Under the pieces are notes generated by a model. That model was not told the DNA's origin. It worked only from the letters and a program-made list of their open reading frames with translations, and did no database searches. A DNA stretch of 64,000 bases from Candidatus Latescibacterota bacterium (GTDB taxonomy: Bacteria > Latescibacterota > UBA2968 > UBA8231). Where the stretch lies: assembly GCA_965223905.1 (NCBI GenBank), contig CBDCXV010000011.1:896001-960000 (forward strand). Direction: 5' to 3'. The translations under genes were made by a program, and so were the position numbers. This document shows, piece by piece, positions 1-64,000 of this stretch (positions within the stretch are counted from its first letter, which is position 1; each line of letters begins with the position of its first letter).

Positions 1-1252
1 GGGTGATCCACACTGGAAAATCAGGTGCGAGCCAATACACCATGACCACAAACCCCAAGGTGCTGAGGGTCCAGATGCCCAGCGCCGTCCCAATGCGAAT
101 ATCCCCACGCTCTCGAGATGGCCCCTCCTCCGGCATCCGCCGCTCCTGGACCGCCTTGCGCATGGCCCTGCCCGCGGTCCAGAATCCCACCACTGCCACC
201 ACAATGGCTCCGCCAATGGAAAAACTCAGCCAGAAATCGAAGGAGTTGGAGATCATGGTGGGAATAGCCGACATGCCAGGGGACCAGGTATGCAGAATCC
301 CGGTGGTGTAGAGGATGGGGTTGGCCACTAGGTTGACCAGGATCGAGGAGGCAAAACTTCCCACCACCACCCAAAATGGCAGCACCAAACCGACGAGCAG
401 GTGAAACAGATCGGTTGCCAGTCCCAGTACGGCTGCCGGTAGCACCGCTTTCAGGGGCACGGTGATATCTGCGAATGGAATCGGCAGAATGGACACGGTC
501 TCGGTCAGGAAGACGCTCGAGAGCGTGGGCACGACCACGTAGATCCCCCCCCACACTGAACCGATAAAGGTGCCGGTGCTGAACACGTGCCAGCGCCAAC
601 CCTCCTGCTTGGAAGAGGTCTCGGCCAGGGCCGTGGCGCCTCCGGCCTGGACATAGGCCATGGGAAAGGGCAGGCGTTCAATGTCGTGGGTGATCCTGAA
701 GAGGAAATACCCCAGGGACAGCGCATTGATCCGCTGGAGCACGACCGCCAGAAGCAGGATGGCGATGGGTTCAATCCAGGCCTGGTGCAGGAAGGTGCGG
801 TCCAACAGAGCTTCCGCCCCTCTGGGGGGTACGACCCAATCGGGTATGTACTGGTCCAGACCGTCGGCCTGGGGCGACTGGATCAGGTATTGATCCCAGA
901 TCAAAACCCCAAAAGGTCCGCCAAACAGGTCGGCACCGGTCCCCAATTTGCCCCCCATCATCACCAGGCCGCCGGCCACCCAGTAGAGAATGATGATTTC
1001 CTGAGTGCGCAGGCGCACAAAGGTGCGCTTGGCGATCTCGATGAACAGAATAAGGGTCACCCACTCGGCCCCCCCAGCCATACTCTGACCGGTGACCAAG
1101 CCCAGGTAAATCGCTCCGGGGAGCATGACGAAGCCCACGAAGAGGGCCGCCCAGAGGGTTTTCACATTGAAACCCGGCTCAAAGGGAGCGTCCCCGGGCG
1201 CAATCTCGAAGCGCTCCTTAGTCTCCCTCCGATTCTGAAAAACCTCCCCCAA
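1..1252 (-). CDS. OPT-superfamily-like peptide transporter, polytopic inner-membrane protein (3' end runs off the window)
   Basis: Missing from the ORF track because it has no stop in the window. Manual translation gives ..EPGFNVKTLWAALFVGFVMLPGAIYLGLVTGQSMAGGAEWVTLILFIEIAKR..DIERLPFPMA.., with many hydrophobic helices. TTG start at 1252 has an AAGGAG RBS 5 nt upstream. Confidence 0.75.
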   Translation of the reverse strand, partial: MGEVFQNRRETKERFEIAPGDAPFEPGFNVKTLWAALFVGFVMLPGAIYLGLVTGQSMAGGAEWVTLILFIEIAKRTFVRLRTQEIIILYWVAGGLVMMGGKLGTGADLFGGPFGVLIWDQYLIQSPQADGLDQYIPDWVVPPRGAEALLDRTFLHQAWIEPIAILLLAVVLQRINALSLGYFLFRITHDIERLPFPMAYVQAGGATALAETSSKQEGWRWHVFSTGTFIGSVWGGIYVVVPTLSSVFLTETVSILPIPFADITVPLKAVLPAAVLGLATDLFHLLVGLVLPFWVVVGSFASSILVNLVANPILYTTGILHTWSPGMSAIPTMISNSFDFWLSFSIGGAIVVAVVGFWTAGRAMRKAVQERRMPEEGPSRERGDIRIGTALGIWTLSTLGFVVMVYWLAPDFPVWIT

Positions 1253-1419
1253 GAAAACTCCTTTTCTAAAGGATCAACCAGCAGGTCCAACAGACCTGGA
1301 ATATACAGTATCCCTCCTGAGCATTATATGCTTTTGACCAGATAAGCTTTTGACCAGCCTATTTTCCCCTTTGCCCAATCCTTATTTTTGCGCTTACATT
1401 TCGGATCTTGCTTTGCAAT

Positions 1420-3357
1420 ATGCAACAGGAAACCCCATCCTCACCCAAAGGCCTGACCTTTCGCTCCATGCTCCTGGGCATTGCCATGGTCCTCGTGGTG
1501 TGCGTGGGATCCCCGTATTCGATCTGGATCGTCGGCTCTTCCGAACCAACCTGGTCCTTCTTTCCCTGGGGTGTGGGTTTTCCCTTTGTCCTTCTCTACT
1601 TTGCCAATGCCCTGTGCCGGCGCCTGAAGCGGTCCTGGGCGCTCAGACCAGCCGAAGTGGTGACCATTATGACCATGGGGCTGGTGGTGAGCGGCATACC
1701 CATCTTCATGGTGGGGTGGGGCTTGGCCATTATCGCCAGTCCCTACTACGGAGCCACGCCGGAGAACAATTGGGCCGAATACTTCCACCCCTACCTGCCG
1801 GAGTGGGCCATTCCACAGGACGAAGCGGGGGCCATGCGTTGGTTTTACGAGGGGTTGCCGTCCGACCAGGGTTTCCCCTTTCAGATCTGGATCGGGCCGC
1901 TTTTCTGGTGGACCAGCCTGGTTCTGGCAGTCTATTTCGTCTCCTTCTGCCTGGTAGTTCTCTTCCGCAGACAGTGGATCGAGTACGAACGTCTGACCTT
2001 TCCGATGACCGAGCTGCCGCGCCTGATGGTAGAGGAAAGAGATGACGCTACCGTCCCCCTGCTGCACTCCCAGAGCTTCTGGATAGGATTTGGCCTAGCG
2101 CTGGGCATCATGCTGTTCAACATCATCAGCTATTTCCATCCCGGTTTTCCCCAGCTGGCCATCCACCGGGCAATGACGCTGCACATTACCCCGGACTTTC
2201 CACCCATCCACCTGATGATTTACCTGCCTGTTCTCGGTTTCATGTTCCTGGTCAGTGCCCATATTTCTTTTAGTATCTGGTTTTTCTATTTGCTGGCTAC
2301 CGTGCAGGAAGGCATCATCAATCGGATTGGCTATGATATAAGCTCTCCAGAACCCTTTGCCTGGGGTTTGCAGACCCTCAACTGGCAGGCATGGGGCGCT
2401 TTCACTGCCATGGTGTTGTGGAGTGTGTGGATGGGCCGCCGGCACCTGTCAGCGGTCTTTCTCCACGCCTTTAAAATCGGCGAGCGCATCGACGACCAGG
2501 AGGAGATGATATCCTACCGCGCCGCGGTTTACGGCACCCTTGCAGGACTGGTCTACGTAGTGTGGTGGCTGTGTCGCTCCGGCATGGATTTTCACGTGGC
2601 GCTTCTGGCGGTGTTCGGAGTTCTGGTGGCCTATATCGGCCTCACCCGCCTGGTCGTCCAGTCCGGACTCTACTACCTTACCATTCCGATTCCAGGTCAG
2701 TCGTTTGCCCTGGCTATAACCGGTACTGCCATTGCGCCCACCAATCTGGTGGCCGTATCAGTATCCTATTCCTGGTTCGGAGATGTGCAGTCCATTTTCA
2801 TGCCCTCGGCGGCCCACGGTGCCCGACTCAACGAATTGTACGGCCGGCACCGCCGTCTCTTGGGGATCGCCATGGGCCTGGCCGTCCTGATAGGGTTTAT
2901 TGCCTCCCTGTATTTCATCCTCTACATATGCTATCAGTACGGAAGTAGCAACTTGCGGGGCGCAGTGTGGCAAGCGGGTGGCGGGATAGCGTTCGGGGGG
3001 ATGCTCTACCACATCGACAATCCCGCGTCCACGAACTGGTGGAAATTGTTCCTGTTCGCCATCGGACTGGTGGTCTACTCGGTGCTGTCCTTTTGCCACT
3101 ACCGCTTTTCCTGGTGGCCCCTGCACCCAGTAGGCCTCACAGTATCTACCTTGTGGATGATCCGCAAAACGGTGGTTTCCGTATTCCTGGCCTGGGCCAT
3201 CAAGAGCGTGGTCATGTACTATGGGGGGGTCAATGGGTATCGCAAGATCCGCCCCTTCTTCCTGGGGCTGATAGTGGGTTATTTCCTGGGGATAGGGACT
3301 TCATTCACCGTGGACTGGGCGTGGTTCTTCGGCAAGGGGCATCCCATTCTCAACTAG
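1420..3357 (+). CDS. DUF6785/DUF6784-type polytopic membrane protein (putative transporter)
   Basis: ~645 aa hydrophobic protein with motifs GLTFRS, RQW..YERLTFPM, WWPLHPVG and PFFLGLIVG; paralog of 38428..40395. ATG at 1420 preferred over TTG at 1408. Confidence 0.8.
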   Translation: MQQETPSSPKGLTFRSMLLGIAMVLVVCVGSPYSIWIVGSSEPTWSFFPWGVGFPFVLLYFANALCRRLKRSWALRPAEVVTIMTMGLVVSGIPIFMVGWGLAIIASPYYGATPENNWAEYFHPYLPEWAIPQDEAGAMRWFYEGLPSDQGFPFQIWIGPLFWWTSLVLAVYFVSFCLVVLFRRQWIEYERLTFPMTELPRLMVEERDDATVPLLHSQSFWIGFGLALGIMLFNIISYFHPGFPQLAIHRAMTLHITPDFPPIHLMIYLPVLGFMFLVSAHISFSIWFFYLLATVQEGIINRIGYDISSPEPFAWGLQTLNWQAWGAFTAMVLWSVWMGRRHLSAVFLHAFKIGERIDDQEEMISYRAAVYGTLAGLVYVVWWLCRSGMDFHVALLAVFGVLVAYIGLTRLVVQSGLYYLTIPIPGQSFALAITGTAIAPTNLVAVSVSYSWFGDVQSIFMPSAAHGARLNELYGRHRRLLGIAMGLAVLIGFIASLYFILYICYQYGSSNLRGAVWQAGGGIAFGGMLYHIDNPASTNWWKLFLFAIGLVVYSVLSFCHYRFSWWPLHPVGLTVSTLWMIRKTVVSVFLAWAIKSVVMYYGGVNGYRKIRPFFLGLIVGYFLGIGTSFTVDWAWFFGKGHPILN

Positions 3358-3411
3358 TGGCTACCCGAGCGCGGGCCCTGACCAACCGCTAACAAACTTC
3401 GGCCGCACTGG

Positions 3412-5139
3412 CTAGAGCCTTTTCACATTTCCCTCGTATACCTTTATGAGCTCAGCGTATTTTTTCCGCAGCTCCTCCAGGTAGTAATTGAAGATACTCC
3501 CCTCCTTCTCTTCCTTCACCGCTCTCACCACCATCCCCTGCACCCACTTGTTCGCTAGAGTGTCGAAACTCTCGGCATATCTGTGGAACACCTTGAAGAT
3601 CGAATATCCCCCCTTTGTCTCCACAGGTCCCTGCAACTCGTTCAGTGGAGCATTCATGGCGGTGTTCATCCACTCCTCTCCGTACAGGGGATGCTGTATA
3701 TCGAAGACCCTGAGGACGCCCTCCTCCACATTGTAGCGGCGAATACTGTACTGGCCTATCAGTTCGGACAGTTCGGCCCCTGTCTCGATCTGCCGGACCA
3801 GATCCCTGGCCTGGTCCGGATCTTCGACCAGCAGCTCCTGGAGGTGGGCCTGGGCGGGAATGCGAAAGCGCCGCTTGTGCGATTCGTAGTAGGCCGCCAG
3901 ATCCTCTTGGGCCACCAGCAACCTCTCTTCCAGGACCAAGTCGCGCAAGTGGACGAGCACGAGGTCTTCCTTCTCGGCTTGCAACAACCGGCGAAAAGCG
4001 TCGGTCTGATCCACCCCGCGTCCACGGCCATCGCATGCCATCACCTCGACAGGCAAAAGAGTTCTTTTTAGTTCGACAATTACTTCTTCCTGATTTATTT
4101 GTCGCAATTGCGCCTTTGCCGGCTCTACAGCCTCTATCACCTCTTCCACGCCCAGCACGACATCGCCGAAGGTATATACTGGCAAACGAAGCCGCTCCTC
4201 GGGTAGGGTACTGAGAGAACGTCCATCCTTCAAAACCTGGACGACCACCTCCATATTTTGTGGATGGGAGCGAAAATCGAGTTCTGTCCTGAGTCGCCTG
4301 AGATACCTCTCGCGCAGTATATCCACTTTGAGATCGTGCAAATAGGTTCTGATTTTGTCCCGCACCTCCTCGATTTTCACCCTGCGGCGCTCCCTGGCCC
4401 TGGCGATGACATGGCCTCCTCTGAGGGGGATGGGTCCGGTTGTTCCACCTTCCGGGAGCACGAAGACCCTGCGCACCACTGCCTTGGGGGCATCGTAGGG
4501 AGAGTAGGTGAAGTGATCGGACTTCCCCGAAGGCAGGCCCATCATGCGATCCACCGCGTGAAGACGAGCAACTTCGGCAAAATCCATTCCATTTTCCAAA
4601 AGATCCACCACCTTTTGGGCGGTCTCCTCATCGGGCACAAAGATTTCCTGGCTCACGACCTGTACCGACCAACCTGCCTGCTGGTAGGCCTGTTCGATCT
4701 CCTCCTCCTCTACGGAGACCTCGTCGTAGACTTCGAGCCGCATCATCTCATCGTGCAGCTTCCTCTTTTTCTCCTCTTCCAGCCGCTCTAAGACCTGTCG
4801 ATCCTCTTCCAAGCCTTGCGCCCGAGCTTCTGCGAGCAGTACCCGGCGATCGATCAAGGTCTGTAGATGGCTCCTGTACTCTTCTGCAGTCCGGGGACTG
4901 GAGGGCCGCCCGGAGACAAAAGCGCGCAGATCACCGGCCGTGATCCGGTCCTCGCCGACCTTGGCCAGGAAGGCGGAATCTTCCAGCGGCTGGGCGCATC
5001 CGCCGAGCAAGATCCCCCCCATCAGGAGCAACCACACAGCGAACCGCCGTCTTCTCAGATCCGGACATAAAGAACCAGGAGCCGGAATCCGCTTCCAGCT
5101 CCTGGTTGAAAAACGCCCCGATGCTGCAATTCTAAGCAC
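3412..5139 (-). CDS. PpiC/parvulin-type peptidyl-prolyl isomerase lipoprotein (SurA/PrsA-like, two rotamase domains)
   Basis: Lipobox LLGGC; SurA-N-like LAKVGEDRITAGDL and LIDRRVLLAEARAQGL; two rotamase-like segments (GMDFAEVAR..GPIPLRGGHVI; GAELSELIGQYS..GPVETKGGYSIFKV). Start codon uncertain. Confidence 0.8.
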   Translation of the reverse strand: MLRIAASGRFSTRSWKRIPAPGSLCPDLRRRRFAVWLLLMGGILLGGCAQPLEDSAFLAKVGEDRITAGDLRAFVSGRPSSPRTAEEYRSHLQTLIDRRVLLAEARAQGLEEDRQVLERLEEEKKRKLHDEMMRLEVYDEVSVEEEEIEQAYQQAGWSVQVVSQEIFVPDEETAQKVVDLLENGMDFAEVARLHAVDRMMGLPSGKSDHFTYSPYDAPKAVVRRVFVLPEGGTTGPIPLRGGHVIARARERRRVKIEEVRDKIRTYLHDLKVDILRERYLRRLRTELDFRSHPQNMEVVVQVLKDGRSLSTLPEERLRLPVYTFGDVVLGVEEVIEAVEPAKAQLRQINQEEVIVELKRTLLPVEVMACDGRGRGVDQTDAFRRLLQAEKEDLVLVHLRDLVLEERLLVAQEDLAAYYESHKRRFRIPAQAHLQELLVEDPDQARDLVRQIETGAELSELIGQYSIRRYNVEEGVLRVFDIQHPLYGEEWMNTAMNAPLNELQGPVETKGGYSIFKVFHRYAESFDTLANKWVQGMVVRAVKEEKEGSIFNYYLEELRKKYAELIKVYEGNVKRL

Positions 5140-5905
5140 CCGATTGCTCCTCCGCCACCTTTATGACTCCCTGGTCCACCTTGAAGCGGAACTCGACATC
5201 GACGGTATTTTCCGGATTGCCGCTGGCGTCGAAGGAGAGGACAAATTCGTTCATTTTGACCACGATTTCCTGATTTCTCTCGGGCAGAGGATCGAAGACC
5301 AGAAAACCCGTGAACTGGCTTTCTTTGAAGATCGGACGGTGGCGGTGGTACACGGTCTTATAAACTACGCCCATGCGCTCCAGATTGAGTTCCTTTTCAT
5401 TGCCCGAAATGCCCAGCTCGGTCCTGTAGTATTCGCTGAAAGTGTTTCCCCCCAGGGGATTGGTCCCTTTGCGGCCGGGATCGTAATAGCGCAAGTTTTC
5501 CCCCGTATCAGTGATCAGGATTGATTTGGCCGGATCGAACTCGATCTTGGCATAGGTTTTGTTGATCACGGTCACCTGGAACACGGTAAAGCGCGGGGGG
5601 ATATACCCTTTGTCAGGGTCTTTCTTTTCGTGGGTATAGGGATTGACGTGCCGGGCATCGAACAAAGGCGGGAACCGCTGGTTGAGTTCGTCGTCGGTGA
5701 CGTGCTTTATTTTGATGAGGGTCCCTTCCTTGCTGAAGACCACGGAATTATCTTCCAGATCGATGTAGTAATCCCCGCGTCCCTCCGGCAGGAGGGGCTC
5801 CATGTGCATCTGGTATTTCAATTTAGGTGGAATCAGACCAGCACAACCACACGCGAACCCCACAGCCAACAAAACTAAGATCACAACCGCGCGATCTCGT
5901 CTCAT
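5132..5905 (-). CDS. Hypothetical lipoprotein, paralog of 18262..19059
   Basis: Signal peptide ending FACGC. Shares blocks with the 18262 protein: PYT..GYIPPRFTVFQVTVINKT..IEFDP versus PYT..GYAPPLWTVFDITLINRT..VELDP, and C-terminal FRFKVDQGV versus FHFNVVQGV. Confidence 0.75.
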   Translation of the reverse strand: MRRDRAVVILVLLAVGFACGCAGLIPPKLKYQMHMEPLLPEGRGDYYIDLEDNSVVFSKEGTLIKIKHVTDDELNQRFPPLFDARHVNPYTHEKKDPDKGYIPPRFTVFQVTVINKTYAKIEFDPAKSILITDTGENLRYYDPGRKGTNPLGGNTFSEYYRTELGISGNEKELNLERMGVVYKTVYHRHRPIFKESQFTGFLVFDPLPERNQEIVVKMNEFVLSFDASGNPENTVDVEFRFKVDQGVIKVAEEQSGA

Positions 5906-5950
5906 GAACACAGCTCAATCCTCCTGGTCTCGATGGTGAAAAGATATGAT

Positions 5951-6418
5951 TTAGTTGGGATGGGAAAGCTGGACCTGACGAGCAGCTTTTTGCCTTTTGG
6001 TTTTGGCCGCATCTTCGGTCTCCACGTCGATCTTCTCGATCCCCGCCTGGACGGCTATTTCCATCGCATCTATGACGAAGCCGTGGGGCGTCTTGGCATC
6101 GGCAGTGATGATCAGGGTGGCAGAGCCTGTGCGGCTCTTCTCTCCCCGCAGCAACCCGGCCAATTCCCCCATGCCCACCAGGCGACTGTTGACTTCGAGC
6201 TGCCCTTCGGCCGAGATTCTCAGATTCAGTTTTTTCTCCGGCTTGAGCTTGTCGTAGTTCGTCGCCTCCGGCAACTCGATTTTAAGCTGGGTGGCCTTGA
6301 CAAATACCGTGGTCACCATGAAGAATATGAGCAACAGAAACACCGCATCAATCAGCGATGTCAGGTTCAATTCGACCTGGTTGGCTTCTTCGCTCAGCGA
6401 CCTCCTACCTCGGGCCAT
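5951..6418 (-). CDS. exbD: ExbD/TolR biopolymer transport protein
   Basis: Canonical TM motif LNLTSLIDAVFLLLIFFMV with the conserved Asp; periplasmic motif IITADAKTPHGFVIDAME. Confidence 0.9.
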   Translation of the reverse strand: MARGRRSLSEEANQVELNLTSLIDAVFLLLIFFMVTTVFVKATQLKIELPEATNYDKLKPEKKLNLRISAEGQLEVNSRLVGMGELAGLLRGEKSRTGSATLIITADAKTPHGFVIDAMEIAVQAGIEKIDVETEDAAKTKRQKAARQVQLSHPN

Positions 6419-6424
6419 AGCGCA

Positions 6425-6847
6425 TCATCCTTCCCCGCCTTTGGCAAAGGCAACTCCTTCAATGCCCTGGCCGCGGGCTATGTCAGCGACCTTTACTACC
6501 TCCTGGTGGGGCACCGTCCGATCCGCTTCCAAGATTATGTTCTTGGAATTGTCGGTCTTCATCACCTGGCGTATCTTTTCAGCCAGCCTCGCCCTTTCGG
6601 TGACCTCGCCGTTGACCTGGATTACCCCACCCGGCTCCATTACGATGTTCATGTCCTTGGTCGCCCTAGATTCACTGCTCCCGCTGCCGGGCAGGTCCAC
6701 GCTAAGCCCTTTGGGGTTGACAAAGGTGGTGGCCACCATGAAGAAGACCAGCAGGAGAAACATGCAGTTGATCAAAGACGTCAGATCCGGATTTACGTTG
6801 GTCTCGAAGCGGGCCTTGGTCCTCGAAGAGCGCCTTCTTCGCGCCAT
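6425..6847 (-). CDS. exbD: ExbD/TolR protein with Asn in place of the conserved TM Asp
   Basis: TM motif PDLTSLINCMFLLLVFFMV and periplasmic IILEADRTVPHQEVVKVAD; GGAG-like RBS upstream. Confidence 0.88.
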   Translation of the reverse strand: MARRRRSSRTKARFETNVNPDLTSLINCMFLLLVFFMVATTFVNPKGLSVDLPGSGSSESRATKDMNIVMEPGGVIQVNGEVTERARLAEKIRQVMKTDNSKNIILEADRTVPHQEVVKVADIARGQGIEGVAFAKGGEG

Positions 6848-6872
6848 TTCGCTCTCCTACGCTTGTCGTTGC

Positions 6873-8051
6873 GGGTGTAGCCGCGTCTTTACGCAGCCAT
6901 CGTGTAGGGTTGAGAGGTAGTCTTTTTAAGGTACCAGTTCCAGAAGGCCTCCCATCGTTTCGATTGCACGTGGACTCGTAAGTTGAGAATCTGCTGTCCG
7001 CCTTCGCGCGTCCAGCGCATGCCGCTTCGTTTGAGTCGATGACCGACCAGGGTCTTGGCGGCCGCCTCTACGGGACCACTGGAGAGGATCAACTCCGAAG
7101 CGTGATAGCCAGCGTAGTCCATTTTATCCCGGTTGGTGCGGAAGTAGCCCAGTTCGGTGGTCGCCTGACGATGGCGTTGTGATCCTTTTGGGAGTTGGGC
7201 GGCGTGATAGAAGTCGAGGATGCGGGTGAAGCCGCTGAACACCCGGTGTTCCTCCACGGTGCGCCAGATCTCGCGCTTGCCGTCTGCCAACACCACCCGG
7301 TGCGCATAGCTACCCTGCTGCAAGGCTCGACCTGTCTGGCTCACCAGGCCCTTGACCAGGGTTTTCATCTTCGCCTCGGGCATGCGCGCGGCATAGCGCT
7401 CGTCGACGCGTTGGAGCTCTTCGCCCTCGGGGTCCAGGGGCGTCAGGTAGGTGGCGACCATGCCCACGCCCGCCTCTTTCCAGGCAGTAGATAGTAGATG
7501 CGCTTTCGGTATCGCGGTCCATCGGTCGTTTGGGCGGTCGTCCGCGCTTGGGCGCCGGTTCCCGCAGGGGCACGGTGACGCCGTCCCAACTGACCACCAG
7601 GGTGTCGCCCTCGACATCCAGCGGCGCCGTCTCTTGCAATGCCAGCTCGAGCTGCTCGGCGTGGTCTTCGGCATACTGCCCTACGGTAGTCAACAGGTGT
7701 TGAATGGCGGTGCGCGAGGGCGGCTCGGGCAGCAATTCACTCAAGCTGTCCTCGACATCGGCCGGGACCATGCCGGCGCCAAGAAACGCGGTCAGGCGCT
7801 CCAACTCCGGGACCATGAATCGCTTGACCATGGCGCAACGCTCGTCCATAGGCACGCGGCTGGGGCCGCCGCGATCGGGCTGATACAGCCGCGGCGGCAT
7901 CACGACCTTGCCCCACAGGGTCATCCACTCCTTGTCGACCACCTGCTTGAATCGATACACCTTACCGTGGTGTACGAAGCGGTTTCCAACGCTTGGCTCA
8001 AGCTTGGGGTCTCTCTTTATTAAAGAAATGCGTAAAATGGAGGCTACACCC
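6873..8051 (-). mobile_element. ISKra4-like insertion sequence, defective (1179 bp)
   Basis: 23-bp TIRs GGGTGTAGCCgcgtcTTTACGCA / GGGTGTAGCCtccatTTTACGCA (19/23); 8-bp TSD GTCGTTGC at 6865-6872 and 8052-8059. Confidence 0.88.
6889..7960 (-). pseudogene. ISKra4-like DDE transposase, frameshifted and apparently internally deleted
   Basis: Split over ORFs 7310..7960 (VVSWDGV) and 6889..7674 (VLADG, ILDFYHA, SGPVEAAAK..RLKRSGMRW). Confidence 0.82.
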
Positions 8052-8718
8052 GTCGTTGCTGACCGGACTGGAAACGCACTAGCAGGGTATTTGCAAAAGC
8101 GTGACAGTAGAGCTCAACACTCTTGAAGATCTTATCCGCCCGCCTCGACAAATAGCGGTGGAAGAAGATGGTCGGAATTGCCACGATCAGACCGCTGGCC
8201 GTGGTGATGAGGGCTTCCGAGATCCCACTGGCCACCGCCGCAGGGTCCCCGGCACCCGCCCGAGAAATGGCGTCAAAAGCCCGGATCATCCCCATAATGG
8301 TCCCCAGCAAACCCATCAGCGGCGCCAGCACCCCGATCGTTCCCAAGGCATTGAGCCCGCGTCCCAAGTAGTCGACGCCGGATTCTTCAGTAACCAAGAT
8401 CAACTCCTGTCGCATATCCTCGATATCCGTGCGGTTCTCCAGAATCAGGGTATCGTAGCGCTTGAGCAAAGTGGCAAAAATGTAATTGAGCACTCCACTG
8501 CCCTGTCTGAAATGATCCACCGCCCCTTCTTCTCCCTGGGCTTTCAACGTCTCTTCGGCCGCATTCAGCTCCTCTTCCCCTTTTTGTTCGTCGGGTACCC
8601 GGAACAATCCCCAGAGCCTGTCGATGATAATCCCTACAGCTATCAGCGAACAGAGAAACAAGGGCCACATCATGGGGCCTCCCTTAAAGAATGAATCCAC
8701 CAGAAAATTCTGTGCCAT
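8044..8718 (-). CDS. exbB: MotA/TolQ/ExbB proton channel protein
   Basis: GGPMMWPL; signature APLMGLLGTIMGMIRAF and ISEALITTASGLIVAIP. The last two codons and the stop are supplied by the IS end. Confidence 0.92.
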   Translation of the reverse strand: MAQNFLVDSFFKGGPMMWPLFLCSLIAVGIIIDRLWGLFRVPDEQKGEEELNAAEETLKAQGEEGAVDHFRQGSGVLNYIFATLLKRYDTLILENRTDIEDMRQELILVTEESGVDYLGRGLNALGTIGVLAPLMGLLGTIMGMIRAFDAISRAGAGDPAAVASGISEALITTASGLIVAIPTIFFHRYLSRRADKIFKSVELYCHAFANTLLVRFQSGQQRRV

Positions 8719-8785
8719 GTAATCCCTCCTAGAGGCTAAAATTAATGCGAATCAACTAAGAGATAGAATTCAAATATAGGACTCC

Positions 8786-11700
8786 TTAGAGCCTGTTCTC
8801 CACGATCCAGTCGTGGTGCTGCTTGGCAAAGCTCACGACATCGACATTTTCGGGACTGTCTTTTCCCTTTTCCAGGATTTTCTGGTAGTTCTCTGCTGCC
8901 TCCGACCACCTCCGCATGATTTCGTAGGACAGTCCCAGGTTGCAATAGGCTGCCAGCTCGGTATAAGTCCCCGGGTACTTCTCAACGATCTTCTCGAAGC
9001 CGGCTATGGCTTTGTCGTACTCTTTCGCCTCAAAGAACTTCATCACCTCACCGTAATCCAAACTGGCCTGGATCTCCCTCAGTTCTGCCACCAGGGCTTC
9101 GGCCTTGGGAGCCTCTGGGGAATCGGGGTATTTTTCCACCAAACGATTATAGGCCTCCAGCGCTGGCTCATAGGAGCGGATATTGTAGTAGTAATCGCCA
9201 ACGGAAAACTGCGCCTTTGCTGCGAACTCGCTCTGGGAGTGATACTGCACCACATTTTTCATGGCTGTCACCCCCTCTTCCATCTTTTCCTGCTCAAAAT
9301 AAGCCCACGCCAAGGCGTACTGAGCCGATGCGCTGTAGGTCCCCTGCGGATACTGCCTCAGCGACTCCTCGTAGGCCTTGGCCGCCCGTTCAAAATCGCG
9401 CTCATTGTAGTAGTTCTCACCGATCAAAAACAGCACCTCTTCCTCGTAGATGGAATCGGGATAGCGCTGAGCGAGGACTTCGAAAGCTGCCGCCGCCTTT
9501 TTGAACCAAGTCAGTGCCTGGTAGCTGTGGGCCAGATAGTAGTGGCCGTGGATGCGATTGGGGTCCTGCGGAAACCGCTCGATGTAACCCTCGAAACCCT
9601 TGGCTGATACTTCGTAGTCTTCGGCGTTAAACAGGGCAAAGGAGCTGGAAAAAGCCAGATTGGCACTTTCGCCGGATTGGGGATACCTCTGCAGCCCGGT
9701 GGCAAAGATCGATGCCGCTTCCCGATACTGCTTTTCCTGCAGGAGGGAATTGCCGATGATGGAATAAGCCCGTTCCTTGCGGAAGTACCCGGCTTTGTCG
9801 TCGTCCTCAAATTTCAGGTCGAGCAATTTCTGGGCGTGGTGCATGGCCTGGGCAAAATCCTCCATATCGTAGTATAGTTCGGTCAGCAACATCTGAAAGG
9901 TAGCTGCTTCATGAGGATCGTCGCTGGCGGCGATGAGTTCCTCGTAGTAGCGGGTAGCTTCCTCCTGCAGGTCCAGGCGAATCATGGTGGCTCCCAGCGT
10001 GCGAAAGGCGCTATCCTTGAGGCGGGGCGCTGGATCGAGCTGCAACAATTCCTTCATATCCCTCAGGGTGGCCTCGTAGTTGACTCGAGCGCTAGCCGTA
10101 TCACCGGCCGCATCCTGCTGCTTGGCCACTTCGTAATAGGCGCTGCCGCGGGCCAGGAGTCCACTTTCGGCGATATCCGCCGGCGGCGACTTTTCGAGCG
10201 CCCAGTTGAATTCGCGGATCGATGCCTCGTAGTCGGCCTGAGCAAAATGCACTCTGGCTTTTATATAGTGAAACTGGCTCTGTAGTTCCTTTTCTTTTTT
10301 TTGTCCCAGAGCCTGGCGCAGGACGGCCTCGGCCTGGGCGTAATTTTGTTGGCCTATGTATAATTCGGCCAGGTCGACCTGTAACTGGGTCCACTGGTCA
10401 AAACCCGGTTCCACGGCTTCAAACGAGCCGATCGCCGCTTCTATATTCCCCAACCTCTTGTAAGTGAGCCCCAGCTCCATGTGGGCAACATTGCGCTGGT
10501 CCGAGTCGGGATACTGCTCCAGAAGGGACTGGTAGAGGATATTGGCTTCCTGGTAGTTGCCGATCCCGTACTCGATTCGGGCCACCTGCATCAGGGCAGA
10601 GGGTGCGGCCCCATGTTCCGGGTAGCGCTCCACCAGTTGCTGGTAAAAAGGCTTGGCCTCAGCATTCTGGTCTTTCAGTTGCAGCGAAAAAGCCATGCCG
10701 AAGAGCACATCTGGAACCAAGTCGTTGTCACTGTACTCGTCCAGTAACTGACGGTAGAGGGAAACGGCTTGGTCCAGCGCTGCAACCGATCCTGCGGGAT
10801 CCTGTTTGCGCACCTGCTGTCCGTAGGACTGGTAGGACTGGGCAATGCGGAACAGGGTCTTGTCGCGGGAGAATCCAATCCTGACCGCCACGTCACTATA
10901 GGCGTTGAGATAGATCCGATACTCCTCCGCCGCCTTATCGTACTTTTCTTCATCGTAGAGCAAACGGGCCACAGTGAGCTGGGTCCGGGCCTGGAAGAGC
11001 TTGTCGTCTTCGACCTTTTCAATAGCGTTCTTGTAGGCGGCAATAGCAGCCGCAGTACCGCGTTGCTGGTGGATTAGCTCGGCTCCGCGGATATAGGCGT
11101 TCTGCACCAGGACGGGCTCGGCCGCGTACTCCTCGATCACCACAGAATAGGCCGCGAGCGCCTTTTCTATCTCGCCCTTCCCGGCGTAGATATCCCCCTT
11201 CTTCAACTGCGCCTTGGCCACCAGCTCGCGGGTAGTCTCCTTGACCACCCCTTTGAGCTTGAGGGTGCTCATCTCGATGAGCTCCTCTTCAGACATCTGG
11301 GAGAAGTCATAGCGGGCGATCAGGCGATCGAGAAAATTCAGGGCCATGTCGTACTGATCGAGCCGCTCGTAGCAATCGGCGATCTGAAAGATGGACCGGT
11401 CTGCGCTCGACCCTCTGGGCGCCAGGGTCAGCACCTGCTCGAAGTTCTCGATGGCCACCGGGTAGCGCTCCAGCTCAAAGTAGGACCAGGCCATATCGTA
11501 GTAGACCGCGGTCTCGTACACGTTGTTGGGGAAATCGCGCAGCAGTTTTTTTCCTTCCTGAATGACCTGCAGGTAGTCCTTCAACTGGTAGTTGGTCGTC
11601 AATGTCTGGTACTGAGCCATCACCCGGGTGCGCTCTTCGATATTTTCGTCTTCGATGATCTGGTGGAAATACTCCAGGCTGTGGTTGAGATCCTCCAGGG

Positions 11701-12061
11701 CCTCCTCGTAGCGCTCCTGGGCTTCTCGTTCTCTCTTCTCTTTCTTCAAAAACTCGGACCGGCGCAGTTTTTCGAGCCCTAATTTGTTGTAGGTATTGCC
11801 CAACTGGTAGGTGGCCGCCACCCGCACGGGAGAAATGAACTCGTCGACATCTACGGTCACTTCCCCAACCTCGATCATGGCGTTGCTCTCGATGGAGAGG
11901 ATGGCCTCGTAGTGTTTGATAGCCTTCTCGTAATCGCCCAGGGCATAGAGTTTTTGGCCTTTGCCGAAATTATCTTGCAATTGCTCGGGCGAAAAAAAGC
12001 GAGTACTCAAGCCTATGGCCGTACCCATCGCCGCGATGATCAGCAGGTTCACGAACAGCAT
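8786..12061 (-). CDS. Very large tetratricopeptide-repeat protein with N-terminal membrane anchor (YbgF/BamD-like TPRs)
   Basis: 1091 aa; hydrophobic N-terminus; many TPR units ending in ..YPxS.. (e.g. YQQLVERYPEH, YNRLVEKYPDSPEA). Confidence 0.88.
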   Translation of the reverse strand: MLFVNLLIIAAMGTAIGLSTRFFSPEQLQDNFGKGQKLYALGDYEKAIKHYEAILSIESNAMIEVGEVTVDVDEFISPVRVAATYQLGNTYNKLGLEKLRRSEFLKKEKREREAQERYEEALEDLNHSLEYFHQIIEDENIEERTRVMAQYQTLTTNYQLKDYLQVIQEGKKLLRDFPNNVYETAVYYDMAWSYFELERYPVAIENFEQVLTLAPRGSSADRSIFQIADCYERLDQYDMALNFLDRLIARYDFSQMSEEELIEMSTLKLKGVVKETTRELVAKAQLKKGDIYAGKGEIEKALAAYSVVIEEYAAEPVLVQNAYIRGAELIHQQRGTAAAIAAYKNAIEKVEDDKLFQARTQLTVARLLYDEEKYDKAAEEYRIYLNAYSDVAVRIGFSRDKTLFRIAQSYQSYGQQVRKQDPAGSVAALDQAVSLYRQLLDEYSDNDLVPDVLFGMAFSLQLKDQNAEAKPFYQQLVERYPEHGAAPSALMQVARIEYGIGNYQEANILYQSLLEQYPDSDQRNVAHMELGLTYKRLGNIEAAIGSFEAVEPGFDQWTQLQVDLAELYIGQQNYAQAEAVLRQALGQKKEKELQSQFHYIKARVHFAQADYEASIREFNWALEKSPPADIAESGLLARGSAYYEVAKQQDAAGDTASARVNYEATLRDMKELLQLDPAPRLKDSAFRTLGATMIRLDLQEEATRYYEELIAASDDPHEAATFQMLLTELYYDMEDFAQAMHHAQKLLDLKFEDDDKAGYFRKERAYSIIGNSLLQEKQYREAASIFATGLQRYPQSGESANLAFSSSFALFNAEDYEVSAKGFEGYIERFPQDPNRIHGHYYLAHSYQALTWFKKAAAAFEVLAQRYPDSIYEEEVLFLIGENYYNERDFERAAKAYEESLRQYPQGTYSASAQYALAWAYFEQEKMEEGVTAMKNVVQYHSQSEFAAKAQFSVGDYYYNIRSYEPALEAYNRLVEKYPDSPEAPKAEALVAELREIQASLDYGEVMKFFEAKEYDKAIAGFEKIVEKYPGTYTELAAYCNLGLSYEIMRRWSEAAENYQKILEKGKDSPENVDVVSFAKQHHDWIVENRL

Positions 12062-12092
12062 TTTTTGGTCTCCGTCACCTGATGGGTGGTAC

Positions 12093-15002
12093 CTAGAACC
12101 CAGCTATGATATCGAAGAAGAGAGCGGACGTGTCGAAGTCGTCTCCAGATCGCGACTCGTCGTCGTATTCCCTTGAAACCGTTAAAACGCCGAACTGAGA
12201 GGCCAGGTTGTAGCCGTAGTGGTCGGATTGATTGCTCACCATAAGCACCAGGTTCCACTCTTTGTAACCCTCGAGTTTGTCCGCCCGGTCCAACTTGCGA
12301 TAACGCCAGAATGGAAAGCCTTGAAAACCCAGTTGCAGGTTTGTTCTGGACGTCAGGTCGTAGCGGGTCCGCACCAAGGGCGTGTAGATCGAAAAGGACT
12401 CTTTGCTGCCCTTGCCGGTCTCCTCTTTTAGCTGGTCGGAGTGCTCCCGCAACAAGAGATGTTTGAACATGGGACGGACGGTCAGATTGCCGGCCCGCAG
12501 GGTATAGTCCACCTTGTTCACCAGGGTTATATGCGACAGGATATTGTCCTCCTGGGCCGTCCCATCGCCAAAATCCTCTTTTTGCTGGCTGTTGCGGATC
12601 CACTTGATGCTGTTGATGAGATTGAGACCCGTTATCTTTTTGTAATGGGACTGGAGGAACAGGGTATTGACCACACTCTTTCTCATGGTCAGCGGATCCC
12701 GATCCGGTGGCAGGATCTGGGTATTGAGATCCCGCTGGTCCATGAATTTGCCCGTCAAATGGGGGACCGGACTTTCGATCCGCAAGGTTGGTCCCACATT
12801 CCTCCAGATGTAGACAGGGTCGGGGATGCTGTCCTCGACCCATTTGATATCGTCGTTGATGCGGATTTTCCCGAAGAGAGGAAGAACGCGGTTGTACTCG
12901 TAGCGCAGGTAGTTTGCATTGGCCTCACCGCCGCCGGCCGGACTCTTCATGCGGTACGCGCCCACCGAGATCCATTCGCCAATGCGGCCGAGCCCGTCCT
13001 TGAGGACAAGGGCGTGCCACCCCTTGCGATCCCGGCGGTAGGGGTAGTCCGGCAAGGCGTCGTTCTCGCGGAAATCCACCACCCCATTGTTGTTGAAGTC
13101 GAGGCCGTAGATAAATTCCGGGGGCTCGGCGTCGTAGAAGAGGATGGGCTCTTGCCAGTCGGGAAGGCCATTGATGTTCTGATCGCTGTCCGGTACCAGA
13201 TCCTGGTTTTCGTCGAGCCCCGGAAAAATACCCGAGTCCCTCCGCTCCTGACTGGGGTTTTCATTGGTGTCCTCATCGCGCCACTGATCGTTGTCGTCGT
13301 TGTCCGCCATGACGAACATCTCCTGCATCACGGGACAAATCTGGCAGTCGTCGGAAAAGAAGGGAATTCCCCCGCGGGTACTATCGTAGTTGCCGCTGAA
13401 GTCGGGGTCGAGCTCGAAGACTTCGGCGCCCAGAGCCACCGGTCCCAGAGCCTTTTTTGCCGTGAGGAAATAAGCCCATCTGCGCTTGGAAAAACGATCG
13501 CCGGCATTACTGCCCACAGGGAAAATGAAGTACTGCGGGTTGGTGGCGAATTCTCCCCTTATGGTCAGATCTTTCAGGGTGATTTCGCCGTCGAGCCCGT
13601 AGAGCTCCTGGCCGGTGGGAATGCCGTAATTGATTTCGACAACCGTTCTGGCGGCGTCATTGCCCTTGGAGCGCAAGACCGTATAATGGACGTTTGCCGG
13701 ATCATCCCCCTGGTCCCACTTGTACTGCAGGAACGGATTGGTGGTGCCGACGAGGGGATCGGGAGCCGTGGGCCAGCGCTTGAAAATGTCTTCCCCAGCT
13801 TCCCGGGCCTCGATCGGGCTTAGCAACGCCCCATCCCCCTGGAGACCGGTGAAGGGATTGACGTATCTACTATCTCCTGGAGAGTACTCTTTGTCCACGT
13901 TTTTTTCGTGGACTCCCTCGTCGAAAAAGAGGTGGTCTTGCTTCACGCTAATGCGGTAATCTCCAGCCACATCGACCCTGAAGCGGGTCGATGTAATGGT
14001 CAAACCCGCAAGGGACTCATCCGGGTCGCTGGCATAATTCCCGGCGGGGGGCAGGGCGTACCCGGGCATCCGGAACTCAAAGAGCACCCGCTCTCCCCGC
14101 CCTGCTGCTTGGCGTCCTCCACCGGCAACGGACCTTCCTACCACACTCGGTCTCAGGCTCGGATCGAAGTCCGGATCTCCTTCGATGCTGGTCAGGCGCA
14201 CAGGCTCCCCCATGCGCTCCCCGACGATGATGATGTCCACACCGTAAACCGTAGCCGGGGTGCTCTCCACCTCCGGTGAGTCGTCTTCGATGACCACGGT
14301 GATATAGGAGGGCGGCAGCATACTGTAGGGCGTGTCCCCCTTGATAAAAGACCCCTTCTCATTGAAGGTGTCCGCCATGTGCTGATTGAAATAGGTAGTT
14401 CCCAACCTCAGGACACTGCCCACCTTGGTCTCCCAGTGACCTCCGAATATCAGGACTGGGGACCGCTCTTTGGTGGACTGGAAGGTGGAGAACTTAGGGT
14501 TCCTCAACTGGGCACCCCCCTGACTCAGGAGCAGAGTGAACCTGTTGTCCGGAGAAGCCCCGTCGAACTGGATGCCGAAGAAACGGGGATCTTTGAAGGT
14601 CAGATCCGTGAACTTGCTGCGGATATCTTCTCCCAGGGTTACAGCGTAGTTCCAGCCGCGGTAGGAATCGGAGAGAATCATCAGGTTGTTGAACCACCCC
14701 AAGTACTGTGCGGTTCGGGAATTGATCTCACTGAATCCGGGACGCTCGAACTCCCAAGTGAATACCCTGTATCCCCGCACCAGAAAATTGCCCAGTCGAT
14801 CGTAGCGGTTGCGTGCCGAAACCACCGTAGGGTATGGATCGTACTCCTTGCGTCCATAGTTCAGGTACGGCTCGGGCTGGCCCAGATTGAGGAAATCCCG
14901 GCTGCGCAAAAAAGTCTGGGCTTCGCCATTCCCACTCAAGCCCCCCCAACACAGCAGAGCCGTAAGCAAGGCCAGTACCGGGGTTTTTTTCTCGCATTTC
15001 AT
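12093..15002 (-). CDS. Large exported hypothetical protein B (putative outer-membrane beta-barrel with Ca-binding-like insert)
   Basis: Probable ATG at 15002 with a GAGGA RBS; Sec signal (MKCEKK..GEA); Asp-rich DxDxD-like motifs; C-terminal strand FFDIIAGF; paralog of 19067..22006. Confidence 0.7.
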   Translation of the reverse strand: MKCEKKTPVLALLTALLCWGGLSGNGEAQTFLRSRDFLNLGQPEPYLNYGRKEYDPYPTVVSARNRYDRLGNFLVRGYRVFTWEFERPGFSEINSRTAQYLGWFNNLMILSDSYRGWNYAVTLGEDIRSKFTDLTFKDPRFFGIQFDGASPDNRFTLLLSQGGAQLRNPKFSTFQSTKERSPVLIFGGHWETKVGSVLRLGTTYFNQHMADTFNEKGSFIKGDTPYSMLPPSYITVVIEDDSPEVESTPATVYGVDIIIVGERMGEPVRLTSIEGDPDFDPSLRPSVVGRSVAGGGRQAAGRGERVLFEFRMPGYALPPAGNYASDPDESLAGLTITSTRFRVDVAGDYRISVKQDHLFFDEGVHEKNVDKEYSPGDSRYVNPFTGLQGDGALLSPIEAREAGEDIFKRWPTAPDPLVGTTNPFLQYKWDQGDDPANVHYTVLRSKGNDAARTVVEINYGIPTGQELYGLDGEITLKDLTIRGEFATNPQYFIFPVGSNAGDRFSKRRWAYFLTAKKALGPVALGAEVFELDPDFSGNYDSTRGGIPFFSDDCQICPVMQEMFVMADNDDNDQWRDEDTNENPSQERRDSGIFPGLDENQDLVPDSDQNINGLPDWQEPILFYDAEPPEFIYGLDFNNNGVVDFRENDALPDYPYRRDRKGWHALVLKDGLGRIGEWISVGAYRMKSPAGGGEANANYLRYEYNRVLPLFGKIRINDDIKWVEDSIPDPVYIWRNVGPTLRIESPVPHLTGKFMDQRDLNTQILPPDRDPLTMRKSVVNTLFLQSHYKKITGLNLINSIKWIRNSQQKEDFGDGTAQEDNILSHITLVNKVDYTLRAGNLTVRPMFKHLLLREHSDQLKEETGKGSKESFSIYTPLVRTRYDLTSRTNLQLGFQGFPFWRYRKLDRADKLEGYKEWNLVLMVSNQSDHYGYNLASQFGVLTVSREYDDESRSGDDFDTSALFFDIIAGF

Positions 15003-15073
15003 AATCGACATCCTCACCATGTGCAGTCTGATTAAACCAACTTTTTCTAGTGCGGCAAAGCTCTCCCTGCGGA

Positions 15074-15958
15074 TCAATGGGCGCGGTATGCGAATCCTGA
15101 CTGGTGAATGCCCCCCAGCCCGGTCGAGTGCAGGGGATAAGTATAGGCGTAGTCAAAATACCACAGTTTCCACCTGAACCCCAGACCCAGATCCACTTCC
15201 TTGGCCTCCCGGTCTGAGGAGAGCAAACGGCCACCCAGCCGCAAGGCAACCCCGCGCGCCCGGGAAGAAAGGGGGGTCTCATAACCGGCCCGCACCTCGG
15301 TGCGCCCCCCGCGCCGTTCGATATCGACCAGGACCTGCCGTCGATCCAGATTGACGCTGGCAGCCAGGACCACCCCTCTCGGGGTTTTGCCCGCCGGATG
15401 TCCGCTGGCGGCGATATTGGCGCGGTTGATATTGGTCAACATTAACCCCAGGCGCATATAGACCAGACGGTGAATCCAGCCCACTTTGTAGATCCCTCCC
15501 AGATCCGCGCTCCAGGCCCGATTCGACAATCCGCTGGTTTTCCAGCCGCTGTAGCGCAGGCTACTGCCCAAGGCCAAGCGCTGGTGCAAGACCCTTCCAT
15601 ACCCCACAATCCCCACCTGTTCGCGCCAATCTTCAACCCCCAGGCTCGACCACCCCAGCTGCAGGCTTCCACCGCCCATCGGCAGCACTGCTCCCAGTAC
15701 ATTCAGGCTCGGGCTTTCGTCCAATCCGGAATAGAGCTGAGCGTGAGCCGTGCCCACCCGGTATTTCTGGGCCCAGGCATTGGCGGCTGGATTGAACCAG
15801 ATGGCCTCCGCATCCACCCCGGCAGTAAATGCCGCCCCCATGCCCGAACTCCGGGCTCCCCCACCGGTGATTTCGAAAGCCGGATACGCCGGCCAGGCCA
15901 GGGCCATCAGCAACCAGCTAATACGCCACAACCAGTGTACCTGTGCGGCTGGTAGCAT
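15074..15958 (-). CDS. PorV/PorP/FadL-like outer-membrane beta-barrel protein
   Basis: Motif GGGARSSGMGAAF..AIWFNPA typical of PorV/PorP/FadL-type barrels; amphipathic strands; C-terminal FDYAY..LGGIHQSGFAYR. The true start may be ~15909. Confidence 0.7.
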   Translation of the reverse strand: MLPAAQVHWLWRISWLLMALAWPAYPAFEITGGGARSSGMGAAFTAGVDAEAIWFNPAANAWAQKYRVGTAHAQLYSGLDESPSLNVLGAVLPMGGGSLQLGWSSLGVEDWREQVGIVGYGRVLHQRLALGSSLRYSGWKTSGLSNRAWSADLGGIYKVGWIHRLVYMRLGLMLTNINRANIAASGHPAGKTPRGVVLAASVNLDRRQVLVDIERRGGRTEVRAGYETPLSSRARGVALRLGGRLLSSDREAKEVDLGLGFRWKLWYFDYAYTYPLHSTGLGGIHQSGFAYRAH

Positions 15959-17597
15959 CGGCCCCGGCTCCCACCCGGATTTCGTAAAGGTAGAGCCCCG
16001 GATTCACGATCCGTCCATCCCGGTCGCGTCCGTCCCACTCAAAGTGATAGGCGCGGGCGCTCCCTTCCTGGCCCAAATGCCGCACCCGCTCGCCATCGAG
16101 GGTAAAGAGCCGCAGCACGACCCCTGTAACCTCCCGGATATTACCCACCACAAAGCGAAAATCCATGGTTTCTCGTTCCAGAGGAGAAAAAGGCCTCGGC
16201 TCGACCTTTACTTCGCTCAGCAGGCTAGGCGGTTCCCCCACAGCCAGGACGACCGAAGCCGCACCGGGTGCTTCCCGGCTGTTTTGCCAGTTCACGTACC
16301 CGTCCTGTCCCTCCTGTTCGCGGCAGCCTACCTGTAGTTCCACCCGGGTCCGATCTTGTAAAAACAGCGCCCTGCCGAAAATTTCCAGCCTGCCCGAATC
16401 CACGATGCGCTCGGCGGCGGCCAATTCGAAGAAGGTGCGCTCCTCGGTGGGGATACTGCGCCAGCGAAAACCCTGTTCCAGATTCTCGTCGTAGACCAGA
16501 ATCCTGCCGTTGTAGCGCAATTCGTCGACGGTCAGGGCTATGCCCTCCAGCCGCATCAGGTCAATGCCGTAATTCCCAGGTTCAAGTTCGAGCGCAGCCG
16601 TGTAAGTCAGGGTTGTCGGCTCCCCTTTTTGCGCTGTTTCCGGCGCCACTTCCCCCAGGATCTGCCGGGCTACCAGCACGGGATCGTAGTCCACCTCCAG
16701 GCGCTGGAGGAACGGCGTGTTGAAGGGCGCCCCGGTCTGCAATATTGCCTGGTACTGAAAGCGCCGGACCGGCTCGGCTCCGGCAAAGAGCTGCTCCCCC
16801 TCTCTATAGCTTTCCAGTTCCTCCCACTCCGGCAGATCGCGCTCTTCCTCCGCGCCCCGGAACTGCATTTGCACCTGGGTCTGAGGAGGGGTCTGGACCT
16901 GCCAGCGGATCCGCCCCGGGTTCACCGACTCGGGGCTGGTCCATGCGCCCGCGATCCGCCCTTTCTCGGCAAATCCCGTCCCGAACACCTCGATCTCCCC
17001 CAGGGCCACCCAGTTGCTGCGATCCTGGCGAATCAAGGTCAGGCGCACAAACCGTCCCAGCCGCGAAAGGGATTTACCTGTTGCGTCCAGGACCGACCAG
17101 GTCGAGTCGGCGCGGGTGTCTATATCCAGTAGGAAATTCTCCGCCTGTTCGGCAAGGAGCCGCCAGGTGTTTGGACTGTTCTGGGTCGCCGTCTCGATCC
17201 GGTAGCCGCGCACAAAGTACTCGGTCTGCAGTTGCGCCGACTCCCCGGCCAGAATCCGCACCCGGGTGATGGCTCTGTCCAGGCCCAGGTCCACAGTGAA
17301 GTTTCGCCCGAACACGTGGGGTGTGCCCGAAAGCCACTCGCTCCGTCCTATTTCGATGCTGCCGTCGGTCAACGGCACCTCCCTGTCCAACTCATTCACT
17401 GTCAAACGTCCCAGCGCCAGATTTTGGTCCCCGTCCAGGAAATTTAGGATCACCAGACTATCGGGATGCACCTGCACGTTCTCCAGATCGGCCAGTCCAA
17501 AGTCCTCTACCTTCCCGGCGGTCCAGCGGCGCAATTCTCCTTCAACGGGACTCCATTTCCCCCCCAGAATCATCAGACAGAGACCGATCAAGAGCAC
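15918..17597 (-). CDS. Secreted protein with discoidin/F5-8-like domain and C-terminal FlgD-Ig / T9SS-CTD-like domain
   Basis: Signal peptide; FTVDLG..GRFVRL..LGEIEVFG (discoidin-like); C-terminus VEPRPFSP..LFTLDGERVR..WDGRDRDG..PGLYLYEI..TLVVAY. Confidence 0.75.
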   Translation of the reverse strand: MLLIGLCLMILGGKWSPVEGELRRWTAGKVEDFGLADLENVQVHPDSLVILNFLDGDQNLALGRLTVNELDREVPLTDGSIEIGRSEWLSGTPHVFGRNFTVDLGLDRAITRVRILAGESAQLQTEYFVRGYRIETATQNSPNTWRLLAEQAENFLLDIDTRADSTWSVLDATGKSLSRLGRFVRLTLIRQDRSNWVALGEIEVFGTGFAEKGRIAGAWTSPESVNPGRIRWQVQTPPQTQVQMQFRGAEEERDLPEWEELESYREGEQLFAGAEPVRRFQYQAILQTGAPFNTPFLQRLEVDYDPVLVARQILGEVAPETAQKGEPTTLTYTAALELEPGNYGIDLMRLEGIALTVDELRYNGRILVYDENLEQGFRWRSIPTEERTFFELAAAERIVDSGRLEIFGRALFLQDRTRVELQVGCREQEGQDGYVNWQNSREAPGAASVVLAVGEPPSLLSEVKVEPRPFSPLERETMDFRFVVGNIREVTGVVLRLFTLDGERVRHLGQEGSARAYHFEWDGRDRDGRIVNPGLYLYEIRVGAGADATSRTGTLVVAY

Positions 17598-17598
17598 C

Positions 17599-18261
17599 TT
17601 AAAACAGGATCTTCTGGGTCAGGTAGGTAACCACGGCTACGGCCATGGCCTCTTCCAGTTCTTTGGAGTTGAAAATCATCTCCATGCCCACCTGCAGCGG
17701 TTGCCTTTTCAAGCTCTTGCCACTTTTGAGGTCCTTGATTTCAACCTCTACCTCTATTTTGTTGGTCTTGCGCGAAAACTTCTTCTCGACCCTCTGACTT
17801 CGGAGAAGGGCCTTGCCGGTGATTTCCAGCTGCGCCTCTGCGGACCCGGCCAGGACCAGTTCAAATGGATTGTCGACCAGTCGCACATCCTCCAGGTCCT
17901 CTACCTTGTCCAACGCCACCAAGACCCGCACCTGCTCGCGGCGCAATTCGCGCAATACCGATCCGGACAGATCTTCGATGCGCGAGGGGCGGGAGATCGT
18001 GACCAGCTCGTTGCCCACCTGGGCCAGGGTATTGGTAACAGCCGTACCCGCGTTGGGATCGCCGCCCCCTATCGACGCCCGCGGATCAATGACGCTGGCC
18101 TTGCTCTCTACCTGGAACTCCTTGATGTAGATCTTGATGGGCTCTTTCGGGGGGTTGGCGAGGCTGGTACCCTTCAGCATTTCGTACTTCAGGCCCCCAC
18201 AACCGCCTAGGACGAGCCCTGCCAGCAGCCCCAGCCCCAGGCTCTTCAGCGCCCTTTCCAT
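17599..18261 (-). CDS. Hypothetical lipoprotein
   Basis: Lipobox LVLGGC; abuts both neighbours (0-1 bp gaps). Confidence 0.75.
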   Translation of the reverse strand: MERALKSLGLGLLAGLVLGGCGGLKYEMLKGTSLANPPKEPIKIYIKEFQVESKASVIDPRASIGGGDPNAGTAVTNTLAQVGNELVTISRPSRIEDLSGSVLRELRREQVRVLVALDKVEDLEDVRLVDNPFELVLAGSAEAQLEITGKALLRSQRVEKKFSRKTNKIEVEVEIKDLKSGKSLKRQPLQVGMEMIFNSKELEEAMAVAVVTYLTQKILF

Positions 18262-19059
18262 CTACTCTTTCTCCATTGGCTTCACACCTTGGACCACATT
18301 GAAGTGGAAGGCCAGATCGGTCCATTCCACGGGATTGCCATACCCCACCTCATACCGGTCGAAGGCCAGGATGAAGTTGTTGATCTCCAGGGTAAAGGAC
18401 TTGCTCTCCGGCGGCAGCGGCGGAAAGGTCAGCTTGCCGGAGTACTTGGAGCCCTTGCGCACTGGTTTTTCCCGGAGGTATTCGCTCTTGCGCCAGATAT
18501 CGTTTCTGTCGTATTGAGCGTGGTAGTTGACCGCGCCGGCGTGGCTGCCCCACTTCAGGTAGCTGTAGTCGAAAAAATGGGGATAATCCTGCCATAACCC
18601 CTCGTTTCCCGGCCCCTTTCCCCCGGAACTGGGGACCGAACCTGTTTTTTGTCGGCAGTAGTAGAAGTTGCCATTGTCCAGGCGCAGAATCGCCTGGGTC
18701 GGATCCAGTTCAACCCGCTCCCGGGTGCGATTGATCAGGGTTATATCAAAAACCGTCCACAGCGGCGGGGCGTAGCCCAACTCGGGGTGGGTCCAGCCGG
18801 TCAGGGTATAGGGGCTGTAGCGCGGATCGTACTCGGCGTCCAGCATCTCGTCGTTGTAAAACTTGACCTTGACCTGTACTCCTTCCAGGCTCCACACCAG
18901 CGAACTGTCGACTGGATCGACATAGTAGGCATCAGACTCGGACAGAACCGGATCAGCCTCGACGTAGTACTGCAAACCGGGCGGAAAGGTCAGACTGCAT
19001 CCCCCCAGCCACAGCAGCGAGACGACGCATCCGAGCATCGATGTTCTGGTCCATTCCAT
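18262..19059 (-). CDS. Hypothetical lipoprotein, paralog of 5132..5905
   Basis: ATG at 19059 just after the upstream stop; lipobox LGGC; colinear similarity to the 5132 protein. Confidence 0.75.
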   Translation of the reverse strand: MEWTRTSMLGCVVSLLWLGGCSLTFPPGLQYYVEADPVLSESDAYYVDPVDSSLVWSLEGVQVKVKFYNDEMLDAEYDPRYSPYTLTGWTHPELGYAPPLWTVFDITLINRTRERVELDPTQAILRLDNGNFYYCRQKTGSVPSSGGKGPGNEGLWQDYPHFFDYSYLKWGSHAGAVNYHAQYDRNDIWRKSEYLREKPVRKGSKYSGKLTFPPLPPESKSFTLEINNFILAFDRYEVGYGNPVEWTDLAFHFNVVQGVKPMEKE

Positions 19060-19066
19060 ACGCTTT

Positions 19067-22006
19067 TCAAAAAGGAGAGATGATTTCCACGAAAAGGACA
19101 TTCTGTTCCAGGTTCCGCTCTTCAAAGAGAGTGTAGTCCCGCCGGGTGCGCTGATAACCCATGAAAATGGTGGAAGCGCCCACCCCGAAGTAATCGGAGG
19201 TGATCCGCAACATGGCGGTATAGTCTCTCTGGCCGAAGGTGCGGTCTTTTTCGACGCGATCGTGGCGCTTGTAGGGCACTCCGGGAAAGCCCTGGGCCCC
19301 AACCAGGAAGTGGGTATTGCCGGTCAGTTTGTACTCCGCCATCACAATCGGAATGTACTCGGACGAGGAGAGTCGGGCATCCTCCTCGGTGTCCACGTCC
19401 TCGTACAACAGGCGGTGCTTGAATTTGGGACGCACCGTCAGGGCGCCCCTGATCCAGGTGTACTCGATTTTGTTGATCAGGGTGAAGCGCGTGCGGATAT
19501 CGTCTGGCTGCAGCAGGCCGCTGCCGTCTTCCAAGGCGATTTCGGCCTGGCTGTTGCGCACCCACAGCAGCGAATTGTTCAGATTTACATTGCGAAAACC
19601 CAGGTACTGCAAATCTACGTAGAAGGTGTTGACCCAGCTGTCGCGCATCAACAGGGGATCCGGAGTGGCAGGCCGGAAAAATCCGGGGTGCTCCGGCGGG
19701 CCATCCGGCTTGTTCAGCCAAGGTATGATATCCGCGTCGTCGGGCGGCAGGTGGAAGATATAGTTGTGGTCGGCGATATCGTCTTCGACTTTCTTCACAT
19801 CGTAGTTGATCTGCAACTCCCCCACCCCTCGCTGCTGAATTTCATAGGCATAGCGCAGGTATACGGCTTCGGCTTTGCCGCCGGCGGCGATTTCGCGGTT
19901 GGTGTACGCGCCCGCGGAAAGATTCGTCCCCAGGCCACCCAGACGGGAAACAGACAGAAAGAAGTGGCGCCCTTTCTGGTCGCGTCGATAGGGATAATCC
20001 GCCAGGTCGTCGTTTTCGCGGAAGTCCGGCAACCCATTGTTGTTGAAGTCGATGCCGTAGACAAACTCCGGGGGGTCGGCTGCGAACATCAAAAAGGGCT
20101 CTTCCCAATCCAGTTTGAAGTTCTCGTTCCGGTCCAGATCCGGAATGTTATCGAAGTTTGCGTCCAGTCCCGGGTACACGCTGGAGTTGCTCCAACCCGG
20201 GTACAAAACCCCTGAAGTGGGCACCTCGCTCAGGTCATCGTCCGGCCACTGATCATCGTCGTCGTTATCTTCCACCAAGTAGTATTCCTGGGTGCGCGAC
20301 TCCACCCGCTGCCCCGGGACAGGCTGCCGGTCTACGTGGAAGGCCATACCGCCACGGCGGCTGTCGTATCCGCCGCTGAAATCGGGCTCAAGGCGGAAAA
20401 TTTCGCCGCCGAGGTGAACACCCCAGAATAGTTCTTTGAGGCCTTTGAGCCAATAAGCCCAGGCTCTCTGGGTGCTGCGCTGGCCCTCGTTGTCGCCCAC
20501 TGGGAACATGTAGTTTTGCAGGTTGTGCGCCACCTCGCCTTCCAGACCTACGCCCACCAGATCGGCCTTCCAGTTGACCGAAGCCAGACTCTGTCCAGTG
20601 GGCATGCCGTAGTCGAAGGAAACCACGCGGCGGTTTCCCCCGGTAGCGGACCGCCCCTCTGATCTGAGGACGGTGTAATAAGGCTCTTCGGCTTCCCTGT
20701 CGATGTCCCACTTGAACGGGCGCTTGGTTCCCGCTTCGGTGCCCACAAAAGAGGCCGGCCACTCCCATTCCTCGGGCGCAATATTGCCGTTCCGATCAAT
20801 CTTGGGAAAATCGTGCTTCTGGCGCACCCCGATGCGGTAGTCGTCGGCCACCTCGGCGGTGAACCGGGCCGAGCGCACGGTGACATCGTCGGGCAGGCCG
20901 AACTCGTAGATCACGGTCTCCTTGCCCATGGCCTCGCGGCTCCCGTCGGCCTGCGACACCCCCCCCGCGACCACGGGCCGCAGCGAGGCATCGAAGTCGG
21001 GATCATCGGGGTCGCTGCTGAGCCGCACAGGCTCCCCGTCCCGTTCGCCCTCGACCACGATATCCAGGCCGTAGACCTTGCCGTTGAACTGTTCCTCCAG
21101 GGGAGAATCGTCGCCGATAAAGACCCGGATGACTCCGGGACCCAGCATAGCGTAGGGCAGGTCGCCCTTGAGGGCGCTGCTGTGGGGAGAAGACGGAAAA
21201 GACATGAGCTGGTTGAGGAAGGTGGAGCCCATACTGGCGTAGTCGCCTACTTGGTGCTGCCAGTGGAGGCCATAGACCAACACGGGTGCCAGATTGAAAG
21301 TCTCCCCCTGTGGTATGCCCCAGAAGGAAAACATCCCGTTCCGCCCACCGCGGCTATAGAACACGGTGGCGCGGTCCCGCCCGTTACCCGCGTCGAGATC
21401 CAGGCGGGCAATCCGCATGTGCCCCTGAGCCAGGGTCAGGGGCGTGAGGTAGGTGCGCACGTCCCGGCCGACCGTGGCGGACCAGTGCAGCCCCTTGTAG
21501 CTGTAGTGACCCAAGTGAAGGCTGCCCCCTCTCGGCGAGCCCCATCCCGCCCCCGATTTGTGGTCGATGAAACTGTACCCGGAATTATCCTTGCCGCTGC
21601 GCGCCTCCACGATTGAAAAAGACCGCTGGTAGTGCGGCCCCATGTAGTTGCCCAGACGGTCCCAGCGTATGTTTCTGTGCCACCAGGGCCGACCGGTATC
21701 CACGCCCCAGGGTATAGTTTCGCGCTGCCAGAGGATGTACCTTTCCTCGGCGTGATTCTGGTAGGGGACGTTGTCTCCAGTGACTAGAAAGAGCCGGTTT
21801 GGCCCTCGGCCGTAGCGGTCGAGCGGACCCCTGATGAAGGGGGGTCGCTGCTGCCACTCTGGCACCAGCCCGTAGGAAGGGTGGGGGCCGGCCGATTCTG
21901 GATGGCGCTGTGCCTCTACCCGGACGATAAGGCCGGCGCAGAGCAAGCAGAGGAGCAACGGCCATGCCCCGGGGCTATGACCTTTGCTTTTGGGCAGGTA
22001 GGACAT
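19067..22006 (-). CDS. Large exported hypothetical protein A (putative outer-membrane beta-barrel with Ca-binding-like insert)
   Basis: ATG at 22006 with GAGGGAG RBS; signal peptide ending VEA; motifs EDNDDDDQWPD, GLDANFDNIPD and DFNNNGLPDFREND; C-terminal FVEIISPF. Confidence 0.7.
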   Translation of the reverse strand: MSYLPKSKGHSPGAWPLLLCLLCAGLIVRVEAQRHPESAGPHPSYGLVPEWQQRPPFIRGPLDRYGRGPNRLFLVTGDNVPYQNHAEERYILWQRETIPWGVDTGRPWWHRNIRWDRLGNYMGPHYQRSFSIVEARSGKDNSGYSFIDHKSGAGWGSPRGGSLHLGHYSYKGLHWSATVGRDVRTYLTPLTLAQGHMRIARLDLDAGNGRDRATVFYSRGGRNGMFSFWGIPQGETFNLAPVLVYGLHWQHQVGDYASMGSTFLNQLMSFPSSPHSSALKGDLPYAMLGPGVIRVFIGDDSPLEEQFNGKVYGLDIVVEGERDGEPVRLSSDPDDPDFDASLRPVVAGGVSQADGSREAMGKETVIYEFGLPDDVTVRSARFTAEVADDYRIGVRQKHDFPKIDRNGNIAPEEWEWPASFVGTEAGTKRPFKWDIDREAEEPYYTVLRSEGRSATGGNRRVVSFDYGMPTGQSLASVNWKADLVGVGLEGEVAHNLQNYMFPVGDNEGQRSTQRAWAYWLKGLKELFWGVHLGGEIFRLEPDFSGGYDSRRGGMAFHVDRQPVPGQRVESRTQEYYLVEDNDDDDQWPDDDLSEVPTSGVLYPGWSNSSVYPGLDANFDNIPDLDRNENFKLDWEEPFLMFAADPPEFVYGIDFNNNGLPDFRENDDLADYPYRRDQKGRHFFLSVSRLGGLGTNLSAGAYTNREIAAGGKAEAVYLRYAYEIQQRGVGELQINYDVKKVEDDIADHNYIFHLPPDDADIIPWLNKPDGPPEHPGFFRPATPDPLLMRDSWVNTFYVDLQYLGFRNVNLNNSLLWVRNSQAEIALEDGSGLLQPDDIRTRFTLINKIEYTWIRGALTVRPKFKHRLLYEDVDTEEDARLSSSEYIPIVMAEYKLTGNTHFLVGAQGFPGVPYKRHDRVEKDRTFGQRDYTAMLRITSDYFGVGASTIFMGYQRTRRDYTLFEERNLEQNVLFVEIISPF

Positions 22007-22051
22007 CCTGACTCCCTCGTTTCCCACAATCCGACAGGGTACTTTAAGCAT

Positions 22052-22088
22052 AAAATTGGGGGACGGGCGCAGTGCCCGCCCCCCAAAA
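22052..22088 (-). terminator. Intrinsic terminator-like hairpin after the first operon gene
   Basis: Minus strand TTGGGGGGCGGGC-actgc-GCCCGTCCCCCAA (13-bp stem with one G-U pair) followed by TTTTA. Confidence 0.6.
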
Positions 22089-22138
22089 GAGTCGAGATAC
22101 TTCAACCAGGTTGTACTTTAGGGAAACACCCTCTTTTC

Positions 22139-23098
22139 CTACTGGTTAAAAGTAGACTTGATCCGACCCCAGGAGTCCTTTTCGACCGCCGTCGCCGAAC
22201 CGGCCGGCGTGTCGGTAAAGACGATGGTCGTGTAATAGGACTGGTCGCCACCCGGAGCGCCATAGCACACCAGCTGACCGCCGTATCCATCGTTGTTGTC
22301 CGGATCGAGGATGAGCCAGTGGAGACCCATTTCCGTACCCGCCTCGGGAATGGCCGGCAGGTCGAATCTCAGCAGGGTCTCCCAGGCGACCTTGCCCTCA
22401 ATGACGTAGTCGGCCTCGCCGCCGAACTCGTCTCCGGCATCCCGGAAGCTGTATTCAAAGCCCTCTACCAGGTCGGGATCATGAGTTTGAGTGCGCAACC
22501 CTTCGACCAGGTATTCCCAGGTGATGTTCACCGCGCTGGCATCCATGGGAGCAGCCACGAAATTGATGATGTTCATGGTCGTGTGCTGGCCATCCGGACC
22601 ATAGGGCGCCTTGGAATTGGTCAGGTCCAGGTAGATGCAGGTGCTGTCGCGCTCCCACCAGCAGAATGGATTTCCTTCGTTTTCTACATCGCGGACATTG
22701 TCGCGCACGTGCGCAATGTACCACCACGCATCCTCGTCCCAGGCGTGCCAGCTGTTACTCCAGGAATCGGCATCCGTGCGGGCTACGCTGGCCTCTTCGC
22801 CTTCGCTCTGGTTGAGCTGGTTGCCGCTTACCAGGCTGATGCCGTTTTCCTGGTCGGCCCAGCCGAACTCGGCTCCTTCCGCATTAATCGAGGAGGGCGA
22901 GCAGGGAAGCTCCAGGGAACCGGCCCATTCTTCATCGCCCCTTACGCCATCCAGGGTGGGTGGGCTGGTGAATTGAGGCAACTCGAAAACGCGAATCAGA
23001 CTCGGATCGGCATTCTGTGCTTCGCCCGTGGTCGGAATGCCCAGGAGCGCTACGAGCGGCAGGAGCAGGAAGAGTGCTGTCTTCATTGTTTCCTCCAT
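22139..23098 (-). CDS. Secreted CBM9/DOMON-like sugar-binding protein with C-terminal TAVExxSWGxIK tail
   Basis: Signal peptide ending GEA; PTLDG..DEEW, AWDEDAWWYIAHVRD and YVIEGKVAW are CBM9-like; paralog of 40407..41237. Confidence 0.72.
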   Translation of the reverse strand: MEETMKTALFLLLPLVALLGIPTTGEAQNADPSLIRVFELPQFTSPPTLDGVRGDEEWAGSLELPCSPSSINAEGAEFGWADQENGISLVSGNQLNQSEGEEASVARTDADSWSNSWHAWDEDAWWYIAHVRDNVRDVENEGNPFCWWERDSTCIYLDLTNSKAPYGPDGQHTTMNIINFVAAPMDASAVNITWEYLVEGLRTQTHDPDLVEGFEYSFRDAGDEFGGEADYVIEGKVAWETLLRFDLPAIPEAGTEMGLHWLILDPDNNDGYGGQLVCYGAPGGDQSYYTTIVFTDTPAGSATAVEKDSWGRIKSTFNQ

Positions 23099-23474
23099 GA
23101 AGGAATGGCTTCGGGTTTGTTATTCGGAAAGGGAATGCGCCGCGATCTCTTCTGACAATGCCTCCTTTCTTCATAAATATGAGCTAACATGAACTCTACG
23201 ATTGGCGGGATCAATGGGCAATTTGTCATAAAATAGAATAGATGTCAAGAAAAAAATAGACTTGATCCTCTTTGCTTCTTTCGCCTAGTTTCACCAAGGA
23301 AGTCGAACCCACAAACTAGATGGCGGCCCTGTAAGTCTCTATTTTTCGGCAGATCTTTTTCTGGTAATGCGCTGTTTATTCGGAAGTTACGGCACAATTC
23401 CTGATCGATGTTGGCCAGAAAATAGCGACGCAGAATGGCCAAACTGGTAAACAAATGAGCACACTGTCCACTAA

Positions 23475-24524
23475 TTGACAAAGATGAAAATATCAATCTT
23501 CACCAGCCTGACGTCCATCTTCTGTGCCGCATTTTGTCCGGCTTTTCCCCAGCCGCAAATCCACACCATTGGACTCGCTATTACGGATTTGGTGGAACAG
23601 GAAGCCCTTCCCGCCCACTTGCGGCGTCAGCACCCTTTATTGATGGAGGCATTGCACCGGCAGATGGCGACCCTCTTCGAGGATCTGGGCCGTTTTCAGA
23701 CCTTCGATTGGCGGGTGAGCTCCGATCGGGACAGGTACCTTTATTACGGGAAAGAATCCGTCGATTTTGTGGCGCACGTAATCGTTCACAGACTTTACAG
23801 AGTCTATAGCAATAAGATCGTGTACGCCGGTCCCTTCGAAGCCCCGACCAACTTGAGCTTCCCCTCAGCCGAGACGCAGAATGTCGAAGTGCTGTCCTTT
23901 CCGCTGGTATCTGGACGGATTGAAATAAAGCTGGTGGATCCACTAAAAGACAAGATATTCTGGTCGGCGCAACGCGACAGCAGCAGCATCGTTCCACACG
24001 ATGAGTTCCGCTTTATATACAATCCCAGCAAGTATCCCGGGGTGACTTCCCCCACCCTGATCCAAGCCTATCTGGCCGATATTCTGCGTCTGCAGCATTC
24101 CAACCCCGTAGTAGAACGCGCCCTGTATGCATCGGATCGCTGGTACATCTCCGAACCCGAGGACGATGTGGAGACCGCCCGCGGGGTGCTGGCCGATCTG
24201 GTCCGGTCTTTTTACCCTGAACTCGATGGCAACCTGCCCCTCGAAGGCCGCATCGAAGCCCTTTTAACAAAAAAGAAAAAAGGCAAACCGACCTACTTAC
24301 TCAACATCGGTTCCAAGCATGGATTGGTGCCGCGCCTGCGCTTGGACGTGTGGCGCGACACCCCTAACGAAGAGAAGATAGGCCAGATCGAGATAGTCCA
24401 GTTGAACCCCACCAGCGCTATCGCCAAACTCCGCAAACTTGAGAAGAAGATCCGCAAGCGCGGTGAGACCCTGCAGCCGGGCGACCGGGTCATCTCCCGC
24501 AGGCGCGATTCCACCCGCAGGTAG
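23475..24524 (+). CDS. Exported protein with FlgT-C-like C-terminal beta domain
   Basis: Signal peptide; C-terminal YLLNIGSKHGL..LDVWR..KIGQIEIVQLNPTSAIAK..LQPGDRV resembles the FlgT C-domain; paralog of the pseudogene at 45215..47836. Confidence 0.6.
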   Translation: MTKMKISIFTSLTSIFCAAFCPAFPQPQIHTIGLAITDLVEQEALPAHLRRQHPLLMEALHRQMATLFEDLGRFQTFDWRVSSDRDRYLYYGKESVDFVAHVIVHRLYRVYSNKIVYAGPFEAPTNLSFPSAETQNVEVLSFPLVSGRIEIKLVDPLKDKIFWSAQRDSSSIVPHDEFRFIYNPSKYPGVTSPTLIQAYLADILRLQHSNPVVERALYASDRWYISEPEDDVETARGVLADLVRSFYPELDGNLPLEGRIEALLTKKKKGKPTYLLNIGSKHGLVPRLRLDVWRDTPNEEKIGQIEIVQLNPTSAIAKLRKLEKKIRKRGETLQPGDRVISRRRDSTRR

Positions 24525-24658
24525 GGCCTGGACCCGTTGTTATGTATCTAGTTGCGATTATTTTTATAGATGTATTAGGTTGTATTAAATTGATGGGTCG
24601 AGAATATATGAGATTGTGAGATTGCGGCGCATTATTCCAACACCCGAGAAAGTGAACC

Positions 24659-25825
24659 ATGTCCACCTTGCCCCCTGATTCCCGCTTTTCCAGCCCCACC
24701 TCCGGCCTGGATCCGGCGATCCTGCTGCGCCCATTGCGCAAGGTCTTCTTGCTGTCGCTGGGAGCGGCCCTGGCACTGCATCTGGCCATCGTCGCTATCA
24801 ACCCCTTCGAGCAGACCGCCCAAAAAGCCCCGCGGCCCCTGACCACCAAGTTCATCAAGCGCGAGCCGCGCCTGACCAAGCCGCTGGAACTGCGCAAGCT
24901 GCCCCAACCCAAACGCCAGATGGTCCGCCGCCAGGTGCAGCTGGCCCAGGCGCGCATGGATCAGGTCCAGGCCACGGCCACCTTCAACACCCGCGGTCTG
25001 ATCACCCAGGTGGCAACCGCCGCCCCCCAGGCGCGTCTGGGGCAGGCCGGTCCCAGCGCCACCCTGGCCTCGATGAACCTGGAGCCGAGGCTGTCGGCGG
25101 CGGCGGTGACCGGGGTGCGCTCGCCGGACAACAAGATAGACCTGGGTCTGGAGATGATGGATGTCAACAGCATGGACACCGGGCGCTACCGGGCGATGGT
25201 CATCCAGGACCCGGAGGACCCCCAGGCGCTGAAGGGTTTCGTCAAATTCGCCTCGGTCACCTCGGCCCGCTCCATCGACTTTGGCAGTGGGGGCGGTTTC
25301 GGTCAAGGGTCCATCGACAGAGCGCGGGATGCGCTCAACCAGTACACCGGCATTCAGTCCGAATACGTCGGGCTGATTACCTTCGACGACGAGCGGCTCC
25401 TCGAAGTGCCCATCATTTTCCAGGCCAATCCCGGCAACGAGAGCGAAAAGGAGCGTATGGTTCAGTACCTGCTGGCGGGCGGCTTTGTCTACGGCAGCGT
25501 GGGCCTCGGGGACAGCCTGGAGAAGTACGGCGGGCTGGTCAGGGGGAGGGATTTCTGGTCCGAACGGCTGCCGGACGATCATCCCATCTATTCGGCGTTT
25601 TTCGACCTGGAGCGAGGGGGTCCCCCGTCGCGGGGGGGAACGGCAAGCGGCAAAGCCGGCACCATCAGCTGGGCCGCGACGACCGGCTACTTTATCAAAG
25701 GCCGCCTGGCCGGCATCACCTTCTCCAGGGCGGGTTGGACTGAGTATTTGATAGTCAACATCATCGTCTACGCCCTGACCCAGGAAGGATCCATGACCCA
25801 GCGTCTCATGCACATGGTGAATTGA
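24659..25825 (+). CDS. DUF4159-domain protein with TonB-like N-terminal anchor and Pro/Lys/Arg-rich linker
   Basis: TM helix LLSLGAALALHLAIV; linker KAPRPLTTKFIKREPRLTKP; DUF4159-like YLLAGGFV, LPDDHPIYSAFFD and VNIIVYALTQEGS. Confidence 0.72.
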   Translation: MSTLPPDSRFSSPTSGLDPAILLRPLRKVFLLSLGAALALHLAIVAINPFEQTAQKAPRPLTTKFIKREPRLTKPLELRKLPQPKRQMVRRQVQLAQARMDQVQATATFNTRGLITQVATAAPQARLGQAGPSATLASMNLEPRLSAAAVTGVRSPDNKIDLGLEMMDVNSMDTGRYRAMVIQDPEDPQALKGFVKFASVTSARSIDFGSGGGFGQGSIDRARDALNQYTGIQSEYVGLITFDDERLLEVPIIFQANPGNESEKERMVQYLLAGGFVYGSVGLGDSLEKYGGLVRGRDFWSERLPDDHPIYSAFFDLERGGPPSRGGTASGKAGTISWAATTGYFIKGRLAGITFSRAGWTEYLIVNIIVYALTQEGSMTQRLMHMVN

Positions 25826-27558
25826 TGCCGCCTGCAGCCTGTACTTGGGTCCTCTGCTTTTTTTTTGTCCTTCTGGTTCTGGCGCCGGCCTTGGCCGCCC
25901 AGCCGCAATTCACCGACCAGACCGAAGCCTCCGGCATCGCCTTCCACAACACCTTTGGCGACCCGGAAAAAAAGTACATCCTCGAAGCGCACGGCACCGG
26001 GGCCGCCTTTTTCGACTACAACAACGACGGCGACCTCGACCTCTACGTGGTCAATGGCTCCACCTTTGCCACCTACCAGCACAAGAGCGGCCCGGGCAAT
26101 GTCCTCTACGCCAACAGCGGGGACGGCACCTTTGTCAATGCCACTGCCCGGGCCGGCGTCGGTGACGCCGGTTGGGGTGCTGGTTGCGCCGTGGGCGACT
26201 ACGACAACGACAACGACCTCGACCTCTACGTGACCAACTACGGCCCCAACATCCTCTACCGCAACTACCGCAACAAAGGGGACGGCCGCTTTGCGGACAT
26301 CCGCGCCGGAGTCGGCGGCGACGACTACAGCGCCAGCGCTGTCTTTTTCGACTACGACAACGACGGCGACCTCGACCTCTACGTGACCAACTACGTGATC
26401 TTCGACGTCCACGATATGCCCGACGAGACCTTCCAGGAGGAACACTGTGTCTTCCTCGGCGGGATCCGGGTCTACTGCGGCCCCAAGGGTATGCCCGGTG
26501 CCGGAGATATCCTCTATCGCAACGATGGCAACGGGGTTTTTGCCGACGTCACGGCCTCCGCCGGTATCAGTGCGGCCAACGACTACTACGGTCTGGGCGT
26601 GGTGCCCGCAGACTACGACAACGACGGCGACCTCGACCTCTTTGTCGCCAATGATGAAACCCCCAATGTCCTTTTCCAGAACAACGGCGACGGCACCTTT
26701 GAGGATGTGGCCCTGCTCGCGGGAGTGGCCTACAATGCCGACGGCGACGAAGAGGCCGGCATGGGAGTCGATTTCGGGGACTTTGACAACGATGGAGACG
26801 AGGATCTCTACGTGACCAACTTTTTCAGAGAGACCAATACCCTCTACGAGAACGAAGGGCAGGGCACCTTTACGGATATCACTACCCTGGCCGGTCTGGC
26901 CGCGCCCACCCTGTCGCTATTGGGCTGGGGGACCCGATTTTTCGACTACGACAACGACGGCGATCTCGACCTCTTTGTCGCCAACGGCCATGTCTACCCC
27001 CAGGTCGATCAGGTGCCCGCAGGTAGTTCCTACCGACAGCCCAACCAGTTGTTCAGCAATCAGGGTAAGGGAGAATTTCTGGAAGTATCGGCCCAGTCGG
27101 GTCCGGGACTGAGCATCGAAAAGGTCAGCCGAGGCGCCAGCTTCGGAGATTACGACAACGATGGGGATGTAGACGTGTTCGTCGTCAATCTGAACGACGC
27201 ACCGAGCCTGCTGCGCAACGACGGAGGCAACAGCCACAACTGGCTCACTATCCAGGTCTTCGGCACTCGGGTGAACCGCGGCGGTGTCGGCGCCAGGATC
27301 CGCCTGGTGGCCGGTGGGAAACCCCAGTGGCGCACCATCAACGGCGCTTCCAGCTACCTCTCCCACAACGATATCCGGGCTCACTTCGGCCTGGGCAAAC
27401 AGGAGAGGGCAGATTTGATCGAGCTTACCTGGCCCGACGGCTCCACCCAGTCAGTAAGCAATGTGCCTGCCAACCACTTCCTGGTCGTCCGCCAGGGGGA
27501 AGGGCACGCCATCCTGAAAATGGGCGCCAGCCCCTACCGCCCTGAGCCGTTGCGTTGA
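25822..27558 (+). CDS. CRTAC1-family protein (FG-GAP/VCBS repeats + ASPIC/UnbV domain)
   Basis: Repeated DYDNDGDLDLYV motifs; C-terminal GASSYLSHND..HFGLG..WPDG; signal peptide. Confidence 0.92.
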   Translation: MMPPAACTWVLCFFFVLLVLAPALAAQPQFTDQTEASGIAFHNTFGDPEKKYILEAHGTGAAFFDYNNDGDLDLYVVNGSTFATYQHKSGPGNVLYANSGDGTFVNATARAGVGDAGWGAGCAVGDYDNDNDLDLYVTNYGPNILYRNYRNKGDGRFADIRAGVGGDDYSASAVFFDYDNDGDLDLYVTNYVIFDVHDMPDETFQEEHCVFLGGIRVYCGPKGMPGAGDILYRNDGNGVFADVTASAGISAANDYYGLGVVPADYDNDGDLDLFVANDETPNVLFQNNGDGTFEDVALLAGVAYNADGDEEAGMGVDFGDFDNDGDEDLYVTNFFRETNTLYENEGQGTFTDITTLAGLAAPTLSLLGWGTRFFDYDNDGDLDLFVANGHVYPQVDQVPAGSSYRQPNQLFSNQGKGEFLEVSAQSGPGLSIEKVSRGASFGDYDNDGDVDVFVVNLNDAPSLLRNDGGNSHNWLTIQVFGTRVNRGGVGARIRLVAGGKPQWRTINGASSYLSHNDIRAHFGLGKQERADLIELTWPDGSTQSVSNVPANHFLVVRQGEGHAILKMGASPYRPEPLR

Positions 27559-27565
27559 GGCGGTT

Positions 27566-28846
27566 CTAAGGCCCCTGCCCGAGCTGCTCTAGCTTTTCCC
27601 TGGCAGGAGCGAAGTTCGGATCCATTTTCAGAGCCTTTTCGAACAGCTCGCGGGCCCTCTGATTGCGTCGGTACTTGAAGTGGACCAGTCCCAGGGCATA
27701 AACCGCTTCTGCATCGCCCGGTCTGCGCTCAAGAGTCTGCTGCCGGGCCTTTTGTTCTTTTTCATATTGCTTCAAACCTTGAAAAACCTGCATCAGCTGA
27801 CGGCCTTCTTCCCGGCGTCCCTGCCTCAGGTAGAGCCGGGCAAGACTGTAGTAAGCCGCGGCGTGGTCGGGATCTATTTCAATGGTTTTCAAGTAGAGAG
27901 CGGGAGTCTCCGGGTCTCCCAGCATCTCCAGCACAACGCCCAGCCGGTAATAGGACTCGGCGTAGGTGGAATCTGCTTGTATGGCTTGCCGGTAGTAGAT
28001 CCTGGCTTCCTCCAGCCTGCCCTCCTGCTCGCTGATAAACCCCAGACCATAGTAGGACTCGAACCGTCCTTCCCCCAGCTCGAGGGTCCGCTGATAGGCT
28101 TGGCGCGCATGGGCATAATCGCCCAGATCCATGTAGCTTTTGGCCAGTTGCATCCGTACATACCCGTCTTCGGGCACCACCTCAAGCGCCCTTTTCAGTG
28201 CCTGAATAGCCTTGCCCGGCTTGTGTTGCAGGTTGTAGACCAGGCCCGTATTGCTCCAGGCCTGAAGAAAGTCTGGCTTCCGCTGCAACGCCTGCTCGTA
28301 CTGGTCGAGTGCTTTGTGGTAGAATCCTTCCTGCTGATATAGATATCCGAGGTTGTAATAGACCTCGGCAAAATGGGGTTTCAGCCGAATAGCCTGCTGG
28401 TAATTGGCCTTTGCCTGGGGAAAATTTCCCAGATGATCGTGGACGATGGCCAGACCGATGCGGGTCTCGAAGAGATCGGGATCCAACTCCAGCGCCCGGT
28501 CGAAATATTTCAGGGCCTGTCTGTACTGCTCCCGGGCGGTGTAGACCATCCCCAAATTGCTCCAGCCCTGGGCCAGATCCGGCCATTCCTCCACTGCTTG
28601 CCAGTAGTGGGGCTCAGCTTCGCCCAGCCTCCCCTGATCGCGCAGGATATTGCCCTGTGCATTGGCCGCTCGGGCCCGCTTTTGGGTCTGGTCAGCTTCC
28701 CAGCGGAACCACCCGTAGCCTCCCAGCACCAATAGCAGAAGCAATCCCAGGATGACCGGTGGAAATCGGCGGCCGCCTTTAGAGACTTTTTTGCCGATTG
28801 CCTCCTTGTGGTTTTGCTGTTTCTGGAGTCCACGATTGGAGTCCAT
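27566..28846 (-). CDS. TPR protein with N-terminal membrane anchor
   Basis: TM ILGLLLLLVLGGYGWF followed by 34-aa TPRs (AEVYYNLG, AWSNTG). Confidence 0.85.
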   Translation of the reverse strand: MDSNRGLQKQQNHKEAIGKKVSKGGRRFPPVILGLLLLLVLGGYGWFRWEADQTQKRARAANAQGNILRDQGRLGEAEPHYWQAVEEWPDLAQGWSNLGMVYTAREQYRQALKYFDRALELDPDLFETRIGLAIVHDHLGNFPQAKANYQQAIRLKPHFAEVYYNLGYLYQQEGFYHKALDQYEQALQRKPDFLQAWSNTGLVYNLQHKPGKAIQALKRALEVVPEDGYVRMQLAKSYMDLGDYAHARQAYQRTLELGEGRFESYYGLGFISEQEGRLEEARIYYRQAIQADSTYAESYYRLGVVLEMLGDPETPALYLKTIEIDPDHAAAYYSLARLYLRQGRREEGRQLMQVFQGLKQYEKEQKARQQTLERRPGDAEAVYALGLVHFKYRRNQRARELFEKALKMDPNFAPAREKLEQLGQGP

Positions 28847-28920
28847 ATTATTGATCCTTTACGTCGAGCAATAGCTTTACCCCCTCCTGACGTTCAAAAA
28901 GCGCAAAGGCTTCCCGCCAC

Positions 28921-29886
28921 TCATCCAGGGGGGACTTCCAGGGAGATCAGACTGGCGCTATCGATCTTGCCTCGCTCCATGAGCTTGAGCGCCCGCTTCC
29001 AGGCTGTGGGCTTCTGGCCCAAGGAGCCGGTGAATTCGAGTTCCTTAAAAGCCACCTGCTCCAGATCGACCTGGATCGGCCGTCCGAAGAAGCCCGTCTG
29101 GGTGTAGCTGCCCTGCTTGCGCACCAGCTCCAGCCCCAGGCTCACCCCTGCTTGCGCTCCGGAACACTCCAGGACGACGTCTGCACCGTAGCCTTCCGAC
29201 AGCTGCTTTATCTGCTCCACCGCGTCATCCCGTTCCACGTCGATGGCGTAGTCCGCACCGAGCTGACGGGCCAGTTCCAGCCGCTCCTCGTCCCGGCTAA
29301 GGCCGCAAACAAAGGCAACCCCCCCTAGGCCTTGACTACCTGGAGACAGAGAAGGCCCATGGTTCCGGGACCGACGATGGCTACCAGGTCCCCGCCCTTA
29401 TCCCGGTCAATTCGGTAACCGCATGGACGGCGCAGGCCAGGGGGTCGGTCAGGGCTCCGGTGCGAAAATCCACCACCTCTGGTAACCTCAGGACGCAGCG
29501 GCAGGTACCAAGCAGGTCCGGGCAAAGCTGCCGTCGTGCCAGTAGCCCATGGACTCTCGCTGGATGCAGAGGTTGTAGAACCCGGTCCGGCAGTAGCGGC
29601 AGGTCCCGCACACCCTCACGCTGGGCATAGCCGTGACCCGCTCCCCGACATCCACCTGCTCTACCTGATCCCCGATCTCCACTACTCTGCCGCTGAACTC
29701 GTGTCCCAGGACCACCGGGACCTGAATGGAGATCTTGATTTCGTCGTGAAAGATGTGGAGTTCCGAGCCGCAGATCCCCGTGGCCTCCACCTGGATCCGC
29801 ATCTCGTTGACGGTCAGCTGGCGCTCGGCTACCTGGCGTACCCCCATGTTGCCCTGGCCGCGGGCGTATTTCACCAGTGCTTTCAT
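28921..29886 (-). pseudogene. Zinc-binding alcohol dehydrogenase, frameshifted and 3'-truncated
   Basis: GICGS, GHEFSG and CxxCxxC in 29488..29886; GPGTMG in the 29325 frame; GADVVLECSG in the 28921 frame; at least three frame changes. Confidence 0.82.
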
Positions 29887-30239
29887 TTCTGCTGCCTCTC
29901 ACTCGCCAAATGTGGAGCGCCAGCCCGCACATCCGGCCTGCAGCGGTTTTGCGATGCTACTGAAAGTGTATAGGGTCCCCGGAGCCCGCAACAGAGCCTT
30001 TTCCGACGCTTCAACCCTCCTGGAAAATTTGCTCTGTTGAGCTTTTCTTTTTTAAATTCCTAGTCTGCCTTCGAAGCGCATTTTTCTTGGCCCTTTTGGG
30101 CTTGCTGACGCTTCCCGGGCGCGCTCCGGAATCCGAGCCTGTCCGCAAAGAAGTCGAGCTTGAGGACTGCGCCTCCAACCAGAGACACCGGCATCTCGAC
30201 GTCGATCAGGTTTTGCGTTTTGTGGAGGACGATTAAATT

Positions 30240-31502
30240 TTGGCTCCGGTTGCCAGATGCCTGATTTGCCTGGCCAGCTGGCTGGTTGGCTGCGCTTCGG
30301 AGCCTGCCGATTCGCTCAAAGATACGCCCGCCTCTGATCCCTCGCAGGCTCCGGAGCAATCCACAAACTACGCCAACCAGGCCACCGCCCATTTCCAGGC
30401 CGGCCGCTTCGATGCGGTCCTCGCCGTCTGTCGAGCCGGCTTGGAACTGGATTCGACGGCGGTTGCGCTCTACAACCTCCAGGCGGCGGTATACTCGGCT
30501 CAAGGACGCTATGCCTTGGCCATCGAAGCCCTGGAAAAGGCCGTGCATTTTCACCCTGACTACGCAACGGGCTATGTCAATCTGGGGGGTATCTATACCA
30601 CTTTGGGCCGCTATACAGAAGCAGAGGAAAATCTGCGACAGGCCCTCGCCCTGGAACCCGCCCACTCTGCAGTGCACCGCCGGCTGGGCGAAATTTACCT
30701 GGGAACGAGCCGGTACGGGGACGCTATCCGCGAGCTGGAGCAGGCCCTGTACGTCTATCCACAAGATGCTACGCTCTACTTTTTTCTGAGCCAAGCCCTC
30801 GAAGGAGACGGACAGGAGGAAGCTGCTCTCGAAGCCCTGGCCACCAGTACCCAGCTCGACATGGGCTTTGCCGAAGCCTACTACCGGGTGGCCGGACTGG
30901 CGCGCAAATTGGGTCGCCCCTCCCAGGCTCGATCCGCCCTGAAGCGCTTCCAGCACCTGCAGCAGATCGGGGACGGCGACCCGGATGTCCCCAAGCAGAT
31001 GGAGAAATTGCGCGACTCCATCCTGAATGCCCCGGAAAACCCCTTCTATCACTTTAGACTTGGCGCGTTCTTCTCTCGGCACGGCTATATCGACGAAGCG
31101 CTGAACAAATTTGACAAAGCGATCCGCCTGGATCCCGGCAACCTAATTCTGCTCAATCAGATAGCCAGCATCCTGATCAAGCAACAGCGCCTGGCCGAAG
31201 CCCTCCGCTACTGCGAGAAGGCCCTCGGCCACCAGCCGGACTTCTTCCCGGCCCTGATCAACGCCGGCAGCATCCTGAGCATGAGCCAGCGCCGCGAAGA
31301 AGCCCTCAATTACTTCCGCCAAGCGGTCGCCGCCTCACCACAGGATTCCAGAGGTTGGTACTACCTTGGCCGGGAACTGCTCCGCACCGAGCGCCAGAAA
31401 GAAGCCCGGGATGCGCTGCAGAAAGGATGGGATCTGAGTCCGTCCGATAGTCCCCTGCGCCAGCAGCTCGACGACCTTCTGGAAAGTCTGGAAGACGATT
31501 AG
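30240..31502 (+). CDS. TPR lipoprotein
   Basis: Lipobox LVGC; multiple TPRs. Confidence 0.82.
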   Translation: MAPVARCLICLASWLVGCASEPADSLKDTPASDPSQAPEQSTNYANQATAHFQAGRFDAVLAVCRAGLELDSTAVALYNLQAAVYSAQGRYALAIEALEKAVHFHPDYATGYVNLGGIYTTLGRYTEAEENLRQALALEPAHSAVHRRLGEIYLGTSRYGDAIRELEQALYVYPQDATLYFFLSQALEGDGQEEAALEALATSTQLDMGFAEAYYRVAGLARKLGRPSQARSALKRFQHLQQIGDGDPDVPKQMEKLRDSILNAPENPFYHFRLGAFFSRHGYIDEALNKFDKAIRLDPGNLILLNQIASILIKQQRLAEALRYCEKALGHQPDFFPALINAGSILSMSQRREEALNYFRQAVAASPQDSRGWYYLGRELLRTERQKEARDALQKGWDLSPSDSPLRQQLDDLLESLEDD

Positions 31503-31554
31503 AATGGATGTGAATTCCTTCGCGGAACCTTGAACGCGCCGCGCGACCTCGTAC

Positions 31555-32270
31555 CCCAAATCGCCCGGGCGAGCAGTGCCTCCTGAGTCGCTTCTTCCCG
31601 GTGAAACTCCCCGGCAATCCGGCCGGCCTTCAGCACGTAAACCAGGTCGCACTATCCCAGAATTTCGGGAAATTCCGAAGACATGACCACAAGGGCCAGT
31701 CCCTTGCAGGCCAGCTCGTCCAGAAGCGCGTAGATTTCGACTCTGGCTCCCTCGTCGATGTCCCGGGTGGGTTCGTCGACGAATAGAACCTCCAGATCCT
31801 CCTTCATCAGCCAGCGCGCGATCAACACTTTCTGCTGGGTTTGGCGATGCTCTGCTGCCTCGTAGGCGTCTGGATCGACAGTTGTTCGATCATCTCTCCG
31901 ACCCGTGCTGCTTCCTGTTTCTGGCGGATGCGGGCCCGGCGGCAAAATTGCCCCAACGAAGCGATGCTCATGTTGCGCCCAACACTAAGATGGGGGAAAT
32001 GCCTTCTGTTCTCCTGCCTTCGGGTACCAATCCGATCCCCAGCCGCCGCGCTTCCGGAGGCGAATCGGGAGGTACCGGCTTTCCTTCCACCAGGATGTCC
32101 CCCCGACAGACGCTTATCGGCACCGAAAACGGCCCGGGTCAGTTCGGTCCGTCCGGCTCCTATCAATCCCGCAAAGCCCACGATCTCGCCTCGCTTTACC
32201 CGAAAGGACACTTTGCTCACGCTGGAGGTCGTCAGATTGTCGACCTCCAGAATGACGTCTCCCCGCCCGG
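31555..32270 (-). pseudogene. Sugar ABC transporter ATP-binding protein (RbsA-like), 3' half only, degraded
   Basis: [26 protein letters not shown] and DEPTRDID lie in different frames; in-frame TAG at 31652; the first ATPase domain is absent. Confidence 0.8.
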
Positions 32271-32273
32271 TAT

Positions 32274-32519
32274 GGCAGGACCTCCAATCTCAGCGCCATC
32301 GGCACCCGCGTCCGGGTCCGGGTAGGGGATCGGGTCCAGGAGGCCGAAGTCAGCAGCGGCATCGGTTTTGGCTCATCCAACAGCTGGCCGCTGGAATTCG
32401 GACTGGGCGTCCGTACCCAGGTCGACGAGTTGGAAATCTTCTGGCCTTCGGGTAAAACCGAAAAGCACCAACACCTCGATGCCGACCAAGTCCTGCATTT
32501 TACAGAGCAAGCGCCGTAG
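32274..32519 (+). pseudogene. 3' fragment of a CRTAC1/ASPIC-UnbV gene
   Basis: Not in the ORF track. Translates GRTSNLSAIGTRVRV..EVSSGIGFGSSNSWPLEFGLG..ELEIFWPSG..HFTEQAP*, matching the ASPIC/UnbV ends of the 25822 and 41349 proteins. Confidence 0.8.
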
Positions 32520-32563
32520 CTTTGCGTTGCCCTCAGCCGGCGGATGGCCAGACCCGCGGTATG

Positions 32564-33403
32564 TCATTCCCTTACCGCCCCCGCCGTCAATCCCTGCACA
32601 AAGTACTTCTGCAGAAAGACGAAAAGCACGATAGGCGGGAGGCTGAAGATCAGGGAGGCGGCGAAGAGCTGGTCGTACTTGTTGACGTACTGACCCAGAA
32701 AAGCGGCGCGCAGGCCCACGGGGATGGTGAGCGCCCGGGTCTTGGTAAACAAATAGGCGAAGAGGAATTCATTCCACGCCAGAAGAAAAGCGAAAATGCC
32801 CACTGCGATAACGGCCGGGGCGGCCAGGGGCAATACAATGCGGTAGAGGAGCTGCAGACGGTTGCACCCGTCGATGAGGGCGGCCTGCTCCAAGTCTGCG
32901 GGAATGGAGCGAAAATATCCGTTCAGCAGCCAGGTGCAGAAAGGGATGGCGAAACCAGTGTAGACCAGCACCATGCCCGCGTGGGTATCCAGCAGCCCCA
33001 GGTTGCGGATCACCTGGAAGAGCGGAATCAGAATCGAACTGCCGGGCAGCATCTGGGACATAACCACCAGCATGAGCAGGACGGTGTTCCCCCGGAAGCG
33101 AAAGCGGGCGAAGGCATAGGCAGCGCAGATGCTGAAGATCAGGGCGACCAGAGCGGTCATCAGCGAGATGACCGTACTGTTGAAGAGGTACTTGAGAAAG
33201 GGCGCTGCATCCCAGAACTCGACATAAGCTTTGAAAGTGATCGACCGGGGAAAGATCAGCGGCGGACTGCTCGCCACCTCCGCCAGCGGACGCACCGAAG
33301 TGGTGACGACCCAGATCAGCGGTGCAACCAGAAAAAACGTACCCAGCCCCCCCAGGCTGTAGGCCATCCAGGCCCTGAGTGCGTCGCGGGTTTTAAGCTT
33401 CAT
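32564..33403 (-). CDS. Carbohydrate ABC transporter permease (MalG-like)
   Basis: EAA loop IPADLEQAALIDG; AWNEFLFA; QKYFVQGLTAGAV. Confidence 0.92.
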   Translation of the reverse strand: MKLKTRDALRAWMAYSLGGLGTFFLVAPLIWVVTTSVRPLAEVASSPPLIFPRSITFKAYVEFWDAAPFLKYLFNSTVISLMTALVALIFSICAAYAFARFRFRGNTVLLMLVVMSQMLPGSSILIPLFQVIRNLGLLDTHAGMVLVYTGFAIPFCTWLLNGYFRSIPADLEQAALIDGCNRLQLLYRIVLPLAAPAVIAVGIFAFLLAWNEFLFAYLFTKTRALTIPVGLRAAFLGQYVNKYDQLFAASLIFSLPPIVLFVFLQKYFVQGLTAGAVRE

Positions 33404-34292
33404 GCCCCTCCTCCTTGAAGATGGTGCGGATAAAGACGACACTCATACCCAGCAGAAACACCAGGAGCAGGAGACCGGCGGCCGCACCCCGGCCTAGGAG
33501 CAGGTTTTCGAAGGCGATCCGGTAGATGGTGATCGGCAATACCTGGGTGCTCCTGGCCGGTCCTCCTTCGGTCATGATGTAGATCAGGGCGAAGTCGTTG
33601 ACCATCCAGATCGTGGCGAAGAGGAAGACCACCCCGATGACGTGCCTGAGCTGCGGCAGGGTGACGAACCAGAAGCGCTGCAGCAGACCGGCGCCGTCCA
33701 TGTGGGCGGCTTCGTAGAGTTCGGCAGAGATGCTCTGGAGGCCGGCCAGGAGCATGATGGTTATGTACGGCATGAAACGCCAGATATTCGCCACGACTAC
33801 CGCGGCCATGGCCGTGTCGGGGTGAGCCAGCCAGGGCACGTTCGCATCGATCAGGCCCAGGGTGTGCAGAAAATAGTTGACCAGTCCGAAGCTGTCGTGA
33901 AATAGCCAGCGCCACATGTAGCCTGTTACCACCGGTGCAATAGCCCAGGGGACGATGAGGAATGCGGTGAAAACAGGTCTGTATTTTTTGATTTCGTTGA
34001 AGATAGAGGCCATCCCCAACCCCAGGACAAAGACCAGTGGCAGGGAGATCAAAGTGAACTTCAACGAACTGACTACGCTGCCGATGAAAGTCCGGCTGCC
34101 CAGCAGCTTGGCGTAATTGGCCAGACCTACGAAGTCGCCGCCGCCGCCTTTGATCAATTTCACCTTCTGCAGGCTCATGACCACATTCCCCACGACCGGA
34201 TAGAGGGTTACTACAGCCAGAACCGCCATCCCTGGCAGGAGGAAATAGTAGGGGGTCAGTTTTTTGCGCCTGAGCGCGGCTCTAAAAGTCAT
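33393..34292 (-). CDS. Carbohydrate ABC transporter permease (MalF/UgpA-like)
   Basis: FVGLANY; LAGLQSI..ELYEAAHMDGA; MTEGGP. Confidence 0.92.
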   Translation of the reverse strand: MTFRAALRRKKLTPYYFLLPGMAVLAVVTLYPVVGNVVMSLQKVKLIKGGGGDFVGLANYAKLLGSRTFIGSVVSSLKFTLISLPLVFVLGLGMASIFNEIKKYRPVFTAFLIVPWAIAPVVTGYMWRWLFHDSFGLVNYFLHTLGLIDANVPWLAHPDTAMAAVVVANIWRFMPYITIMLLAGLQSISAELYEAAHMDGAGLLQRFWFVTLPQLRHVIGVVFLFATIWMVNDFALIYIMTEGGPARSTQVLPITIYRIAFENLLLGRGAAAGLLLLVFLLGMSVVFIRTIFKEEGHEA

Positions 34293-35565
34293 TGAGGATC
34301 TCATTGACCTCCTCTGCGGCGAGGTCCAGAGCCTCCTGAGGACCTATGGTCCCGGTGAAGGCGGTGTTGACCGCAATGGCCAGAATGATCTGAATCTCGG
34401 CAATCCGTGGATGGCTCGACCAGCCCAGGCCTACCTGGGCCTCTGAGAGCAGGACATCCAGGTCGATATACTCGGATTCGATTTCTCCTTCGTACGCGGC
34501 CTTCTGGGTGGGCAGACCCGTCATGGCCGGCTCGAGTCTCAGCAGGCCTGGATGGTCTGAGAAAAGGGCTTTGAGCACGGCCCAGGCCTCTTCCTTCACC
34601 TTACTGTAGCCGGCAATGGAGACCATGGGAACGTCGAGCAATGTGCGGGGAGGGTGACTTTCGAGGGGACGGGCAGGACCGGGGACCGGGGCCAGCGCCA
34701 GCTTGGAAAGATCGAAATCATACTGGTTGTAGACTACGTCCTGCCACCAAGGTCCTTCAATGGAGATCGCCGCTTTCTCCGTGCACCAGTGGGCAAGGTT
34801 CTCGTCCCAGAGGTAGGCCGCACTGGCGGCGGGTAGGAAGCCCTCCCGCTGCATATCCACCAAAAAGCTGAGGGCGGCCACCCCGGCCGGTCCATTGAAG
34901 GCCGCCCTAGTCTGGTCCTCGTTCAAAACCCGTCCACCGGCTTTGCACAGCAGGGGAAAGAAGCGGTAGGAAGTATCCCCTTTGGGCCCGCCCGGCATGG
35001 TGAAAGCGTGAATCCCGCGCTCTTTCAGAACCGGTCCGAGGGCGCGCAGTTCTTCCCAGGTGGAAGGGGTTTCCAGGCCGTGGTCTGCGAGGATTTTTTT
35101 GTTTACCGCCAAAACGAAGGGAAGCATGGTAATGGGTAGACCATAGTGCTTGCCCTCAAAGGCCACCAGCTCCATGACATTGGGGAAATAACGCTCCGCT
35201 ATCTGGGGAAAGTCCGGGAAGTTATCCAGAGCGTACAGCCCTCCGAGGCCGCCGAATTCGGCCGAGTAGCGGTGGAGAATGTGGAGGAGGTCCGGGCCTT
35301 CACCCATGATGGTAGTGCTAATCAGGCTTTCCCGCTGGGTGAACCAGTCTTTGAAGTGGAGATCGACCTGGATGTCTTTGTGGGTGGCGTTAAAGGCCCC
35401 GACCGCCTCCCTGAGCCAGGACTGCTGGCCGGAGGTGCCACCGAAGTGCCAGTGCACCACCACGGTGGGCTTTCCTTTCCCGGGCCCGGCCTCTCTCTGG
35501 CAGGCAGGACCCAAGAAGGCGACACACAGTGAGAAAAGGAGGTATTTGACCATCTCCCATCTCAT
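34282..35565 (-). CDS. Sugar ABC transporter extracellular solute-binding lipoprotein
   Basis: Lipobox GPAC after ATG 35565; GPDL, YGLP, PSTWEEL and QEALD motifs of CUT1 binding proteins. Confidence 0.88.
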   Translation of the reverse strand: MRWEMVKYLLFSLCVAFLGPACQREAGPGKGKPTVVVHWHFGGTSGQQSWLREAVGAFNATHKDIQVDLHFKDWFTQRESLISTTIMGEGPDLLHILHRYSAEFGGLGGLYALDNFPDFPQIAERYFPNVMELVAFEGKHYGLPITMLPFVLAVNKKILADHGLETPSTWEELRALGPVLKERGIHAFTMPGGPKGDTSYRFFPLLCKAGGRVLNEDQTRAAFNGPAGVAALSFLVDMQREGFLPAASAAYLWDENLAHWCTEKAAISIEGPWWQDVVYNQYDFDLSKLALAPVPGPARPLESHPPRTLLDVPMVSIAGYSKVKEEAWAVLKALFSDHPGLLRLEPAMTGLPTQKAAYEGEIESEYIDLDVLLSEAQVGLGWSSHPRIAEIQIILAIAVNTAFTGTIGPQEALDLAAEEVNEILNDF

Positions 35566-35569
35566 CAGC

Positions 35570-36609
35570 TCAAACCTCCACTTCGCGTCCCTGTTCAGCC
35601 GATTCGTACATGCCCACCAGAATGCGATGCACGGTAAGGGCATCTTTGTAGGTGACGATGGATTCGCCATTTTCCTAGATGGTCGCTATGAACTCTTCGT
35701 GCGCGGCGGCGTACTGGTTCTTGGGCTCGGGCTCTGCGGCCAGCTCGACTGGGACGATTTTTTCGCGTTCTTCAAGTTCCACGGGTCCACTGTCTTTAGC
35801 CACTCCCAGGGTCCCATTTTTCTCGAATCCGGTCTCCCGTCCGCCGGGATGGGTCAGCCAGCTCCCCTCGATCGACATGGATGAGCCATCTACAAAGCGC
35901 ACGTGAGCGTGCCCGAAGTCCTCTACTGTGACTTCGCAGATCTGGCCCTCAAAGTGAATCGGCGGATCAGGCATTTTGTCGATCCGGCAGTTGGTCGATC
36001 CACTCACTGTCACCGGCTCCGGCATCCCGATAACCCACAGTGCCGCATCTAAGATGTGTATCACCGTGGCTCCCATCACCCCGCCAAAGAAATATTCCTT
36101 GCGGTGGTGGAAGCGCCCCCAAGGGTAGGCGTAGGCCATGACGTGCCCTCCCCGGACCCGAGTGTGGTAGACTTGTCCGAGTTTGCCTGCGGCGATGAAG
36201 TCTCCGAGGGCTCGAAAGGCGCGATTCTGCCGCATCTGAAACCCCATGGTGAACAGCTTTCCGGTTTTTTCCCCTGCTTCTACTATGGCTTCGGCCTCAG
36301 CTATGTTCATGCACAGCGGCTTCTCGCACAGGACGTTGGCACCGGCCTCAAAGGCGGCTATATATACTGTGCTCGGCGTGATACAGGGCCGGAGAGGCGA
36401 CCACCACATAGTCTGGTTTCTCCACCTGCAACATGGCCCGATAGTCCGCATAGGTGGCGGTCACTCTGTACTCTGCGGCAACGGCTTCCAGAGTAAAAGG
36501 ATCGGGATCGACCAAGGCGATGACTTCGGCATCGGCGGCCATGCCCCAGCGCTCTGAGATGCCCTCTGCCCATGGCGCCCCCACCGATTACAGCGGTTCT
36601 GACGCTCAT
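35570..36609 (-). pseudogene. Gfo/Idh/MocA oxidoreductase with frameshift and premature stop
   Basis: N-terminal AVIGGGAMG; CEKP motif; frame changes in the 5' part; TAG at 35675 followed in frame by a typical C-terminus (..YESAEQGREVEV*). Confidence 0.8.
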
Positions 36610-36649
36610 CTTATTCCTTCACTTGACGGGTTTATCGGGACGGCAAGTC

Positions 36650-37756
36650 CTATCCCAAATGCATGGCCTCGCCGCCGAGCAAAAAACTACGGGTGTCGTA
36701 ACGACCAGGACGCTGTACGGGCAGCTGGCCCGATTCCACCATCAGGTCGAGTGGATTGTCGCGGGTCTGCAGGGGCAAATACACTTTCTCGTGACAGCGT
36801 GCCGATTCAAAGACCCCCATCATCATATGCATGGTCCACAACCCGTTTTCCGCCTGGTTGCGGTGGACGCAGCGGCCTTCGATCCAGTCGACTAGTTCCC
36901 GGGCCTGGGCAGCCATAGGTTCGACATTTTCCACTTCCACGTCCTTCCAGCCTTTGGTCTTGACATTGAAATAGCGTATCCAGCCATCGTCGAAGTCAAT
37001 CACGCCCTCAGTACCCTGCACAAAAGCCCACTTTTGCTCGGGCACCAGATCCGTCTGGAAGGTTCCCTGAACCCCACCTGCAAAGCGCAGAAATCCCGCC
37101 ACGCAGTCTTCGCAGCGTACACTGCGCTCGTAGCGGTCGGTCTTGCGCTCCACCTGACCGAAGACCCACTCGACTTCGGGATTGCCCAAGATGTAGCGCA
37201 TGCAGTCCAGCCCATGGCTGGTGGCATTGAGCAAGCCCGTCAGACGGGTATGCGACACCCGCTCCACTTGGCCGACGGCACCCTTGGCAATGAGCTCTTT
37301 GGCCTTGGTCCAGGCCCCCAGGAAGCGGCGCTGGAAGCCAATGGCCAGTTTGACCTGGTTGCGCTGACAGGCGATCACCATTTCCTCGGCCTCTCCCAGG
37401 GAAGTAGCCATGGGCTTTTCGGTGAGAATAGCCTTGGGCTGGCGAGCTGCTGCTGAGATAGTCATCTCTGCATGCAGCGGGTGCCAAGTGCACACACTGA
37501 CGATATCGGGGCGCTCTTTGTCCAGCATCTCCCGGTAGTCCCCGTAGATTTTGGGCACGCCGAATTCTCGGGAAAACCGCTGCCCCCTGGCCTCGTCGGG
37601 ATCGGCCCCGGCCACCAAGTCGATCGCATCCACTCCGCTGTAGCCCCGGGCGTGCGACCCGGCTATGCTGCCGCAGCCGATGATGGCCGCCCGGTAGCGA
37701 GATGGCGACTGCACCGGTCTCTTCTTCCGCTTTGCTTCTGCTTGGGCCTTTGCCAT
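36650..37756 (-). CDS. Gfo/Idh/MocA family oxidoreductase
   Basis: IIGCGSIA, PDIVSVCT, EKPMA and GFQRRF motifs. Confidence 0.9.
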   Translation of the reverse strand: MAKAQAEAKRKKRPVQSPSRYRAAIIGCGSIAGSHARGYSGVDAIDLVAGADPDEARGQRFSREFGVPKIYGDYREMLDKERPDIVSVCTWHPLHAEMTISAAARQPKAILTEKPMATSLGEAEEMVIACQRNQVKLAIGFQRRFLGAWTKAKELIAKGAVGQVERVSHTRLTGLLNATSHGLDCMRYILGNPEVEWVFGQVERKTDRYERSVRCEDCVAGFLRFAGGVQGTFQTDLVPEQKWAFVQGTEGVIDFDDGWIRYFNVKTKGWKDVEVENVEPMAAQARELVDWIEGRCVHRNQAENGLWTMHMMMGVFESARCHEKVYLPLQTRDNPLDLMVESGQLPVQRPGRYDTRSFLLGGEAMHLG

Positions 37757-37921
37757 ATTCCCTCCCTTGCCGCCAAGCACAATTTTGGACCCTTAGAGCC
37801 TATAAAAAAATCCGCGTGAGGCCAGGCCGGAATTTTCACATAGGCCCTTAATCATAGCGACAACCGCTACCTCGAATCAAGGATGATTTTGGCGCGACAA
37901 GGCGACTGTCCCCGCTCTCGC

Positions 37922-37951
37922 TTGACACCAATCTGCCGCAGACCATAACTT
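37922..37951 (+). promoter_or_regulatory. Candidate sigma70 promoter for the DUF6785/CBM9 genes
   Basis: Perfect TTGACA at 37922-37927; TAACTT 18 nt downstream; lies immediately left of the IS1380-derived insertion. Confidence 0.4.
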
Positions 37952-37954
37952 ATG

Positions 37955-38383
37955 CCTGAATCCGTGATCGTTTATTAGCGAGTGGTCAAGTTTGGTATTT
38001 AGCTGAATCATGCGCTTTTCAACAGGGGATTTGGGTGTCAGCAACTGCCTATTACGGCTGATGCCGCTGTCGATGGCTCTCGACGTCGGTGGGAGTCGCA
38101 AGAGCGGGCATACCGGTGCCCTGAGTGTCATCACGTCGCCGTGAGAAAACTCGGGCTGAGGTCGCTCGGCCAAGGTGATCTCATCCACCCGCGCAGCCAG
38201 GCACGTACGTCCCATCAAGGCCAGCCCGGAATGCGACGTCAGCGTTTCTTCGCCCTGCGTAATTTGAAACGAAACCGGTTTCAATGCTTCACCTCCAAGG
38301 TGAGTCCAAATCCAGCTCTACTATACCCTCGATTCCCCTCGGAAGACAACAAAAAATAAAGGCCTCCACTTCACGGATTCAGG
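37955..38383 (-). mobile_element. Internally deleted IS1380-family element (429 bp)
   Basis: Perfect 13-bp TIRs CCTGAATCCGTGA; 5-bp TSD TTATG (37950-37954 and 38384-38388); contains an IS1380-like transposase N-terminus (ETLTSHSGLAL). Confidence 0.82.
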
Positions 38384-38427
38384 TTATGGCCAAGTCGCAT
38401 GAAACCCCGTGCATAAACCTGCTGCGC

Positions 38428-40395
38428 ATGCCTGAAAGTCCCGCTCAGACCGCGGCCAGTGGCCTCACCCTGCGCTCCCTGCTCCTCGGGATCGCCGTAG
38501 TGGTGGTCGTGTGTCTGGGAACCCCTTTCGGGAACTGGGTCCTGGGCTCTTCCGAACTCACTTGGTCCTACTTCCCGATCGGCGTGGGCTTTCCCTTTAC
38601 CTGCATCCTCTTTCTCCACATCCTGCTAAAGTCCATAAACCGGAACTGGGCCCTGCGCCCAGCCGAGTTGATCACCATCGTGGTCATGGGACTGGTGGTC
38701 ACCCGGATTCCCAACTTCCTGTGCGGCTATCTCCTCGCCATTCCCACCACCCCCTATTACTTTACATCCGCCGAAAACCAGTGGGGCAAGTACGTCGTAC
38801 CCAACCTGCCCCAGTGGCTCCTGCCCAGCAACGCCGGGCTGGCCATGACTTGGTTTTTCGAAGGTTTGCCCCCGGGGGAACCCGTTCCCTGGAGCACCCT
38901 GCTGGCGGCTTGGATCCCACCCCTGTTTTGGTGGCTGAGTTTTCTGTGGACCCTGTTCTTCGTCACCTTCTGTCTGGTCGTCATCTTGCGCAAGCAGTGG
39001 GTCGAGCGCGAGCGCCTGGACTTTCCTCTCATGGAAGTACCTCACGCCCTGATCGCCGATGCCGACGGCCCTGCGCGCGTGCCGGCCATCCTGCGCACCC
39101 GGCTGTTCTGGATCGGCGCCAGTGTGCCGCTCTTCGTCGTCTTCTGGAACATCGCTGGCTTCTTTTTCCACTACGTACCTCAAATTGCCTGGGACTATCC
39201 GGTGCAAATCGCCCGTGGCTTTCCCTCTCTCAACATCCGGCTCTACTTTCCAGTTATCGGTTTTCTCTACTTTGCCAAGCTGAATGTGTCGTTCAGTCTG
39301 TGGTTCTTCTTCGCGATCTGTCTGGTAGAAGAGGGTATCTTCAACCGCTTTGGCCTCGGCGTTACTGAATCGGATGCCTTTGTCTGGGGCCTGCCCTCCA
39401 CTTCCTGGCAGTCCTGGGGAGCCTTTGTAGTCATGGTCTTGTGGGGGCTGTGGATGGCTCGCAGCCACCTTAGAGACGTTTTCCTCAAGGCCTGGAATCC
39501 CCGCTATCCCGTAGACGAATCCAGGGAACTGCTCTCCTACAGGGTAGCGGCGTATGGGCTGGTGCTGGGCTCGATCTACATGCTGCTGTGGCTACACCGC
39601 GCCGGCATGTCCTTTCCGGTCGCCGGCCTCTTTCTGGCCGGAGTGCTCATCGCCCATCTGGGTATCACCCGTCTGGTAATCCAGGCCGGGGTCTATTATC
39701 TGACCACGCCAGTGGTTTCCCAGGCTATGACCATGGCAACCTTTGGCACCAACGCCATCTCCGCCTCCGGCCTGGCCACCCTGGGGCTGTGCTATTCGTT
39801 TTTCGGCGACGTGCAATCGCTGTTCATGCCCTCTGCAGCCCACGCTGCCAAACTGCATGATGCCATGCGCACGACCCGACGCGGCCTGGGCCTGGCCGTG
39901 CTTCTGGCCGTCTTCCTGGGTTTTATCCTCGCCTTGTCCTTCATCCTCTACAGCGCCTATGACCAAGGTGCTTCCAACTTTAATTCCTGGATCTACCGGG
40001 TTTCGTCCGGGGCCGGAGTACTGGCCTTCGACAATGTCGTAGCCAAGATAAAAAATCCGGTCGGACCCCACCTGCAGAAGCTGGGTTTCTTCAGTGGGGG
40101 AGCCCTGGTTATGGCTGTGCTGACCTTCATGCAGTACCGCTTTCCCTGGTGGCCGCTCCACCCCATCGGTCTGCCCATCGCCGCCGTCTGGATGATCCGC
40201 AACCAAGTCGGCGCAATTTTCTTAGCCTGGGCGGCCAAGAGCGTCATCATGCGCTTTGGCGGTATTGACCTGTACCGACGAGCCTCGCCGTTTTTCATTG
40301 GTCTGATCCTCGGCCATTTCCTCGGCGTGGGCATCTCCTTCATTGTCGACATGATCTTCTTCCCCGGCAACGGCCATGGTATCCTCCACGGCTAA
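38428..40395 (+). CDS. DUF6785/DUF6784-type polytopic membrane protein (putative transporter)
   Basis: Colinear paralog of 1420..3357 (GSSELTWS, ERLDFPL, GDVQSLFMPSAAH, WWPLHPIG). Start is 38428 or 38386; the 38284 start lies inside the IS. Confidence 0.8.
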   Translation: MPESPAQTAASGLTLRSLLLGIAVVVVVCLGTPFGNWVLGSSELTWSYFPIGVGFPFTCILFLHILLKSINRNWALRPAELITIVVMGLVVTRIPNFLCGYLLAIPTTPYYFTSAENQWGKYVVPNLPQWLLPSNAGLAMTWFFEGLPPGEPVPWSTLLAAWIPPLFWWLSFLWTLFFVTFCLVVILRKQWVERERLDFPLMEVPHALIADADGPARVPAILRTRLFWIGASVPLFVVFWNIAGFFFHYVPQIAWDYPVQIARGFPSLNIRLYFPVIGFLYFAKLNVSFSLWFFFAICLVEEGIFNRFGLGVTESDAFVWGLPSTSWQSWGAFVVMVLWGLWMARSHLRDVFLKAWNPRYPVDESRELLSYRVAAYGLVLGSIYMLLWLHRAGMSFPVAGLFLAGVLIAHLGITRLVIQAGVYYLTTPVVSQAMTMATFGTNAISASGLATLGLCYSFFGDVQSLFMPSAAHAAKLHDAMRTTRRGLGLAVLLAVFLGFILALSFILYSAYDQGASNFNSWIYRVSSGAGVLAFDNVVAKIKNPVGPHLQKLGFFSGGALVMAVLTFMQYRFPWWPLHPIGLPIAAVWMIRNQVGAIFLAWAAKSVIMRFGGIDLYRRASPFFIGLILGHFLGVGISFIVDMIFFPGNGHGILHG

Positions 40396-40406
40396 AGGAG
40401 TGCGCC

Positions 40407-41237
40407 ATGAGACTGAAATTCGCCATCCTCACAGCACTTGTCCTCGGCTGCACCGTCAGAGCCGAATGGAATGCGGATCTTCCCACTATCCACGTGCCTT
40501 TCCTCGAAAAAGCCCCCCACATCGACGGGGATCTGAGGGAGTGGAAAGAGCTGGCCTTCACCGACGGGGTGTGGGATATCTATCGGGTACAGCATGCTTC
40601 CTGGTATACACCTGAGCTCAACCGCCTGACAGATCACGGCAATGAGCCGAATCCGGAGGAAGATCTGGCGGCGCGCTACTACACCGCCTGGGATGACCAA
40701 TACCTCTACATGGGTGCCGAGGTGCGCGACAATGTAAACGACGTGGACGATCCGGAACACGCGCCCTATCGCTGGTACTTCAAAGACTGCGTCGTCTGGT
40801 TCATAGAAGCTCCCTGGGACAAAAAAGAAGAGCATTTTGGCCAGGGCGACCATGGCTTCTGCTTCGTGATCGATACTCGCAAGCCTGCCTACGGAGCCTG
40901 GTGGCGCCATGGAGATACCATGAGAGAGTACCTAGAAGAGCCCTTGCCCCCGGAAGCTGTGGACTACGCCATCCGCATGGACCCCTGGGGTAGGAGCAAG
41001 GCAGACTTCACCCTCGAAGCCCGGGTGGATATGGCTGCCACCCTGGGCAAGAGCGATCCGCAGTGGAAGCCCCCACAGATCGGCGATGTCTACGGGGTGC
41101 AGATCGTCCATACAGATCCGGACGGAGGGGCCTACGGCGGCCATTTGCTGGTCTACGGCGAAACCGATGACGATACCAATTGGGGAAAAATGATACTGGT
41201 CGGGCCGCGGCAACCCCTGGAACGTCGGGAAAAATAG
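40407..41237 (+). CDS. Secreted CBM9-like sugar-binding protein
   Basis: Signal peptide; APHIDGDLREW, AWDDQYLYMGAEVRD and DPDGGAYGGHL; AAGGAG RBS. Confidence 0.78.
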   Translation: MRLKFAILTALVLGCTVRAEWNADLPTIHVPFLEKAPHIDGDLREWKELAFTDGVWDIYRVQHASWYTPELNRLTDHGNEPNPEEDLAARYYTAWDDQYLYMGAEVRDNVNDVDDPEHAPYRWYFKDCVVWFIEAPWDKKEEHFGQGDHGFCFVIDTRKPAYGAWWRHGDTMREYLEEPLPPEAVDYAIRMDPWGRSKADFTLEARVDMAATLGKSDPQWKPPQIGDVYGVQIVHTDPDGGAYGGHLLVYGETDDDTNWGKMILVGPRQPLERREK

Positions 41238-41348
41238 ATCCTGCTCGGCGAATACCTCAAGCAAAAGCTTCGAGTGCTCGAACCGAGCCTTGCGGCCATG
41301 AGCGGAGAAGGCGCTGCCCGACCCGCGTGGCGTCCACGGTCACCGGAG

Positions 41349-43073
41349 TCAAGGTGCTATGGGCTCGACCAAGAAAAGTACCTGGTTGGCGCGCACGTTC
41401 TCGAGCACCTGCACCCTGCCAGAGGGCCAGCGCACCTCCAGGCGCTCCACCTTGTCGTTGATTCCCATTCCGAAAAATGGCGCCTTCTGGCTGGTAGATA
41501 GGAATCCCGATCCCGATTTGACTTGGCGGAAGAGTCGCAAAGCGCCTGCCCGCAGGTAGATCTTGGCCCCGATGCCGTCCCGATTGCTCTCCCTGCCCTC
41601 CAGTTCGACCTGCAGCCAGTTGTTGGCGTTGCCGCCGTCGTTGCGCAGCACCGCCGTCGGTCCTCCCGAATTCACCAGCACGATATCCAAATCGCCATCC
41701 CCATCACCATCACCGAAGGCCGTCCCCCTTCCCACGTAATTCACCCTCAACCCCGGTCCCAGATCCCTGGTGCGTTCCACGTAGCGGCCACCGCCTTCGT
41801 TGTGGAAAATCTGAGCTTGCTGGGCATAGGTTGCCAATTCGTCGTAGTCCTCAATATTGTCGTGCACATGGCCGTTGGCGACGAAGAGATCCAACCAGCC
41901 ATCGTTGTCGTAGTCGAAAAAACCTGTCCCGAATCCCAGGTAGTTGAGGCTGGTCTCGCCCAGGCCGGCCTGGAAACTCACCTCGGTAAAATAGAGTCCG
42001 TCGTTGCGGTAAAGCGCGTTGTTTTCGAGCTGGTAATTGGTGACGAAGAGATCTAGATCGCCGTCGTTGTCCAAGTCGCCAGCATCCACGCCCATGCCCG
42101 CCTGGGCAGCCCCGTTGGCACTGAGGGCGGTACCCGAGCTCAGACCGATTTCCTCGAAGCTTCCGTCGCCCTGGTTTTCGTAGAAGAAATTGGGTGTCTT
42201 GTCGTTGGCAATGTAGAGATCTTGGTCGCCGTCTTCGTCCAGATCGGCGGCGACCAGCCCCAGGCCGTTGCCGGCGCGCACGATCCCGGCCGCCTCGCCC
42301 ACTTCTGCGAAACTCCCATCCCCGTTGTTGCGGTAGAGAAGATCGCGGGTAGGCGAGTACTTGAGAGGATCGCAGTAGAAGCGAAGGTCCATGTCTCGAC
42401 AGCCGCACCAAGGATGTTGGGTTTCGATGTCGAATTCAACATAGTTGGCCACACAAAGATCCAAATCGCCATCGTTGTCGTAGTCCACGAAGGCTGCACT
42501 GCTGCCCCACAGTGGGTTCCCAAGGCCCGCCTCTGCCGTCACATCCGCGAAGTACCCTCCGTCGTTGCGGTAGAGGACATCCTCGCCCAAGTTGGTCAGG
42601 TAGAGGTCAGTGTCTCCGTCGTTGTCGTAATCTGCCGCTGCTACCCCCATTCCGTAGGCTCGGCCAGGGACATTGGCTACTGCCGTCACATCGACAAACC
42701 GGGCTCCATCATTGCGGTAGAGCCGGTTCAGAGCATCCCCCCTACCCTTTGTCACATGGCCGCTGTTCACCAGGTAAAGGTCGAGATCGCCATCCCCATC
42801 ATAGTCGAAAAATGCCGTCCCCGAACCCGTGGTTTCGGGAAGCATCTTCGCGCTGCTCATACCGTTCTGTTGGACAAAATGGATGCCCCACTCCACTGTC
42901 ACATCCACGAACTGCACTTCGCTTCCTCGGGCTTGTCCGTCCCGGTACAGGCACATGGCCAGACACGCGAGTACCAATCTGCAAATGAACAAACCAATTC
43001 CCCTGTAGGGTTGGTAGCCAGACTGCGCTGCGGTAGAATTGTTCGCGCTCGCTGTGCCCGGCGGGTTTTGCAA
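41349..43073 (-). CDS. CRTAC1-family protein (FG-GAP repeats + ASPIC/UnbV)
   Basis: DYDNDGDLDL repeats; SGSGFLS..FFGMG..VRWPSG. Start uncertain. Confidence 0.9.
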   Translation of the reverse strand: MQNPPGTASANNSTAAQSGYQPYRGIGLFICRLVLACLAMCLYRDGQARGSEVQFVDVTVEWGIHFVQQNGMSSAKMLPETTGSGTAFFDYDGDGDLDLYLVNSGHVTKGRGDALNRLYRNDGARFVDVTAVANVPGRAYGMGVAAADYDNDGDTDLYLTNLGEDVLYRNDGGYFADVTAEAGLGNPLWGSSAAFVDYDNDGDLDLCVANYVEFDIETQHPWCGCRDMDLRFYCDPLKYSPTRDLLYRNNGDGSFAEVGEAAGIVRAGNGLGLVAADLDEDGDQDLYIANDKTPNFFYENQGDGSFEEIGLSSGTALSANGAAQAGMGVDAGDLDNDGDLDLFVTNYQLENNALYRNDGLYFTEVSFQAGLGETSLNYLGFGTGFFDYDNDGWLDLFVANGHVHDNIEDYDELATYAQQAQIFHNEGGGRYVERTRDLGPGLRVNYVGRGTAFGDGDGDGDLDIVLVNSGGPTAVLRNDGGNANNWLQVELEGRESNRDGIGAKIYLRAGALRLFRQVKSGSGFLSTSQKAPFFGMGINDKVERLEVRWPSGRVQVLENVRANQVLFLVEPIAP

Positions 43074-43351
43074 CCTCGAGCGAACGTCGATTTGTTGCGT
43101 AACTCGCTGAGCGATCAGCAGGTAAAATCACAAGCCTCCATCCGAAGCAAAGGATATCTCCGGGAGGCATTGAGATTTTAGGCTGCTCTAAGCTCCTTCA
43201 TGCTTTAGCCGGTTACTGCGTGTGGATGTCTTTTATTCTTATTTTTTTCTGTCTATATAATTATACCACATTTTTAGCGAAATCGCGCTTTGCGCAGTAT
43301 CGATGTAACCTCCCTCTTTCGTACAAAATGACCAAGGAAAGGAGCAGTTGG

Positions 43352-43538
43352 ATGAGTGAATTAACAACAGTTCAAGGTTGGCGACGTAGTGCAACTCCGC
43401 AGTGGCGGACCGCATATGACAGTTGTCGAGATTGTGTCAGACGGACGAATTGTCGTCACTTGGTTCAGTAGATCAAATCAGAAGAATGGTGAGTTTAGTC
43501 CCGATACGTTGGGGCTGGTGGAAGACGAAGGATTGTGA
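43352..43538 (+). pseudogene. YodC/DUF2158-family small protein, frameshifted near the start
   Basis: AAGGAG RBS and ATG at 43352; the shifted frame reads QQFKVGDVVQLRSGGPHMTV..VTWF. Confidence 0.7.
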
Positions 43539-43624
43539 TCGTGCCGGAGCATAAAAAAACTTTCCGAGCCACCCCCTAACGACCGATCCGACTCCGGCTG
43601 CGGGACGAAGAAAAGGATTACAGC

Positions 43625-43776
43625 ATGAACCCAGGAGATCTCGTCAGACATCGAGATGGTGGCCCTAATATGGAGTTGTCGTTTCAGTCTCCGGCGAGAT
43701 TGAAACCGCAGAAGGAATCCACGTATTACCAGTGACTGAATTCAAAATGGAAATGTTGGAGACTGTTCAGGGATGA
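43625..43776 (+). pseudogene. Second YodC/DUF2158-like small gene, frameshifted
   Basis: MNPGDLVRHRDGGPNM, then a frame change to VVVS..EFKMEMLETVQG*. Confidence 0.5.
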
Positions 43777-44102
43777 AGTTTTCGCCTGCGTAGTTATCGA
43801 TATAATTCCCCTTCCTAAGGGTGGTTATGATTGAGGCATCGCTTTGAGCGGAATGACCCGCAAATTGAGGATGAACTGAGCTGCGGGTGGTCACCGCAGA
43901 AGCAAGCGAGCCCATGACATGAACCATTCAGAATATTGCCAGCCGGCCGGCGGGTCAAGAAAAACAGAAAAAGGGGGCATCTTGCCCCTATTTCAAGCCG
44001 GATTGCATGCACTAGAACTGCCGACAACCGGCGGTCGGACGCTCGACCATCCGGCCCAGACAACTGGGGAACCCTGGCCAATGGGACCCATTGTGTTGAT
44101 GA

Positions 44103-44357
44103 ACAACGGTTCCTATTTTCCCCTTTGCTCTCGGGTTAGGAGACGGTCGACTTTTTGGCTGTCTGACAGACTCCGCCGACCCTGTCATCAGGAGTAGTTC
44201 CCATGAGTTCTTCTTTGCGGTTTGCCGCTCCTACCTCCAGTCTCGCGTGCCGATCACCACACATACGCGGACGCTCCAGATGGACATCAACGTCATTCTC
44301 TATGCTTTCACCCAGGAAGGCTCAATGACGCAGCGCTTGATGCAGATGGTAAACTGA
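44103..44357 (+). pseudogene. 3' remnant of a DUF4159 gene
   Basis: Frame ends INVILYAFTQEGSMTQRLMQMVN*, nearly identical to the end of 24659..25825 (VNIIVYALTQEGSMTQRLMHMVN*). Confidence 0.75.
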
Positions 44358-44379
44358 AACCGGCGCATCGGTTGGCTCG

Positions 44380-45225
44380 GTGCTGTGCGTCCCGATGCAT
44401 ATTTCGCCCATAGTTGCATCGTCCCTTTCCATCCTCGTTCTGACCTGTTGCGGCGAGCGCCGCGCTCAGGTTCACGTCAGTCGCCTCTCCGACCCCAGCC
44501 GGGAAGCGCGGATGCAGGCCAGCCGGGAACTGGTCGAAATGGGTCCTGCCGCCGTTGAACCTCTCATCGCCGGGGCCGCCGCGTCGGGCTCTGACAGCTT
44601 GGAATACATCAGTGCCCAGATCCTTGGGCGCATCGGCAGTCGCCGCGCAATCCCCTTCCTTCGGCAGTTGACAGGTCGAGGCAATCCTTTCGTGCGGAGG
44701 GAAGCAGTAACCGCACTGGGACAGACAGGTGACGGTGGACTGATTCCCCTGTTGTCGAACATTCTCCAAAGCGACCCCGAAACCGAGGTGCGCGCCTCCG
44801 CCGCGAAAAGCCTGGGCAATTTCCGCGATACTACTGCAGTGCAACCTCTGGTCCGTGCCTTGCGGGATACCTCGGCCGAGGTGCGTCGACATGCCTTGGC
44901 TTCTCTCCATTACCTCTGGACTGCGGATGCGGAGCGGGCGGCGATTGATTGCCTACAGGACCCGGATGAAACCGTGCGCTTCATCGCCGCACAGATGATG
45001 GGAACCCACCGCACGGGCAAGGCGCGCGATGCCTTGTGCATCGCCCTGCACGATACCAGTCTCTGGGTGCGTACCGAGGCGGCTCGTTCCCTGGGATTAC
45101 TTGGCGACAGCACGACGGTGGAAAACCTTGAAGCTCTCCTCAGGCTCGAGGGAGGGCCCGACCACGACGCCGCCCTCCAGGCCCTGAGGGTCATTACAGG
45201 GATGGACTACGTCCTTGTTGAATGA
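44380..45225 (+). CDS. HEAT/PBS-lyase repeat (lipo)protein
   Basis: Repeats VRREAVTALG, VRASAAKSLG and VRTEAARSLG; possible lipobox VLTC. Confidence 0.82.
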   Translation: MLCVPMHISPIVASSLSILVLTCCGERRAQVHVSRLSDPSREARMQASRELVEMGPAAVEPLIAGAAASGSDSLEYISAQILGRIGSRRAIPFLRQLTGRGNPFVRREAVTALGQTGDGGLIPLLSNILQSDPETEVRASAAKSLGNFRDTTAVQPLVRALRDTSAEVRRHALASLHYLWTADAERAAIDCLQDPDETVRFIAAQMMGTHRTGKARDALCIALHDTSLWVRTEAARSLGLLGDSTTVENLEALLRLEGGPDHDAALQALRVITGMDYVLVE

Positions 45226-45700
45226 CTTGCAGCGCTGGAAAGCCTTCCCCTACGCGGGATTGATACTCCTGTTCTGGGGCTGCCAGGACTTCATCCACGC
45301 GCAGCCCCGAATCCGGAGGGTTGGAATCGCAATTACCGACCAAGTAGAGCGGAGGGGGCTGCCTCCCCACTTGAACGAGTTGCACGACAAGGCCCTCCGC
45401 CACCTGTACGACGGGGTGCGGGATCATTTAAACGGATTGGGGCGCTTCCAGACCGTCGCCTGGAACGCCGTCGGCGAGCGCCGGAAATACAGATACGTCG
45501 GCCCCGGCCAAGTCGATTTCGTAGCCCACGCCACGATCTACAAACTTGAAAAGATCTACCGCAACGAGACGCTGTACAATAATCCGGGCTACCCCGTCAA
45601 TTTCAAACAAGATGGAGATAAACCCTACGAGATTATCTCCAGGCCGGCCGTCACTTCGAGACTCAAACTGGCCCTGATTGAGCAGAACAAGGGCAAGGTT

Positions 45701-45850
45701 GACTCCTTCGTATAAACCCCATTTTGAGGATGTTCAGCGATTCAGCACATTAGAGCGCCACTATATATTGGCCAACTAAGACAAAGCATACACTATATGT
45801 TGTATGACAAACGGGCATTCTGAGCGACGTAGGGTTTTTACGAGAGAATC
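45701..45850. mobile_element. 150-bp MITE
   Basis: Imperfect TIRs GACTCCTTCGTATAAACCC / GATTCTCTCGTAAAAACCC (15/19); TSD AAGGTT; AT-rich interior; removal restores the host reading frame. Confidence 0.78.
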
Positions 45851-45987
45851 AAGGTTATTTGGTCCGCCATGCGCGACAGCACAGTCCTCGTCCCCCACGA
45901 CCCCTATATCTACCTGTACAATCCGAAAAAATATCCGGGTCTGTCCCACCCCGCGCTGATCCGCACTCACCTGTCCAGAATCATCCG

Positions 45988-47393
45988 GAGCTACCTTCAA
46001 TAGGTGTGGAAAAAGAGAAAAGGCGACCCTAACCTTCCATTATACAGTTCCAACCAAAACCGCCCGGTAGCCTCCGGGCACGGAAGGAGAGAGTCGCCAT
46101 GAGAGAATCTACGCTGGAATCTGTAGCCCCGGCCATGCCCACGTTCGCCACGTTGGAAAACTGGGCCCGATCCTCGATCCAGGATCTGTTGCAACGGGTT
46201 CTGGAGGAGGAGGTGACGGAGTTTCTGGGGCGGACGCGCTACCAGCGACGGTCCGCCGTAGACGGCACCCCCGGCTCCCGCAACGGACACGGCAAACCGC
46301 GACAGGTGTCGTTGATGTCGGGCACCATCGAGGTGAGACGGCCGCGCGTTCGGGGATTGGAAGAGCGCTTTGAGAGTCGTATTCTGCCGCTGTTCATGCG
46401 CCGTACCCACGAGGTGACCCGGATGTTGCCCGAGCTCTACCTGCACGGGCTGTCTCAGGGTGACTTCGAACTGGCTTTGCGGGGGCTTTTGGGCAACGGC
46501 GCTCCCCTGTCGGCTTCGTCCATTGGCCGGCTGCGGGCGCAGTGGGAGGAGGAGCTGGAGACTTGGCGAGAGCGACGTCTCGACGACCGCGAACTGGTGT
46601 ATGCGTGGGCGGATGGCATCTACGTCAAGGCCGGGTTGGAGAAGGACAAGGCGGCCCTGCTGGTCGTCATCGGCGCCATGAGTGATGGCCGGAAAGAGGT
46701 ACTGGCCGTGTGGCCCGGCCACCGCGAGTCGACGGAGTCCTGGCTGAAGGTCCTGCGCGACCTGCGCGATCGGGGTCTGCGGGCCCCGCTGCTGTTGATG
46801 GCCGACGGGGGCCTCCCAATTTGGAGCGCCACCGAACAGGTGTGGCCGCAGGCATCGCACCAGCGCTGCTGGAATCACAAGATCCTCAACGTGCTCGATG
46901 ACCTGCCGAAGCGGGTTCAGGGAAAGGCTCGGGCGTTGCTGACGCAGATCCCTTCGGCCGAGACGCGCCAGGAGGCCGAGAAACGACGTACCACGTTTGC
47001 CCGCCGCTACCGCGACCGGTATCCGCAGGCGGTAGCCACCCTCGAACGCGACTGGGAGCGCATGGTCACCTTCTACGACTTTCCCAAGGAGCACTGGAAA
47101 CACCTGCGCACAACCAATCCGGTCGAGAGCCCCTTTGCTTCGGTACGCTTGAGGACTAATGCCGGAAAACGCTACAAACGCGTCCAGGGAGCGACCGCTC
47201 TGATTTGGCGTGTGTTGATGGTGGCAGAAAAACGCTTTCGAAAACTCAATGCGCCCGAATTACTGCCCCTCGTCTACGCCGGACAACAATACCAGGATGG
47301 GAAACCCATCAAGAACGAAAAGACATCCACCAAGAGAAGGTTGAAGCGGGCCGCCTGATCTCATTTAATTTACACACCTCTTGACGTGACCTC
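45988..47393 (+). mobile_element. IS256-family insertion sequence (1406 bp)
   Basis: 25-bp TIRs (19/25 identical); 8-bp TSD ATCATCCG at 45980-45987 and 47394-47401. Confidence 0.92.
46099..47358 (+). CDS. IS256-family (Mutator-type) transposase
   Basis: RNGH, LYLHGLS, WADGIY, MADGG, QRCWNHK and LRTTNPVES motifs; intact 419 aa. Confidence 0.95.
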   Translation: MRESTLESVAPAMPTFATLENWARSSIQDLLQRVLEEEVTEFLGRTRYQRRSAVDGTPGSRNGHGKPRQVSLMSGTIEVRRPRVRGLEERFESRILPLFMRRTHEVTRMLPELYLHGLSQGDFELALRGLLGNGAPLSASSIGRLRAQWEEELETWRERRLDDRELVYAWADGIYVKAGLEKDKAALLVVIGAMSDGRKEVLAVWPGHRESTESWLKVLRDLRDRGLRAPLLLMADGGLPIWSATEQVWPQASHQRCWNHKILNVLDDLPKRVQGKARALLTQIPSAETRQEAEKRRTTFARRYRDRYPQAVATLERDWERMVTFYDFPKEHWKHLRTTNPVESPFASVRLRTNAGKRYKRVQGATALIWRVLMVAEKRFRKLNAPELLPLVYAGQQYQDGKPIKNEKTSTKRRLKRAA

Positions 47394-47840
47394 ATCATCC
47401 GCCTGCAGAACGTCAACACTTCGGTGGAGCGGAGCATGGCTCAGTCCGGCCGCTGGTTCGTTTCGTCTCCCCAAAAGGATATAGACGCTTCCCAGGAGCT
47501 TCTCGCTGCCCTTCTTGCTTCGTTCCGCGCGGACCTGACGGAAACCTGCCGCTCGAAGGCCGCATCGAGTCGATTCTCCCACTGGACACAAAGGGAAGGA
47601 CCCAGGTCTTGCTGAATATTGGAGCCCTGGACGGACTATTCCCCCGGTTGCGGCTGGAAATATGGCGTCCCGAGCCATCGGACCAGAAAATCGGACAGGT
47701 CGAGATCGTCGAGGTGGATTCCAGTTTAGCCGTGGCAATGGTGCGCAAAATCGAAAAGAAGCTCCGCAAACGCGGCGAGGGCCCAAATCCAGGTGACCGG
47801 GTTATCTCCAGGAAACGTCCCTCCCTGCTTTATTGAACCT

Positions 47841-48072
47841 GTGGCGAAAAGCGACTTCCCTTTTTGCCTGTCCTGGCTGCGTGGCAGGGAACAGGAAAAC
47901 CATTCGAGCCAGTTCCTTCTTCACCTTGCCCTGGTCTGGACTCTTCTGAACCTTCAGCCGGTACCCGGGGCAAACAAGCTGGGAGCGGAGGTTCCTTCGT
48001 CGTTGCCTCAGTTCACGGATCAGACGACGGCTTCGGGAATCGACTTCCACCACGTTTCCGGAGGACTCGAAA
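47841..48072 (+). pseudogene. 5' fragment of a CRTAC1-family gene
   Basis: LPQFTDQTTASGIDFHHVSGGLE matches the start of the 25822 protein (PQFTDQTEASGIAFHN) and then breaks off. Confidence 0.72.
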
Positions 48073-48759
48073 ATAGCCTTTTTCTGGCTCTTCCACACGG
48101 TTCCCTGGGACCCGAACATCCGGCGTTTCCAGGGAGGCCACGTCGACTGCCAGCTCGCCTACAGCCTCAACGGATGGCACTGGCACCGCGGCTTGCGAGA
48201 TCCCTTCATCCCCAACGGTCCCCCCGGCGAGCCGGACTCCGGCTGCGTGTACCCCGGCTCGATCGCCGCAATGGCGGACGGCTCTCTGCGGATCTACGCC
48301 TCGGCCTGCACCCACGAGCACGGCGTCCCGCCTGCCGGCTCCGGCTCGATCACGGTGTACCGCCTGCGTAGAGACGGGTTCTGTTTCCTCGAGAGCGGCG
48401 GCGGTCCCGGGCTGGTCGGAATTCGCCCTGTCTACTGGAACAGCGGCGAAGTCGAGCTCAACGTGGCCAGCCAGGGGGGCCGGGTGCGCGCGCGGGTAAC
48501 CGACCCGATGGGGGCGCCGCTGGAGGGGTACGGCTTCGAGGACTGCCAGCCGTTCTCCGGCGACGACACCGCCTGGACCCCGGCCTGGAAAGACGGCAGA
48601 AAATTGTCGGCTTTGAGCGAACGCTTTCTGCGCCTCGAGATCGAGCTCGACAGCGCCCGCCTGTACGCGATCCGTGGAGACTACGTGAAAACCATGCCGC
48701 GAGACATCGCGCGGCACCGGGAGTACGGCGACATCCTCCAAGCCCGGATCGGCTGGTAG
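48073..48759 (+). pseudogene. 3' fragment of a GH32-like beta-propeller/beta-sandwich protein
   Basis: Open frame from 48073: IAFFWLFHT..DCQLAYSLNGWHW..PFIPNG..LRRDGF..ELNV..CQPFSGD..RLYAI; no 5' part. Confidence 0.6.
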
Positions 48760-48906
48760 CCCGCTCGCCGATCGCGCAGGGGGACCTCCAAACGACCTCG
48801 GGGTCGACCCTCTCTGCCGTACGCGTGCAGTGCGCGCCGCCGGGGCGGCTGAGCGATCCGGCAGCAGCTGACCCCCGATTCGCGGCGCGGCGTCCGCACG
48901 GGAAGG

Positions 48907-49951
48907 TCAGTCCCAGGTGAAAAGGACCTTGCCGCACTTGCCGCTGTCGAACAGCTCGAAAGCCTCGATCGCCTGGTCTATGCGAAACCGGTGGGTGACG
49001 AGTCGTTCCAGCGGCAGCTCTTTCTCCAGCACGAAATCGACTACCTCCTCGTACAAGCCGATGTTGTAGAGCCACGAGCCGGTCAACGTCAGCTGCTTCA
49101 TGATCATGCCCTGGAATGTCTCCACCCGGAATGTCTCACCCACGCCGACGATCGCCAGGCGCGCGTATTTTCCGGCGCACGCCATCATTGCTTCCTGCGC
49201 CTTGGAGTGACCGGAATAGTCGGCGCCGGCGCTGATTCCCTTGCCGTTGGTGAGATCCAGCGTCACCTCCGCCGGGTCGCTGTTTGAAGCGTCGATGACC
49301 TTCCACGCCCCCAACCGGCGCGCCAACTCGAGACGCTCCGGAACCAGGTCGACCCCGATCACGCGCGCGCCGCGCGCCGCGGCGAACGCAACCGCGCAAA
49401 GGCCGACCGGGCCGAGGCCGAAAATCGCCATCGTGTCCTCTCCGGACGCCTCCACCCTCTCGATCGACTGGTAGGCCGTGCTCCCGACACAGGCGAGCAC
49501 TGCGGCATTCTCGAAACCGAGAGCGTCGTGCAGGGAGAGGCAGTTCCGCTCCGGAGCGATCACGCAGTCCGCGGCCGAACCGTCGTACCTCGTTCCGTAG
49601 CTGCCGCGCTGAGGGCAGAACATGATGTCGCCCAGACGACAGAAGCGGCAGGTTCCGCAGCCGACGTGCGGGTAGACCGAAACCCGGTCGCCCGGCTGGA
49701 CTGCCCTCACTCCCGCTCCGATCTCCTCTAACGATGCCGCAGGGTTCATGCCCCGTTATCGTATCTGGAGATCCCCCGAGCATCTCCCGGAAGGCCACCA
49801 GGTCTGCCCAGCTCTTGCGGTAAAAGTGCATGTCCGTGCCGCAAATCGAGGAGGTCTTCATGCGCACCCGCACCTCTCCAGGGCCGGGGTCCGGGGTGGG
49901 AAACTCCCTGATTTCGGCTTTTCGATCTCCAGTGAATACCACCCCTTTCAC
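48907..49951 (-). pseudogene. Zinc-binding alcohol dehydrogenase with one frameshift (~49730; possibly a sequencing error)
   Basis: SICGTD and GHEPCG in one frame; CGTCRFC, GLGPVG and GKVL in another; GAGGAGG RBS. Confidence 0.82.
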
Positions 49952-49963
49952 AGTGTCCTCCTC

Positions 49964-50023
49964 TTGTTAGTTAGGTAGAACTTTTTGTTAGTTAGGTAGA
50001 ACTTTTTAGTTAGGTAGAACTTT
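49964..50023. repeat. Tandem repeat, three copies of the core TTAGTTAGGTAGAACTTT
   Basis: Units of 21, 21 and 18 bp start at 49964, 49985 and 50006. Confidence 0.9.
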
Positions 50024-50195
50024 GGTCCCGATCGGTACAGCTCGACTTCGCCTTCGACAGCCATCCGACAGATCCCGTCGAAACAAGCGGACCTTCAGGC
50101 GAGCCCAGGTAGCGGGCGGCCGGACTTGCTCACAGAACCGGTTTGCCGCGGCCTATGCAGGCACCATCGGTTGCGTTCCATGTCCGTTGAGGTGG

Positions 50196-50984
50196 TCATA
50201 CAGCCGCTACCCTCTTTTCGAGCGCTGCCAGGCCATCGACCATCCGCCTGATTCGCGGGCTCCTGCTTTCCAGCAGGGCTCGATGAGGGTGAAAGATACC
50301 TGGAGACTGTTTCAGCTCTTTCAGCTCGGCCTCGGTCCGGGGTCGCCCGGCGAACTTCAAAACGATGGTTCTCCGCCTCCCCACCTTGCCGTACACGGAG
50401 TGAAATATCCAGGGGTTCACGATCGCGATGTCGCCGGGAGCCGTCTCTACGGCGCACCCGGGTATGTCCTGGCCCTGCAGCCCGAAAAAGAGGGGGTGTT
50501 CCTTTGTATGCTCTTCTTGGAAAGGCAGGAGGATGTCGAACAGGGGCGACCGGTGCGACCCCGGGATAACGCGAAGTGCACCTTCCTCCCGGGTCAGCGG
50601 GTCGAGGTAGAGCATGATCTTCAACCGCCGGGAGGTCAGCTTCACCCTCGATTTATCCCCGTCGGTATGCCAGTGGTGGACCGGTCCGTTCCGGTCTACG
50701 CCGCGCATACCTTCAGAACCGACCCACAGAAAGCGATCTCCGATCAGGTCGCAGGCCGCCTCGTGGATGCGCTCGTCATCGATCAGCCCCATCAACTGCT
50801 GGCTGCGTTCGACAAACCCGGCTTCCCATATCACTTCATCCTCCTGCGGTTCGCGCCCGAGAACCCGACGATACAGCCTCTCGGTCTCAGCGATGAGCTC
50901 CCCGGTTTCGGCGTTGGAGAAGGCGCCGCGCAGGATCAACAGGCCGAACGCCTGGAAATGGCTGATTTGCTGATCTGTCAACAT
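50196..50984 (-). CDS. Phytanoyl-CoA dioxygenase (PhyH)-family Fe(II)/2OG dioxygenase
   Basis: WHTD (HxD), GALRVIPGSH, PGD..FHS and RR motifs. Confidence 0.88.
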   Translation of the reverse strand: MLTDQQISHFQAFGLLILRGAFSNAETGELIAETERLYRRVLGREPQEDEVIWEAGFVERSQQLMGLIDDERIHEAACDLIGDRFLWVGSEGMRGVDRNGPVHHWHTDGDKSRVKLTSRRLKIMLYLDPLTREEGALRVIPGSHRSPLFDILLPFQEEHTKEHPLFFGLQGQDIPGCAVETAPGDIAIVNPWIFHSVYGKVGRRRTIVLKFAGRPRTEAELKELKQSPGIFHPHRALLESRSPRIRRMVDGLAALEKRVAAV

Positions 50985-51046
50985 CGGATATTCCGGTCTC
51001 CTCGGAGCCGCCGAAGATGGGCAGAAATGTGCCGGGGTTGGCAGCT

Positions 51047-52079
51047 CTACCCGTCACCGCCTTGATTCTGCAGCTGTCGCAAGTAAGGATCTGCGTCTTC
51101 CCGGTGCTCGGCCAGCAAGTCCGCGTCAATTCGGATCGGCGCTCCCGCCAGGGTGGCCAGCGTGACCGCATCGCTCGGCCGCGCGTCGATTGCGGCATCG
51201 CCCCCGTCATCGTGGATCCCCAGCTCTCCTATGAATGTGCGGTCGCTGATGGCGGTCACCCCGGCGTGCGTGATGGTCGCGTTCCCCGTTTCCACGAGAT
51301 TGAAGAGAAGCCGGTGCGCGGGAAAGCGGTCGATCTGTACATCTTCCACAGCCTCGTAAAATGCCATGGCCTGGCAGAAGTCGACAATTATCGTGAAGAC
51401 GGAGGTCGAATCCGGGTCGATGAAAATCAGCCCCACACCGCTCCGGGCGGGATTCCGCGCGAAGGCCAGGAACCGCAGCGATACCGGTTGCGACTGGGAC
51501 TGCCGCGCCGCTGGCGCTGGCTGCCCGCCGAGGGCTGCTTGTCCTGCCGGTACCGCCGATTCCGATCGGTCCTCCAACCCCAATGTCAGGTGCTCGAGAA
51601 GGGCGGCCGTTCCGACTATGTCCGCGAAGGTACGCTGTGCCGACAGCCAGCGCGTCCCCCGGGGAGGCCTCCAGGTCCACCACGGTGATCCCGTGCGCAA
51701 CCGAGACGTGTGCGATGGCGGAATCTCCGATGACGTCGATCGTGACGCTCGGGACGGCGAGTCCGAGCTCATCGGCGATCGCCTTGAACAAATCGTGTGT
51801 CCGGGGTCGAGGAAACGGGATTTCGTGGATCTTGTCGTAAACGACATCGCCCGTGCAATCCGCTATCGGAAGCTGCACCACGCGGCCGTCCGGCCGCAGC
51901 AGAACGACGACTGCCGATCCGTCTTTCCGATACAGTACTTCCTCTATTGTCAGTTGCTCCGGGACAGGCTGCCCGTCGCCGCTGGCGGTGACCGTCTCCT
52001 TGCCGTCGTCACCGCAGGCGAGCAGAAAAACCCACACGAGCGCCGGAGGCAGCCAGGAGCGCAGGGGTACGATCCTCAT
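51047..52079 (-). CDS. Lipoprotein with two bifunctional-nuclease (DUF151)-like domains, frameshift at ~51630
   Basis: Lipobox LLAC; domain 1 PRPRTHDLF..DLEASPGDALAV; domain 2 RFPAHRLL..IDARPSDAVTLA..APIRI in the other frame. Confidence 0.68.
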
Positions 52080-52565
52080 CCGTGGAGAACCCGGTGCCCG
52101 TTGGCCGGGGAAAAAAGATCATGTCTGTGATGGAAGAGATGCCCACTCTTGAGGAATTTGCCCGGAATGGGGCGGCTGAAGATGGGCGAGTCCCAGGGGG
52201 GAGCTCAATGTCACCCACGCGCCTTGTCAGCCTCTCGGCGGCCCCCGATTTGTCGCTGGATTCCGTTCGGACGGGCGACCACGGGATTCTGTCACGTCCT
52301 TCCCTTTATGCTTCGGCGCGTCCACAAGTCGCCCGCGGATATGGTGCCCTCGGTCGACAACGGCGCAGGCGACTGCGATCGCAGAGTCTCGATGTTCGCA
52401 CATCACGAACAACGCTGTGCCACCGAAAAATTAGCATTTTATTCTCCTGATATCTTATCTGATAGCGACGGGAAGCCTCTTCTGAGATCGCGCCGGCTGC
52501 CCCCTGTGCACCGGGCCATGTCCGGAAGTACATATCGAAATCCTCTTTCGACGGAGCACTTACCT

Positions 52566-53724
52566 ATGTACAACACCATTTGGACCTATCTGTGGGATCT
52601 CTGTGACGACGGGATCGCCGAATCGGTCCGCTATCTGCGCAATGAGATCGGCCTCGACGCGATCAGCGTCGCCACGGCCTACCACACCTTCCAGCAAGTG
52701 CGGCCTCACCGGCAGGGCCGCAAGTTGCTCACGGGGGACTCCGCCGCGGTCTACTTCCTTCCCGACGGCAGCTTGTACGGCGATACCGCCATCAAGCCCT
52801 ACGTCGCTCCCCTGGCCCGCGACTCCAACCCCTTGCAGGAACTGGCCGAAACCTGTGCCGGACAGGGCCTCGATCTCATCAGCTGGACGGTCTGTCTGCA
52901 CACCAGCCGCCTGGCGCGGACCTATCCCCAGTACGCCCAGCAGACCGCGTACGGCGACAACCTCGGCTGGATCCTGTGTCCTGGCGAGGAGGAGGTGCGC
53001 GCCTATGTCTCCGCCCTCTGCACCGATCTCGTCGCCAACTACGGAGTCAGGCGGGTCGAGCTCGAGACCTGCAACTTCGGCGGGTACGGGCATTCCCATT
53101 TCCACACCAAGGACGGCGTGCCCCTCGGCACCGTCGGAAACTACCTGTACAGCCTGTGCTTTTCTCCCGGTTGCGTCGCCAGGGCGAAACAGCGAGGCAT
53201 CGACGCCGCGGGACTGAAATCGTGGGTCAAGCGGCAGCTGGACCAGGTCTTCGCCTCGGGGAAGGGGCTGGAAGGAGAGATCCCCTCATTCGTGGAGTCG
53301 CACCCCGAGTTGGCGGCGTTCCAGGAGATGCGGGAAGATCTCGTGACCTCGCTGATCGGCAGGATCAAGGCGGACAGCGGCGCTCCCGAGGTCTCCTTCC
53401 TGCTGATGGGAGACCGCTGGTTGGCCGGCATCAGGCCGGAGAAGATCGCCGGGCAATGCGACCTCCTCGGGGCACTGGTTTACACCGCCAGCCCGGAGGT
53501 CCTCGAAGAACGGGTCAAGGGAGCCCTCGAGCAGTCGCGGATCGAGCCGGGGAGGCTGGTCGTCGGATTGCAGGCCTATCCCCCGTGCGCAGGTGACGCG
53601 GAAACCCTCGCAGCCGTCTTCGCGCGCGCCCGGGAATGCGGGGGGGGAACAGTTCTCCTTCTACAACTACGGCGTCATGCCGCGCCCGAACCTCGATTGG
53701 ATCCGGCGCTGCGTGAGCAGCTGA
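52566..53724 (+). CDS. Hypothetical glycoside-hydrolase-like TIM-barrel protein (frameshift in G-run at ~53640)
   Basis: Start MYNTIWTYLWDL; ATAYH, WTVCLH and LCP motifs; the shifted frame gives the family-like end FSFYNYG..LDWIRR..* at 53724. Confidence 0.6.
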
Positions 53725-53779
53725 CGCCGGATCGCGGTTTCCAGCACGCAGCCGGAGGTGGGGCCGGGAGGAAGGCCGC

Positions 53780-54301
53780 TCAGCCGGCCAGTTCCCCGAG
53801 TGCGGCCAACGCCGCGTCGTAGTCGGGTTCGTCGGTCACCTCGGGAACAACCTGTGAGTAGACGACCCTTCCACTAGCGTCGAGCACGAAGACGGCCCGG
53901 GTCAGGATTTTCAACTCCTCGATCATCATCCCCCAGTCCTCTCCGAACCGGCGATCCTGGTAGTCGCTGCCGGTGCGCATGTTGGCGATCCCCTCTTCGC
54001 CACAGAAGCGGGCGATCGCAAACGGCAGATCGCAGCTTACCGTCAAGGCGTGGACGCGGTCCCCGAGACCGGCGAGCTCTTCGTTGAAACGTCTCGTCTG
54101 CACGGCGCAGACCGGGGTGTCGAGGGAGGGCACCACACTTATGATGGAAGGCTTTCCCTCGAGATCGGCCAGGGTAATGGTCTGCATGCCCTCCTCGAAG
54201 TAGTGCAGAACGAAGTCGGGGGCCTGCTGTCCGACGTGAAGCTCCTCACCGGCTAGGGTCAGGGGTCCCCCCATGAAGGTTACGACTCCAGTGCGAGCCA
54301 T
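53780..54301 (-). CDS. tpx: Thiol peroxidase (atypical 2-Cys peroxiredoxin)
   Basis: VPSLDTPVCAVQTRRFN, SCDLPFA..RFC and EPDYDAAL; AAGGAG RBS before ATG 54301. Confidence 0.95.
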   Translation of the reverse strand: MARTGVVTFMGGPLTLAGEELHVGQQAPDFVLHYFEEGMQTITLADLEGKPSIISVVPSLDTPVCAVQTRRFNEELAGLGDRVHALTVSCDLPFAIARFCGEEGIANMRTGSDYQDRRFGEDWGMMIEELKILTRAVFVLDASGRVVYSQVVPEVTDEPDYDAALAALGELAG

Positions 54302-54364
54302 GATTGTTTTCTCCTTTGTTCCGATTTCTGCCGGTTTGAGACCGGGAAACATAGACCCGGAATG

Positions 54365-54394
54365 TCTGTCTGCAACTCTTAGGTTGCAGACAGA
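54365..54394. promoter_or_regulatory. Perfect inverted repeat (candidate operator) between the divergent tpx and porin genes
   Basis: TCTGTCTGCAAC-tcttag-GTTGCAGACAGA, 12-bp perfect arms. Confidence 0.45.
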
Positions 54395-54575
54395 GCTCGC
54401 CACAACCACCGCCAGGCCGGTTCTTTCCCTGTCCGCGTATTACAGTTATGGTTTTTACGATGTCAGACACCGACGAAACATGTGATTTCCAACATCGACC
54501 GGAACGGTTTCCAAGGAAGGCGAGGCGGTTCCCCTGTTCAGCAGGCACGGAACTTCAATTCCAAAGGAGCGATTC

Positions 54576-55691
54576 GTGAAGAAAGCAATTCCTTTATTTG
54601 TGCTGATCTGCCTGCTAGGAGGGTCGGAGCCGGGGTCTGCAGGACAATTCACTCCCTACGGCTTTATCCGCTTCGACGCCGTCCTCGACGACTCCAGGCT
54701 GTCTCACCACCAATACCCCAACTGGGTGAAGTCCGAGCCACCGGGCGCCGAAGACCACGGCAATCTGACCATGTACCCCCGCCTCACCCGGATGGGGGCC
54801 AGGTTCACGCCAGTCGAATTGGGGGAGGACAGCGAGATAAGCGGGGTCATCGAAACCGACTTCCAGAACGGCGGCAGCGAATCGCGTCAGATTCTGCGCC
54901 TGCGGAAGGCGTATTTCAACCTGAGGAAAGGAAATTGGCACTTCCTGGCCGGCCAGACCTGGGACCTGATTTCCCCCCTGTTCCCGGCTGCCAACAACGA
55001 CGGAATGATGTGGAACACCGGCAACCTGGGCGACCGCCATCCCCAGGCGCGCCTCACCTACAAACCCGCAACGGGCTTTTCCGCAGCGGTCGCCCTCGGC
55101 CAGACCGGGGCGGTGGACAAGAAGGATCTCGACGGCAACGGCATTCTAGATGGTTGGGAGGCAAGGATGCCCTTCCTGCAGACGCGGGTCGGGATGGAGC
55201 AGAAGAATTTCAGGGCCGGCGCCTGGGCCCATTGGGGGACGGAGGAGACAGCCACCCCGGTGGCCGGCAGTTCCAGCTTCACCTCGACCGTGGTGGGACT
55301 GGACTTCTCGGTATCCCCGGCCGACAGGCTGGCCATCGAAGGAGAGGGCTGGACCGGCAGCAATCTCTCCGATATCCGCGGCGGCATCGGCCAGGGAATC
55401 AACACGGAGACCGGAGAGGAGATCGCGTCCTCCGGCGGCTGGGTCCATGTCCTGGTCAAGCCGAGCGAGGGTTGGAAGCTGTATGCCGGAGCGCTCATGG
55501 ACACCCCGGATGAGGAGGCGGTGCCCGAAGGGGGACGCACCAGGAATCAGGCGGTCTACCTGGTGAACCGCTACCGGCCCTGGAAGAACTTCCAGGCCGC
55601 GGTCGAGTATTTGCACTGGACGACCGAGTACAAGCAATCGCACGACGGGGCGGCCAACCGGGTGGATCTCCATTTCACCTACAGCTACTGA
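54576..55691 (+). CDS. DcaP-like outer-membrane porin
   Basis: Signal peptide; YGFIRFD, IETDF, LRLRKAY and LAGQTW motifs; C-terminal HFTYSY. Confidence 0.75.
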   Translation: MKKAIPLFVLICLLGGSEPGSAGQFTPYGFIRFDAVLDDSRLSHHQYPNWVKSEPPGAEDHGNLTMYPRLTRMGARFTPVELGEDSEISGVIETDFQNGGSESRQILRLRKAYFNLRKGNWHFLAGQTWDLISPLFPAANNDGMMWNTGNLGDRHPQARLTYKPATGFSAAVALGQTGAVDKKDLDGNGILDGWEARMPFLQTRVGMEQKNFRAGAWAHWGTEETATPVAGSSSFTSTVVGLDFSVSPADRLAIEGEGWTGSNLSDIRGGIGQGINTETGEEIASSGGWVHVLVKPSEGWKLYAGALMDTPDEEAVPEGGRTRNQAVYLVNRYRPWKNFQAAVEYLHWTTEYKQSHDGAANRVDLHFTYSY

Positions 55692-55994
55692 AGCCTCCCG
55701 CGGCCGGCGGACGTCGAACGTGGCTGATCATCTCTACCCGCTGACTGCCGAAACGGTCTGGTCGGCGCGCTTCCGGAACCTTGGAAGTTGGGGCGGCCAG
55801 TGCCCGCAAAGAAAAGATCCAACCTTCACCATGCCGACTCCGAAACTGCTGGGCAGGTGATCGATTCTCCGGCCGGGAGCGTGTGGTTCCGCTTTCCCGC
55901 GGTGAACCGAGACGTCGAATTGGTCGGAGTTCATTCTGGCCACCCCCCTTATTCCACTATAAGGTTCATCAAAGCAAGGTCCTTCAAAGCCGCG

Positions 55995-57321
55995 GGACAG
56001 GCCTCGTCGTCGCCATCGTCCTCGCCTACGGGGCCTCGCGCTTCGAATCGCGCCCGGTGGTCGAGATGACACGCAGCGCGCGGGAGATGGCGAGCGGCGG
56101 ATACGGCGGACACATACCGGGAACGGCGTTGGCAGCCAGGGAGCTTCACGACCTCGCCCGGGCCCTGCGAGACATGTACAGCCAGATCCAGGACCGCGTC
56201 GCCCAGCTCAGCACGGAGAAAACCCGGCTCGAGGCGATTCTAGACAGCGTCTCGGAAGGGATCCTGGTAACCGACCCGGACAATCGCGTCGCCCTCGCCA
56301 ATCCGGCCTTGACGCGTATGTTCGGGCTCGAGAGCTGGCGTCCCGGCATGCCCCTGGTCGAGCTGGTACGCAATACCCGGGTCGAGGATAGCGATCGCCG
56401 AGACCTCGAACTCGGGAAGGGGGACGGCACTCGAAGTCGAGCTCAGCGGCGAAGAGCGCCACATCGACATCAGGGTGGCGCCGGTCGTTTCCGAGCGGCT
56501 CGGCCGGGGTACGGTGGCCGTTTTCTACGACATCACCCGCCAGCGCCGCCTGGAGACCATGCGCAAGGATTTCGTCGCCAACGTCTCGCACGAGCTACGA
56601 ACCCCCCTGACCGCGATCAAGGGCTGCGCCGAGACCCTCGTCGACGGCGCCATCGATGACGATGATGCGGCCGCACGCTTTCTCCAGGTCATAGCCACCC
56701 ATTCCGACCGTCTGACCAACCTGCTGAACGATCTCCTCGACCTCTCACGCCTCGAGTCCGACGAACTCGAAATCGAGGCGGCCCCCTGCAACGTGCGGGC
56801 CCTGGCGGAGTCCTCGATAGAATCCGTTGCCCAGATCGCCGCGCGCAGGGGCATCGCCATCGACGTCTCCGTAGGTGCGGAGATTCGTGCCCTGTGCGAT
56901 CGCAAGCTGATCGAGCAAGCCCTGATAAACCTGATCGAGAATGCGGTGAAGTACTCGGCTGAAAACGGCCGCGTCGAAGTCGGAGCCCGCATCCTGTCCC
57001 GGGCGGAGACCTGGGCCCCTTTCTCGCCGAAAGAAGCTGGAGCGGCGGGGCCTCGCCCCCCTGGCCGACGGCGGCGAAAAGAGGGCGGGGGCCATCCTCC
57101 TCCAGGTCGCCGATACCGGGATCGGCATCCCGTCGGAGGCGGTCACCCGGGTTTTCGAGCGCTTCTACCGCGTCGACAAGGGCCGTTCCCGGGAAATGGG
57201 GGGGACCGGCCTCGGGCTCTCCATCGTCCGCCACGTGGTCGAGGCCCACGGCGAGCGCGTCTTCGTCGACAGCGAGCTGGGCCGCGGGTCGACCTTCGGG
57301 TTCACCCTTCCGGCCGCCTGA
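55995..57321 (+). pseudogene. phoR: PhoR-like sensor histidine kinase (HAMP-PAS-HisKA-HATPase), 5'-truncated and frameshifted
   Basis: AILDSVSEGILV (PAS), [27 protein letters not shown] and [25 protein letters not shown] across three frames. Confidence 0.75.
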
Positions 57322-57451
57322 CGAACCTGCGGGGGCGGGGACAGGGACGCACAACAATCGGAGATTGCCTTCTTCTGCTGCTTCCGGGCGCGGCTTCGCC
57401 AATCACATCCACCCGACACCTCGCCGGCTTGACCGGCCCACGGAGAAGAAA

Positions 57452-58240
57452 ATGAACGCACCTGATGTCGAACTGAGACCGCCGGAGGGATTGGAGCTCC
57501 CGATCCAGGGGCCGCCCTACGGACGCCCACCTGCCGAGCTTCTCGAGGCGATGCAGGTGGTCAGCAGCGCCACGGCCGCGGCCATGCTGCACAAGATGGG
57601 AATTCGCCAGACCTTCATTCAGGGACCGCTTCCCCGCACCCCGGGCGCCAAGGTCGTCGGCTCCGCCCTCACCCTGCAGTTCATGCCCCAGCGCGAAGAC
57701 GTCGCCTCCGGCGCGGCCCAGGAAAACGTCGAGAAGTCGTCGGCGCTGTGGCAGGTGTTCCGCCACGTACGGCCCGGGGACCTGCTCTGCATCCAGGCAT
57801 ACGGAGACATGTACACCGGCTGCGTAGGCGAGATGTTGACGACCTATTTCAAGGCGCAGGGAGGAGTCGGGCTCGTCGCCGACGGCTGCGTTCGCGACTG
57901 GCCCCACATCCGGGAGATCGGCCTCCCGATGTGGCTGCGCGGCTTCACTCCGAACTACGCCTCGCAGACCCACCTGTTTCCCTGGGCCTGCAACGTTCCG
58001 GTCGCCGTCGCCGGCGTCCTCGTCATGCCCGGAGACGTCATCATTGCCGACGACGACGGAGCCGTGGTGGTGCCGCTGCAGATGGCCGCCGCGGTCGCGG
58101 AAATCACCAGGGAGCACGAAGACTGGGAGAGCTTCAGCCGCATGAAGCTGACCGAGGGAGGATCCCTCTACAAGTACTATCCCCTCAATGACGAGGGGCG
58201 CGAGGAGTACGAAGCCTGGCGACGCGGGGACGGGAGCTGA
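57452..58240 (+). CDS. RraA/HMG-aldolase family protein
   Basis: VGSALTLQFMPQRED, GCVGEM, DGCVRD and PGDVIIADDDG. Confidence 0.85.
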   Translation: MNAPDVELRPPEGLELPIQGPPYGRPPAELLEAMQVVSSATAAAMLHKMGIRQTFIQGPLPRTPGAKVVGSALTLQFMPQREDVASGAAQENVEKSSALWQVFRHVRPGDLLCIQAYGDMYTGCVGEMLTTYFKAQGGVGLVADGCVRDWPHIREIGLPMWLRGFTPNYASQTHLFPWACNVPVAVAGVLVMPGDVIIADDDGAVVVPLQMAAAVAEITREHEDWESFSRMKLTEGGSLYKYYPLNDEGREEYEAWRRGDGS

Positions 58241-58249
58241 ACCGGACCC

Positions 58250-59347
58250 ATGCGGCACGCCGTGCTCCATCGCGACGAGAACGCCTACTCTCCGTGGCCG
58301 GTTCTCTGGCAGCTTCCTGACGGCAGCATCGGGGCCGGCGTCGTCACCTCCCCTGTCGGCAGTCATCCGGGGGCGTCTGTTTTCGGGAGGTTCCTCCCCT
58401 TCGTCTCCCGGGACCGGGGCCGCAGCTGGGAAACGAGCGACGATCCCGCCCACCCTGCCAACTGGCCCGCGGGGACGGCGGACGAGCAGATGGACCGCTT
58501 CGCCGCGGTCCTGCCGGACGGGACCTTCGTCGCCGCAGGCGCCTGCGGCTTCGAAGCCTGGGATGCCGGCCGCCTCGAAGAGGCGCGCTCCCTGGGCCGC
58601 TGGGTCCGCGAGATCCCGGAGCGACCGGAAAGTATCGCGGTGCAATCCCCCTTCCTCTGCTGTCAGCGCTCCGCCGACGGGGGGCGGACCTGGGAGCGGC
58701 GCGAGTGGGAGGTAGCCGGCGTCCAGGGGATGTGGTGCTTCAACCGCGGCACTCTGATGGCCGATGGAGCCATCGTCGTCGGCGTCTACGGCGTCGACCA
58801 CGAGAACCGCGAGCGGCCCTACGCCCTGCGCTCCGCGGACCGCGGCCGCACCTGGCGACTGCACGACCTGTGCGCCCACGCAGCCGCGGTCCCCGCCAGC
58901 GAGGCGGCGTTGTGCGAGACCGCCCCGGGCAGGCTGACCGCCATCGTGCGCGGGGAATCCGGCCCGCAGGACCACCATCTCCTGCAGCTGTGGTCGGAGG
59001 ACGGAGGCAGGACCTGGAGCGAACCGGTAAAAACCGGGATCTGGGGCCACCCCGCCCACCTGCTGAAGCTCGAGGACGGGCGCATCCTCTGCACGCACGG
59101 GTACCGGCGCCAGCCGATGGGGGTGCGCGCCGTGCTGAGCGAGGACGGCGGCGAGACATGGGGCAGCCCGGTGGTCCTGCGGGATGACGGCGGCGGCCAC
59201 TCGCCTCATCGCGGCGAGGGCACCGGCGCCGGGGACGTCGGCTACCCGGTTTCCATCCAGCTCGAGGACGGCGAAGTCCTGACCGCGTATTACATCACTC
59301 CCGCGGACAACGTCACGCATTCCGCGGTGACGATCTGGAGACCCTGA
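58250..59347 (+). CDS. Sialidase-like BNR/Asp-box protein
   Basis: Asp-boxes SRDRGRSW, SADGGRTW, SEDGGRTW and SEDGGETW; DVGYP..YY. Confidence 0.85.
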   Translation: MRHAVLHRDENAYSPWPVLWQLPDGSIGAGVVTSPVGSHPGASVFGRFLPFVSRDRGRSWETSDDPAHPANWPAGTADEQMDRFAAVLPDGTFVAAGACGFEAWDAGRLEEARSLGRWVREIPERPESIAVQSPFLCCQRSADGGRTWERREWEVAGVQGMWCFNRGTLMADGAIVVGVYGVDHENRERPYALRSADRGRTWRLHDLCAHAAAVPASEAALCETAPGRLTAIVRGESGPQDHHLLQLWSEDGGRTWSEPVKTGIWGHPAHLLKLEDGRILCTHGYRRQPMGVRAVLSEDGGETWGSPVVLRDDGGGHSPHRGEGTGAGDVGYPVSIQLEDGEVLTAYYITPADNVTHSAVTIWRP

Positions 59348-59430
59348 CCGCCGTCACCGGGACGACCCCTGCACCGCCCCGGGTCTTCTCCCTCGGGCGC
59401 GGAAACAGGCCGCGACGGTTCCCCGGGAGG

Positions 59431-60558
59431 TCAATCGACGGCGAGCTTCGCCCAGCGCGCGTGCACGAGGCTGGCGCCGGTGCACCACCAGATCGCCAGC
59501 AGCTCCCCGCTCGCCAGCGCGATCAGCGACGGGGCGCCGTAGGCGATGGTGTCGTGGCTGTGCGGGTACTTCTCGGAGCTGTCGTAGCCGATGGTCGTCC
59601 AGCCGCTTGCGTCCCACACCTGTACCTGGCTCTCGAGGTTCCAGGTTGGGCCGAGATCCTCCGACAGGGCCACGTGGAAACCGGGACTGCCGGCCTCGCG
59701 GCAGGTGTAGATAGCGGCGAGGCGGCCGTCCGGCAGTTGCGCCGCGCAGTTGGTCTGCCCAGGCAGGTTGGTCTCGACCGGTTTCTGCCAGGCGCTCGCC
59801 GCCGGATCGGAGACGGTAAAGTGATTCCTGAGGTTGACCGGCCCCTCGTCGGGGAGGGTCATGTCCGCGGCCCACAGCAGGGAGAAGATCCGGCCGTCCG
59901 ACAGCTTGAGGGCGCGGCCGTGCCAGTACCCCTTGCCCTCCCCGGCGCCATCCGCCATGACCGTCATGCCGCGCCAGGTGCGGCCGCCGTCCGGGGACGT
60001 GCATGACCACATTCGCGGCTCGTAGGCCCCGGAGTCGCCAAAGGCCGGCCACTGGTCGAAGGTTGCCAGCCAGCGGCCGTCGTCGAGCTCGATCAGGCCC
60101 TGCGCCGCGGTGAGGTTCATGCCTCCGGGCAACTCCTGGACCTGCGGATCCGACCAGGTGCGGCCGCCGTCCGGGGACGTGAACAGGATCGGCTCGTTGG
60201 CGATCAATCCGGCATTGTCGCTGAAGAGCCGCACCTCCGGGTCGCTGCGGTCGATGCGGAAAGGGGTCACCGTCAGGGTGCCGTCGCTCATCCGCGACAG
60301 GAAGCTGGCCATGTAGGAACAGGGCCGGTCGTCCAGCGAGCGGTCGCGCAGGTCCCCCTCGTCCTCCCAGGTACCGCCCCCGTCGAGAGAGCGGAGCACG
60401 CCGAGAGTGTTGTTCGGCGCATACAGGCCGTCGCCGTGCTGGTACACGCACAACAACTCCTTCTCGGAGAGCTGCACGACGTTGGGATAGAAGATGGAAC
60501 CGTGGCGGTACGCCGGCTCCGGGTTGACGTGGAGGATACCGCTGTCGACGATGCGCAT
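59431..60558 (-). CDS. Sialidase-like BNR/Asp-box protein
   Basis: Asp-boxes SLDGGGTW, SPDGGRTW (twice) and SEDLGPTW. Confidence 0.85.
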   Translation of the reverse strand: MRIVDSGILHVNPEPAYRHGSIFYPNVVQLSEKELLCVYQHGDGLYAPNNTLGVLRSLDGGGTWEDEGDLRDRSLDDRPCSYMASFLSRMSDGTLTVTPFRIDRSDPEVRLFSDNAGLIANEPILFTSPDGGRTWSDPQVQELPGGMNLTAAQGLIELDDGRWLATFDQWPAFGDSGAYEPRMWSCTSPDGGRTWRGMTVMADGAGEGKGYWHGRALKLSDGRIFSLLWAADMTLPDEGPVNLRNHFTVSDPAASAWQKPVETNLPGQTNCAAQLPDGRLAAIYTCREAGSPGFHVALSEDLGPTWNLESQVQVWDASGWTTIGYDSSEKYPHSHDTIAYGAPSLIALASGELLAIWWCTGASLVHARWAKLAVD

Positions 60559-60749
60559 GAGCTGACCAGTCTTGTTTCGGGTTCTGTCGGGTACGGAACG
60601 TCCGCCCTATAATAGGCGCCCTGCAGCAGGGGTCGCCATCTCCGGATCAAGGCGCGGAAATGATTCTCTTCTCAGGGCTCCCGGGACAGCGGCGAGACTC
60701 CGGGGAGAATCCATTGATTTTGCAAAGACAGCAAAGCGCCCTGCGGCGG

Positions 60750-60941
60750 GGAAGCACCCTGTACGCCCACTTCGGACCGGAGCGGCTGTGCTGGGCCTCG
60801 GACTACCCGGTGGTGCTGCCGTACATGACCTACCGGCAGTCGCTGGAGGCGGTGCGCACCCACTGCTCCTTCATTCGCGAAAAGGACATGGACCTGATCC
60901 TCGGCGACAACATGGCCCGGCTGCTCGGGCTGCAGGAGTGA
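60750..60941 (+). pseudogene. 3' fragment of an amidohydrolase-2 family gene
   Basis: FGPERLCWASDYP..ILGDNMARLL; no credible 5' portion. Confidence 0.65.
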
Positions 60942-60953
60942 AAGGCTGAATCG

Positions 60954-61984
60954 ATGCGGGACATCCGCTGCAACCGGAGTTCTTCCAGGGCCATCTGTCG
61001 CTCGAGCATGGGGACGGCTGGATCAAGCCCTGGCGGCTGCCCCACGACCGCAGGGCGCTCTTCCCTTCCCCCGACGAAGCGCTGATGGCCAAGGCGGAGA
61101 ACGCCAGCGGCGTGCGCCTGCGGTTCGCTACCGCCTCCACCACCCTGAGGCTCCGCTTTCTGCCCCTCGACGAAGGCCCCCCCGCAGGCGATCGGGGGCA
61201 CTACTGTTTCGACGCCACCGTAAACGGGGAGCTGGTCGCCACCGCCACGGCTCAGCCCGGCGCCGGGGAGGTCCTGTTAGGGGGCTTGCCCGAGGGGGAC
61301 AAGGTCGTCGAGGCCTGGCTGCCCCAGGAGATCCCGGTCAGCCTCTGCGGCCTCGCCAGCGACGACGGGGCTCCCTGCTCCACGGCCGCGGACTCGCGCC
61401 GCCGGTGGATCACCTACGGCAGCTCGCTGACCCACTGCACCCGCGCCCACGGCCCGGCGCGCATCTGGCCTGCCATCGTCGCCAGGCGGCACGGCCTGCA
61501 CCTGACCAGCCTGGGGTTCGCCGGCCAGTGCCACCTCGACGCGCAGGTCGGCATGGTCATCGCCGGGCAGCCCGCGGACCTGATCACCCTGAAACTGGGG
61601 ATCAACTGCATGCCGAGCGCCTCGTTCAGCGCCCGCACCTTTCCGGCCGCGGTGATCGGCCTCGTCGGCATCATTCGCGCCGCTCACCCCGACATCCCGA
61701 TCGGCCTGGTTTCGCCGATCGGCTACCCCCCGCACGAGACCCGGCCGAACGCGGTCGGGTACACGATCTCCGACATGAGAGAGGCGATCGACGACGCCGG
61801 CAGCAGGCTGGCGGCGATGGGGGACCGCAACCTGTACTGTTTCGACGGCCTCGAAGTCTTCGGCCTCGAGCTGATTGCCCGGTACGCCGAAGACGAGTGC
61901 CACCCGAACGCCGACGGCATCGAGGTGATGGGCGACAACTTCGACCGCGTCGTCATGCAGCCGCTCCTCGCCGCCTGCGGCTGA
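60954..61984 (+). CDS. SGNH/GDSL hydrolase (1-nt frameshift near the start)
   Basis: YGSSLT, LGFAG, KLGIN and DECHPN blocks. The frame is open upstream of 61085 (IKPWRLP), and ATG 60954 is one base out of frame. Confidence 0.8.
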
Positions 61985-61999
61985 CCTTCAGGCAGGTCG

Positions 62000-63637
62000 G
62001 TGTCCTCTCCACACGGCGTCACCCATCCCGCGTACCGCCCCTCGGTGCGCGGCCGCAACGGCGCCGTCGCCTCGGGCGACCCTCTCGCCTCGCAGGCCGG
62101 CATCCGCACGATGCAGGCAGGGGGTAGCGCCGTCGATGCGGCGATCGCCACCGCGGCCGCCCTCGGGGTGGTGGAGCTGCCCATGTCCGGGGTGGGAGGA
62201 GACGGGTTCATCCTGATCCACGACGCCGCCTCGCGGCAGGTGTACGGCCTCAACGCACCGGTCCGGCCCCTTCCGGCGCCACCCGCGAGCTCTATGTCGA
62301 GCGCGGCGGCATCCCGATGAAGGGGATCCTCAGCGTTTCGATCCCCGGCCTCGTCGACGGCTGGCTCAAGGCGCACGAGCGCTTCGGAAGGCTGAGTCTC
62401 TCCGAGGTGTTCGCCCCGGCGATCGACCTGTGCGAGCGCGGATTCCCCGTCGGCGAGAAGCTCGCCGCCATGCTCGCCGAAGAGCACGAACGATTCTCTT
62501 CCGACCCGTTCACCCGCCCCCTCTTCGAGCCTCGGGGCAGGCCGCTTCAAGCCGGGGAACTTCTCGTACAGGGAGACCTGGGGACCACCCTGCGCCGCAT
62601 TGCCGAGGAGGGCCGTTCCGCCTTCTACGAAGGGGCCATCGCCCGGGAGATCGCCGCCTTCAGCAGCGAGTACGGAGGACTGGTCACGGCCGCGGACCTG
62701 GCGGCCTTCGAGGCGCGCTGGGAGGAGCCGATCCACGTCGACTACCACGGGTACCGAATCTTCGAGATGCCTCCGAACTCGAGCGGCCACGTGCTGCTCC
62801 AGGAGCTCAACCTCGTCGAGCAGTTCGACCTCGAGGGGATGGGCTGCCTGTCGCCGGAAAGCATCCACGTCATGGTCGAGGCCAAGCGGCTGGCCTTCGC
62901 CGACCGCGAGGAGTTCATGGCCGACCCGGACTGGGTCGACGTGCCGCTGGCCGGCCTGCTCGACAAGCAGTACGCCCGCGAGCGCGCCCGCGGGATCGAC
63001 CCCGGGCGCGTCAACCCCGACGTCCGGCCCGGCTCCCCGGAACGGCTGGAGGACACCACCTGTTTCTGCGTCGCCGACGGCGAGGGCAACGCCGTCTGCG
63101 TGTTGCAGAGCCTGCAGTCGGGATTCGGCTCCGGCCTGGTAGCGGGGAACACGGGGGTGCTGCTCAACAACCGCATGACCTACTGGCACCTCGAGGAAGG
63201 GCACGCCAACTGCCTGGCGCCCGGCAAGCGGGTGCGGCACACCATGAACCCCGTCATCGCCACCCGGAACGGCGAAGGGGTCATAGTCTGCGGCACCCCT
63301 GGCGCCGACACGCAGGTGCAGACCAACCTGCAGCTGCTGACTCACGCCATTCACTTCGGCATGACCCCCCAGGAAGCGGTGGAGGCGCCGCGCTGGCGCA
63401 GCCTGCAGAACCCGATGGAGTCGACGGTTCCGCACACCTGCGAGGACTGCCTGCAGCTGGAGAACCGCTTCGGCGCGCCGGCCCGGGATGGGCTGGAGAA
63501 GCGCGGCCACCGGCTGGAGATCCTCGGTGACTGGGACGGGCCGGGAAAACGCCCAGTTCATCCGCATCGATCCGGGAACCGGTGCCCTCGCCGCGGGATC
63601 CGACCCCCGCCGGGACGGGTATTCCATCGCCTACTGA
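62000..63637 (+). CDS. ggt: Gamma-glutamyltransferase (frameshifts at ~62260 and ~63548)
   Basis: GGSAVDAAIA, SGVGGDGF, catalytic DTT, LNNRM and GTPG; the shifted frame ends GSDPRRDGYSIAY*. Confidence 0.88.
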
Positions 63638-64000
63638 CCCCCTCCTGGATACTGCTGCCCGCCAGCGATTCACCTCCGCAAAGGTCCCGAGACGTCGGCA
63701 GTGGAATGCTTTCGGGAGGTACTGCGTGCCTGCTCGCCTGAGCCAGCGCACCGTCGAGAGCGGCCAACTGCCCCGCCCGACAGGCGCCTGAACGCGAGGT
63801 ACGGAGTGGGTACGGCGAGCCTGGCAACGAGGCGATTCGGAATTGAGGGAAAAATTGCACAGATGAACTGGTTTGGATTGTACCGCGCTTTCCCCCCGAG
63901 ACGCCGGCGGTGCCGTCTTCAGCAGGAAATGGTATCGGGCAGCACTAGGCCGAAACCGTCAGTCCGTCGAAACGAGGATCTGTAGCGCCTGCCTGAACGG

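Follow-up and report, generated by a model that had tools for sequence, protein, structure and literature searches.

What does an ExbB-ExbD-ExbD motor power when it is encoded together with a giant TPR protein, two very large outer-membrane proteins and several lipoproteins? The question is raised by a gene cluster in a 64,000-nt stretch (the window) of contig CBDCXV010000011.1 (GCA_965223905.1, Candidatus Latescibacterota bacterium), to which all coordinates refer. The function that we infer, and to which we give about an even chance, is energised uptake by a Ton/Glt-like system whose new barrels stand in for TonB-dependent receptors. A literature search found no published description of such a system.

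The cluster comprises 13 ORFs at 3412..23098, every one on the minus strand. Their coordinates, family matches and N-termini bear out the earlier note’s description of co-oriented genes for exported or membrane proteins. The N-termini of the translations feature signal peptides on the CBM9-like, OMP-A, OMP-B, CTD and PorV-like proteins and lipoboxes on lipoA, lipoB, lipoA’ and the PPIase. The tight packing that the note described holds at the listed junctions, which range from small overlaps to 67 bp (two reach up to ~130 bp, depending on the start codon), but not between exbB and exbD1, where there is one wide gap of 1196 bp.

The giant outer-membrane proteins OMP-A (19067..22105, an ORF of 1012 aa with a likely start at 22006, followed by a signal peptide) and OMP-B (12093..15077, likely start 15002, 969 aa) share ~40% identity and are predicted with high confidence to be very large beta-barrels. 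The AF2 model of OMP-B (pLDDT 86.1, pTM 0.84) consists mainly of long strands, ~26-28 as counted on its DSSP string, and the C-terminal residue of OMP-A is Phe. Residues 23-53 of OMP-B are predicted to be disordered; this stretch has its counterpart in a conserved N-terminal extension of ~45 residues that is common to the satellite copies of the barrel. Neither protein shows a signature of Plug, SprA, BamA or LptD, and a TonB box is not recognised in either. OMP-A has no match in Pfam or NCBIfam, and the sole family match of OMP-B is a sub-threshold one to SlpA_C (21.3 bits, cut-off 35). Foldseek TM-scores for the giant barrels are ≤0.35, Foldseek and VIA returned only generic barrel matches for OMP-B, and the family profile has no match to solved structures at E < 0.2. 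Thus, the large proteins do not turn out to be TonB-dependent receptors (TBDRs) or SprA or BamA homologues, the finding by which the earlier note would have recognised a known system. Judged by their sequences, they form a new family of giant outer-membrane barrels.

The motor consists of an ExbB/TolQ-type proton channel (8044..8718; PF01618 MotA_ExbB, 104 bits) and two ExbD/TolR-type proteins, ExbD1 (6425..6847; PF02472, 95.1 bits) and ExbD2 (5951..6418; PF02472, 105.1 bits), all three above the Pfam cut-offs. In ExbD1 the membrane Asp is replaced by Asn (motif LINC versus LID); ExbD2 keeps the Asp, which is present in 8/8 orthologues read. The 1091-aa TPR protein (8786..12061) matches 20 Pfam TPR-type families, contains eight stretches of YbgF-type repeats (TIGR02795, 229 bits), and has one N-terminal hydrophobic helix that is kept in 12/12 homologues inspected. 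In NCBIfam, ExbB is closest to the TolQ equivalog (93.7 bits, under the cut-off of 221) and both ExbD proteins to TolR, again under cut-off. These affinities, and the YbgF/BamD-type units of the TPR protein, would fit a Tol-Pal-like role in envelope maintenance, or export of an exopolymer via a TPR scaffold with barrel and lipoprotein, as in PelBC, AlgKE or BcsC. VIA does list the barrels of PgaA, PelBC and BcsC, but at Z 11.8-13.2 they do not outscore unrelated ones. For lipoB (17599..18261; lipobox LGGC), a single-copy lipoprotein with no match in Pfam or NCBIfam, there are Atlas leads only, to GNA1162-like/CsgG-like lipoproteins (score 0.94). No synthase, glycosyltransferase, TolA, TolB or Pal was found in or beside the cluster with Pfam or NCBIfam, and the barrel and lipoA profiles match none of 56 sampled genomes, most of them near-complete, from four families of the same phylum. 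Absence from these families and multiple copies elsewhere make a housekeeping role ill-suited, and we rate maintenance or exopolymer export as improbable.

The earlier note saw no recognisable TonB. Within the cluster coordinates this is correct: no Pfam or NCBIfam profile matched TonB, a TBDR, TolA/TolB/Pal or PorKLMN. Just outside, however, a plus-strand gene divergently upstream of the cluster (24659..25825) encodes a TonB-shaped protein with a membrane helix bearing a conserved His, a K/R/P-rich linker and a DUF4159 head, so that the system cannot be called TonB-less. The helix, His and linker are common to nine paralogues or homologues, and the canonical TonB of the same genome has a helix of the same kind. 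Seven of the ten DUF4159 matches in the genome sit in motor loci, some immediately after exbD, and in other copies of the motor locus the paralogues directly adjoin exbD. That the copy in the window barely exceeds the cut-off (27.3 and 26.8 bits versus 25.9) counts against the uptake reading.

The lipoproteins provide the link to Agl-Glt, a parallel that the earlier note had drawn. The DUF4352-like beta-sandwich lipoprotein lipoA (18262..19059; lipobox LGGC) and lipoA’ (5132..5911) are paralogous (E 1.4e-34), belong to a family of ten members in the genome, and have no match in Pfam or NCBIfam. The AF2 model of lipoA’ (pLDDT 91) is a beta-sandwich with a helical insert, structurally closest to YcdA (Z 8.6) and YjhA, and its gene occupies the position that tonB has in exbB-exbD-tonB operons. 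Three lipoA paralogues in sister clusters carry a TonB_C tail of the AgmX/PglI family (NF033768, 56-65.5 bits, cut-off 40), with weak matches to GltG/GltJ models, which makes the parallel apt. A TonB_C domain occurs on no protein of the window’s own cluster, and this counts against uptake. The cluster resembles Agl-Glt in pairing a single TolQ-like gene with two TolR-like ones and in having a giant TPR protein and outer-membrane proteins that are paralogues of each other; lipoproteins are present too. These parts, and the TonB_C tails, may suggest a Glt/Nfs-like surface-transport or gliding machine, in which the motor moves an outer-membrane platform and a discoidin CTD adhesin along the envelope. 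One portion of PMC3169522 describes, for Fibrobacter and some Gammaproteobacteria, a Glt ‘core complex’ whose function is unknown, sometimes in multiple copies, and this also speaks for such a machine. Against it, the NCBIfam equivalogs GltD and GltE did not match the TPR protein, nothing in the cluster matched AglR, AglQ or AglS specifically, and neither Pfam nor NCBIfam revealed cytoplasmic partner genes there. The 34 barrels in 20 loci, with their varied CTD proteins, resemble substrate diversity and not one motility apparatus. A weak additional argument is that the runs behind the RNA contigs bear the label sponge metagenome, a setting where gliding is of no obvious use. We consider gliding a doubtful explanation at best.

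Are these genes merely neighbours? All 13 occur in identical order in four other genera (G001, G012, G015, G009), and a fifth relative (L023) has 10/13, as far as its contig end; the CBM9-like gene (cluster gene 1, 22139..23098; PF06452 CBM9_1, 43.1 bits, cut-off 23.4) and lipoB each keep their position in 5/5 relatives. The arrangement is far beyond chance, and a loss of gene order among relatives, which the earlier note named as refuting, is not what we see. The core (CTD protein, PorV-like barrel, one to three barrels, TPR, ExbB, ExbD, ExbD and lipoA) recurs in three further families, in G043 (f7), in G053 (f14) and, as a variant that lacks both PorV-like barrel and lipoA within the part read, in G056 (f13). 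The neighbourhood is also conserved. An exported protein with no family matches (23475..24524, plus strand), first of the divergent unit, is encoded beside the cluster in 5/5 relatives with a readable flank, and the DUF4159 gene and the following FG-GAP/ASPIC-UnbV gene (25822..27558, plus strand; FG-GAP_3 188 bits, UnbV_ASPIC 66.6 bits) are kept in G001, G009 and G012. Across the phylum, the barrel profile matches 94/151 genomes and the lipoA profile 92/151, with the same family pattern (f1 63/63, f2 0/30, f4 0/19, f3 0/2, f8 0/5), although these genomes are related, not independent, so that the shared pattern makes the co-occurrence look stronger than it is. Within one genome, the gene set is found four to five times. 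A neighbourhood devoid of common function is contradicted by the conserved order and matching phyletic patterns, and we give it almost no credence.

The earlier note envisaged a single machine, which is not borne out. The genome has 34 copies of the barrel in 20 loci: four to five motor loci, this cluster included, and ~15 further loci. Together with 12 kb on either side, barrel loci make up 7.5% of the genome, yet they hold 46/60 of its CTD-family matches (in 20/20 loci), 13/20 PPIase matches and 8/10 lipoA matches. DUF6785 membrane proteins occur in 10/20 barrel loci, CBM9-like proteins in 8 and PPIase paralogues in 12; a DUF6785/DUF6784 polytopic membrane protein (1408..3357, plus strand; 374 and 77 bits) flanks the cluster itself. 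In a sister-family genome (G035, f2), there is no match to the barrel profile or the lipoA profile; Plug has 36 matches, and 24/28 of the PorV-family genes lie 3.5-6.5 kb from one. In each of the two loci read there, a SusC-like TBDR is accompanied by DUF6785, a PorV-like barrel and a protein of ~700 aa whose end is CTD-like, and by a sulfatase or heparinase. In barrel-less sister families, SusC-like receptor/CTD/PorV-like triads recur beside DUF6785, sulfatase or heparinase genes. From these likenesses we infer that the other ~32 barrel paralogues lie in loci resembling polysaccharide-utilisation loci and fill the role of SusC-like receptors in sister lineages. Satellite loci mostly lack the PorV-like barrel, so the parallel is incomplete. 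Few recognised carbohydrate-active enzymes were found among 71 satellite-locus proteins scanned (one GH32/GH43-like, one DUF4838 and one beta-helix protein), which counts against uptake; most CTD protein bodies had no family match in that scan.

The abundance of CTD proteins raises another possibility, that the barrels are dedicated translocons or anchors for neighbouring T9SS-type cargo, with ExbBD as power source in place of a PorLM/GldLM motor and the PPIase as periplasmic chaperone. The cluster’s discoidin (F5/8 type C) protein with a T9SS-type C-terminal domain (15918..17597) has only sub-cut-off matches (F5_F8_type_C_2 21.4 and FlgD_ig 18.5 bits; F5/8 type C matches overall 18-21 bits), but its paralogues exceed cut-offs (FlgD_ig 32.6, CHU_C 29.2, F5_F8_type_C 40.4 bits). 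The small PorV/PorQ/PorP-like barrel encoded next to it (15074..15958; NF033709 PorV_fam 39.6 bits, cut-off 90) has a paralogue (L021:3692-4642) that scores 70.5 bits across the full model length. Consistent with secretion, every barrel locus has CTD-family genes no more than 12 kb away, 20/34 barrel genes directly adjoin a CTD gene on the same strand, the PorV-like barrel belongs to the core, PPIase paralogues are found in 12 loci, and the TPR protein has a PorW/SprE match (115 bits, under the cut-off of 250). The solved SprA translocon complex contains a PPIase subunit, and here a SurA/PrsA-like parvulin lipoprotein (3412..5139; Rotamase_2 58.8 bits, lipobox LLGGC) belongs to a family of which 13/20 genome matches have a barrel gene at a distance of 12 kb or less. 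To our knowledge, a dedicated PPIase is unusual in uptake loci, a further point against uptake. However, the genome already encodes a SprA of its own (98 bits) as well as PorU (617 bits, cut-off 420) and, beside PorU, PorV (218.9 bits). A PorU search gave 157 candidates at first look and 51 matches with a score, mostly on the model’s CTD part and mostly away from barrel loci. A GldM search gave no match, but control genomes were equally silent, so that this result carries no weight. DUF6785 and CBM9-like proteins fit uptake better, and the barrel’s position in sister families is taken by TBDRs, which are importers. Of the earlier note’s energised translocon for import or secretion, import is favoured because SusC-like receptors hold the barrel’s place in sister families; secretion seems to us unlikely.

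In the uptake system that we favour, ExbB, ExbD1 and ExbD2 would convert proton flow into force at the inner membrane and pass it to the TonB-shaped DUF4159 protein, with the membrane-anchored TPR protein as periplasmic scaffold and lipoA-family lipoproteins connecting these parts to OMP-A and OMP-B. The discoidin protein, exported by the cell’s T9SS and held by the PorV-like barrel, would with the CBM9-like protein capture macromolecules, glycans or others, at the cell surface, the energised barrels would admit them to the periplasm, and the PPIase would chaperone barrels or CTD proteins. With no Plug and no recognised TonB box, gating of the barrels by force is pure conjecture. The giant barrels probably take the place of TBDRs in nutrient uptake; that the cluster is one envelope-spanning copy of a Latescibacterota-lineage-specific system, Ton-like in its working with different outer parts, could equally well prove right or wrong.

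This copy may be impaired downstream of exbB. The exbB-exbD1 gap holds a decayed ISKra4-family insertion (6870..8050, boundaries approximate), absent from the earlier note, with two out-of-frame transposase pieces (NF033572, 38 and 98.2 bits). The remnant is 86-95% identical to four longer copies, ~377 bp of which it lacks, and orthologous clusters without the insertion have an exbB-exbD1 spacing of 9-43 bp. RNA-library contigs from four runs of one study, without strand information and with DNA carry-over possible, cover 18-25 of 30 cluster bins, most aligned at 99-100% identity. They have loose ends by the remnant, at 6873 and 8006, and are deepest at the CBM9-like gene.

All 13 genes proposed for the cluster by the earlier note are present as minus-strand open reading frames. 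In transcription order they encode a CBM9-like protein (22139-23098; CBM9_1 above the Pfam cut-off), the ~1000-aa barrel OMP-A (19067-22105, likely start 22006), the lipoproteins lipoA (18262-19059) and lipoB (17599-18261), a protein with discoidin and T9SS-type C-terminal domains (CTD; 15918-17597), a PorV-like barrel (15074-15958), the second giant barrel OMP-B (12093-15077, likely start 15002), a 1091-aa TPR protein (8786-12061; TPR families above cut-off), ExbB (8044-8718; MotA_ExbB, PF01618, 104 bits), ExbD1 (6425-6847; ExbD, PF02472, 95.1 bits), ExbD2 (5951-6418; ExbD, 105.1 bits), lipoA' (5132-5911) and a parvulin-type PPIase (3412-5139; Rotamase above cut-off). OMP-A and the three lipoproteins match nothing in Pfam or NCBIfam. 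The discoidin domain is below its cut-off, as are the CTD (FlgD_ig, 18.5 bits, cut-off 27) and the PorV-like protein (PorV_fam, 39.6 bits, cut-off 90); among paralogues elsewhere in this 7.9 Mb, 11-contig genome the CTD exceeds its cut-off and PorV_fam reaches 70.5 bits, still short of 90. Every protein outside the motor has a readable signal peptide or lipobox (LLGGC in the PPIase), and cluster homologues that carry names come almost exclusively from Candidatus Latescibacterota or Latescibacteria.

Within the 1196-bp gap between exbB and exbD1 lie two out-of-frame transposase pieces of a decayed ISKra4-family element (6870-8050), which had been overlooked. Four longer copies elsewhere in the genome match this stretch at 86-95% identity and contain ~377 bp that it lacks. 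Because exbB and exbD1 are 9-43 bp apart in five orthologous clusters, and the copy is shortened and out of frame, we consider it a decayed insertion private to the lineage of the window. It may be polar on exbD1, exbD2 and the genes for lipoA' and the PPIase. The two ExbD proteins also differ at the membrane aspartate, which is replaced by asparagine in ExbD1 of the window and of four of five close orthologues (LINC versus LID), and is retained in all eight ExbD2 copies read and in more distant copies. The proton would therefore be carried by just one of the two ExbD types.

The giant barrels belong to a rare family. A library of 1.84 billion representatives contains 480 relatives of OMP-B (E up to 1e-3), and all those with names are annotated as 'hypothetical protein'. 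The structure of OMP-B was predicted from a 92-row alignment, in which it and OMP-A were joined by 90 full-length homologues, with pLDDT 86.1 and pTM 0.84. In the model, residues 23-53 are predicted to be disordered, yet one Asn among them is nearly invariant. Next come a small unit of four strands (64-94) and six long strands (107-209), then an insert comprising a beta-sandwich (233-357) and helices (362-421), and finally ~20 further long strands up to the C-terminal Phe. A manual count on the DSSP string of the model gives ~26-28 strands in total. Conservation within the family is highest in an Asp/Asn-rich loop (563-658), where Pfam names no domain; its DxNxNGxxDxxE-type motifs are presumably EF-hand-like calcium sites.

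Known barrel families resemble OMP-B only in a generic way. The best Foldseek matches are SlpA of Deinococcus (E 2.9e-8), MtrB (3.2e-8), LptD (1.1e-5) and the usher PapC (2.9e-4), but TM-scores are 0.14-0.35 and the partners and genomic context of these proteins, as of FimD-type ushers, differ from those of OMP-B. The TonB-dependent receptors FhuA, FecA and FpvA are matched at E 4e-5 to 1e-3, yet with TM-scores of 0.14-0.23. An exhaustive structural scan left BamA, maltoporin, CymA and PgaA tied (Z 12.7-13.6, at most 276 residues aligned), the longest alignment being 416 residues to SlpA (Z 11.3). No family stands out in either search. At the sequence level, the barrel profile (A1) finds nothing at E < 0.2 among PDB sequences and does not recover SlpA, and Pfam reports neither TonB_dep_Rec nor SprA_N on OMP-A or OMP-B. 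Nor does Plug (PF07715) match them at E up to 0.01; the same model matches 27 places elsewhere in the genome. SlpA_C (PF21620) scores 21.3 bits on OMP-B against a cut-off of 35, does not match OMP-A, and is precomputed on 10 of 73 homologues; a remote tie to SlpA may exist. Ushers carry a plug domain after the sixth long strand, and the predicted beta-sandwich of OMP-B is inserted at the corresponding point. In none of the tests run do the barrels come out as TonB-dependent receptors, SprA, BamA or LptD. The prospect that the large proteins would prove to be known TonB-dependent receptors, SprA or BamA, making this a known system, has thus not been borne out.

Gene order, whose loss in relatives would have counted against the proposal of the earlier note, is conserved. 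All 13 genes occur in unchanged order in four genera of the same family (genomes G001, G012, G015 and G009), and a further locus (L023) holds 10 of the 13 up to a contig end. In other families a core persists: a CTD protein, a PorV-like protein, three barrels, the TPR protein, ExbB, two ExbD and lipoA in G053 (family f14), and the same with one barrel in G043 (f7). A variant in G056 (f13) has three barrels, the TPR protein, two CTD proteins, ExbB and two ExbD. Across the phylum, the barrel profile is found in 94 of 151 sampled genomes and the lipoA profile (A2) in 92. Their distributions over families are alike: 63/63 genomes of f1, 0/30 of f2, 0/19 of f4, 0/2 of f3, 0/5 of f8, and almost every genome of the remaining nine families. 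As the genomes are related and hence not independent, this agreement is suggestive and not a statistic.

The barrel family has expanded within the genome of the window, where phmmer identified 34 barrel ORFs in 20 loci. Four or five loci resemble that of the window (C2:266-298 kb, C10:2092-2121 kb, C1:1488-1507 kb and the small contigs C3 and C8), with a giant TPR protein, a DUF4159 protein, lipoA, two or three barrels and a discoidin/CTD protein. Most also have ExbB and/or ExbD; neither occurs within 12 kb of the C1 locus. About 15 satellite loci combine one to three barrels with CTD proteins, a PPIase, CBM9-like proteins and DUF6785 proteins. Although the barrel loci with 12 kb on each side make up 7.5% of the genome, they hold 46 of the 60 CTD-family matches (in 20/20 loci), 13 of the 20 PPIase matches and 8 of the 10 lipoA matches, and a CTD gene abuts 20 of the 34 barrel genes on the same strand. 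The satellite barrels, although only ~30% identical overall, have in common a conserved stretch of ~45 residues that extends the N-terminus and could be a docking motif for a shared partner.

The predicted fold of lipoA' (pLDDT 91) is a DUF4352-like beta-sandwich with a helical insert, and its matches (Z ≤ 8.6) suggest no function. An FGE-sulfatase-family protein is encoded between the two exbD genes of the paralogous C2 motor locus (L012:17272-18747); its GldK score of 79 bits (cut-off 350) reflects family-level similarity only, and we no longer count it in favour of a PorK ring. A barrel-less mini-locus (L021, C2:358000-370000) encodes CBM9-like, lipoA-like and PorV-like (70.5 bits) proteins, a 1081-aa TPR protein, ExbB, ExbD and DUF4159.

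How could the ExbBD motor reach the outer membrane? The earlier note recognised no TonB, and neither Pfam nor NCBIfam places a TonB_C domain on any protein of the window's cluster, lipoA and lipoA' included. The note missed a TonB-shaped gene divergently upstream of the cluster, the middle member of a conserved plus-strand unit. It encodes a DUF4159 protein (24659-25825) and lies between the genes for a 349-aa exported protein (23475-24524) and for an FG-GAP/ASPIC protein (25822-27558). In the DUF4159 protein, as in nine paralogues or homologues, a short cytoplasmic N-terminus precedes a single membrane helix with a conserved His, after which come a K/R/P-rich linker and the DUF4159 head. The canonical TonB of the genome (L022:3326-4012) has a membrane helix of the same kind; a His in this helix is a mark of TonB. 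TonB_C itself appears elsewhere: 3 of 10 lipoA paralogues, all in other loci, end in an AgmX/PglI-type TonB_C (NF033768, 56-65.5 bits, cut-off 40), and one of the three also exceeds the cut-off of the general tonB_Cterm model. On the side of the barrels, the alignment and the AF2 model place a conserved motif, a putative TonB box, inside the disordered N-terminal stretch. Complex prediction for one fragment pair, the N-terminal extension of a satellite barrel (L020:8560-11256, minus strand, residues 35-135) and the TonB_C tail of a lipoA paralogue (L009:936-2171, minus strand, residues 270-411), scored 0.00 against a mark of 0.34, which speaks neither for nor against contact.

The most telling comparison is with two sister families from the same class, f2 and f4. 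They match neither the barrel nor the lipoA profile, and five of their genomes have 9-33 PorV-family matches each. One f2 genome (G035) has 36 Plug matches, and of 28 PorV-family genes taken from it (above cut-off, with fragments excluded) 24 are 3.5-6.5 kb from one. In the two loci read there, a SusC-like TonB-dependent receptor (CarboxypepD_reg and Plug) is accompanied by a protein of ~700 aa whose end is CTD-like, by a PorV-like barrel and DUF6785/6784, and by a sulfatase or a heparinase II/III. The triad of SusC-like receptor, CTD-ended protein and PorV-like barrel is repeated ~24 times in this genome, for example in L062 and L063, with copies next to DUF6785, sulfatase and heparinase genes. 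In a third locus, from G081, a CarboxypepD_reg protein occurs together with an 871-aa protein, PorV and a TPR protein, and the CTD is not significant by HMM. We interpret the G035 triads as a type of polysaccharide-utilisation locus that uses T9SS-anchored partners instead of SusD.

The CTD protein, the PorV-like barrel, DUF6785 and glycan-related enzymes are neighbours in the sister-family triads and in the barrel loci alike, but the transporter is a SusC-like receptor in the former and, in the genome of the window, a new family of barrels that has motor loci of its own. We prefer uptake mainly because the neighbours that flank a TonB-dependent receptor in the sister families are those that flank the new barrel in the family of the window. 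The parts, their order and co-occurrence, and their folds and domain content are observed here, and we infer the contacts between the parts, the direction of transport, the class of substrate and the role of the PPIase. A fuller version, which we put forward tentatively and with the odds somewhat against it, is that in many Latescibacterota families the TonB-dependent receptors of nutrient-uptake loci were replaced by unrelated ~26-28-strand barrels that bind their own T9SS-delivered surface proteins and are energised by ExbBD through a split TonB, with helix and linker on the DUF4159 protein and TonB_C on a lipoprotein.

To our knowledge, energy-dependent uptake through the bacterial outer membrane proceeds via plugged 22-strand TonB-dependent transporters. 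Here, the ExbBD motor has as its fixed operon partner a different and much larger barrel family that reaches dozens of copies per genome and occupies the place held by TonB-dependent receptors in sister lineages. If replacement and the split TonB are real, this would be a second, independent solution to energised outer-membrane transport. As energised importers, the barrels would represent a new, plug-less mechanism with an unusual transducer, and could explain macromolecule feeding by an abundant, uncultured phylum associated with sponges and sediments. Should they instead be exporters or anchors, they would bring a new energy source to T9SS-type surface display. Either way, about ten protein families now annotated as hypothetical gain a testable role.

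Among known systems, the Ton system with its TonB-dependent transporters and the SusCD/RagAB-type uptake loci come nearest. As in these, the cluster has a proton-driven ExbB and ExbD motor, and the candidate transducer has a TonB-like His membrane helix and K/P-rich linker. Like the SusCD/RagAB loci of Bacteroidota, the barrel loci hold many paralogous large barrels, each beside surface proteins and an inner-membrane protein, and in such loci of the sister families real SusC-like receptors hold the same place. There are also differences. The barrels lack Plug and TonB_dep_Rec and, by predicted strand count, are larger than the 22-strand receptor; the transducer head is DUF4159, not TonB_C, which is on a lipoprotein of paralogous loci; T9SS-type CTD proteins serve as surface partners in place of SusD-type lipoproteins; and the 1091-aa TPR protein and the PPIase are fixed members. 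Neither a SusC-like receptor nor a SusD-like lipoprotein occurs among the cluster proteins or the 71 satellite-locus proteins scanned, and the likeness of barrel loci to polysaccharide-utilisation loci is functional and positional only.

The parallel with the Agl-Glt complex, drawn previously, is apt, although there are differences. According to PMC3169522, the Agl-Glt/Nfs core complex of Myxococcus and relatives, present in several copies per genome, combines a TolQ-like gene and a pair of TolR-like genes with large exported TPR proteins and a TonB-like protein, and also has lipoproteins and outer-membrane proteins of which there are paralogues. The window system has the same part list, including the TolQ/TolR-like genes and the TPR protein, and the TonB_C tails of its paralogues belong to the AgmX/PglI family. 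Unlike Agl-Glt, its outer-membrane proteins are ~1000-aa barrels of another family, it includes a CTD protein and a PorV-like barrel, and it has no cytoplasmic components. GltD, GltE, GltG and GltJ have no equivalog-level match (GltG reaches 31.8-45.1 bits against a cut-off of 650, only on the tails of paralogues), and no Glt model is among the 12 NCBIfam matches of the giant TPR protein. As for Tol-Pal, TolQ (93.7 bits, cut-off 221) and TolR (55.9 and 58.4 bits, cut-off 127.3) are below cut-off, TolA, TolB and Pal have no match among the window genes scanned, and of the related models only YbgF-type TPR units exceed their cut-off (229 versus 90.1 bits). We would describe it as a proton-driven envelope system of the Ton/Glt type whose barrel family is new and whose TonB is split.

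In T9SS attachment pairs, a barrel of the PorV/PorQ/PorP type anchors a CTD protein at the surface of the cell. The CTD protein encoded directly beside a PorV-family barrel in the window fits this paradigm, but the pair is embedded in an ExbBD-TPR-barrel operon and both members are below family cut-offs. The genome has T9SS components of its own: PorU (617 bits, cut-off 420), an adjoining PorV (218.9 bits), a 2069-aa SprA-like frame (C10:1150349) separate from the barrels, and 51 scored CTD matches from 157 candidates. The GldM model has no match in the genome, which is uninformative since it is equally silent in all 14 control genomes.

Searches of a collection of papers returned no description of the cluster, the barrel family or DUF6785. 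In their main texts, the Latescibacterota genome papers PMC4454575 and PMC12993501 do not mention the cluster; the former speaks of classical TonB-dependent import only, and TonB, outer membrane, secretion system and ExbB are absent from the latter.

Four RNA libraries from one study, labelled sponge metagenome, yielded contigs over 18-25 of 30 cluster bins, most of those placed being 99-100% identical to the window. In all four, summed contig depth, a poor measure of expression, was 10.6-30.6 over the CBM9-like gene (22139-23098) and at most 4.9 elsewhere in the cluster. Such contigs carry no information on strand, transcript ends or co-transcription and may include DNA carry-over, and uncovered parts have no meaning.

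The surroundings of the cluster include another DUF6785/DUF6784 membrane protein, with a CBM9-like protein immediately after it (38284-41237). The DUF6785 family, with 12 copies near barrel loci and others in the TonB-dependent receptor loci of sister families, may be an inner-membrane transporter family. FG-GAP/ASPIC-UnbV proteins and separate ~420-aa TPR proteins flank the cluster (25822-31502 and 41349-43073) and recur in the C2 motor locus. Between them lie the permease and solute-binding protein of a sugar-type ABC transporter, along with two GFO/IDH/MocA oxidoreductases, of which one, with 258 aa, is split or truncated (33393-37780). A Mutator-family transposase is encoded at 46099-47358, and in the last 8 kb (56000-64000) G+C content rises from ~0.58 to 0.67-0.71.
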